A stretch of 64,000 nucleotides of DNA, taken from positions 8,549,150-8,613,149 of the forward strand of contig OZ037772.1 of assembly GCA_964035545.1 (NCBI GenBank). The letters are read 5' to 3'. The notes beneath the pieces were generated by a model. It was not told the DNA's origin. It was given only the letters and a program-made list of their open reading frames with translations, and did not search any database. The translations under genes and the position numbers were made by a program. The DNA is from Bugula neritina. Its lineage: Eukaryota > Animalia > Bryozoa. Position 1 is the first letter of the stretch; each line of letters opens with the position of its first letter. Below, piece after piece: positions 1 through 64,000 of the stretch.

Positions 1-2038
1 TATGCACTTTGTGATCAGTCTCCATATCATTGTTTATATTTCTAGAATGATCTCTCAGTTTATATTCATAAGTTTCTTTGTCCAGTGAATTAGCTATTAG
101 AACTTCAGAAGTGTCTCCTGTAATTAAAAATGCTATAGTAGGTATTTCACATGTAAAACAAAATTGCAAATGGTATAATGGCATTCCAGTTGGATTGACA
201 TAGTTTATTTAATGCCATTAATATATTTTAAAGTATATATATATATGCATGTATATACTTCTTCTTTTACAAGAAAAATTCATCCCTTTCAATCAGTTAC
301 CAATACACCATCATATCTAGATCAAGTAAAAGAGTTATTAAATCAACACCAACTGGAAGCAGCTACTGTAATATTAAAGGGTACAAAGTTAGCTTAATTG
401 GAACTATAAAGTTTTATATTGGTAAAGACCATTGGTTATGTCAGGAAGATCATTCAGCCATAATTTCTTTCTTTGTCACAATGGAAAGTAGGTCTTCAGC
501 TTGCTGAAAACCTTACTGTTCAGACTTTCATAGTTAAACCAGTCACTGCAATTAAATTCATTTGAAAAAATCTTTCAGTTTTTTGAACAGATTTTAGCAT
601 GTGTTAGACACATACTAACCTGATGATGTGTAGTTCCCTGCGGCATTCAACCCTAGAACTCTAAGAGTGTCAGAGATAACTTCAGACAGAGGAACATCAG
701 GTTTTTCTGGTAAGTACTTGTCATATACTGTGACTTCAACAGGAAAAGAGGTATTGTTGAGTGTATCAACCGTGGGAAGTGAAATGTAAATGAGTAAAAT
801 TGCAAACTGATTTTTAGTAAATTTCTCTTGTTGTTTTTTTAAAATCATGTGATGTCAATTTAAATCGTCAACTGCAATGAGAGAAGCGTTTGATTGTTTT
901 TGTTTTATCTGTCTAAACACACTCACCTGTTGATATGACTTCTGTTGTAGTATTCAGTCCTAGAACTTGAAAAGCCTCAGAGATAACTTCAGACAGAGGA
1001 ACATCAGGTTCTTCTGGTAGATAGTTTTGTTGTACTGCATTTTGTTTCCTGAGAAGTTCTAGTTGTTGGTTGTAACTAAAAGTATCTGAAAGTTCATTCC
1101 CAACACCATCTTCTACATCTGCTATATAAGTGCCAGATACTGTTGTTGGCATATTAAGGTAGGTTGGATTGTAATCTGTATTGTCATTAAAAATGTTAGA
1201 GTCTAAATTCACTGAATGTCTCTCAGAGTTGCTATTGGTTACTAAAAGATTCCACTGAGCACTATACTTATCTCTACAAAATGGTTCCGGTCTGTAAGGA
1301 TCACAATCTTCAAATGAATAGTTTCCACCTAAATTTCTGAAAACTCCAGAAACAACTTCAGACAAAGGATTTTCAGATTCTTTTGGTAGACAATTGTTAT
1401 ATGGTGAAGTATCCATGTTCACAAAACAGTGAGTGTTTGTATCAACTGTAGAAGCCAAAGGAACTGCACTTGCAGAAAGGCTATGACTTTGAAGAAAGTT
1501 TTCACAGAGAGCAGTGCTCTTCCATCCAACATCATTTTTAGAGATCTGATATGGCACTTGCATCTGTTTGCTTAGGGTTTGGAAAGCTGCCTGCATTTCT
1601 ATTACTGCAAAATAAAGACGGCTTTTACAAGCTTACATTAACATATCTACTCAAGACTCAAAGATTCCACAACTTCAAACGACTTCCAACACAGACACAT
1701 GCTGTTGGTCTCTCACATGCCCACTCACTCACTCACTCACTCAGCCACCACTCACTCACTTCCTTATTCATTCTCTCACTCACACCAACATACACACATT
1801 TACATATTTACACCAAAAACCCAATGAAAGTGAAATATGGACAAATTCATTTACCACCCTGCATGTTTACACCTAAATTGTACAAATTATTTTAATCAGT
1901 CATCATTTCAATGAATATCAAATAAAGAAGGCTATCACAAAATAGTAGCTTAAACTAACCAAATAATTACTTGCACAGTATTTTATACTTAGGCCTACAT
2001 GGTTTAATCACAGATATGGCAGATGATCTGAACACCAT
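1..2038 (-). CDS. ZNF unit U1, 3'-partial (finger array lies left of the window): novel N-terminal region plus start of spacer/zinc-finger exon
   Basis: ATG exon 1999-2038 (MVFRSSAISVIKP). Exon A 927-1604 is open, 678 nt, tttgcAG / G|GTGAGT. Exon B 620-778 is open but its acceptor reads CAC. The ancestral terminal-exon acceptor is mutated (CAT, 151-152), but an in-phase aattacAG at 118-119 opens DTSEVLIANSLDKETYEYKLRDHSRNINNDMETDHKVH, which matches the U5 spacer. Confidence 0.75.
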
Positions 2039-3503
2039 TAGAAGACACCTGAAAGAGAAGTAACTAGCTTTGAATATAAACAAAGTAGGACCTTCACTGT
2101 TTACTCTCAGAACAGCTAAGCAATGATTTGTACTGTATCCTATGATCATCTAGTAAAATAATGTCTAGGCTATATTTGCTTAAAACTAATTGTTGCAGTC
2201 AGCTATTGTATATTAAAAAGCTTTTGGAACAATTTGTTAGAAATATATACCCTTGCCAGTCAAGTAATAGTGTAATGCAATGTTTGCACTATTGATAAAC
2301 AATAGACTCTTTTCTAATACCTCCGGTACCCACTTTACAATTAAAATTTTTTTCTCCTACCCAAATTTTAGTTTACCAATAATGTAGAAAGCCAACACAT
2401 TAAAATTAAAGTCTGACTGCTACATGAAATCCCAACTATGCTATAGAATAGTTCTGTTAGGTGATAAAAATTTTGGTATAAGCACATATCTTAACAGTTA
2501 TGAAAACACTTTGAAAGTACTTTTTCTTGAAAAATAAAAAAAGCTTCCGTTGAGCACTTCTGTGCTCTCATTATTGAACAATGCTGAAGTGGTTATAGCT
2601 GTGATAACTATAATAAGATCCTACTAGGTGGAAGTAACTCTCATTTGTAAAATTGATTATCAGGAGTATTGCAAGCAGAGGAAGGTCAATTTTTCCTGAT
2701 AAAAAAACATCACAACCCCCATTTAGCCGTCTCAAATTATATTAAATAAAGTTTTTGAGATAAAGCTGATAAGCTTGTATATATAAATCAGTCGTTTTGC
2801 TTGTTTTAATTTTGAAGATGTATAGCACAACAAGATAATTTGTGTGCTATACTAAAATAAAAATTACAAATAATATTTCAGCACTAAAAAGCTCTTTGGG
2901 AAGAAGAGTTGCAATAGTATTCCAACTTGAAAGTATTGCTTTGTTACTTTTGATAATAAAAAATGCTGTAGATATATGTCACATGCAGAAGCGTAACTTT
3001 GCACTATCTTAATGTTTCAATTTCGAAGGTGTTGCACAAAAGTTGTATTTTGCTTTACCAAAATTAACATTAGCAAGCAAGCTATAATGTGGTTAGAAAA
3101 AGTTAGTTACAACAGTACCCCAACTTGAGAGTTATTACATATATTATGGTTTTCCCGAAAATGTAAAAAATAGTAGAGATATGTCACGGAAAATATCTTT
3201 TATAGTGAAAAAATGAGAAAGAACTGATACTAAACTATGTGAAAATATTGGCTGTAAGATAGAAGTTTTTATTAAATGAAGATGTGAATAGAACAAGATA
3301 GAGAAAATTTTGTTTTATATCTCATGTTTTCACTAAGAATACTACAACTTCAGTAACATAAAAATATTAGAGCAAGACCTAAGTACTGTACGACATAAAA
3401 CTTCAATAAACTAAAAAATACAGAGATTTTATGCCCTAGACTATATATTGTGTTATAGCAAGTATCTTAAAAAACAATTTCAATAAAAGATAAAAACAAA
3501 CTG

Positions 3504-5372
3504 TCAGCTGTAGATAGAATAAATATTACTTCTGCGCCTTGCATGTCTTGTCTTGTAGCTACATAGCGAACATTTAAAACATTTCCTCTCAATCTGCTGC
3601 TCTGTATTCTTCTCAACACCAGCCTCTTGTGTTGATCTACACTCACACACATCATAGACAGTTGTCTTCTCTTTGATCACTTTTTCTTTATGATCAAAGA
3701 GCTCTATAGATTTTTTGGCAAAGTTATACACTTCTTGATCAGTCTGAGTTTCTTTTTTATATGCACTGCTGCTTCTAATATTGCCTTAAACATGCATAAT
3801 TTTTGTTGAAAAAAAAACACATGCTTTTAATTCTGCTACCCATGTGTGCCTAATTCTTTACAGAATTTTACACAATTTTAAAAACAGTCATGATTTGATG
3901 GGGCCGGATTATTACATTCGCTTCAAAACGTGCATATCAGGTTGTTGAACATTATTTTGACATGTGTTAAACAAATACTAACCTGATGATTTGTAGTCCA
4001 CTGAAAGATTCCATCCTAAAACTTTAAAAACCGCAGAAACGGTTTCAGACAATGGATTATCAGGTTCTTCAGGTAGAGAGTGGTCATATGTTGAAGCTTC
4101 TCTAGGATGAGAGTGTTGGTTGCTTGCATCAACTGTGGGAACTGAAATATAAAGAAGTAAAATTAAAAACTAAATCTTGGCAAATCTATAATTTTTTTAT
4201 CCTTTAATATTATGTGATTTCAATTTAATTAGCAATTTCAATTAGAGAAAAACTTTGATAGCTTTAGTTTTATCCATTTAATCATACTCACCAGTTGAGA
4301 TGACTTCTGTTGTAGTATTCAGTCCTAAAACGGTGAACGCCTCAGAGATAACTGCAGAAAGCGGAACATCTGGTTGTTCTGATAGATGGTTTGCATGTAC
4401 TGCATTTTGTTTCCTGAGAAGTTCTAATTGTTGGTGGTAACTAAAAGTATCTGAAAATCCATTTTCAACACCTTTTTCTATATAAGTGTCAGATACTGTT
4501 GTTGGCAGGTCAAGGAAGGTTTGATGATCTGTATTGACATTAGAACGTTGAGAGTCTAAATTCACCGAATATATCTCAGAGCTATTATTGCATGTTACTA
4601 AAGGATCCCACTCAGCACTATACCTATCTCTACAATATGGATCCTGTCTGTAAGGATCAGGATCTTCAGATGAATAATTTCCACTTAAACTGCTAAAAGC
4701 ACCAGAAGTAACTTCAGATTCTTTTGGTAGACAGTTGTTATATGGTGAAGTATCCATGTTCATAAAACAGTCAGTGTTTGTATCAACTGTAGAAGTTATA
4801 GCAACTGAGCTTGCAGAGAAGCTATGACTTTGAACAAGGTTTTCACAGAGAGCAGGACTCTTCCACCAGACATCATTTTTAAAGATCTGATATGGCTTTT
4901 GCATCTGGTTGCTGATTGGTGTTTGAGGTATTTTATGTGGCTCTATAACTGCAAAATAAACGAAGTCTTTACAAGTTTAAATTTTAATATCTACTCAATG
5001 TCACTCAGTCCCTTCATCAATCAGTCATCCACTCCATCACTCAGTGACTCACTCAGTGACTCACTCAGTGACTCACTAAGTCACTCACTCACCCACTCAT
5101 TCACTCACTCACTCACTCACTCACCAACACCAACACCAACACCAACACCAACACCAACATATGCACACAACTTCACCCAAAAATCTCGATAAAAGTAAAA
5201 TATCCAAGATTTCATTTGCCACATAACATTTGAACACTTGAATGATAGAGATTATTTTAATCAATCAATAAATAAAGTCATCATAGAATAATAGCAAACT
5301 AACACTTTATTACTTCAACATAATGTGGGACTTACATGACGAACTCACAGGCATGGTAGATGAACCGAACAT
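3504..5372 (-). pseudogene. ZNF unit U2: intact ATG exon, exon A and exon B, but finger exon destroyed
   Basis: ATG exon 5336-5372, exon A 4292-4948 (657 nt, open) and exon B 3983-4141 (159 nt, open). The terminal-exon remnant 3504-3750 lacks its acceptor and stops after half a finger (CSLCSYKTRH), fused to 3' flank. Confidence 0.75.
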
Positions 5373-6539
5373 CACTAAGAGACAAACGAAGGAAAAGTAA
5401 CTTGCTATGTATCTAAACAATTTAAGATTTCTACTGTACTGTACCAGAAATATAAAACAATGATTTTTACTGTATCATGAAATTATCATGGTAGTCTAGC
5501 AGCATAATGTTTTAGCTTTTTTATAGTTAACCATTGCAGTAAGCTATATTGCATATTAAAAGCTGATAGAACAATGGTTCCTGCCTGTAAGGATCAGGTT
5601 CTTTTGTGCATCAAGCAACATTGTAATGCAAGTTTAGCACTGTTATTAAACAATAGACTCTTTTTCAATACCTCTGGTACCCACTTTACAAAGGATGTTT
5701 CCTCATGCCTGGAATTTAGTTCAACCATAATATAAAAAGCAAACTCACTATAAGAAACTTAGTCTGACTGCTTTACATAAAATCCCAACTATGCTATAGA
5801 ATAGTTCTTTTTATGAACTAAATATTTTGGTATATAAGCACACATCTTAAGGTAGTTTTAAAAACATTTTGAAAAATATTTGTTCTTGAAAATTTTATGA
5901 AGAAGGCTTCAAAGCACTTTAGTAGTTTTAATTATTGATCATTGCTGAATTAGAGACAGCTGTGATAACTATATATAACTAGTTATAGCAAAAGTATCCC
6001 AACTTGAGAGCAATTATGTACGGTTTTTCTGACAATGTAAAAATTGGGTAATGTACGTTTATAACAAACCATATAATTTTACTAAAATGAGAAGGAACTG
6101 ATACTAAACTGTGTAAACATATTGGCTGTTAAATAGAAGCTTTCATTAAACAATGACGTGAATTAAACAAGATAAAGAAACTTTTGTTTTATATCTCATG
6201 TTTTCACCAAGAATACTATTACTCATAAGTTACATGAAACTATTAAAATAAGACTTAAGTACTATATGCAGCATAAAATTTGAATAAACTAAAAAACACT
6301 GAGTAAATATTATGTTGGTATGTTCTAGAAAATGTTTTATATTAAATCTCTTAAAAATAATAATAAAAATGAAGACAAATTCTCAACTCTGGATACAAAA
6401 AGTATTACTTTTGCACATGTCTAGTTTTTTGTTATCATAGAAAATACAAAAAATACATGAAAATGCAAAAAAATTCCTTCCCATTTTATCTGGCATATAA
6501 AGGATAGAAGAATAGTCACTTGATTTATGGTAGAACAAA

Positions 6540-9019
6540 TTAATGTTTAGTATGTATTTTAGTGTGTGAATGAAGGTTAGATTTTTGATTGAACGATTTA
6601 TTACAAACATTACATAGAAATGGCTTCTCTCCACTATGTGTTCTCATATGTCTAGTTAGGTCACCTTTATAAGCAAATGCTTTTTTGCACACATTGCACT
6701 GATATGGCTTCTCTCTAGTGTGTGTCCTCATATGTGAAATGAGGTTGCTTTTTTGAATGAATGATTTTTTACATGCATTGCATGAAAATGGTTTCTCTCC
6801 AGTATGTGTCCTCATATGTTGCTTTAGGTTGAATTTGAGACTGAATGCATTCTTACAAATATGACATAGAAATGGCTTCTCTCCAGTATGTTTTCTCATG
6901 TGATTGTTGAGATTACCCATGTGTCTTGTCTTGTAGCTACATATTGAACATTGAAAACATTTCCTTTTGTTCTGCAGTTCTTTATCCTTCTCAAGATCAG
7001 CTCCTTGTGTTGACCTGTAGGCAGAAATGTCATGTCCAGTTGCTTTCTCTTTGAACATTTTTCTTGTCGCCCCAACAACATCCATAGGTATGTTGGTAAT
7101 GTTATGCACTTTTTCATCAGTGTAAGTATCTATATTTCTTTTTATATTTCTAGAATAATCTCTGCACTTATTTTCATTATAAGTTTCTACATCTCGTAGA
7201 TTTTTAAAAGTATAATCTTCTGTATCTGAACACGTTTGTAATTCACCTGTAAGAAAATATTGTAAATGGTATGGTAGCATTTAAAACGCATTCATAGTTA
7301 GCTTATCGGTATTAATACATCCTAATGTCTATATGTATACTTCTTTTTTTGAAAATACAAACATGCATGGATTTCAATTGGTTACCCATGGGTCACTAAT
7401 AATGAAACCATAAAATATTTAATAAATTATGGAAATCTAGAAGCAGCTAGTGAACTCTGGATAAGATCAGTACATTAGTTAAAACAAAGTCAGGGATTCG
7501 ACAATTGGTAACAGATGTTAGAAGAGCATCGAGCCATCATTGCTCCTGTGTCTCAACCAAAGACAAGTGTTTAGCTTGTTCGAAGAATTTACTATCAGAA
7601 CTTCTCATGGAGATGAAACTTTTAAAGCATTCAAAAGTTTATAAGGATCATTGATCCTGCTATAAAATGTGCTTTAAGGTTGTTAATTTTTTTTGACATG
7701 TGGTAAACAAGTACTAACTTGATAAATTGTTATCTGCAAAAAGATTCAGTCCTGGAACTTTAAAAGCTCCAAATATAACTTCAGACAAAGGAACATCAGA
7801 CTCTTCATGTGGATTGCCGTCATATGCTGTAGCATCTATGGGAATAGCGTTTCGGTTGTTTGGATGAACTTCATGATCTACTGTAAATAAATAATTTTAT
7901 AAATAATTACTTGATAGTATTATTGTTTCATTTTTTAATATCGTGTATTTTGATAAAATTTGCACTTTTAATGAGAGAGAAGATTTGATGGTTTAAGTTT
8001 GATCTATCTAATCATACTCACCAGTTGAGATGAATTCCATTGTAGTAGTCAATCCTAAAACTTGAAAAGCCTCAGAGATAACTTTAGACAGAAGAGCTTC
8101 AGGTTCCTTTAATGGTAGATAGTTTTCTTGTACTGCATTTTGTTTTCTGAGAAGTTCTAACTGTTGGTGGTATCTAAAGTTGTCTGCAAATCCATTTTCT
8201 ACACCTTCTTCTACATATTTGTTAGACACTGTTGTTAGCATATTAAGGAAAGTTTGATTGTCTGTATTGACATTAGAACTTTGAAAGTCTAAAACCACTG
8301 AATGTCTCTCAGAGCTGTTATTGGTTACTAAAGGATCCCACTCAGCACTATACTCATCTCTACAATATGGTTCCTGTCTATAAAGATCACAATCTTCAGA
8401 TGAATCCATTCTACTTAAACTGCTAAAAGCACCAGAAGTAACTTCAGACAGAGGAACATCAAATTCTTTTGGTAGACAATTGTTATGTAGTGAAGTATCC
8501 ACGTGCTGTGACTTTGAACAAAGTTTTCACAGAGAGCAGGACTATTCCACCAGACATCAATTTCAAAGATCTGATATGGCTCTTGCATCTGTTTGCTTAG
8601 TGTTTGAAGAGCTGTCTGTGGTTCCATTACTGCAAAATAAAGGCAGCCTTAACAAACTTACATTAAAACATCTACTCAAAACTTAGGAATTCCTATACAT
8701 GGTGTGTGTGTTTTTTTTTAAATTGTGCACAATTTAAAGAAAACACACACACACACTCACTCATTCACTCATTCACTCACTCATGAACTCACTCACCCCA
8801 GCATACACACATTTACACAGTAATTAAGATCAAAAACCCAATAACAGTGAAATATGCACAAATTCATTTACCACCTAGCATGTTTACACCTAAGTTATAC
8901 AAATTATTTTAATCAATCATCTTGTTAATAAATAGTAAATAAAGAAGGCTATCATGAAATAGTAGCTTAAACTAACCAATTAATTATTTCCACATTGTTT
9001 CATACTTACATGGTTTCAT
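6540..9019 (-). CDS. ZNF unit U3: 5 C2H2 fingers; exon A frameshifted, exon B and finger exon open
   Basis: Finger exon 6540-7246 (cttacAG|GT). Exon B 7719-7880 is 162 nt and open. Exon A 8022-8629 is 608 nt after a deletion near 8502 and is split over ORFs 8415-8627 and 8008-8502. ATG exon 9010-9019 (MKP). Confidence 0.7.
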
Positions 9020-9784
9020 CACAGACAATCTGAACACTTCCAGAGAACACTGGAAAGAGAACTAATTAGTTCTGAATATAAAAACTGTGAGACATTCACT
9101 GTAAACTATGAGGCTAAGGTTAAACAATGATTTGTACTGTATCATATGGTTATGTAACAGCATAATGTCTTGGCTATATTTGTTTATAATTAATCATCGC
9201 AGCTAGCTATTACACATTGGAAAGCTGATGAAACAATGTGTTAGACCTGTACCTTTGTCCATGAAGAACTAGTGGTATACATTTTGTGCATGGTTAACAA
9301 AATATTCAAAAATGATGGCCAAGTATTTTTGATAAAAAAACATCATAACACCAATCTGCTGTTTCAAATTAAATTGAATAAATAGTTGAGATAAAACTGA
9401 TAGGTTGGTAAATAAAGTTAATTATTCTGACCAAAATTTTAGTTATTTCAATTTTGAAAATATAGCACAATAACTTACATTTTGCACTATCCCAAAATGA
9501 GCATTAGAAGCATTATTAACTCATTGAAAAGTAGAGGTGCAATAGCACTAGCAATTGCGATTGATTGTAGGGTTATTTCTGATGTCTTCAAAACGCTGTT
9601 AATAATTTGGTGATGGGTATAAATGACTTAAATAATAATGGCACAGATAAAGATTGGAAAAGTGGCAGTTTGAATATTGGAGTTTGGGGTTAGGGGTTTT
9701 AAGTTAGGGCTTTGTGTTTTGGGCTATATAGGGTTTTGATTTTGAGCTATAGGGGGTTTGGGCTTTGAGGTATTGGGGGTTTAA

Positions 9785-10797
9785 AACTCCTAAAGCCTCA
9801 GAAATAACTTCAGAAAGAAGAACATCAGTTTCTTTTAGTAGACAGCTGTCAAACACTGAAGCGTTTGTGTTAACATGGTCTTGAGGATTTGTATCAACTG
9901 TAGAAGTCAAAGGAACTGTGTCTACAAAAAAGCTAGGACTTTGAGTAAAGGTCTCACAGAAAGCAGTAGTTGTCCACTGAACATCATTTTTAGATATCTG
10001 ATGAGACTCTCGCATCTGGTTGCTGATTGGTGCTTGATATATTTTATGTGGTTCTATAACTGCAAAATAACAAAAGCCTTTACAAGTTTAAGTTAAAATA
10101 TCAACTTAACTTTCACTCACTCAATCCATCACTCAGTCACACAGTCACTCACTCATTCGCTCACTCACTCACTCGCTCACTCACTCGCTCACTCACTCGC
10201 TCACTCACTCGCTCACTCACTCGCTCACTCACTCGCTCACTCACTCGCTCACTCACTCGCTCACTCACTCGCTCACTCACTCGCTCACTCAGTCGCTCAC
10301 TCACTCGCTCACTCACTCGCTCACTCACTCGCTCACTCGCCTGCCCGTTCGCTTGTCCAAAAACCGCCCGCCCGCCCACTCGCTCACTCACTTACTCACT
10401 CACTTAATCACTCACTCAATCTCTCACTCAAACCAAAATACTCGCACTTTTGAACAATAATTTACCCATGCAAAAGCTCAATGGAAGTGAAATATCCGAG
10501 ACTTCAATTGCCACACAATAATTTGCATCTAAATTATACAGTTTATTTTAATCAATCAGCTTTTTAATTAGTAATGTAGTGACGAGTTTACCCAGTGACC
10601 CCTGTGGTGAAATTGGCCAGTGCCTGCTTGCAAGCTATAATTCTGTGGTTCGATTTTTGATGGGAGAAATTATTTTACAAATACTAAATACAAGAGGCCA
10701 ACATAAAATATTAATAACACATTAACCAATTTATTAGTTCTAAAGAACAAGTATACTTACATGGCTGAATCACAGACATGGTGGAAGAACTGACCAT
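9785..10797 (-). pseudogene. ZNF unit U4: truncated, only the ATG exon and 5' part of exon A remain
   Basis: ATG exon 10761-10797 (MVSSSTMSVIQP). Exon A runs from 10059 to ~9785 (…DVLLSEVISEALGVL), then abuts a GGGTTT-rich repeat. No exon B or finger exon. Confidence 0.8.
10140..10430. repeat. (ACTCGCTCACTC)n microsatellite in U4 intron 1
   Basis: Direct reading; source of the spurious SERV-repeat ORF. Confidence 0.95.
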
Positions 10798-12003
10798 AAC
10801 TAAGAGACACTATGGATAAAAGATTAACTTGTTCTGAATAAATACAGTATAACATAATCACTGTCAGGGGGGGGGGGTTAATATAACAGCAGAATTATCA
10901 TGGCTATTTGCTTATAATTAACTTTTACAGAGCTAGCTATAATTGTATATTAAAAAGCTGGTAGAACATTGGGTTAGATCTGCATCTTTGTCCATCAAGC
11001 ATTAGTGTTATATGCACTGTTGGTATTTTGAATAAAAAATTCATAATTAAGGGAAAATCAACTTGCTTCAAAGTATATTAAGTAAACATATTTAGATAAA
11101 GCTGATAGGCTGATTCAAGAAATTATTAGATCTGTCCACAAATTTGTATGCCCTATAATTTTTGAGTCTACATTGTAGTAAACTAACTTATTATCTAAGC
11201 ATAAATCTACTGCAGTAAAGTAAAGTTGCAATATAATACTTTAACTTCAGAGAAATTATATGGTTCATTATTGTTGCGGTAAAACAAAAAGAAAAAACTT
11301 AGACTCAACTGTGTGAGGACATTGGCTTTAAATTAGAAGTTTAACTATAAAACTAAGATTTTAATTGAATAAACAAGATGAAAAAGTTTTGTTTTATAAC
11401 TTAAAAATACTAGAACCTCACTAATATATAACTATTAGAACTATCTGTAGGTACTATATGACATAAAACGTTAATAAACTAAAGAATACTAAGATATGTC
11501 TTTGATTACGCATGACATCTTTTAAAAATTTAAAAAAAAAGATAATTAAGACAAATTGCCAACTGCATATACAAATACCATTATAAATAATTATAGTTAT
11601 ATGTCTGCGTCTATATGATTTTCTAACTTTCCCGTAATAGTATAACATGCAAGAAATATCATACTCATATATTAGGTCTAAGTGCATAGATATATAAAAA
11701 CCCTAATCATTTATTAGATGTACTTTTTGCATACGAATGTTATAGATGCAGGTATACATTGATCTTGACAGCAGGTCTTTTCTCATTTTCTTTGACAAAC
11801 GCACTTTAAAGTAATTTTTAAACATTACCACTTGCTAGCTGATGTTTCTTTGTGTGCTTGTTATTTAAAGAAACCACTTGAAGTTCAGTACAGCTACGTA
11901 TGTGGTCATGTCACTTCTTTGTGTGCTTGTTATTTAAAGAAGCAACTTGAAGTTTAATACAGCTGCGTATGTAGGCTAGTCACTAGGAATTTGGTGTAAC
12001 AGA

Positions 12004-14814
12004 CTAATTCTTAGAATGTCTTTTAGCATGTGACTGAAGGGCCTGCTTACGAGTAAATGACTTATTACACACATTGCATGCAAATGGCTTCTCTCCAGTG
12101 TGTGTCCTCATATGTACAATTAGACCACCTTGTTGAGCAAATGATTTCTTACACAAACTGCATGCAAATGGTTTTTCTCCAGTATGTGTCCTCATATGTT
12201 GCTGTAGATTGTATTTGAGACTGAATGCACTATTACAAATATGACATAAAAATGGTTTCTCTCCAGTGTGTGTTCTCATATGACGTTGCAGGGTAATTCT
12301 TTGACTAAATCCACTCTTACAAAAAGGACATGTAAATGGTTTCTCTCCAGTGTGAGTCCTCATGTGTCGCCTTAATGTAGTCTTATGATTGAATGCACTT
12401 TTACAAATATGACATGCAAATGGTTTCTCCCCAGTGTGTGTCCTCATATGTTGCTGTAGGGTACATCTTTGACTGAATGCACTTTTACAAATATGACATA
12501 AAAACGGTTTCTCACCAGTGTGTGTCCTCATATGGTTGATGAGCACATCTTTCCAGGTAAAAGCAGACCCGCATATTTCACATATAAATGACTTTTTCCC
12601 AGTATGTATTCTCATGTGCTGGTTGAGATGACTCTTGCGTTTTGCCTTGTAGCTACATTGTGAACATTGAAAACAGTTTCTTGCACCATTCTTTTCTGTA
12701 TTCTTCTTCAAATCAGCTCCTTGTGTCAACCCATACTCACAAACATCTTGTATAGTTGCATTCTCTTTGATCACTCCTTTCGTCTGCCCAACAACATCCA
12801 TAGATATGTTTGTAATGTTATGCACTTTGTGATCAGCCTCCATATTTTTGTTTATATTTCTTGAATGGTCTCTCAGTTTATATTCATGAGTTTCTTTGTA
12901 TAGAACATCTGGTAGATTTTCAGAAGTATCTCCTGAATGAAAACACAATTGTATTTTACCTGTAAAACAATATTATAAACAGTAAATTACAAATGGTATG
13001 ATTGCATTCAATTTTCATTCATAGTTTATTTAACGTTACTAATACATTCAAATACATATACTTGTACTTTTTAAAAAAAAAACATGAATCCAATTCAATC
13101 AGCTACCAATATGCCATCAATGATGAAAGCACAATTAGCTAGATCAATTAAACGAGTTATTTAATCAACTACTTTTGAAAGCAGCTAGTGCACTACTGGA
13201 GAAGATGATGCTAGCTTAATGAGAACTATAAAGTCATGGTGTTAATTATTGGTAAAAGTCATTTTTGGTGTTAGGGGGAACATTCAGCCACAATTTTTTG
13301 TTTGGCACAATAGAAAATATGTTGTCAGCCTACTGAAAAACTTTACCTTTCAGGCTTTTACAGTTAAACCATGCAGTCACCAGTTAAATTCAATTCAAAT
13401 TAATCTTTCAGGTTGCTGAACAGATTTTAACATGTGTTAGACATATATTTACTTGATGATTTGCAGTCCCCTGTTGCATTCAACCCTAAAACTTTAAGAG
13501 TGTCAGAGATAATTTCATACAGAGGAACATCTGATTTTTCTGATAGGTACTTGTCATATACTGTGGCTTCCACAGGAAAAGAGGCATTGTTGAATGTATC
13601 GACCGTGGGAACTGAAATGTAAATGAGTAAAGTTGTAAACTGAATTTTAGCAAAATAAATTTCTTTTGTTGTTTCTTCAATAACATGTGATGTTAATTTA
13701 AATCATCAATTGCAGTGAAAGAGACATTTGATGGTTTTCATTTTGTCTATCTAAACACACTTACCTGTTGAGATGACTTCTGTTGTAGTATTCAGTCCTA
13801 AAACTTGGAAAGCCTCAGAGATAACTTCAGACAGAGAAACATCAGTTTCTTCTGGTAGATAGTTTTCTTGTACTGTATTTTGTTTCCTGAGAAGTTCTAG
13901 TTGTTGGTTGTAACTAAAAGTATCTGAAGATCCACTCTTAACATTATCTTCTACGTAAATATCAAATGCTGCTGTTGGAACGTTAAAGAAAGTGTGATTG
14001 TCTGTATTGACATTAAAACTTTGAGAGTCTAAAATCACAGAATATCTGACAGAAGTGAAATTGGTTACTAAAGAATCCGACTCAGGACTATACCCATCTC
14101 TACAATATGGATCCTGTCTGTAAGTATCACAATTTTCAGATGAAGAATTTCTACTTAAAATGCTAAAAGCTTCAGGAATAACTTCAGACAGAGGAACATC
14201 AGGTTCTTCTGGTAGACAGTTATTATGATTGTATATTGAAGTATCCATGTTCACATAACAGGGAAGGTTTGTATCAACTGTAGACGTCATAGCAACTGAG
14301 CTTACAGAGAAGCCATCACTTTGAACACAGTCTTCACAGAGAGCAGGATTCTTCCACCCGACATAATTTTTAGAGATCTGATATGGTTCTTGCATCTGTT
14401 TGCTTGGTGTTTGGAGAGCTGCCTGTGGTTCTATTACTGTAAAATAAAAACAGCCTTTATGAGTTTACATTAAAATATCTATTCAAGACTCAAGAATTCC
14501 TATACCCGATGATTTCAAACACAGTTGTGCTCAAACAATCACACACTCAAGCACACATGCACTTACTCATTTACTCACTCACTCACTCACTCACTCACTC
14601 ACTCACACCAACATACACATATTTGCACAATAATACCAAAAAGCCAATGAAAATAAAATATGCACAAATTCATTTACTGGCACCCAGCATGTTTACACTT
14701 AAGTTATACAATTGATTTTAATCAATCTTCTTTAAATGAATAATAGATAAAGAAGGCCATCATAATTAGTTCCATATAAATTATTTTATACTTACATGGT
14801 TTAATCACGGACAT
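12004..14814 (-). CDS. ZNF unit U5: complete 4-exon gene, novel N-terminal region plus 8 C2H2 fingers
   Basis: Exons 14796-14814, 13765-14436 (672 nt), 13453-13611 (159 nt) and 12004-12959. All GT-AG, all phase 1, open throughout. Eight CxxC…HxxxH fingers with TGEKP-type linkers. Confidence 0.88.
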
Positions 14815-15858
14815 GGCAGATGATCTGAACACCACTGGAAAAAACTGAAAAGAGAACTAACTAGTTTTAAACATAAAAACTGTGATCCTTTCCCTGTAAA
14901 CTATGAGACTAAAGTTAAACAATGACTTGTATTGTATATGGTTATTTAATCAGCCTAATTTTTTGGCTATGTTTGTTTATAATAATTAATCATTGCAGCT
15001 ATAGCTATTGTATATTGGAAAGCTGATGGAACAATGTGTAAGACCAGCACCTTTGTTTATGAAGAAATAGTGTTATACATTTTTAGCATGTTTAATCAAA
15101 TATTCAAAAAGGATGGTCAGTTATATCTGATAAAGAGCATCATAACAATAGTCAGCTGTCTCAAATTATATTAAATAAATTGTTGAGATAAAACTGATAA
15201 GTTGGCATATATAGAGTCGTTTTGCCATCTGACCAAAGTTTTAGTTGGTTTAATTTTGAAGATATAGCACAACAAGATAAGCTGTGCACTTTCCCAGAAT
15301 AAGTATTAAAAATATTATCTAACTAACTCATCCGAAAGTAGAGCTGCAATAGCATTTTAACTTGAGATTAATTGTGTAGTTATTTCTGATGTTATCAAAA
15401 AGCTGTAGATAAAAACGAACATAAAATTTGGTGTTGGGTATAAATGGCTTAGGTGATAATGGCACAGGTAATGATTGGAAAAGTGGCAGTGTGAATATTT
15501 GAGTTTGGGCTTTGTGTTTTGGGCTATAGGGGGTTTTAGATTTGAGTTATAGGAGGTTTGTGCTTTTGGGGGTTTGGGGGAGAATGGAAGGAGGGTTTGA
15601 AAATGGAGCATCAATGTCCAATCCTTGTATGCCAACTTTTTCTGAGTATGCTATACGGCATAAAACTTTAATAAACTAGAAAATACTAAAATATTATGTT
15701 GTAGACATATATGTTTTATATTGGATCTCATAAAAAAATGTTTTAATAAAAGATAAAGGAAAACTGTCAACTGCAGATAAAAACAATATTGCTTCTGTAC
15801 AGGTCAAGGTTTTTGTTGCTATATAGAAATGTACATGAACATTAAAGAGGTTTCCTTC

Positions 15859-18672
15859 CTATTTTATATCTGTCAAGTGCAATTTATAGAAACATTTTCG
15901 AGCATCACTAATATAGTGGGGTAAGTTTTCTGTGCGTGACTCTCTATAAAGAAAGTTGCAGTCTAATAAAGTTAATTTGTTATAGTCACTTATGTTTTGA
16001 TAGACTAGACTGATTTTAGTGTGTATTTTAGTGTTAGAGTGAAGGTTAGCTTTTTCATTGAATGATTTTTGACACACATTGCATAAAAATGGTTTTTCTC
16101 CAGCGTGAATTCTCAAATGCGTCACAAGGTTACTTTTTCGATTGAATGATTTCCCACACACATCACATGAAAACGGTTTCTCTCCAGTATGTGTCCTCAT
16201 ATGTTGCTGCAGGGTAGATCTTTGACTGAATGCATTTTTACAAATATGACATGAAAATGGTTTCTCCCCAGTGTGTGTCTTCATATGTCGTTTCAGGGTA
16301 GTTTTGTGAGTAAATGCACTTTTACAAATCTGACATGAAAATGGTTTCTCTCCAGTGTGTTTTCTCATATGCTGGTTGAGATGACTCATGTATCTCGCCT
16401 TGTAGCTACACAGTGAAGATTGAAAGTATTTCCTTTTGCTCTGCTGCTCTTTATTCTTCTCAAGACCAGCTTCTTGTGTTAACTCATTCTCACAAATATT
16501 ATGCAAAGTTGTCTTCATTTTAATCACTTTTCCTTTCTCACCAATGGCATCTATAGATTTGTTGGTAGTGTTATTCACTTTTGGAACAGCCTGAGTTTGT
16601 ATATCCCTGTTTATTTCTCTAGAACAGTTTCTCCACTTATATTCATGTGCTTTTTTGCACACTAGATCTGGTAGCTTCTCAGAAGTGTCTCCTTTGTTTA
16701 AATGCACTTGTATTTCACCTGTAAAACAGCAATACTAATGATATTATGTTGACTTTCAAAGTTAATTCATAGTTTATTTAAGTTTCTTATTACATTCTAT
16801 TACTTCTTCTTTTGAAAAACATGCAAGCATTTCAATCAGTTACCCATGTGTCGCTAAATAAGAAACCATACCTAATTAAATCAATTGAAAGATTTATTAA
16901 ATTAATTAATTCCAGAAACAAGTAGTGCACTTGTGGTTAAAACCAGGATACATTAGTTAAAACAAGGTCATGGGTTGACCATTGGTAAAAGTTGTTGATG
17001 ATGTCAAGAAGGACATCTAGCCATCATTTCTCCTGTGTCCAGACTACAAACAAGTGATAAGCTTGTCTAAAAACTTTACTATCAGAATTTCTCGTGGAGA
17101 TGGAAATTTTAAAGTAGTCATGAAGCTTATAGGGATCATTGAATCTGGTATAAAATGTGCTTTAAGAAATAACTCCTCAGCCTAGCTGCCTAAAAATTGT
17201 ACCACCAGGGTTTCACAGAGATGACCAGTTAAAGAATTGTGATAAGTTTATGAGATTTTTAAATTAGGTTAAAAATGTTGTCAGATTAAAGATCGTATAA
17301 TATTTTGACATACTAAAAAAAGAGTCTTGGTTGGTTGCATCAATTGTGGGAACTGAAATGTAAATAAGTAAAGCTATAATCTAATTATTGGTATAATATA
17401 TACAATCTTTGTTTTTCTTTAATATATTTCTTTAATATAATTCAATTTAATTAGCAATTGCATTTAGAGGAAAAGTTTTGGTGGTTTTATTTTTATTTAT
17501 CTAATATTCATACTCACAATTTGAGATGACTTTTGTTTTAGTATTTTGTCCTAACACTGTGAAAGCCACAGAAATAAATTCAGACGGAGGAACATCAGTT
17601 TCTTCTGGTAGATAGTTGTCATGTACTGAACTTTGTTTCCTGAGAAATTGTAATTGTTGGTGGTTGCTAAAAGTATCTAAAACTTCATTTTCTACAACTT
17701 CTTCTATGTAAGTGTTGGGTACTGCTGTTAGCATATTAAGGAAAGTTTGATTGCCTGCATTGGTAATAAAACTTTGAGAGTCTAAAACCACTGAATGTCT
17801 CTCAGAGCTCTGATTGGTTACTAAAGGACCCCACTCTGCACTATACTTATCTCTACAATATGAATCTTGTATGTAAGGATCAGGATCTTTGGATGAATAG
17901 TCTTCAAATAAAACTCCAAAAGCCTCAGAAATAACTTCAGACAAAGAAACATCAGGTTCTTGTGGTAAGCGGCTGTTATACACTAAAGTTTCCACGTAGT
18001 CTCTAGTGTTTGTATCAACTGTGGAAGTCAGAGAAACTGAGTTTAGGGAAAAGTAATTACATGGACTAAAATTCTCACAAAGAGCAGGAATTGTCCACTC
18101 AACATCCTTTTTAGATATCTGAAGAGGTTCTTGCATTTGGTTGCTTGGTGTTTGAGATAGCTCACGTAGTTCTAAACCTGCAAAGTAAAAAAAGCCTATA
18201 CCAGTTTACATTGAAATATTTACTCAAAGTTCAGTCACTGGCTCCCTCTTTTACTCACTTTCTCACTCACTCACTCACTCACTCACTCACTCACTCACTC
18301 ACTCACTCACTCACTCACTCACTCACTCACTCACTCAAGCATACCAACATACACACATTCACACAACAATATCCAAGAAGCTAAATGAACAAAAAGTATC
18401 CACAAATTCATTTCCCACACAACATTTTTACACTTAAATTATACAGATTATATTTTGTCATCATCTTAATAATGAATAATGTAGTAATGAGTTCACCCAG
18501 TGACTTCCCTAGTGTAATTGACTAGCGCCTGTTTTCAACTACAAGGTCTGTGGTTCGAATATCGATGGGGGTAGTTTGTTCACAAATAATAAAAAATTAA
18601 TACCACTGTACAATTATGGCAAATCATATACTTACATGGTTGAATCAGAGACATGGTAAAAGAACTGAACAT
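15859..18672 (-). CDS. ZNF unit U6: exon A intact, exon B mostly deleted; 3 intact plus 2 degenerate fingers
   Basis: ATG exon 18636-18672 and exon A 17518-18177 (660 nt). Exon B remnant ~17315-17352 has no donor. Finger exon 15859-16718 has C->S in the first finger, H->N in the last finger and a C-terminal read-through tail. Confidence 0.75.
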
Positions 18673-20359
18673 AACTGCATGAAAGACATTGAAAAGAAAA
18701 GTAGCTTTTGCTTAATCTAAACAACTTAGTATTTCAATAATTTTTCTGTATCATATGGTAGTATATTTCTTTGGCTATTTGTTTAGAATTAGTCATTGCA
18801 GTTAGCTATTGTATATTCGAAAGCTTTTAGAACAATTTGTGTTAAACTTGCACCTGGCCAATCAACTAATAGTTTAATGCAATTTTTGCGCTGTTGATGA
18901 ACAATAGATTCGTTTCCAATACCTCTGGTACCCACTTCAAAAAAATGTTTAATTCCTTCTACCAGGAACTTAGTTCAATCAAATATAGAAAGCAAAATCA
19001 CTAAAAAGTTAAAATCTGACTGCATGCTACATAAAATCTCAACTATGCTATAGCATAATTCCGTTTGGAGATAAATTTTTTGGTATATACAATGTAAGCA
19101 GACATATTAGTAGTTTTGAAAAAAAATTTAAAAATATGTTTTCTTGAAGAATTTATAAAAACTATAAGTAGATTCTATACTAGGTGGAAGTAACTCTTAT
19201 TTGTAAAATTGATTACCAGGAGTATTGCAAAAGGGTCTATTCAAAAAAGGAAAGTCAATTCGTTGTAATAGCAAAACATCACAACACCCATTTTCTGTGT
19301 TAAAGTATATTGAATAATTTTTTTGAGATAAAGCTGATGAGCTGGTATATATATAGAGTTGTTTTGCTTGCTTTAATCTTGAAGATGTAACAAAACAAGT
19401 TAATTTTTGTGCTATACCAAAACAAACATTCCAAATAACTTCAGGAAGTAAAGTTGCAATAGAATATCAACTTGAAAGTATTGCTTCGCTATTTCTGATG
19501 ATAAAATATATGTTGTAGATGTATGTCACAAAAACATAATTTTTAACTTTCAATTTTAAAAGCATTGCACAACATCTATAGTTTGCTATACTAAACTGAA
19601 CACTAGAGAAAGATTACTAATTAAGTGAGCTAATGCTGTCAAGAATGTCTAGTTATAACAACAGTATCCCAACTTGAGACTAATTACGTATTTTTTTTCT
19701 GCCAATATAGAAAATGAGTACATTAGATATATATAAAAAGTATGAAATTACAGCCAAATAATAAGAAAAAGCTAATACTAAAATGTCTGAGAATATTGGT
19801 TCTAAAATAGAAACTTTCATTATAATTAAGATGTGAATTGAACAATTGATAAAGAAATTACTTTTGTATCTTATGATTTCACCAAGAATACTACAACTTC
19901 AGTAACATAAAACTAATACAACAAGACCTAAATACTAAATGACATAAAACTTTATTATGCACTAAACAATACTGAGATAATATAATTATGTTGATATGGT
20001 CTAGACTATGTTTTATACGGAATCTCTCAAAAAGATTTAATAAAATGTTATAAAGACAAATAATTGTCAACACTAGATACAATAGTCATTATTCCTGCTC
20101 ATGACTAGGTTTTGTTACTATTAGGTTACTGTTACATTTCTGTATACAGAAATGTACATATAAATAGAAAATTTTCTTTCCTATTTTACCTGTCAAGTGA
20201 CATTCTGTAAAGATAATTGCAGTCTGATACAGCTGATATGTTATTTTCACTAATATTATGGCAGGATAGATTGATTTTTAGCATGATTTCAGTGTGTGAA
20301 ACAAGGGTGCATTCTTGTGTAAAGGATTTATTACAAACCTTGCATAGAAATGGTTTCTC

Positions 20360-22928
20360 TCAAGTATGAAGTTTCATATGTCTAGTTAGGTTACTTTTTA
20401 AACTGAATGACTTTTTGCACACAGAACACCAAAACAAATTTTTTCCAGTGTGTGTCTTAATATGTGCCTGTAGGCTAATTTTTTGAGTAAATGCATTTTT
20501 ACAAATATGACATAGAAATGGTTTCTCTCCAGTGTGTGTCCTCATATGTTGTTGCAGGGTACTTCTGTGTCTGAATGCAGTTTTACAAATATGACATGGA
20601 AATGGCTTCTCTCCTGTGTGTATTCGCATGTGACAGATGAGAGCCTTTTTCCAGGCAAAAGCAGAACTGCATACTTTACATAGAAATGGTTTCTCTCCAG
20701 TATGTTTTCTCATGTGCTTGTTGAGATTACCCATGTGCCTTGATGTGTAGCTACATATTGAACATTGAAAACACTTTCTTTTGTTCTGCTGGTCTTTATT
20801 CTTCTCAAGACCAGCTTTTTGTGCTGAGTCATACTCACACACATTATGTACAGTTGTCTTCTCTTTGATAACTTCTTCTTTCTGATTGAGGACATCTGTA
20901 GGCTTGTTGGCCACCTTATACACTTCTGAATCAGTATGATGCTTTATATTTTTAAAAAACTGTTTAAACTTATATTCATGTGTTCCTTTGTATACTGTAT
21001 TTGACGGCTTTTCAGAAGTGTCTCCAGTATTTAAACATGCTTGTATTTTATCTGTAAAGAAATGGCACAAGAATTCATATTAACGTTCAAGTTCTATTCA
21101 CAGCTTCGAATCTTATTACAATATTCCAGGTTAATATATGGCCGTTTAGAATGTTTCTTTACTTTTATAGTCTTTTTTTAAACGAAACATGCATTCATTT
21201 CGATCAATAGTTAAAGGATATTTAGTTTGATCATGAAAAGCTTAAATAAATTAACTAAATTTGGCAGCAGCCACGTAGGATCTTGTGGTTAGGGTACAAA
21301 GGTAAAATTAGAAAAGGACAAGGGTATGGTGGTTGGTAAAGGCGGTTGGTGATGTCAAAAAAGACACCCAGTAAAGGCAGTTCCGTTTTCACAATAGAAA
21401 ATAGGTCATTAGCTGGTTTCAAAGCTTTAAGTCAAGGATTCTTACCGATATGGCAAATTTACAAACGGCCGTGAGGCTATGGGGATTATTGATTTTGCCT
21501 TATTTTCTTATTTCAATTTGTCTAACGTACTTTTAACATGTGTCAAAGAAGTTAAACATACACTAACCCGGTGATTTGTAATCCTCAACAATATTCAGTT
21601 CTGAAACTTTAAAAGTCTCAGAACTGACTTCAGGCAACAAATTTTCTGATTCTTCAGGTACATAGTTACCAGGTACTAAAGCATCTATAAGAAGAAAATT
21701 TTCATTGATTGCCTCAACTGTTATAGAAGCTGAATTATAAATAGAATGACAAGATAAATTTTTTTACACTTATTATTTTTGGTTCTTTAATATCATGTAA
21801 ATTCAAGTTACTAAGAAATTGCAATGAGAGAAAATACTTTAATCGTTTTACTTAATTTTATTAATCATACTCACTAGTTGAGATGACTTCTGTTGTAGTA
21901 GTCAATCCTAAAACTTTAAAAGCCTCAGAGATAACTTCAGACAGAGGAACATCAGTTTCTTCTGGTAGATAGTTTTCTTGTAGTGAATTTTGTTTCCTGA
22001 GAAGTTCTAATTGTTGGAGATAACTAAAGGTATCTGAAGATTCACTCTTAATACTAATTTCTGGGTAAGTATCAGATACTGCTGTTGGCACATTGAAGAA
22101 AGTGTGATTGTCTGTATTGACATTAAAACTTTGAGAGTCTAAAATTGAAGAATGTCTGACAGAAGTGGAATTGGTTACTGAAGGATCCCACTCAGCACTA
22201 TAATACTCATCTCTACAATATGGATTCTGTCTGTAAGGATAAGGATCTTCAGATGAAGAATTTCCATTTAAAGAACTAAAAGCTTCAGAAATAACTTCAG
22301 GCAGAGGAACATCAGGTTCTTCTGGTAGACAGTTATTATGATTGTATATTGAAGTATCCATGTTCACAAAACAGGGAAGGTTTGTATTAACTGTAGACGT
22401 CATAGCAACTGAGCTTACAGAGAAGCCATTACTTTGAACACAGAGAGCAAGACTCTTCCACCCGACATCATTTTCAAAGATCTGATATGGCTCTTGCATC
22501 TGTTTGCTTGGTGTTTGGAGAGCTGCCTGTGGTTCTATTACTGTAAAATAAAGACAGCCTTTATAAGTTTACATTAAAACATCTACTCAAGACTCAAGAA
22601 TTCCTATACACAATGATTTCAAACACAGTTGTGCTCAAACAATCACACACTCAAGCACACATGCACTTACTCATTTACTCACTCACTCACTCACTCACAC
22701 CAACATACACATATTTGCACAATAATACCAAAAAGCCACTGAAAGTAAAATATGCACAAACTCATGTACTGGCACTCAGCATGTTTACACTTAAATTATA
22801 CAATTGATTTTAATCAATCTTCTTTAAATGAATAATAGGTAAAGAAGGCCACCATGAAATAGTGGCTTAAGCTAATTAACTCATTACTTCCATACTATTT
22901 TATACTTACATGGTTTAGTCACCGACAT
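20360..22928 (-). CDS. ZNF unit U7: complete 4-exon gene, 5 C2H2 fingers (sixth lies behind a TGA)
   Basis: Exons 22910-22928, 21875-22540 (666 nt), 21568-21729 (162 nt) and 20360-21051, all open and phase 1. Confidence 0.85.
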
Positions 22929-24057
22929 GGCAGATGGGCTGAACACCACTGGAAGATACTGAAAAGAGAACTAACTAGTTTTAAACATAAAAACTGCGAT
23001 CCTTTCCCTGTAAACTATGAGACTAAGATTACACAATGTATTGTATTGTATTATATGGTTATTTACCAGCCTAATATTTTGGCTATGTTTGTTTATAATT
23101 AATCATTGCAGCTAGCTATATTGTATATTGGAAAGCTGATGGAACAATGCGCAAGACCGGCACCTTTGTTTATGAAGAAATAGTGTTATACATTTTTAGC
23201 ATGTTTACCAAAATATTCAAAAAGGATGGTCAGTTATTTCAGATAAAGAGCATCATAACCTCAATCAGCTGTCTCAAATTATATTAAATAAATTGTTGAG
23301 ATAAAACTGGTAGGTTGGTATACAGAGTTAATTTATCTGACCAAAATTTTAGTTGTTTTAGTTTTGAAGATATAGCACAATAAGATAAGTTTTGCACTTT
23401 CCCAGAATAAGTATTAGAAATATTATTTAACTAACTCATCCGGAAGTAGAGGTGCAATAGCATTTTAGCTTGAGATTAATTGTGTATAGTTATTTCTGAT
23501 GTGATCAAAAAGCTGAAGATAAAAACAAACATAAAATTTGGTGTTGGGTATAAATGGCTTAGGTGATAATGACACAGGTAATGATTGGAAAAGTGGCAGT
23601 GTGAATATTTGAGTTTGGGCTTTGTGTTTTAGGCTATAGTTATAATAACAATATTCCAACTGGATAGTAAATACATATATTTTGTCTTTTTTACAATGTA
23701 CAAAATAATAGAGATACGTCACAAAAATATAATTTTACAGTGAGAGAATAAGAAAGAACTGATACTAAAGTGTTCATACATTTTGGCTGTGAAATAAAAA
23801 CTTTTATCAAACAAAGAAGTGAAGTGAACAAGATAAAGGAAGATTTGTTTTATATCTATATAATGTTTTCACCAAGAATACTATAACTTCAGTAAGATAA
23901 GAGTAATAAAACAAGACCTATAAGTGTACTATATGACATAAAACTTCAACCATTAAACTAGAAAATACTTTTTAAGATAACATCATGTTTTAGACTGTTT
24001 TTCCTGTGCAAGACTTTTTATGAAAAGTTGCAGTCTAATACAGCTGATTTGCTACGG

Positions 24058-26846
24058 TCACTTATATTTTGATATAATAGATTTATTTTTAGTGTGTATT
24101 TTACTGTGTGAATGAAGACTCTTTTTGTGAGAGAATGATTTCTTACACACATGGCATGGAAATGGTTTCTTTGTAGTGGGAGTTCTCATGTGTGTCACAA
24201 GGTTACCCTTTCGATTGAATGATTTATTACACACATCACATGAAAACGGCTTGCCTGTAGTATGTGTTGTCATATGTTGCTGCAGAATTTGTTTGAGACC
24301 AAACAAATTTTTACAAACATGACATGAAAATGGATTTTCTCCAGTGTGAGTTTTCATGTGTGTCACAAGGGTATATTTCTGACTAAATAATTTCCCACAC
24401 ACATCACATGAAAACAGTTTGTCTTTAGTGTGTGTTCTCATATGTTGCTGTAGGGCACTTCTCTGATTAAATGCGTTTTTACAAATCTGACATAAAAACG
24501 GTTTCTTTCCAGTGTGTTTTCTCATATGCTGGTTGAGATGACCTATGTGTCTTGCGTTGTAGCTACACAGTGAAGATTGAAAACATTTGTCTTTTCTCTG
24601 CTGTTCCTCATTCTTTTTGAGACTAGCCTCATGTGTCGACACATTCTCAAAATAATTATGTAAAGTTGTTTTCTCTTTATTCACCTCTTTTTGACCAGTA
24701 GCATTAATAGATTTGTGGGCAATGTCATATAACTTTAGATTAGTGTAATTTGCCATATCATTGCTTATTGCTCTAGGATAGTTTCTACACTTGTATTCGA
24801 GGGTTCCTCTGTATAGTACACCAGATAAAAGTTCAGAAGGGTCTTCTGTATTTTCACCCTCTTGCATTCTACCTGTAAAACAACAGTACAAACAATAATT
24901 TTACGATTCAAGCTTCATTCATTGCTTTGAACTTTATTACCACATCCCAAATTTGTATTTCGTCTTTGAAAAAAGTGCATACAGTTTAACGTTTGTAACA
25001 TTTTCACTTTGTTTATGCAAAGCTTTAATAAAATAATTAAACTTGGGAGGAGCCATGAATAGTCTTTAGAAGAAGACAAAGGTTTAAGTATTGATCATTC
25101 TCCTTGATGATGTCATGTTAAGAGCATTCAGTCATAATTTCTCCTTCTTTACAATAAAAATTGAGCCGTTAAAATTTTACCACCACAGATTCTCACAGAG
25201 ACTGTGTCTTTACAAACAGTTATGAGTTCATGGGCATTATTAGTTTTGCAAAAAAAGGATAAAACTTAACTCAGTTTTTATTGGTTTTGCAATAAAATAG
25301 TTTTTTGACAATAAATAATCTGTTGCCACCTTAGAAAAGTGTACCACCAGGGTTCTTACAGAGATGGCTAGTTTAAGAATTGTGATAAGTTTATGGAGAT
25401 TATTAAATTAGCTAAAAAATGTTATCAGGTTTAAGACCGTATAACATTTTGACATACTAACCCAATGATTTGTAATCTTGTGCACTCTTTAGCCGGCCTA
25501 AAGCTCCAAGTCCCTCAGAAAAAATTCAGATGAAAGAACATCAGATTCTTCTGGTACATAGTTGTCATATACTGAAGCTTCTGGAAAAAAGTCTTGGTTG
25601 GTTGCATCAACTGAGGGAATTGAAATGTAAGTAAGTAAAGCTATAATCTAGTTCTTGGTAAATATATATTCTTTGTTTTTTTATATATTTCTTTAATATA
25701 ATCCAATTTAATTAGCAATTGCATTTAAAAGAAAAGATTTGGTGGTTTTATTTGTATGTTTCTAATCATACTCCCCAGTTGAGATGACTTCTTTTGTAGT
25801 ATTCTGTTCTGAGGCTGTGAAAGCTTCAGAGATACATTCAGACAGAGGGACATCAGATTCTTTTGGTAGATAGTTGTCATGTACTGAACTTTGTTTCCTG
25901 AGAAATTCTATTTGTTGGTGGAAGCTAAAAATATCTAAAACTTCATTTTCTACACCTTCTCCTATGTAAGTGTTGGGTACTGCTGTTAGCATATTAAGGA
26001 AAGTTTGATTGTCTGTATTGGTATTAAAACTTTGAGAGTCTAAATTAGCGGAATGTCTCTCACAGCTGCTATTGGTTACTAAAGGATCCCACTCAGCACT
26101 ATACTCATCTCTACAATATGGATCCTGTCTGTAAGGATCAAGATCTTCAGATGAATAGTCTTCAGATAAAACTCCAAAAGCCTCAGAGATAACTTCAGAC
26201 AGAGGAACATCAGGTATAGACAGCTGTTATAAACTCTAGCTTCTGTGTTAACATAGTCCTGAGGGTTTGTATCAACTATGGAAGTCAAAGGAACTGTGTT
26301 TACAAAAAAGCTAGGATTTTGAATAAAATTCTCACAGAGAGAAGGAATTGTCCACTCAACATCATTTTTAGATATCTGATGTAATTCTTGCATCTGCATG
26401 GTTGCTAACTGGTGTTGTAGCTTGTGGTTCTATAACTGCAAAATAAAGAAAGCCTTTACAAGTTTGCATTAGAATTTCTTCTCAAATTTCACTCACTCAC
26501 TTACTCCAACATACACACATTCACACAATAATACCCATATCAAGCTCAAAGGGAGTAAAACACCCACAAGTTGATTTGCCACACCACATGTTTACACCTA
26601 AGTTATACAGATTATTTTTATTCATCATCTTATTAATAAATATCATAGTGATTAGTTGACCCAGTGGCCCTGTGGTGTAATTAGCTAACTGGCCTGCTTG
26701 CAAACTTGAGGCCTGTGGTTCGAATTCTGATGCGGGGAAACTATTTTAAAATTATTAAATAAATAAGTTCACCATAAAATAATCGCAAACCAAACAAATA
26801 ATAGCTTTCACAGAACATTATACTTACGTGGTTGAGTCCAAGACAT
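24058..26846 (-). CDS. ZNF unit U8: finger exon open (4 intact plus 2 degenerate fingers); exons A and B defective (pseudogene or effector-less isoform)
   Basis: ATG exon 26828-26846. Exon A ~25776-26435 is frameshifted near 26213 and its donor is GT->GG. Exon B ~25462-25619 has a mutated acceptor and indels. Finger exon 24058-24872 has an intact acceptor. Confidence 0.6.
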
Positions 26847-28086
26847 GGCAGATGAACTGAATATAACTGAGAGGCATTGAAAGGAAAAGTAACTTGTTCT
26901 GATTAGATATTCACTATCAGGGTAATCTAACAGCATAATGATCATGGCTATTTACCTCTAGTTAATTCCTAAAGAGCTACTATAGGCTATTGTATGTGAA
27001 TAAAGCTATAATGGAACCATGTGTTAGAACTACACCTTTGACAATCAAATAATATTGCTATATGCACTATTTGCTTGTGTAAAGAAAGACTCATGAGGGA
27101 AATTTAATTTGGCATGACGAAAAATATAATCAATAGTTTTAAAGTATACCAAGTAAACTCATCAAGATAAAACCCGATATGCTGATTCAAATGATTATTT
27201 TATCTAGCTACAACCTTGTTATATGCCCTAGTTCAAAAGGTACATTATATATAGTAAGGTATAACTTTGTTAGGGCACTAAACTTTAGAACAATTATTTA
27301 ACCATAAATCTATTTCAATAAAGTAAAGTTGGAATATAATATTTTAACTTGAGAGTTATTATATGGTTTAATTTCTATTTCACAAAAACTAATGTTGCAG
27401 TAGGACAAAACTGTGTAAACACATTGGCTGTGAAATATAACAGCAATTTTAATTGACCAAGATAAAAAGTTTTGGTTTACAATTCAAACAGTCTATAATC
27501 TTACTAACATAAAACATCAAAATTATTCTTATAAGTACTATGGCATAAAACTTTGATTAACTAAAAAAAGCTCAGATAAGAAATATTTTATTATTATAAG
27601 ATCTTCTAAAAAGAGTATATAAGAAAACTAAGAAAAATTGTCAACTTAGATATACTAATACAATTATAGATATTGATTATATGAGCATGTCTAAGTTCAT
27701 TTTCTACTTTTCTTGTAATAACATAACTTACAATTATAATACTCATATTGGATTTAAAAAGGCAGATATCTAAACCCCTTAACTAGTCATCAGACATACT
27801 ATCTATAACATATGTATGTAATTTACATGTTCATGAAAATATGAAATCGTTTTCTTCCTATTTTATCTGCCAATTATAATTTAAAATAATTTGAAACTAA
27901 TAATAAGCTAATTTTTCTACGTGAATAGCTACTTCTTTTTTCACAAGGAAAGTTAACAGAAAGTTTCAGACAGCTGATTTGCACTCACTAAAATTATAGA
28001 AGAACATATTAATAATTTCTAGTATGCATTTTAGTGTGATTTAGAAGACTTGGTTTTTGAGTAAATAATTTCTTACACACATCGCA

Positions 28087-30185
28087 TTAGAATGGCTTCT
28101 CTTCAGTGTGAGTTCTCATATGTACACGAAGACTCCATTTTTGAGTGAATGATTTATTACAGACATTGCATGAAAATGGTTTCTCTCCAGTATGTGTCTT
28201 CAAATGTCGCTGTAGGGTGCATCTGGTACGAAATGCATTTTTACAAATATGACATGAAAATGGTTTCTCTTTAGTATGTGTCCTGAGATGTTGTTGCAGG
28301 GTAAACCTTTGACTAAATGCACTTGTACAAATATGACATGGAAATGGCTTTTCTCTGGTGTGTGTTCTTATATGTTTAATAAGAGCATCTTTCCAGGTAA
28401 AAGCAGACCCGCATATTTCACATATAAATGGCTTCTCTCCAGTATGTATTCTCATGTGTCTGTTGAGATAACACTTGTATCTTGCCTTGTAGCTACACTG
28501 AGAACATTGAAAACGTTTCTTTTTGCTCTGCTGCTCTTTGTTCTTCTCAACACCAGCTTCTTGTGTTGACTCATTCTCACAAATATTATGTAAAGTTGTC
28601 TTCTCTTTGATCACTTTTCTTTTCTGACTAATAGCATCTGGAGATTTGTTGGTAGTGTTATTCACTTTTGGAACAGCCTGAGTTTGTATATCTCTGTTTA
28701 TTTCTCTAGAACAGTTTCTCCACTTATATTCATGTGCTTTTTTGTACACTAGATCTGGTAGCTTCTCAGAAGTGTCTCCTTTGTTTAAAGGCGCTTGTAT
28801 TTCACCTGTAAAAAACAGTACTAATGATATTATGTTGACATTCAAAGTTCATTCATAGTTTATTTAAATTTATTATTAAATTCTAACACTTTCTTTTGAA
28901 AAACATGCAAGCATTTCAATCATTTTTATCTAATCATACTCACGACTTGAGATGACTTCTGTTGTAGTATTTAGTCCTAAAACTGTGAAGGTCGTAGATA
29001 TAAATTCAGACAGAGGGACATCATTTTCTTCTGGTAGATAGCTGTCATGTACTGAACTTTGTTTCCTGAGAAATTCTATTTGTTGGTGGTAACTAAAAGT
29101 ATCTAAAACTTCATTTTCTACACCTTCTCCTATGTAAGTGTTGGGTACTGCTGTTAGCATATTAAGGAAAGTTTGATTGTCTGTATTGGTATTAAAACTT
29201 TGAGAGTCTAAATTCACTGAATGTCTTAAAGAGGTGTTATTGGTTACTAAAGGATTCCACTCATCACTATATTTATCTTTACAATATGAATCCTGTCTGT
29301 AAGGATCAAGATCTTTGAATGAATAATCTTCAGATAAAACTCCAAAAGCCTCAGAAATAACTTCAGATAAAGGAACATCAGGTTCTTCTGGTAGGCAGCT
29401 GTTATACACTGAAGTTTCTATGTTTGCATAGCCTCGAGTGTTTTTATCAACTGTGGAAGTCAGAGGAACTGAGTTTAGAGAAAAGTTATTACATGGAATA
29501 AAGGTCTCGCAGAGAGCAGGAATTGTCCACTCAACATCTTTTTTAGATATCTGAAGAGGTTCTTGCATTTGGTTGCTTGGTGTTTGAGATAGTTTACGTG
29601 GTTCTAAATCTGCAAAATAAATTAGAAAGCCTTTACCAGTTTACATTGAGATATTTACTCGAAGTTCACTCTCTCACTCCTTCTTTTACTCACTCACTCA
29701 CTCCTTTCTTCACTCACTCACTCACTCACTCCTTCTTTTACTCACTCACTCAGTCTTTCCTTTACTCACTCACTGACTCACTCACTCACTCACTCACTCA
29801 CTCATTCACTCACTCACTCATTCAAACCAACCTACACACATTCCCTCAATAATACCCAATAAGCTCAATTAGAGCAAAATACCCAAGGGTTGATTTGCTA
29901 CACAAAATGTTTACACCCAAGTTATACAGATTATTTTTATTCATTATCTTATTAATAAAATATATCATAGTAATTAGTTGACCTAGTGGCCCTGTGGTGT
30001 AATTGGCTAGCAGGCCTGCTTGCAAACTGGAGGTCTGTGGTTCGAATCCTGATGCGGGAAAGTGTTTTACAATTGATGCATAAATAAAGCCACCACAAAA
30101 TAATGGCAAACCAAACAACTAATAGTTTCCATAGTATATTATACTTACATGGTTGAGCCAGAGACATGGCAGATGAACTGAACAT
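28087..30185 (-). CDS. ZNF unit U9: 3-exon gene (exon B cleanly deleted), 5 fingers (sixth behind a TAA)
   Basis: ATG exon 30149-30185 (MFSSSAMSLAQP), exon A 28944-29609 (666 nt), a 138-nt hybrid intron, then finger exon 28087-28805. Confidence 0.85.
29988..30058 (+). repeat. tRNA-like (second SINE head or tRNA pseudogene) insert in intron 1 of U9; relatives at ~10607-10667 (U4), ~18500-18572 (U6) and ~26666-26738 (U8)
   Basis: A-box TGGTGTAATTGG, loop CTTGCAA and B-box GGTTCGAATCC. The acceptor and anticodon stems do not pair well, so it is not called a functional tRNA. Confidence 0.65.
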
Positions 30186-31044
30186 AACTGAGGGGCAATA
30201 GAAGGGAAAGTAACTTGTTCTGATTAGATATTCACTATATCAGGTTAATCTAACAGCATAATGATCATGGCTATTTACCTCTAGTTAATTCCTAAAGAGC
30301 TACTATAGGCTATTGTATGTGAATAAAGCTATAATGGAACCATGTGTTAGAACTGCATCTTTGACCATCAAATAATATTGCTATATACTCTATTTGCTTG
30401 TGTAAAGAAAGACTCATGAGGGAAATTTAATTTGGCATGACGAAAAATATAATCTGTGGTTTCAAAGTATACCAAGTAAACTTATTGATATAAAACCCGA
30501 TATGCTGATTCAAATAATTATTTCATCTAGCTACAACCTTGTATGCCCTATAGTTCAAAAGGTACATTATATAGTAAACTATAACTTTGTTAAGGCACTA
30601 AACTTTAGAACAAATATTTAACCATAAATCTATTTCAATAAAGTAAAGTTGGAATACAATATTTCAACTTGAGAGTAATTATAATATGGTTTATTATATA
30701 TTTTACAAAAACTAATGTTGCATAAAAAAAGAGCTTAGACTCAACTGTGTGAACACATTGGCTGTGAAGTAGAAGCATAACTATAAAACTAAGGGTTGAA
30801 TTGAACAAGATAAAAAAGTTTTATTTAATAACTTAAAGAGGCTAGAACTTTACTAATATATAATTATTAAAACTATCTATATGGTACTATATGACATGAA
30901 ACTTTACTAGTCTAAAGAATACTGAAATATTACGTCTTTGATTACCCATTTTATTGGTTTTTAGTGTGTATTTTAATGTGTGAATGAAGGCTAGTTTTTT
31001 TTAGTGAACGATTTGTTACACACATTGCATGTATATGGCTTCTC

Positions 31045-33710
31045 TCAAGTGTGTGTCCTCATATGTGAAATAAGGTGGTTCTTTTGAGAAAATGATGTAT
31101 TGCACACATTGCATGTATATGGCTTCTCTCCCATGTGTTTTCTCATATGTCTAGTTAGGGTGCCGCTTCGAGAAAATGACTTTTTACAAACATTGCATAG
31201 AAATGGCTTCTCTCCCGTGTGTGTTCTCATATGTCTAGTTAGGGTGCCGCTTCGAGAAAATGACTTTTTACAAACATTACATTGATATGGTTTCTCTCCC
31301 GTGTGTGTTCTCATATGTCTGGTTAGGGTGCCGCTTAGAGAAAATGACTTTTTACAAACATCACATTGATATGGTTTCTCTCCAGTGTGTGTCCTCATGT
31401 GTTGCTTTAGGATATCACTGGTAGAGAATTTCTTTATACAAATGTGACATGAAAATGGTTTTTCTCCCGTGTGTGTTCTAAAGTGCCGAGTAAGATGTTG
31501 CATATTTTTTGTCTTATAGTTACACTGAGGACATTTCTTTATACCCTGCTGTTCTTCATTCTTCTCAACACCAGCATCTTGTGTTGACTCATACTCACAA
31601 ACATCATGTAAAGTTGTCTTCTCTTTGATCACTTCTTCTTTCTGATTGAGGACATCTGTAGGCTGGTTGGCCATCTTATACACTATTTGATCAGTTTGAG
31701 TCACTATACTCCTGTTTATTTCTTTAGAATAGTCATTGCACTTATATTCATAAGTTTCTTTGTACAGTGTATTTGGTAAAATTTCAGAATATAAATGATC
31801 TTGGATTTCCCCTGTAAAACAGTATTACAAATGATATAATAGCATTGAGTTTTCATTCATAGTTTTTTTAATGAATTAATGATACATCCTAATGTATAAA
31901 TTATGTATTCTTCTTTTTTTGAGAAAACATGGATCCAATTCAATCAGTTACTAATATGCCACCAATGATGGAAGCACAACTAGCTATATAATATATCAAT
32001 TTAAAGAGTTATTAAATCAACTACTATTGAAAGCAGTTATTGCACTACTGGAGGATATGATGCTAGCTTAATTAGAACTATAAAATCATGACATTCATTA
32101 TTGGTAAAGGCCATATTGGTGTTATGAAGAGCATTTGGCCATAATTTTTCTTTTGCCGCAATAGCAAAAATGTTCTCAGCCTGCTGAAAACCTTTACCAT
32201 TCAGGCTTTTACAGTTAAACCAGTCACCAGTTAAACTGGTTTTTAAATTCTTTTTCAGCATTTTGAACAGATTTTAACATGTGCTAAACACATACTAACC
32301 CGATGATATGTAGTCCGCTAAGGCATTCAACCCTAAAACTTTTAAACTGTCAGAGATAGCTTCAGACAGAGGGGCACCAGGTTTTTCTGGTAGGTACTTG
32401 TCATACACTGTGGCTTCTATGAAGAAAGAGGTTGTATGCATCAACCAGAGGTTAACTGAATCGTAAATGAGTATAGTTGTAAAATGATACTTGGCTAATT
32501 TATTTTGTTGTTTAATCCTTGATATCATGTGATATCATTTCAATTAGTGATTGCAATGAATGAAACATTTAATGGTTTTCGCTTTATTTATCTAATCAGT
32601 ATACTCACCAGTTGAAATGACTTCCGGTACAGTATTCTGTCCAAAAACTTTAAAAGTCTGATCAGACATAACTTCAGATGTAGTAAAATCAAGTTTTTCT
32701 TGCATATAGTTTTCACGTACTGCACTTTGTTTCCTGGGACGTTCCAAATGTGGGCGGTTGCTCAAAAAATCTGAGAATTCATTCTCTACACCATCTTCGA
32801 CATAAGTGTCAGACACTGTTGTTGGCATTTCAAGGAAAGTTTGATTGTCTGTATTGACATTAAAACTTTGAGAGTCTAAAATCACCGAATGTCTCTCAGA
32901 GCTGTTAATGGTTACTAAAGGATCCCACTCAGCACTATATTTGTCTCTACAATATGAATCCTGTCTGTAAGGATCAGGATCTTCGGGTAAATAATATCCA
33001 CTTGAACTGCTATAAGCTTCTGGCAACATAGGAATATCAGATTCTTGTGATAGACAGTTGTCATATGCCGCAGTTTCTGTGTCAACATTGTCTTGAGTGT
33101 TTGTATCAACTGTAGAAATTAAAGGAGCTGAGTTTATAAAAAACCTATGAGAAGTTTGAGTAAAGTTTTCAGAAAAAGCTCTTGTATATGTTCACTCAGC
33201 ACACACTCGCACACACTAGCACACACTAGCACACACTAGCACACACCCGCACACACCCGCACACACCCGCACACACCCGCACACACCCGCACACACCCGC
33301 ACACACCCGCACACACCCGCACACACCCGCACACACCCGCACACACCCGCACACACCCGCACACACCCGCACACACTCGCAAACACTCGCACACACTCGC
33401 ACACACTCGCACACACTCGCACACACTCGCACACACTCGCACACACTCGCACACACTCGCACACACTCGCACACACTCGCACACACTCGCACAGGCACAC
33501 AATGGTAATGAAAGTTCCAATGACACAGTAAGATCCACATGAGAGTGCAATTGCTAAAAAATTTTGTACACTTATACAGTATAAATTTACTTTTTTTCTC
33601 AATCATTCGTTAGAAACAGATAGATATGAAAACCATTGAATAGTACCAATTAGCCAACAATTTTTTAATGTTTACAAAAATTTATACTTACATGGCTGGC
33701 CCCCAGACAT
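31045..33710 (-). CDS. ZNF unit U10: 6 fingers including three near-identical tandem fingers; 5'-shortened exon A
   Basis: ATG exon 33692-33710 (MSGGQP). Exon A is probably 32609-33109 via a cryptic in-phase acceptor. Exon B 32300-32455 (156 nt, open). Finger exon 31045-31811. Confidence 0.72.
33199..33493. repeat. 10-bp satellite (GCACACACTC / GCACACACCC)n in U10
   Basis: About 29 units in homogeneous blocks of variants. Confidence 0.95.
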
Positions 33711-35523
33711 GGTGTAACAACTAGACACAACTCAAAGACACTTGAAAGAAAAGAAGTCGGTTCCTAATAAAACTTCACTATGAAATATCCACTATCAGAA
33801 TAGTTAGACTATGATCCACACTGAATCAGATAATCATCTAGTAGCATAGCCTTCTGGCTATTTGTTTGTAAATAATCAGTACAGTTAGCTATTGTATATT
33901 AAAAAGCTGTTGGAAAAATGGGTTAAGTCTATACCTTTGTCCAATCTTTGTAGGTCAAATGAAAAAATCACTAAGAGAGGTCAGCAGTATTCAATATAGC
34001 AAACATCACAGCCACCATCAGTAATGTTAAATTATATCAAATAAATTTTTTGGGATAAAACAGAATTGGCTGACAATTGTTAATGCGTTTCCTTTGAATG
34101 CAGTTTTGCTTAGTTTATTTCTGAATGTACATTGCACAAGGTTATTTTGTTTAACAAATTATGATTATTAAAAGGAAAATTTATGCACAAATCTGTTGCT
34201 AGAAAGTAGAGTTGCAACAGTATTTTGACTTAACATCAATTATATAAGCTTTTTCTAAAAATATGAAATACCATCTCACAAAAAAAAATTACTGAATTGC
34301 AGTAAAAAAATGAGAAAGAACTGACACTAAACTTTCTGAACACCAAAATAATGCTTGTTTTAAATTTGAAGATATAGCACAACAAGATAAGTTTTGCACT
34401 TTCCTAAAATAAGCATTAGAAACATTATTTAACTAACTTATCCGGAAATAGAGGTGCAATAGCATTTCAATTTAAGAATAATTTTTTAAAGTTATGTTTG
34501 ATGTTATCAAAGAGCTGTAGATAAAACGGAATCTATAAATTAGTGTTAGGTATAAATGGCTTTAGCTTATAGATGATAATGGCACAGATCACGATTAAGG
34601 AAAAGTTTTTGGGGTTTTGGAAAATTTAATATTAATGTGACATACTTAACATTGGCTCATCTTCTATATATCAAAATGAGCATTAGAGCAATGACTAAAC
34701 CTCTAATGCTGTCAGGAATGTGTAGTTATACAACAGTGTCCCAACTTGACCGTATTACATAAGGTTTTTCTGACAATATAAAAACAGTCAATATGTATAA
34801 TTATCTATTATATGTCAAAAGGATATAATTTTACAGTAAAAGAAAATGAGAAGAAACTGATACTAAACTGTGTAAACATATTGAATGTGAAATAGAAACT
34901 GCATGTCATTAGAAAAAGTAGTGAAGTCAACAAGATGAAGAAAGTTTTGTTTTATATCTCATGATTTCACTAAAAATACTATTAGTCATAAGTTACATGA
35001 AACTATTAAAATAAGATGTAAGTACTATATGACATAAAACTTTATTAAACTTAAAATTGCTGAGATATCATATGCCCTAGACTATGTGTATAAAAGTTGC
35101 TTAAAAAAACAAATTTTAAATATAATCAAATATAAAGAACAATTTTCAACTTTACATTCTAAAAATAGAATAACATATTATATTGCTTCTGTTCCTATGT
35201 CTACATTTATCCAGCTTTCAAGTACTTTTACAGCTTATAAAGTTTATTTTGTATTCATGTTAGATCCTAATAGACAGACGTGTTAAAATCTTTACCTTTC
35301 ATCAGCTAGATGCATTGTCTATATACAAACATGTATGCAGTATTATTGCTTTGCATTACCAGAGACAATTATGGGAATAACAATGGCTTCTTCTTGTTTT
35401 ATCAGCAGTCAAATACAACTAAGAAAAAATTTCAAACATCACCCCTATGGTGAGCCACTTGTTTATCTGAGTGTTTTTCATAAGAGAAACAATTTGAATT
35501 TTAATACAGCAGCTATACTTATA

Positions 35524-38500
35524 CTATGGTAGACCAGACTGATTCTTAGTGAGTATTTTAGTGAGAGACAGAAGGCTAGCTTTACTAGTGAATGACTTCT
35601 TACACACATGGCATAGAAATTGCTTCTCTTCACTATGTGCTCTCATATGTCTGGTTAGAGAACTTTTTTGAGTAAATAATTTTTTGCACACATGGCATGA
35701 ATATGGCTTCTCTCTAGTGTGTGTCCTCATATGTAACATAAGGTTACCCTTTTGAGTGAATGATTTATTACACACACTGCATGAAAATGGTTTTTCTCCA
35801 GTATGTGTCCTCATATGTTCCTGCAGGGTAGTTCTGTGTTTAAATGCACTTTTACAAATATGACATGCAAATGGTTTCTCTCCAGTGTGTGCTCTCATGT
35901 GTCTGGTTAGAGAATCTTTTTGAGCGAATGATTTGTTACACACATGACATAGAAATGGCTTCTCTCCAGTGTGTGTCCTGACATGTTTCTGCAGGGTACC
36001 TCTTTGGCTGAACGCACTCTTACAAATATGACATACAAATGGTTTCTCTCCTGTGTGTATTCGCATGTGACAGATAAGAGCATTTTTCCAGGCAAAAGCA
36101 GACCCACATATTTCACATATAAATGGCTTCTCTCCAGTATGTATTCTCATGTGCCTGTTGAGATGACTCATGTGTCTAGTCTTGAAGCTACATATTGAAC
36201 ATTGAAAACATTTCCTTTTGTTCTGCTCTTCTGTATTCTTCTCAAGACCAGCTTCTTGTGTCAACTCATACTCAGAAACATCATGTAAAGTTGTCTTCTC
36301 TTTGATCACTTCTTCTTTCTGATTGAGGACATCTGTAGGCTGGTTGGCCATCTTATACACTATTTGATCAGTTTGAGTCACTACACTCCTGTTTATTTCT
36401 TTAGAATAGTCATTGCAATTATATTCATAAGTTTCTTTGTACAGTGTATCTGGATGAATTTCAGAATATAAATGATCTTCAATTTCCCCTGTAAAACAGT
36501 ATTACAAAAGATATAATAGCATTGAGTTTTCATTTATAGTGTGTTTATTGTTATTATTACATCCTAATGTATAAATTATGCATTCTTTTTCTTTTGAGAA
36601 AACATGGATCCAATTCAATCAGTTACTAATATGCCACCAATGATGAAAGCACAACCAGCTATAATATATCAATTTAAAGAGTTATTAAATCAACTACTAT
36701 TGAAGCAGTTATTGCACTACTGGAGGATATGATGCTAGCTTAATTAGAACTATAAAATCATGACATACATTATTGGTAAAGGCCATATTGGTGTTAGGAG
36801 AAGCATTCAGCCATAATTTTTCCTTTGCCACAATAGAAAATATGTTCTCAGCTTTCTGAAAACTTTACCATTCACGCTTTTAGAGTTAAACCAGTCACCA
36901 GTTAAACTGGTTTTTAAATTATTTTTCAGCATTTTGAACAGATTTTAACACGTGTTAAACACATACTAACCCGATGATATGTAGTCCGCTATGGCATTCA
37001 ACCCTAAAACTTTTAAACTGTCAGAGATAACTTCAGACAGAGGGGCACCAGGTTCTTCTGGTAGGTACTTGTCGTACACTGTGGCTTCTATGAAGAAAGG
37101 GGTATATGGTTCTATGCATCAACCATGGGAACTGAATCGTGAATGAGTATAGTTGTAAACTGATACTTGGCTAATTTATTTTATTGTTTAATCCTTAATA
37201 TTATGTGATATCATTTCAATTAGTAATTGCAGTGAATGAAACATTTGATGGTTTTTGCTTTATTTATCTAATCAGTATACTCACCAGTTGAAATGACTTC
37301 CGGTACAGTATTCTGTCCTAAAACTTTAAAAGTCCGATTAGACATAACTTCAGATGTAGGAAAATCAAGTTTTTCTTGCAGATAGTTTTCTTGTACTGCA
37401 CTTTGTTTCCTGGGATGTTCCAAATGTGGGCGGTTGCTCAAAAGATCTGAGAATTCATTCTCTACACCTTCTTGGACATAAGTGTCAGACACTGTTGTTT
37501 GCATTTCACGGAAAGTTTGATTGTCTGTATTGACATTAAAACTTTGAGAGTCTAAATTCACCGAATGTCTCTCAGAGCTGTTGTTGGTTACTAAAGGATC
37601 CCACTCAGCATTATACTCATCTCTACAATATGGATCCTGTCTGTAAGGATCAGGATCTTCGGGTAAATAATTTCCACTTGAACTGCTAAAAGCTTCTGGC
37701 AACATAGGAATATCAGATTCTTGTGATAGACAGTTGTCATATGCCGCAGTTTCTGTGTTAAAGGATTGCTCTATCTTAGTTTATTACAATCACATTATAA
37801 TTATAAACTATAATCTAATGTGTATGCAAACAATTGTGACTTTGCAAAGGGATATATGCCTAGAAAACAGCTTTTCAAAATTCCAATTTTGAGGGAGGTA
37901 AAATTTTCAGCCATGAAAAAGAATAGCCTAATACGTGACGTGTGAACGCCAGTAACTATGCTGCACGTGCTAACTATAACGCTAGTATTCAAGGTTGCTG
38001 GGCACAACATCAACCAATTACGCTCAAGCAGTTACAGTGCGCTATATAGGTCAGCTTTGGTGTGCCCGTAATATTGCACGATCTGACTTAGTTTAGATCG
38101 ATCGCAAGCATTCATCCTAAAGAATGCATGCTTTTGCAAGGCTTTTTTCTAATGTTTACAAGCAAAATATAGCCTAATGTTTTCACATACATGTTATTTA
38201 AAATGTCAAAAAACTATAGATTGAGATAATTCACATTTGCACTTCTATAAATATACAAATTGCAAGCTAAAAGATTACATCTCACAGTCATATTTCTATA
38301 GTTATTCATTTGTATAGTCACGTGACCAGCAGGAATGCTGGCGCTGTTACGTCACACTTCCCAGCTCATTTCAAAATCGGCGTTTTGGCTGTTACCAATC
38401 TACACCCTCAACTTCAACTAACTTTTTCTACCTTTGGTCAAATGCTTTTTGTCAATGCATGCTTAGAAAAACACAATATTATATGTGTTTGACCTAAATG

Positions 38501-39003
38501 GCCATTTATTAGACAAGATAGAGCAATCCTTTAACATTGTCTTGAGTGTTTGTTTCAACTGTAGAAATTAAAGGAGCTGAGTTTACAGAAAACCTACGAG
38601 GAGCTTGAGTAAAATTCTCAGAGAGAGCTCTTGTATATGTTCACTCAGCACACACACTCGCACACACTCGCACACACTCGCACACACTCGCACACACTCG
38701 CACACACTCGCACACACTCGCACACACTCGCACACACTCGCACACACTCGCACACACTCGCACACACTCGCACACACTCGCACAGGCACACAATGGTAAT
38801 GAAAGTTCCAATGACACAGTAAGATCCACATTAGAGTGCAATTGCTAAAAAATTTTGTACACTTATACAGTATAAATTTACTTTTTTTATCAATATCATT
38901 CTTTAGAAACAGATAGATATGAAAACCATTAAATAGTACCAATTAGCCAACAATTTTTTAATGTTTGTAAAACTTTATACTTACATGGCTGGCCCCCAGA
39001 CAT
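35524..39003 (-). CDS. ZNF unit U11: 7 intact plus 1 degenerate finger; exon A interrupted by a transposon, exon B broken
   Basis: ATG exon 38985-39003. Exon A (donor side at 37285) is split by insertion 37762-38530. Exon B 36971-37131 is 161 nt with an in-frame TAG. Finger exon 35524-36488 is open with an intact acceptor. Confidence 0.65.
37762..38530. mobile_element. Non-autonomous DNA transposon with TTAA target duplication (Kolobok-type termini)
   Basis: Perfect 16-bp TIR AGGATTGCTCTATCTT…AAGATAGAGCAATCCT with TTAA at 37758-37761 and 38531-38534. The empty site is visible in paralogs U4, U8 and U10. AGG…CCT ends fit Kolobok better than piggyBac (CC…GG). Confidence 0.85.
38648..38784. repeat. 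10-bp satellite (GCACACACTC)n in U11
   Basis: Paralogous to 33199-33493, shorter and with a single variant. Confidence 0.95.
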
Positions 39004-39482
39004 GGCGTAAGAACTAAACACAACCCAGAGATACTTAAAAGAAGAGAAGTTAGTGCCTTATAAAACTTCACCATAAAATATCCACGAGCAGAATAGTTAG
39101 ACTATGATCTACACTGAATCAGATAATTATCTAGTAGCATAGCGTCCTGTCCTGGCTATTTGTTTGCAAATAATCAGTATTATAGTTAGCTATTGTATAT
39201 TAAAAAGCTGTTAGAACAATAGTATGCAAGTGTTTCATGTTTAATAAAAAACTCAATGTCAAGGTCAATTACTTTTGATAATTGAAACATTACAACCACC
39301 ATGAGTTATGTCAATTGCTGTATTAAGTAAAATTATTGAGACAATTTCATCTGACACACTTTTGCATGTTATTAAAAATTTTAACTACATGTAACAAGTG
39401 GAAGAAGGTAAAATATAACATCCCAACACCAATAAATTTCAAAAGCTTTACTACACTTAACTAAAAAGTGACAGTATATGTG

Positions 39483-39580
39483 TGCAAGAATGGGGAAATT
39501 GAGAAGAGCCTGCCTTCTAGATTAGAAATGTAGCATCAGAAGTTATGTTCTCGTGAGAATTTCAACCCCAAACTTTAAAC
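39483..39580. repeat. Dispersed repeat fragment; inverted copy at ~49010-49110
   Basis: TTCTAGATTAGAAATGTAGCAT.AGAAGTTATGTTCTC…GAATTTCAACCC has its reverse complement at ~49025-49080. Confidence 0.7.
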
Positions 39581-39940
39581 CAAAATTTGATATTAAAGTT
39601 AAAAAACTTAGGCTACCTTAATCTCTTCTCTATATATACTGTTCCTATAAAAAGAGAAGGTGATACCTCAACAATTCATAGCTCCAGGATTTTGTAGTTA
39701 CTTATAACTGTTTGGTTACGTAAGCTATAATGAAATTATCTCAATATTGGTTTTACTTTCAATATCTTAGACTGGTGAATAGTATTCTTTTAGAAAAAGT
39801 CATAATGTAACCGCTTATGTTATATCTCAAGCAATCAAGCTAACAATTAGTTAATATAATATTCTTACAAGGACAATAATTTAGTGAGTTATCATCTCTA
39901 ATACTAATAACTGTACTAACAAAGGATTGAGTGAAAGATT

Positions 39941-40000
39941 ACAGTTGGTTGGCTACAGTTGGTTGGCTACAGTTGGTTGGCTACAGTTGGTTGGCTACAG
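39941..40000. repeat. 14-bp tandem repeat (ACAGTTGGTTGGCT) x4
   Basis: Direct reading. Confidence 0.9.
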
Positions 40001-41322
40001 CTTATTGGAAAAGTTGAAAGGTCACGTTAACCTAAAAACTACAATACCGTTTTGAAGACGTTCATACGAGGTCAATTATATAAATTATAGGCAGTTATTC
40101 GCGTACAAATCCAGTTGCTTTTTTGGATCTTTGGCAGAGAAAGTCTAGCACGTGTGTTTGTAAAGCTAATGAAAACAAACTTTTTGCTATCCTCAACCGT
40201 AACCTGTCAGTAGATCTCAATTTAGTTCTCTTTTCTAAATACTCAGCTTTTGCAAATACAGCACCAACATAAACATAGCAGACTTTTGTAAATTTTTGAT
40301 TCCAAGTATTAGCATAAAGTAAAGTGATTGACTACCACAACTACAAAGATTATTTCTAGCACTAGTAGCTTAAGTTTGCTATTTGAGTATTCAGTTTTAC
40401 ACCGGTGTAACTGTAAGTCACTTATTTTTAAACTTTAGTCTTACAGTTACAGTTAGTGGTACAACTTATTCTTATAATAGAAACGTAAAAACTTGGTAGG
40501 CCTATTTACTACTTTGTAACGTTAACAGAAACATTGAGTTTAAATATAAATATGAGTTAATTTATAGTTCTAACTGTAACTGCACGTATTAAATTCAATA
40601 TATTTTGATTTTCTTTGCTAGTTCTATTTGAGTATTACTATTACTATTAGTATTACTAGTGAGTATTAGTAGTACTATTAGCTTAGGCTTCGAGTTACTG
40701 ATAGTGAAACTGAATATAAGTATTACTAATACTATTAGTATTAGTATTACTACTATTATTATTATACCAACTAACACTTAACAGTAAAACCAAAAATAAC
40801 TAATACTATGAAGACTGCTATCACTATGAGTATGAGTGTGGCTATTGGTATTAGTATAGTTAGACTGAGACTATGTTCAAGTTATCATAATGATTACGCC
40901 TTTTACTTCTGGTTATACTTTCCATTTGTCTTATGACTCATCATCATCATAATCACAGACATTAACAGCTATAATTACAATAACTGAAAAAGTAAAACAA
41001 TTACTAGTATAACTTCAAGTTAAACTCATATAATAATAATACTTATACTTATACTTATATTATTATAGTTAATGTTGTTTTAATATGTGTTCTAAGACAA
41101 ACTTAAAGTGTGACACTGACAGATATTGACAACCCTCAAACTAAAAATAAAAGACTGAGTCATAATCATAATGATTATGATAACTGTCTACTAGTAGGAC
41201 AGAAAATGCTTCGCGTAACTCTGCAAATTGTTCGATATAACATTTTTGCAACAGCACATATCACTTAGCAACAGTCTTTCTACAACTAGTCTTCCTGTTT
41301 ATAGGTACTGTCCAGTAGGCCT

Positions 41323-41560
41323 AATAATGGCACTGGTAAAATTGGCACAGGTAATAATGGCACAAATGGCAAAGTAGGTAAAATTGGCACCCTTTTAAGT
41401 TTTAATATTATGGTGCTTTTGGGTAGGTTTGGGTGTTTAGGGTAGGGGTTTGAGTTTAGGGTTGGAATTTAAGAGTTGAGGGTTTTAGTTTTGGGTCGGG
41501 AAAAATTTAACATCAGTGTGCCATTGTTTCCTACTTTTCTATTTGGTGCCATTTTCACCT
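41323..41560. mobile_element. Short interspersed element with AATGGCAC subterminal repeats and a GGGTTT-rich centre
   Basis: Several (A/T)ATGGCAC-type copies on the left, inverted GTGCCATT copies on the right and a G/T-skewed core. Decayed relatives lie at ~9620-9790, ~15437-15640, ~23547-23640 and ~34545-34640. Confidence 0.6.
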
Positions 41561-41859
41561 AAAACGACTTTTAGCAACAGAGCTGTTCCTGGAACATACA
41601 CTCTTAGCATATACTCAGTGAGATGCTATTTTTAGTCAATTCTAAAAGTGGAATCTAAATATTTTTAATTTTGTAAATATTTTGGAAAGTGATGAAAAAT
41701 GCATTAGCAGTGCCAAGTTTGTGAATGAAAGGCATTGCAAGTTTAGTAACAAACTGAGGTGATGTATAAATAAACAATAATAAATATAGATTTTGTTATT
41801 GTTAGACCCTCATGCCCTACCCCTCTGAAGTCAATAGCTAGTGGCATGACTGTAGACTA

Positions 41860-42205
41860 AGCCTAGGGCCACACGGTGCGTATTTTCGCATGCGAAAATT
41901 GAAATCACAAGTAGCAAAGGTGTCCACTGTAGCGTCAGTGATGCGTGATAAATAAAGCTTTCATTTTTAAATCGCACTCGCTTTCAATAGAACGCAATTT
42001 ACTGGAATTCAGCACTAAAATAAAGAAATTGGGCTTGCTTATTAACTACCAGCCAATTAGGTGACGATGACAGAGACGATTCGCACTTGCGTTGAAAATG
42101 CAGAGCGACAAGTGCGAATGTTTTCTCAACGCGCACAGTGGACACCTTTGCTACTTGTGATTTCAATTTTCGCATGCGAAAATACGCACAGTGTGGCCCT
42201 AGGCT
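41860..42205. mobile_element. Hairpin MITE with ~75-bp terminal inverted repeats
   Basis: AGCCTAGGGCCACACGGTGCGTATTTTCGCATGCGAAAATTGAAATCACAAGTAGCAAAGGTGTCCACTGT is mirrored at 42135-42205 and flanked by TA. Superfamily unresolved. Confidence 0.85.
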
Positions 42206-42788
42206 TAGGACCATTCTATAGTTTTTGCTAATGTGAGGGTGGGTGTAGTAGTACTATCTCTGTCTACAGTTAGACATGGATAGTTTTTGCTCAAAGTGAG
42301 ACAAAAAATAAAATTTAATGCTCTGCACTATGGAAAGGAAGTGGAAATGCATCAATTCTTCTCTGTTCTCTGCATTTTGAACCTTATGCCATTTATCTTT
42401 AAATGAATTAGTAATTTTTCTGGCTGAATATTTTCACCCAATATTTTCTTGCTAGAGTTTTTAAAGAAAGCCACAGTTTCTGTAAAAAAGCTGGTTTGTA
42501 GGAGGCTTTTTTTAGTAGACTTATAACTGTGCATTACTCTATGTTGGTAACATAGTATTAGGGCTTTAATGTGGCATTTCTTTACTGGCACCACCTATGA
42601 TCCTGTAGGGGTTTGAACCTGTGACAGCACACACACTAGTGCTCTCACTAAGTAAGCCTTTGCCCACGTTGTACAAAAACATGCCTCATAATTTTATATA
42701 CCAGCCTTCAATCGAATATATCTACAATACTTGTACCTCAAACTTCTCATGTGCTATTTTAGGGTCAGGTTCAACCTTGACATCAAGT

Positions 42789-45700
42789 ATGAGGTCCCAT
42801 ATTCTACTTATACTGGGATTATTAAGCTGCTCTGGGTGTTTGAGGTAAGATCTATCTATTAACTACATGTGGTGGTAAATAGTCTTTATATAGTACTGCT
42901 TTTTCTGGGCTGAATCTCTACTTGTTATGAAGGAAATGAAGTCATGATTTGCTAAGTTCGTTCATGTTTGGTTTAAGATGAATCGAGTTTATGTAACATT
43001 TATCACTACAGTACATGTGTCACCACAACATAACAGTACATGTAACACTACAGTGTCACTGTACATGTAACACTACAGTGTCACTGTACATGTAACACTA
43101 CAGTGTCACAGTACATGTGTCACTACAGCATAACAGTACATGTAACACTACAGTGTCACAGTACATGTATCACTACAGTATCGCAGTACATGTAACACTA
43201 CAATATGACAGTACATGTATTACAGTATCACAGTTTGTGTAACACTACACTACCATAGTACATGTAACAATGTAATTTTATATACATTTGAGGTCAGTTG
43301 GTGGTCAAATATCCGGTAATTAAGTTGACCACTACTCGAGGCATCTCATTGCAGTGTATATTTGATAGCAATGTTTGTTATTATTACTTATAATTACTTA
43401 TCACTGCTATCCATTGAGCACAGAAATTTATAGCAAAGACCATATTTATTTTACAATGTTCAAAATACAGTAGTTGACAAAGAGTATAAATAAACCCTGT
43501 TGATAATCCTCAGCTTCAGTGAAGACCACAAATACTCCCAATACCAACCACAGGATCTGGCATAGAATTTCTATTTCCTCTCCAATTTCAAAATAAACAG
43601 CAGGCAGCAAGCGTATGACTCATCCTCTATTTCCTGGTCACCTCCTGCCAGACATCAGTAGACTGCTGACTTTGATATTCTAAACCTGAGTTCTGGCTAG
43701 AGTTTCTACTAATAGAGAAGGGTGGGATAGACAGAGAATATATTTTAGTTCCGCTATGTTTTCTGCATGAATTGGGAATTTTGGTTGAAATTGGCTTTTT
43801 TATTAAAAGAAAAAGCTCTTTGTATGCAGCAACTACCTGTATACCCTGCAAGTCTGAACTAAGTTCTGTGGATACTGGAGTTATAATGCCTTAAATTCCT
43901 ATTGTCAACTTTGATTCCCAAAGAAAACAATAATTTATGCACTGAAATTACCTCCAGATTCTAAGAGCTATCACTGTAATCATCCAAAATATGCAAACGT
44001 GAGCAAAGATAGCAAGTTTGAGTTGCTTGGAGCCTTGGCTATTTAGACAGCAACCACAAAACAATTACTGCCATGCAGGATGATGATGTTGGTGATACAT
44101 CAGTCAGACAGAGTTTTGTCTTTCATCTCTTTGATTACAACAACATCAAATGTGTTGAGTTCTTCTGCGTAGGGCTCTAATTAAACTAAGATGGCAGCTT
44201 ATATTAAACTAAGATGGCAACTTATATACCCCTAAATTATATACAATAATAAGAATAACCTTATAATTGGCTCAGTGCCCTGTTAATTGATTATCTAGTC
44301 TTTGTTTATTCTGTTTACTAGGTCGTTGAGTACAGAATATTATTTAATATTATTTTATATTGATACCAAAAGATGTTAATAATCTTCAGTCTAAGCCGTA
44401 ATTAGTTTCTTACAAATAAAAGTAAAAAATGTTTAGATATTTTGTGCATTTGATGTCAACAAAAGGATTTAATAGGGAAACAAACCATTATATAGATTAA
44501 TTACTAACTATTAAAAACAAGATTAAAAATTCACTTTGATGGAAAGTCAGTCATTTCTTTTTGAAGGTGAATCATATTTGATCTTCATTAACTAATAATT
44601 GCTTTTCCAAGCAGCTTTACTACTTCAATATCTGGAAAATCCCTGTTTAATCAATTATTTCTTGAGATGATAGAGCAGATTTTATGATGGGAATTACGCA
44701 ATAACCAGTCATCTTATTTATTTGCCTTCTGCAATACCAAATGATAATTCTAATATGTTCGCCAGAGCCTGCTCTGGTACTACAACTGTACTCATAACAT
44801 CAGTGTAATACTACAGTAACATACGCTACATGTCCAAGCATTATTCCCATGGATTTTTCATTCAATGCTTTGAAACAGTTATATCAAATGAAACCACAGT
44901 CATGAGTTCATGCAAACTACAACCACAAATTCCTCACACAAGCAGCCATTCTTCAGATAATAGAAACACTGTGATTATGTAACCACATGTATTGCTATAC
45001 TAGAGTACAATCAGATATTGTTTGCTGACTGTACCCTCACGTGTACTAGTAGTACTTCTCATCCACCTACTCAAGTAATTGCTGTCAGAATTGGAGCCTA
45101 TCAATGATCTGATGGCAATTAAATGTATCTGAGGAAGAAAATTTCTTGGAATTTAATTACCAGTCTAAACTCTAAATCCTTAGTTAGTTGAAAGCTTTCA
45201 GAGCTATAAGGACAGGAAATTAGAGCCCCTAACTTCTAGCTTTTAGCTTGTAGGTCCCAAACTAATGCTTATGATTTCCTAAGAAAAGAAGTTAGCAACA
45301 TTTTAAAATTTAGTCTCTTTCTCTTTTGAGTTTATCCTTCAGAAAACTAACCCAAATTTATAGTCACTATCCCTGTGAGAAACCCCTGATGGAAGTGTTT
45401 TAGTTAAATCAGGCTAAGGACTTATTATGATGTGGCACAGGAGCAATTATGACTGGATGCTCTTCCTAACATCACCAATTGTCTTTGTCTGGGCTCGAAC
45501 CTATGACTTCCTGTTTACTAGGCAAACACCTTCTCCCTGCTCCCTTGAGTATATCCTTCGTGGTAGTAGAATCTTATATGCTGAAAATATGATATAGTTA
45601 TATAGTATAAAGTAGATAACTCCCATTGTTGTTTACCCTTATAAAACATACAGTGCTGTGAAAAAGTTTAAGGACGCTTGCAGAAATTTCTATGTATTTC

Positions 45701-48700
45701 TATGTATTGTTTAATAGGCATTTCTTGGAAGTTCTTAGTATTTTCCTGCAAGTTCTATATATCAAAAGGACCCTTAGAATGTGCACTACAATTTCCACCA
45801 TATAAATTCCTACTGCTGTGATGTTTTCTACCTATTTTCGGGCTAACTATACAAGCAGCTAAGAAAGCGCAACTCCTGTGTTTTTATGTTTCCAAAGTTT
45901 ATCGTTTCTGATAATCACAAAAGGCTAAACAGTGAAATTTGACTTTGTACATGGCATCATGATACCATAAAGTATGACTTTCTTTCATAATTTGAAATCT
46001 GTCATTTAGTTGTAAGCTTTTACATGGTGTCCACTTAGGTGCTGCGCATAGACAAAATGAGAGCTGTAAATCTTACTTCAGAAGCAAGGTTTGTAATAAT
46101 TTTTTTGCATAACGAAGGTTATTCAATTAGGAAAATATCTGAAAAGGTTGGCAAAGCAAAGACAATTGTTTATCAAATTATCAAGAAGTTCATGGAGACT
46201 GGCAGTGTAGCAGATCGACCTGAAAGTGGACGACCAAGAATAAGCACACTCGGAGATGACAAGGTTTTCATTAGGATCAGCAAGAAAGATTGCCATAAAA
46301 CAAGTCCTGAGTTGGCAAAGAATGATCAGAATCAACAGGAACAACAGCTTCGACATCCCTGATAAGGCGAAGACTGCTGAGCCATGGTCTATGTGTCTGC
46401 AAAGCAAAAAGGAAGCCTCTACTAACCGAGAAGTAGCGAAAAAACCGGCTACGGTGGGCCAAGGAGCATGGTAGTTAGACAGTGAATGATTCGAAAAAAG
46501 TAATTATTTCAGATAAATCTACATTTAATGTGAACAATCATGCTGAAAACTGTTTTGTTAGAAGATATCAGTATGAGGAATATAACCCGTAATGTATTCT
46601 TACAACAATTAAGCACCCTATCGGTGTTATGTTCTGGGGTTGTATAACATCAAAAGGTGTAGGTCGACTCAGTAATTGCTCTAAAATGATGTTAATGCCC
46701 AAAAATATATAGAGAATCTCAATGCTAAACTTCTTCCAATTATAAAAAAACTTCTTTTTAAATGAAATTAACATATTTGAAGATGACAATGCACCATGCG
46801 ATTGGGCAAAAACTGTTAAAGAGTGGATGAAAAAGCAAAGGGTCTCAACGCTTAACTGGCCAGCCCAAAGCCGGGACTTGAACCCAATAAGAAATTCATG
46901 GTCAAGAATGGCTAAAATAGTCTCTCCACAGAAGCCAACAACTAAGGTGACACTCATAGAGCCTGTAATTCATGCATAGCATCATGTTGCGACTGAAAAC
47001 GAGTTGGAGAAGCTGTACGAGTCGATGCCTCGTCGCTGCCGACTAGTGATTGAGAATAAAGGCTGGCCAACAAAACATTAATACTAAAATTTAAAGCACT
47101 GTGTGTTGCAATGCTGCTATAATGTGTATAAAAAATCACATATATTTTTCTATGTTTCAAGTAAAATATTCTCATGTCCTACAGTACACAAAAATTGTGA
47201 GAACATCGAATAATTCCCATATATGCATAGTATCTCATTATTTCACCCAAATTTTGAAAGGAAGTGAAAAGAGACACTAATAATTTATATAAATGAGATA
47301 AGGAGATTTTAAGGATCATTTTGATAGGTATCATCCCTATGGAAATGCTTTTGTTATGTCTTAAAATTAGCTTGGAACATTGCTATTATGGAAAACAATG
47401 AGGCGTCCTTAAACTTTTTCACAGCACTGTACTTTCTGAACACTAAGGAAATAGCCTTTACCCACTGTACTACAGTAAAGGACTAGGGAGTTGACGTTCA
47501 ACAATTTTGTTACTTTTAACGTCTAATCTTTGAAGATGAATATAGCTCAGCCTTCTGTGTGGCATGTTAAAACTTATTATAGGTGAATGGATTCTATGGG
47601 TGTCTGGTGGTCTTCAGTTTAGCACTTCCTCGCCACACATTACCAAGCAAGAACGTGCTATGAGAATACAACTTCCATTAACTGTTGTCAATTTTCTATG
47701 TCAAGTTGTAGTACTAATGCATGCTTACCAACTCTGATTTAGTTTAGTTTTTACTATGCATACCAATTTAGCTTTGATGTGTCGATGGTTTTGAATTATT
47801 TTTTTAAACTCCTCACTGAGTTGTCCTCCTTTTTTAAGTTTGAAAGATGGACTCCAAGGTTTTCCCTCTAATCAAGGAGCAGCCGACGTGTACACAATTA
47901 GTATAGATGACTCATCAGAAGTGGGCAGTGGTGAATCAGAAGATGAGTATTATGTCCAGAATGTTCTCACCAAACAGGGGACAACTCCAAAGAGTAAGAA
48001 TGAAAAGACAACTCTTCCAGTTGAAACAGAAGCTACAAGTGTTGCGTGAGTGGAGCAAACTTATATAGGAGTTAATGTGACCAAATTTTGAGATAAATAT
48101 AGGTTGTCTGATTTGCTGTATCCAATATTATATCACTGTGTCAAATAATAAATCACTATATGACTTATTCTAAAATATCACATATATGTTGCTATATTAT
48201 GTTATAATGTTACTATATAATATATCATCTTGTCTAATATTATGCCATTATAGAATGTGTTATATTTTTATACCATATAATATATCACTCTATTATACAT
48301 CGTATGGTATTTGTCCCTATATAATAAACTATATCATGTTCTAGCAAATTTAATTGGGAAATGAAATGGGCGATTATACGTATGTCAAAACAACACTTTG
48401 AACGGTAAACTTAGCTGTGAAATCGTTTTTAGCAACTGATAAAGTATTACAGAGCTTGTAGAAATCTACCCCCTGACCAAGATAATGTGTGACACTTCTG
48501 ACTCATCTCTCCTCTTTCCTTCAGTGCAAGTCTAGATTCGTCTGCCCTGGTGGAAATTAAGCTTCTTTTAGCCTATCAGAAGAAAGCTCTGGCAGAGATT
48601 CAGTCACAAGTAGCAGTAATGAGTTCAAGGTTAGACGTACAGCAAATCAGCATTAACCAGCAGGATCAGGTGGGTGTGTCTATTCCTAGTGGGTGTGCCC

Positions 48701-51700
48701 ACATCTGTTGGGTGTGTCCGAATTAGGTAGGTGTGTTTATGGGTGGGAAGTGTGTGCATATTTCTATCAATAAAGTAGTGTCTGAATACGTTTTGAGAAA
48801 AATGTCAAATTACATAAGTGATGCCAACCCTTTGTATAACTTTCTCGTTGAACAGCTGCAAAAATGAGCAATGATTGTTTTTCTTTGAGTTTATCTTTTC
48901 ATTTCCTGGTTGATGAAAGTAAACTGATACGTCTGCCACTCAGTATTCTGTAATATGGCTGTAGTGGAGAAATTTAGATAGCCTAAGTTTTTTAATTTCA
49001 TTGTTAAATTTTGGTTTGGGACGCGGGTTGAAATTCTTGTGAGAACATAACTTCTTATGCTACATTTCTAATCTAGAACACAGGCTTTTCTCAATTTCTC
49101 CATTACTGCACCTACCTCTGCCACTCAGTATTCTGTAATACGTCTGCTACTTGTCTAGTTATTAGCTGAGCACAGCAACTCAATCGGAGAATTGAAAGGG
49201 CGGCAGGATCGTGCGACTAGCGACATCTATACTCTCCAATCGGCAATCGTTAGTCACTCTAAAGACAAAGACCAGCACCTGCCTTCAACTACTGAGTTAG
49301 TATCACTACAACTCTGTGACTATTATACTGTGACTATTATACTGTGACTATTTTACTGTGACTATTTTACTGTGACTATTTTACTGTGACTATTTTACTG
49401 TGACTATTGTACTGTGACTACTATACTATCACTATTATACTGTGATTATTATACTGTGACTATTTTACTCTGACTATTTTACTCTGACTATTGTACTCTA
49501 ACTATTATACTGTGACTGTTATATTGTTACAGTAACTATTTTATTTTGACTGAAACTAGTAGACTGTGACTGCAATTGTTTTACGGAATGCCAAAATGAA
49601 TGTAGTGTAAAATTTAGATTTTGCTTTTTTAAAAATATGATGTTGGATTAATTGTATGGAAAAAGCGTCAAGAGATGTGAAAAAACTATAATTATGTTTG
49701 CTGTCTTTTGGCAGGTACGAAGCCACCACCGCTGCCACTCCTACTACGACTCCTACCACTTCAACTACTACCACTACTGCTGCCAGTTGGAGCACTTCTA
49801 CTGTTGGAGTCGAGGCAGCACCACCTGTAGAATCTCTGACATCAGAACTTCAAAAAGTGGAGGGCAGGGTAACGCTTCTGTTTATATCATTAGTATATAT
49901 CTTCATATCATTAGTATATATCTTCATATCATTAATATATATCTTCATATCATTAGTATATATTTTCATATCATTAGTATATCTCTTCATATCATTAGTA
50001 TATCTCTTCATATCATTAGTATATCTCTTCATATCATTAGTATATCTTCTCATATCATTAGTATATCTTCATATCATTAGTATATCTCTTCATATCATTA
50101 GTATATATCTTCATATCATTAGTATATCTCTTCATATCATTAGTATATCTCTTCATATCATTAGTATATATCTTCATATCATTAGTATATCTTCGTATCA
50201 TTAGTATATATCTGCATATCAACATCATACCTAAACCATCTGGGTTTGAAGGTAACAGAACTGGAGGAGCTTCACACAACTTTATCCTCAGTTCTCCAGC
50301 ATATCATATTAGAAAAAGTTTGGTTGAATGCAACTTTGTCCCCACAACAGAAAAACAGTTCAGAACCTGGGCTAGATCTACAGAATATTAAGGAAAATGG
50401 TGAGAAGTATTTTATATCTCATTTTCAGGTTTTGATTTGTTTATTTAAACAAGTTGAATACTTAACTGAGTAAATAATTTAAGACTATTGTAATTGCTTA
50501 TACAATATAGCCCTATAGCATGTTTTGAAGACGATTAATTTTTTATCAAAGACCACTTGCCTTTTCCTTTGAACCCTATAGCCGTTGGCATGGTTATTTC
50601 TGACTCGTGTAGTTTTCCCAACTCACTATTGCCTTTTGGCAGCCCATTTCTCGTACCTTACCATTGCCTAGCTTAGGCAAGTTGCTCACCTTTCTGATCT
50701 CTATGTATGTCACAGTGACCTACTTCAGTGAAGCAGACATACAGGAAGTGGAGGAAAGGACCAATCAGGTTATCAGTAGCATAGAAAAGTGGAATAAAGT
50801 TGAGCAGGTAACTCCTAAGTTAAATAAATTTATCCTTGATTTTATTGGATACTTGTAATTTGTTTGACTTCATTATGTGTTGCTATGGTAACCAAGTTGC
50901 CATGGTAACCTTGTTGCTTCGTTTACAATTATAGACACTACACGCTAGCCTCAGCAACCTACACGCCACTCATAGAAGTTACAGTCAGGAGTTGTCCCAA
51001 CTCACCAACTACTCTCTCAACAACGGCGTTATCATCGGACAGCTTGGCGAGGCCAGACTTAGAGATGGAATGTCCATTCTGTCGCTTATTAACAGCACTT
51101 CCTGGCTCGGGCAGCGGCTTTCTCAACTCAAGTCAGCCATGAATATGGTGAGTTGGTAAACTAAAAGCATTTATTACTAATATCTGTTTACTTACCTGTT
51201 TTCAGTCATGGTCTAGGCCCTAGGGCTTAGAGCGTTTGCATCGTAGTACGAAGTCATGGGTTCAAACTCGGCAAAGGCTAGTGGTGATGTTAGGAAGAGC
51301 ATTCAGTCATAATTGCTCCTCTGTCACATCTGAATAAGTCCTTAGCCCGATTTAAAAACCCTTTTCATCAGGGGTTTTTCACAGGGACAGTGACTATAAA
51401 TTTTCGTGAGTTTTTTGTATTTGTTTTGTTTTGTTTCATAATTTTATAATGCTGTCTACCTTAGGCTGTCCATTGTTGATTTGGGGAAGACAGCTTCTCT
51501 CCAGCTAAAATTTTCTGAAAAGCATTTACCTCAATACTCTGTTGTAATCGCAGCAGAGTATTTCCTTCAGTTGACAGGTTTTAGCAGGTGTCTAACTCAA
51601 TGGCTAGAATTAGTTTTAAATTGCTTTCCTTCATGGATTGTGGCAAAAAGTGGCATTTCTGTAGCAACACTTCCGCGTAAAGTTTTTTGGATTAACTCGC

Positions 51701-54700
51701 TTAATGATTTGCCACGGTCTAACCAAGATTACTGATTCTTTTATCTCGTAGAATCAGAACATCACAGAAGAGACAAACAGACAGATTGAGTCGCAGATTT
51801 CTCAGCTACTAGAGCTAATACAACTTAATTCTTTGAAGGTAGTGTGACTCTCATAGTACTTTACAGATTTGTTATTTTTATTTTCAATTTTATTAGCATA
51901 AACACGTTTGAACTGAGAATGTATTTTGATTTGTTTTAATTTACTTTCAAAGTAAAATGTTTGAATGTTTTCAATTTCATGAAGTGTTGTCAGCCTATTA
52001 AATTACGTTATGTGATTGAAATCAGCTTGTCATCTAATTGAATCTTGTCACAAAGTGAGTAAATAACAAATTTATTTTAGACAAGCCTATAGAAATGAGG
52101 TGTGTCTTATTTTATTGTACAACTATTTCCTATAGCCAAGTTTTTGAGCATCATCTGTTGTTTGATGAAAATTGAGTTTATCGTTTTTATTTCCTACTGC
52201 CTATTTCTTCCAAGCCGCCAGCGATAGGGTATTAACATTTATCTGGTCATGTGCACATCTCAGTTAACAGATGTTGATCTTACACCTTCTTCTGTTTTAC
52301 AAGGTCATAGCTATGCAGGACGCAGTAAAAGGTCAAGGATCTTTGTTTGAGTCTCAACTCAATCACACGATTCAGGAACTGCACAGTTTAGAGAGGTCTC
52401 TGTCTGCAATTGATCTCTCCGTCAACTCTTCTCTGACGTAAGTATACGTCTGCAGAAACAACTTTCCGCACGCTTTTATGTCACATAACAGTTTTAGAAT
52501 CGCCCGATCTACCTACCCAGTGCTTCAGGCTATGATCAAAAGTAGACTAGGAATGCATGACATGTAGTTGGAAATGGCTTGAATATGTTTTTATGCACTA
52601 TTATAGAAAAAAATGTTCATAATTAGTTTTTGTTGATTAAATAACAAAAACATAAAATACTGTGATTTAAGTATTGTGTTAAGTATAAAAAGCTCACAGT
52701 AGTTTATAATCACTATCCCTGTGAGAACCCCTGATGGAAAGGGTTTTTTGTTAAAGCTGGCTAAGGACATATTCATATGTGGTACAGGAGCAATTATGAC
52801 TAAATGCTCTTTCTAACATCACCGCTTATGTTTAGATTTGAAACACTGACTTCGTGGTTACTAGGCTAACACACTAACCATTACACCACTGCTGCTCTCT
52901 CTAGTCTTTCCTTGGGGATAGGAATCTCATTATCGCAATATCTAATAAGAGCATCCCTGTGGGATTCATTTATGCCAACAGATTTGAGATTGTATCTTGA
53001 TGACGTATCGTTACTTTTTCTTGTCACTCTGCAGTCATCTGACAGGAAGAGTTCAGTCTAACAAGGAGAGATCTGACATGCTCTGGTCTAGACTGAGGAT
53101 CATAGACAACAGACTGGCTCATGTGAGTTGATACACTCGGGCTATACACATATTGGGGTTGTTTTCCCTTAGTTAAAATGTTTTAATTTTCTCCTAAAGC
53201 TTGGAGTACTATATATAAAAGTTTATCGAGAAGTGACGTATTCCAACGTCTGCAAAATCTTGTCCTATCTCTGGTTTTTTTTATTGCAATTCAGTTTTAT
53301 TGACTACCTTTCTATAACATTAGTATCATCATTTATTGATGTCTCATTGTAATGAAGGTAGAGGTAAAGTATTTGACTCAAGAGGTCAATAAATACCAGA
53401 AGAGTAATGACGACTTGAAGCAGAGTATCAAGTTGATGGAGATGGAAGATCAGCTGGAAGTTATAGAGAGTAACATCAATACACAGCAGTCTAACCATGG
53501 TGAGATTTGATTGGTTTAATGCTAGTCTCGGTAATTCTGGTTGGTCAGGTTTGTAATGTGAAATGTGGCCAACACTGTTGGGCTTACTAATAATGCAAGG
53601 TTAATTAACCCTTTGTTATGATGCGAAAATCTGGGATTTCCACACTGGTGTAAAAATATGATTGAAGTATAAATTTGTATTAATCTAACAAAAATGGTTA
53701 ACACTTTAAGGCACTCTGCACTTTTCTTATGATGAGTAAACCTGGGGTTCATTGGCTGAGTATACATGATGTAGGAATATATGTGTAAATGTGTCTCATC
53801 TGTGCATTTCATACTTAAATAACGCCCCATTTCCAAAAGCCACTTACAGTGTGTGTATTTTGTGTAAAGTATTATGTCAAATTCTCAGCTCCACCTTGAC
53901 CTCTTATGTTTCAGAGGCACTGAACTCTAGACTCAACTCTGTAGCAGATCTAGTAAACTCCTTGACCTCTTCAATGTCGACTGTACAAGATAAATGGACA
54001 GAGTTTAACAGTCGTCTGCCCAATCTAGAATACATGTACGATGAAGTTCAGCTCATGATAAACGTGCTGCCACGTGGTGAGTGGACGCTGACATCAGCTG
54101 CTATTGCGTCATTGTATCAGTGGTATCAGGTTTATCATCAATCTGCCCGGTAGTTCAATTGTAGTTTATAATTTGCGGTTTTTGCCCTTTTGAATAAAGT
54201 TTAATCAATTTTTAAACATATTAAAATTTTGAAAATGTATCTGCAAACTAAACTAAATTAGTATTTCAATGATTACTGACTGTGTAAATCTTCTAAAATT
54301 ACTATTGATATTTGCTCCTGAATGTTATCTCGTGTAATAAAGCACACTCGCTCACATGAATGCACAAACACACTCGCACACACTCACTCGCTCACACACA
54401 TACTCGCTCACATACACTTACACACTGACTCACACACACTCACTTACTCTCACACTGCTCAATATTACGGCTACTGGTACTCTGACAGGAAAGTTATATG
54501 CAGAATTTTAAATAAGCTGTTTGAATATTGTATACTAAAGGAAGGTTTAGTTGTTCTGTTAGTTTGGATGTTTATCTTCAATTGTACAGACTGTGATGAT
54601 GTGTACAGAAGGGGAATTAGAAGCTCTGGTGTGCAACTCATAAAGCCTGGCCCAGCACACTCCGCAGTGGAAGTCTACTGTGATATCGACCTTGAGAGTG

Positions 54701-56698
54701 GCAGAGGGTGGAGTGTGCTCCAACAGAGACACTCAGGTTACCATGGTTACCACATGACAATATACAGACTATGTACTACTAATTTAGAATTCTAGTTGAT
54801 CAGTTGGGGTTAGAACTCTTGTTTAAAGTTATTGCTTTAAATGACATTGCTATTAAGTGTACTTACCTCAACTTACACTGTTACTAAATGTACTTACCTC
54901 AACTTACACTAAGGTTAACACAAGTTTTTCATAGTTTATAATGTTATGATGTATTGCCAGCTACTTCAACACCATGGCTGTGTAAAATATTGTCAATGGT
55001 AATAACTTTTGATTAATTGGTTTTTCTTTCAGGCGAGTTGGATTTCAACAAGAACTGGACGGAATACAGAGAAGGTTTTGGAGAAGTGAGAGTTGACAAA
55101 GAGTTTTGGGTTGGTGAGTCAGTAGGTGTTGCTTATTGGTCTATCTTGGGAGTTTTCCTATCGGTCATATACAATATTGTCTATCACTACTTTCAGTGTT
55201 ATCAGCTCTCTGATTGGTAGATGTCTTGAATGTTACGGTTTTTTTATTGGTTGATGTTTATAATGTTGCAAATTAATTTATTGGTTGTTGTTGTTGGGTT
55301 TGATAGCCTATTGTTTTCAAACAGCTTATTTGTCGACTAATTTACTTTTACACGCCTGCTTATTAGTACTTTATCATTATTATTAGTTGATGCTATGTAA
55401 TTGTTACAAGCCTTTTCATTGGTCAATATTGCTTATGTTACCAGATCCACTATAATTTACAGTCTCATTGTTTAGGCTTAGGAATAAGTCAATAGCCTGA
55501 GATTTATTGCAGGTAACGAGTTGATACATACTCTGACGTCCCAGTACAACTACACTGTTCGCTTTGACATGTGGGCAGTGAATGGAAGCTACATATTTGC
55601 AGAGTACACAAGTTTCAAGCTGCTCTCTGAATCCGAAGGCTACAAATTGCTCGTTTCTGGTGAGAACAGAATAGTAATTTTTAAGTTGAAGTATTTTGGC
55701 CTTTTAATGTTAGGTTACTTAAATTTAGATTGTGTAACCACGGAAATAGTTATTTATTAAATTATACTGCAAACCAACTCTAATTAAATAAAACCTATTA
55801 AGTTTTAGTTAGCAAATTTAATTTCCTTAGTTTTAAGCCTATGTAGACCTCAATAACATCTTGAAAATTGCAAGTGGAACCACATTTTCTACGGATAGCA
55901 CAAAGTTGAATTGTAAGAATTTTGTTAGCCCGTTATGCTTTCAAATTATTTGCTCTACTAAATTTTATTTGGAGTTTTCTACCAGAGTATGCTTATATCA
56001 CACAGGAGTTGCTTTTCCTTGATTGATAATTGCTATTTGCATGCCACACTATTAAGTAAAACCTGTTTTCTACGTTAAACAACTATTTCTATTTAGGATA
56101 CTCTGGCAATGCAACCGATTCTCTCCGACATAGCAATGATATGAGTTTTAGTAGTTATGAAGTGGACAATGATAAGAGCTCAATGCATTGCGCCCTCTTC
56201 TACACAGCAGGTTGGCTCTCTTAATTTATCTTGTTCCCTTTGCATAATGCACAGTGCTCCCTCCATATCTCACAGAGCAGCGGGGCTGAAACCTCAATTC
56301 ATGATGTAGTGAATACTAGATTTAACGCACGGATCCATTAAATTTGGCCATTTTGTCTCTATACACATATACATAAGCCACAAAAAAGGGGGTTAAAGCC
56401 CTTCTCGTGACCAATAGAATTTTGTGAGAAATGGCAGCGCGAGATCTGGAGGGAGCACTGTGCTTCCTTTGCGTAAAGTGATCTCTGTTTTTAGGCTACA
56501 TAGAAACTTATATTCCGATGAGTGTGCAGCAGAATATCAAAAATGCCGAGTCATGTTTTAGGCTGGTGGTATAAACATTGTCAATACTGCAATCTGAATG
56601 GAAGATACACGGTGGGCATGGTCTGGTTCAATCACGTATCAGATGAGTGGGTAGAGCTTAGCAGAACGAAAATAAAGATATCTCGGAATTCGTCATGA
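42789..56698 (+). CDS. sca: Secreted coiled-coil plus fibrinogen C-terminal domain (FReD) protein, scabrous-like
   Basis: Phase-consistent GT-AG exons: 42789-42844 (signal-peptide-like MRSHILLILGLLSCSGCL), 47839-48045, 48525-48669, 49159-49295, 49715-49868, 50252-50399, 50737-50807, 50935-51147, 51752-51838, 52304-52437, 53035-53122, 53358-53499, 53915-54076, 54590-54736, 55033-55113, 55513-55659, 56097-56210, 56562-56698. FReD motifs include LPRDC, VYCD, GWSVLQQR, DFNKNWTEYREGFG, EFWVGNE and YSGNATDSL. The C-terminus GWWYKHCQYCNLNGRYTVGMVWFN resembles the short scabrous-type ending (from recall). The symbol and exon 1 are less certain than the domain call. Confidence 0.85.
43000..43270. repeat. 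25-bp minisatellite (TGTAACACTACAGTGTCACAGTACA)n
   Basis: About 10 diverged units, intronic. Confidence 0.85.
45341..45544 (-). mobile_element. tRNA-derived SINE, same family
   Basis: Reverse-complement match including the B-box (GGGCTCGAACC on the + strand). Confidence 0.78.
45651..47429 (+). mobile_element. Tc1/mariner (Tc1-type) transposon, full length, inactive
   Basis: Perfect 27-bp TIR CAGTGCTGTGAAAAAGTTTAAGGACGC with TA on both sides. It lies in intron 1 of the scabrous-like gene. Confidence 0.95.
46057..47082 (+). pseudogene. Tc1-family transposase, frameshifted
   Basis: HTH region and SGRPR motif in ORF 46039-46362. Later frames give ISDKSTF, FEDDNAPC, WPAQSRDLNPI and GWPTKH*, with multiple frameshifts and stops. 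Confidence 0.9.
49314..49520. repeat. 14-bp minisatellite (CTGTGACTATTATA)n
   Basis: Direct reading; intronic. Confidence 0.9.
49883..50220. repeat. ~21-bp minisatellite (ATATCATTAGTATATCTCTTC)n
   Basis: Direct reading; intronic; source of several spurious ORFs. Confidence 0.92.
51202..51410 (+). mobile_element. tRNA-derived SINE, same family
   Basis: Aligns by eye over its full length with 61387-61600. Confidence 0.8.
52703..52897 (-). mobile_element. tRNA-derived SINE, same family
   Basis: Reverse-complement match to 61387-61600. Confidence 0.78.
56249..56463. mobile_element. MITE with CACAGTG-starting inverted termini, in an intron of the scabrous-like gene
   Basis: GCACAGTGCTCCCTCCA(T)ATCTC … GAGATCTGGAGGGAGCACTGTGC, with one mismatch in 23 bp. 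No clean TSD. Confidence 0.7.
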
Positions 56699-57425
56699 TG
56701 CCTCCCTCATCAGCAAACTACTTCTAATAGCTGAAATGGGATGCCCTTCTTTATGCAAACTAAAATTTCAGTAATATCTAAAAATTTCATTAACCGAGAC
56801 TTATTTCTCAAGTTTATCGATTCATACTATTCATAGCGCAAGTATACAATCAGCAATAATTATTTTTGAACTTTTATGGTACCAAATGTTACTTTCTTCA
56901 TGATCTGATGTATTATTATAAATACTTAGTTGAATGGTGTTTCAAGTGGAATTTTCAATGACAGGTGCTTGTAGATTAATATTATTATTATCATTTATAG
57001 TTACATATTCGTTATATTGTATTTCTAATATTACGACCAATAAATTAAAGCTACAATGCGCTGAGAATAAATATTAAGATGTACATAGAGTCAAATATTA
57101 CAAAATAAATTATCAATAAAATTAAAAAATAACATTTAAATTCATCACAAAATTAAGTCTCACTACAGCCATGGACTTTAAAGAGAGTAGAAAATAGTGC
57201 TTCAATAAATAGAAAAAGGAAAATAAATAATTAACTTTTGTGCAAATAAATAATATACTAGCCATAAAATGCTACACTGTCATACATGAAATGGAACTAC
57301 AATAATTCATTTGAATATATATATGGATGTCAGAAAGACTTCAGTGTCTGGGGCACCATCTTTGAGTCATGACTCTTGTATAATTAGAAGGACCATAGAG
57401 TCTGGCAGACAAACACTGGCGGCGT

Positions 57426-64000
<6,575 letters not shown>

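What the first reader, a model, noticed from the sequence alone, without database searches (positions are those of the whole stretch)
1..39003. Lineage-specific KRAB-ZNF-like cluster with an unrecognised N-terminal effector region
Seen: 11 same-strand paralogs with ATG exon / exon A / exon B / single spacer+finger exon, variable finger number and birth-and-death decay. The ~280-aa acidic N-terminal region matches no ZNF-associated domain I recognise (KRAB, SCAN, ZAD, BTB, SET, FiNZ). It keeps conserved blocks: ISKxDVxWxxxALCE, DPYRQDxYCRDxYSAEWDPLV, FSYxQQLELLRKQ and the repeat described in the next finding. Established: tetrapod KRAB-ZNF genes have the same layout (A-box exon, optional B-box exon, one finger exon), sit in tandem clusters and repress transposons. 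Inference: this is an independently evolved effector+ZNF family, possibly for transposon recognition or silencing, in an invertebrate.
Basis: partly seen in the sequence, partly recalled or inferred. Interest (0 to 1): 0.88.

Follow-up and report, generated by a model that had tools for sequence, protein, structure and literature searches.

The report
Bryozoan zinc-finger family, drifting acidic leader
This is a real, fast-turning-over family of about 70 zinc-finger genes private to the moss animal Bugula, but its 'unknown effector region' evolves almost freely instead of being a conserved KRAB-like domain, and the only family-wide conserved piece is a 60-base stretch that seems to be kept as DNA or RNA at least as much as for the peptide it encodes.

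Summary
In detail: 11 minus-strand units (19-nt ATG exon, exon A, optional exon B, finger exon; all phase 1), 5 with open frames. A Bugula contig shows the predicted splicing. The window lies in a 28-unit cluster of a roughly 70-locus family on several contigs, found only in Bugula. The scan had already noted sister clusters (s1-444301; probably s1-457081). The model has no fold (pLDDT 42). The named blocks are not family-wide. Fingers behave like those of KRAB-ZNFs: contact residues change three times faster than the backbone, and finger exons swap between units. Only the repeat is family-wide. Its 60-nt core is 89-98% identical between subfamilies whose upstream DNA no longer aligns, with silent sites slowed threefold; 37 of 38 single-repeat genes keep a 26-mer within three mismatches. 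That points to a nucleotide-level element or ectopic conversion, with at most mild peptide constraint (0.6-0.8). The HP1 PxVxL reading fails. Nothing links the family to transposon silencing.

The parts
1..2017 (-). U1: ATG exon 1999-2017 (ATG mutated to ATA), exon A 927-1604, exon B 620-778 (acceptor lost), finger exon from about 117 running off the window
3552..5354 (-). U2: ATG exon 5336-5354, exon A 4292-4948, exon B 3983-4141, spacer remnant 3552-3770 without fingers; broken
6540..9028 (-). U3: exon A 8022-8629 with a frameshifting deletion near 8505, exon B 7719-7880, finger exon 6540-7246 (5 fingers); broken
9781..10779 (-). U4: ATG exon 10761-10779 and exon A fragment ending at the first repeat; broken
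12004..14814 (-). U5: open gene, exons 14796-14814, 13765-14436, 13453-13611, 12004-12959; 601 aa, 8 fingers
15859..18654 (-). U6: open if the decayed exon B is skipped; exons 18636-18654, 17518-18177, 15859-16718; 3 intact fingers plus degenerate ones
20360..22928 (-). U7: open gene, exons 22910-22928, 21875-22540, 21568-21717, 20360-21051; 508 aa, 5 fingers
24058..26846 (-). U8: all four exons present, frameshifts in exons A and B, exon-A donor and exon-B acceptor lost; broken
28024..30167 (-). U9: open gene without exon B, exons 30149-30167, 28944-29609, finger exon from 28805; stop after finger 5, a sixth finger beyond it
31045..33710 (-). U10: open gene using an internal exon-A acceptor and an internal exon-B acceptor; exons 33692-33710, 32609-33109, 32300-32416, 31045-31811; 6 fingers
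   Evidence: same acceptors used in the spliced Bugula contig L031
35524..39003 (-). U11: exons 38985-39003, 37285-38558 (interrupted), 36971-37087, 35524-36488 (7 fingers); broken
37756..38536 (.). non-autonomous DNA transposon in U11 exon A, 22-nt perfect terminal inverted repeat including a TTAA duplication
967..1026 (-). near-consensus copy (59/60) of the family-wide 60-nt core (U1 repeat 2); 26 copies at 40/60 or better lie in the window, up to three per unit
21915..21974 (-). near-consensus copy (59/60) of the core in open unit U7 (repeat 2)

Best explanation
A Bugula-restricted tandem C2H2 transcription-factor family evolving by unequal crossing-over and exon swapping. Shown: the finger array is the selected part (backbone conserved, contact residues varied), so paralogs most likely bind different DNA sites. 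Shown: the N-terminal exons must stay in frame and stay acidic, but their amino-acid sequence drifts close to the neutral rate and has no predicted fold. Inferred: the leader works as a low-constraint acidic disordered region, most simply an activation-type or cofactor-contact region in which composition and a few aromatic residues matter, with one short helix (the repeat) under at most mild peptide constraint. Shown: the repeat is conserved family-wide mainly at the nucleotide level, silent sites included. Inferred: the 60-90-nt stretch is a cis-acting element near the end of the long exon (splice enhancer, protein-binding or small-RNA site) and/or a tract kept alike by ectopic exchange. In this cluster it was triplicated by partial duplication of the ancestral exon end and now also serves as a recombination substrate.
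For: Exon A dN/dS 0.97 (F1x4), 0.92 (F61), 0.83 (F3x4); 0.7 rejected under F1x4 (2dL 16.6); open-frame subset 0.90; exon B 0.90; spacer 0.97-0.98; finger backbone without ligands 0.38-0.39, 2dL over 250. Exon A diverges about as fast as introns in sister pairs. Neutral simulation leaves 0.25 of 21 exons stop-free against 21 of 21 in the alignment, which was chosen for open frames. Net charge -21 against -11 +/- 2.6 expected; aromatic columns 0.74 against 1.02 +/- 0.12. AF2 pLDDT 41.6, two short helices. Contact pN 0.22-0.25 against backbone 0.07-0.08, p 2e-10. Exon-A and spacer trees reject each other, AU p below 1e-60. Core 89-98% identical across C1, C4 and three C8 clusters, while upstream DNA of one subfamily finds no BLASTN match in the others. 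Silent rate in the motif one third of upstream, 2dL 10.5-11.1. Fourfold sites differ at 0.13 in the motif, 0.26 upstream, 0.26-0.52 in best-matched fingers. Variants in 37 genes: 5 silent and 12 replacement events over 8 and 18 sites.
Against: Activation is inferred from composition only; AD-like tiles (a rule recalled from memory) occur in 3 of 5 open units. Repeat dN/dS depends on the codon model: 0.81 (not significant) or 0.61 (2dL 10.9), so peptide selection is not excluded. The silent-rate test rests on four distant sequences, and misalignment upstream would inflate the contrast. Within the window's cluster the repeat is not slower than the rest of exon A. The 26-mer was chosen as the best-conserved stretch. 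Recombination makes any single tree approximate.
Confidence: 0.55

Rival explanations
1. KRAB/FiNZ analogue: the short acidic repeat (about 30 residues, core E-P-D-V-P-L-S-E-V-I-S-E-A-F) is a co-repressor docking helix, and the fingers target transposons. The rest of the leader is linker.
For: The repeat is the only family-wide protein motif, is predicted helical, is acidic and close in size to FiNZ (28 aa, PMC10547256), and has dN/dS 0.61 under F3x4, with D, S, E, S positions at 0.27-0.43. Contact residues diversify (1.3-1.4).
Against: Silent sites are slowed as much as replacement sites. Radical changes (E to K, P to S, V to N) are as common per site as silent ones. The hydrophobic face is not clearly constrained (V, L, V, I, F at 0.58-0.86). 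Open unit U10 has no consensus copy. No data on targets or repression.
Confidence: 0.2
2. The 60-nt island has no function of its own: it is kept alike by repeated short ectopic gene conversion among about 100 genomic copies, and the whole leader is a near-neutral translated linker.
For: dN/dS near 1 in every reading frame of the core. The same derived alleles recur in several subfamilies, including a two-site variant shared by C4 and this cluster. Sharp 5' edge of similarity between U1 repeat 2 and distant members (1.00 and 0.93 inside, 0.57 just upstream). Mosaic divergence within the cluster and repeat-to-repeat deletions (L028).
Against: The cluster with the most copies (three per gene, tandem) is the least homogenised. 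The island is also visible within subfamilies, where conversion could use the whole exon (83-91% upstream against about 97% in the 26-mer). Exchange between contigs through 60-90 nt with unalignable flanks should be rare (general knowledge).
Confidence: 0.2
3. The repeat recruits HP1 directly through a PxVxL pentapeptide (P-D-V-P-L), bypassing a TRIM28-like adaptor.
For: 21 of 60 repeat copies fit PxVxL exactly; it lies in a disordered region.
Against: The proline position is free (dN/dS 1.31). The flanks break the published HP1a rules: acidic at -3 and -1, acidic instead of basic at +4, no basic residues where 3-6 are expected (PMC12526061).
Confidence: 0.05

Closest known systems
Tetrapod KRAB-zinc-finger genes (KZFPs)
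   Same: Tandem clusters, N-terminal region on separate exons, one exon holding spacer and finger array, birth-and-death turnover, recombination between paralogs, fast change at contact residues (PMC5363842).
   Different: No KRAB match. KRAB is highly conserved and binds TRIM28 (PMC5363842, PMC8835667), whereas this leader drifts at dN/dS 0.83-0.97 and has no predicted fold. No evidence of repression or transposon binding.
Cyprinid FiNZ-ZNF genes (PMC10547256)
   Same: Lineage-private family with a short acidic N-terminal motif on its own exon upstream of a finger exon; no similarity to known domains.
   Different: FiNZ is described as highly conserved as a peptide, in about 700 genes, with knock-down evidence for transposon repression. 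Here there are about 70 loci, the motif sits at the end of a long drifting exon, is triplicated in this cluster, and is conserved at silent sites too.
Family-wide cis-elements in ZNF coding exons (ZNF274/SETDB1 at 3' ends of KZFP genes, cited in PMC5363842) and exonic splice enhancers near exon ends (PMC4054783, PMC4868121, abstracts only)
   Same: A shared nucleotide sequence inside coding exons of a gene family, with slowed silent sites; the core holds a GAAGAA run and ends about 45-50 nt before the donor in repeats 2 and 3.
   Different: It lies in the N-terminal exon, not in the finger array; it is longer and more strictly kept than a typical splice enhancer (own knowledge); no factor or RNA partner was identified.

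Membership tests
KRAB-ZNF | KRAB-A domain (PF01352) N-terminal to the fingers | tested here: not met
   No KRAB hit at E up to 1 for five exon-A translations, exon B or distant members. Genome-wide PF01352 search blank but without a positive control.
KRAB-ZNF | Tandem TGEKP-linked C2H2 array in one exon, clustered genes | tested here: met
KRAB-ZNF | N-terminal domain under strong purifying selection | tested here: not met
   dN/dS 0.83-0.97 for exon A, 0.90 for exon B
KRAB-ZNF | Positive selection at DNA-contact residues | tested here: inconclusive
   ML 1.30-1.38 (2dL 5.9-9.2), but pairwise pN/pS 1.1-1.4, p 0.06; recombination can inflate it. Clearly faster than backbone.
KRAB-ZNF | TRIM28 binding, repression, transposon targeting | not testable with these tools
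   needs tethering, IP-MS and ChIP or DAP-seq
FiNZ-ZNF | 28-aa FiNZ sequence, cyprinid distribution | tested here: not met
   All credible homologs come from Bugula samples; FiNZ is unique to cyprinids (PMC10547256). No FiNZ profile was available for a direct comparison.
ZAD-, SCAN-, BTB-, SET-ZNF | Respective Pfam domain in the leader | tested here: not met
HP1-binding PxVxL/HAC motif | Hydrophobic-x-V-x-aliphatic core with basic flanks and no acid at -3, -1 | tested here: not met
   core fits in part of the copies, flanks do not
Structured RNA element | Stable, covarying secondary structure or Rfam match | tested here: not met
   z-scores -0.8 to +1.2, covariation term 0.02, no Rfam hit
Dual-coding exon | dN/dS below 1 in another frame | tested here: not met
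   0.86-1.30 in the five other frames

The most novel reading that the evidence does not exclude
The family carries a shared 60-90-nt cis-regulatory element inside its N-terminal coding exon (a binding site for a family-wide regulator, a small-RNA target or an exon-definition element) that co-ordinates about 70 zinc-finger genes on several contigs; the apparent 'effector motif' would then be largely the translation of a nucleic-acid element.
Probability: 0.3. Interest if true: 0.65.

Novelty: new member of a known kind. Interest (0 to 1): 0.4.

Why it matters
Lineage-private tandem ZNF families are a recurring feature of animal genomes (PMC10547256), and none appears to be described for bryozoans. 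This one is a useful counter-example to the assumption that such families come with a conserved KRAB-like effector: the specificity module evolves like that of KZFPs while the leader drifts. It also shows that a protein motif shared across paralogs can be misread, because silent sites are as conserved as coding ones. If the element is functional it gives a short, directly testable handle on how a ZNF family is regulated or spliced as a group.

Tried and rejected
U5 sequence from that stretch had gone to Pfam before it and to the genome search in the same turn; afterwards U5 exon A went into. Spliced models were built only inside scripts; the joined search was left out and exons were searched one at a time. 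Rejected: KRAB, SCAN, ZAD, BTB, SET homology; PxVxL/HP1; RNA structure; overlapping frame; codon bias as the cause of silent conservation, since the rare Leu codon CTG is the one kept; an antisense or source locus of the 26-mer outside the clusters (all 76 matches lie in them); positive selection in exon A from site models, which cannot be told apart from rate variation and recombination. P0008 and P0009 were set aside as probable low-complexity matches to profile positions 12-36; their sequences were not read. No fold search was run because the model is low-confidence.

Full report
Observation. A six-frame scan finds nine C2H2 arrays or array remnants on the minus strand between 1 and 36.2 kb, and exon-wise BLAST finds eleven units. 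Each unit has a 19-nt ATG exon, exon A (500-680 nt), an optional exon B (117-162 nt) and one exon with a roughly 100-aa spacer and the fingers; every junction is phase 1. U5, U6, U7, U9 and U10 read open from ATG through 3-8 fingers. The other six are broken by a lost start, frameshifts, truncation or a transposon.

Organism and family size. The window is C8:8549150-8613149 of a 216-Mb assembly. One homolog is KAF6037386.1 of Bugula neritina. The other credible hits among 1.84 billion cluster representatives come from Logan runs SRR4020081-85 and JGI samples labelled AY690838; I take these for B. neritina samples from memory and from the shared proteins, not from a record. A second profile search added no named source outside Bugula. 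Other bryozoans may simply be unannotated. In the own genome the family has about 28 units at C8:8.44-8.59 Mb and about 40 more at C1:26.74-26.78, C8:4.61-4.65, C8:10.72-10.78, C4:16.55-16.65 and single loci on C3, C4 and C7. Finger arrays lie 1-2 kb downstream on the same strand where sampled. Distant members have one 150-170-aa exon ending in a single repeat, and two of them show the same 19-nt ATG exon. In this cluster the end of that exon was partly duplicated, giving up to three repeats.

Transcription. Contig L031 (SRR4020085) lacks two introns that lie between GT and AG in the 99-100% identical contig L035, and it joins the ATG exon, exon A and exon B at the predicted donors and at internal acceptors. 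A family member is therefore spliced in Bugula. It is a fused, finger-less variant, not one of these units.

Selection on the leader. A codon model whose likelihood matches IQ-TREE gives dN/dS 0.97 over 21 exon-A copies; F3x4 and F61 give 0.83 and 0.92, and the open-frame subset 0.90. The N-terminal lead, the DPYRQ block, the QQLELLRKQ block and repeats 1 and 2 give 0.78-1.31 with a free rate, none different from 1. Simulation shows 93% power at a true 0.5 for a repeat-sized block. Exon B gives 0.90 and the spacer 0.97-0.98, while finger backbones give 0.38. Sister pairs diverge about equally in exon A and in introns. What is kept is the frame, the net negative charge and, weakly, aromatic positions (one of eight classes, uncorrected). 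AlphaFold finds no fold, only two short low-confidence helices (shallow alignment).

Fingers. Contact positions change about three times faster than the backbone (p 2e-10) and at or slightly above the silent rate. Exon-A and spacer trees are incompatible; U5 and U7, for example, differ by 9% in exon A and 31% in the spacer. This is the KZFP-like part of the picture (PMC5363842, PMC10547256).

The repeat. It is the only family-wide motif. Its 60-nt core is 89-98% identical among clusters on C1, C4 and C8. By contrast, the upstream 300 nt of a C1-type member finds only C1, and that of a C8:10.7-type member finds neither C1, C4:16.6 nor this cluster. A 26-mer occurs at 76 places within three mismatches, 25 exactly, all in these clusters, with none for the reversed control. 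37 of the 38 single-repeat genes I could count keep it, at a mean distance of 2.5%. In four distant members pS is 0.19 against 0.46 upstream and pN 0.13 against 0.34. A separate silent rate is required (2dL 10.5-11.1) and a separate dN/dS is not. Variants split 5 silent to 12 replacement over 8 and 18 sites. Over 60 copies dN/dS is 0.81 or 0.61 by codon model, so mild peptide constraint remains possible. RNA structure, an overlapping frame and codon bias do not explain the pattern. A nucleotide-level function and ectopic conversion both fit. The triplicated cluster being the least homogeneous, and the island being visible within subfamilies, lean towards function relaxed by redundancy; recurrent shared alleles lean towards conversion. 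The PxVxL reading, which I noted and which note s1-445982 also raises, fails on conservation and on the HP1a flank rules.

Verdict. A new lineage-private member of a known kind of system. It works like a KZFP family in how its fingers diversify; it is not one, and no conserved effector domain or transposon link is shown. Sister clusters were already reported in this scan. Interest 0.4.

Noticed in passing
window 37756-38536: Non-autonomous DNA transposon with a perfect 22-nt inverted repeat including TTAA; TTAA target with purine-purine termini recalls Kolobok elements (from memory).
   Followed up: partly
window 45649-47431: Tc1/mariner copy with 29-nt inverted repeats including TA and a broken transposase (HTH at 46039-46362).
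   Followed up: partly
window 57400-64000, minus strand: Multi-exon WD40 gene, WDR47-like by recollection; Pfam WD40 hit at 58505-58810.
   Followed up: no
window 54322-54795, plus strand: Fibrinogen C-terminal domain exon (PF00147, E 1e-10).
   Followed up: no
L035 and L031 (Logan SRR4020083, SRR4020085): A fused unit in another Bugula sample: exons A and B of a U10-like gene splice to a cryptic acceptor inside exon A of a U3-like gene whose finger exon is deleted, giving a transcribed leader-only gene with four repeats.
   Followed up: partly
G000 C5:14.55-14.72 Mb: A further large C2H2 cluster with long arrays that has no match to this family's leader or core.
   Followed up: no
first intron of most units, e.g. 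window 14560-14606, 33193-33493, 38651-38784: A CACT/CACG microsatellite in intron 1; its expansion in U10 and U11 coincides with loss of the first part of exon A and use of an internal acceptor.
   Followed up: partly
window 15480-15600 and 9700-9790: A C/A-rich segment from the spacer between units follows directly on repeat 1 in truncated U4, marking a deletion junction.
   Followed up: no
window 41857-42208: 74-nt inverted repeat, 99% complementary, 204 nt apart; probably a small MITE.
   Followed up: no
L041:5521-7338: A Mutator-family transposase gene 1.2 kb downstream of a family member in a Bugula contig.
   Followed up: no
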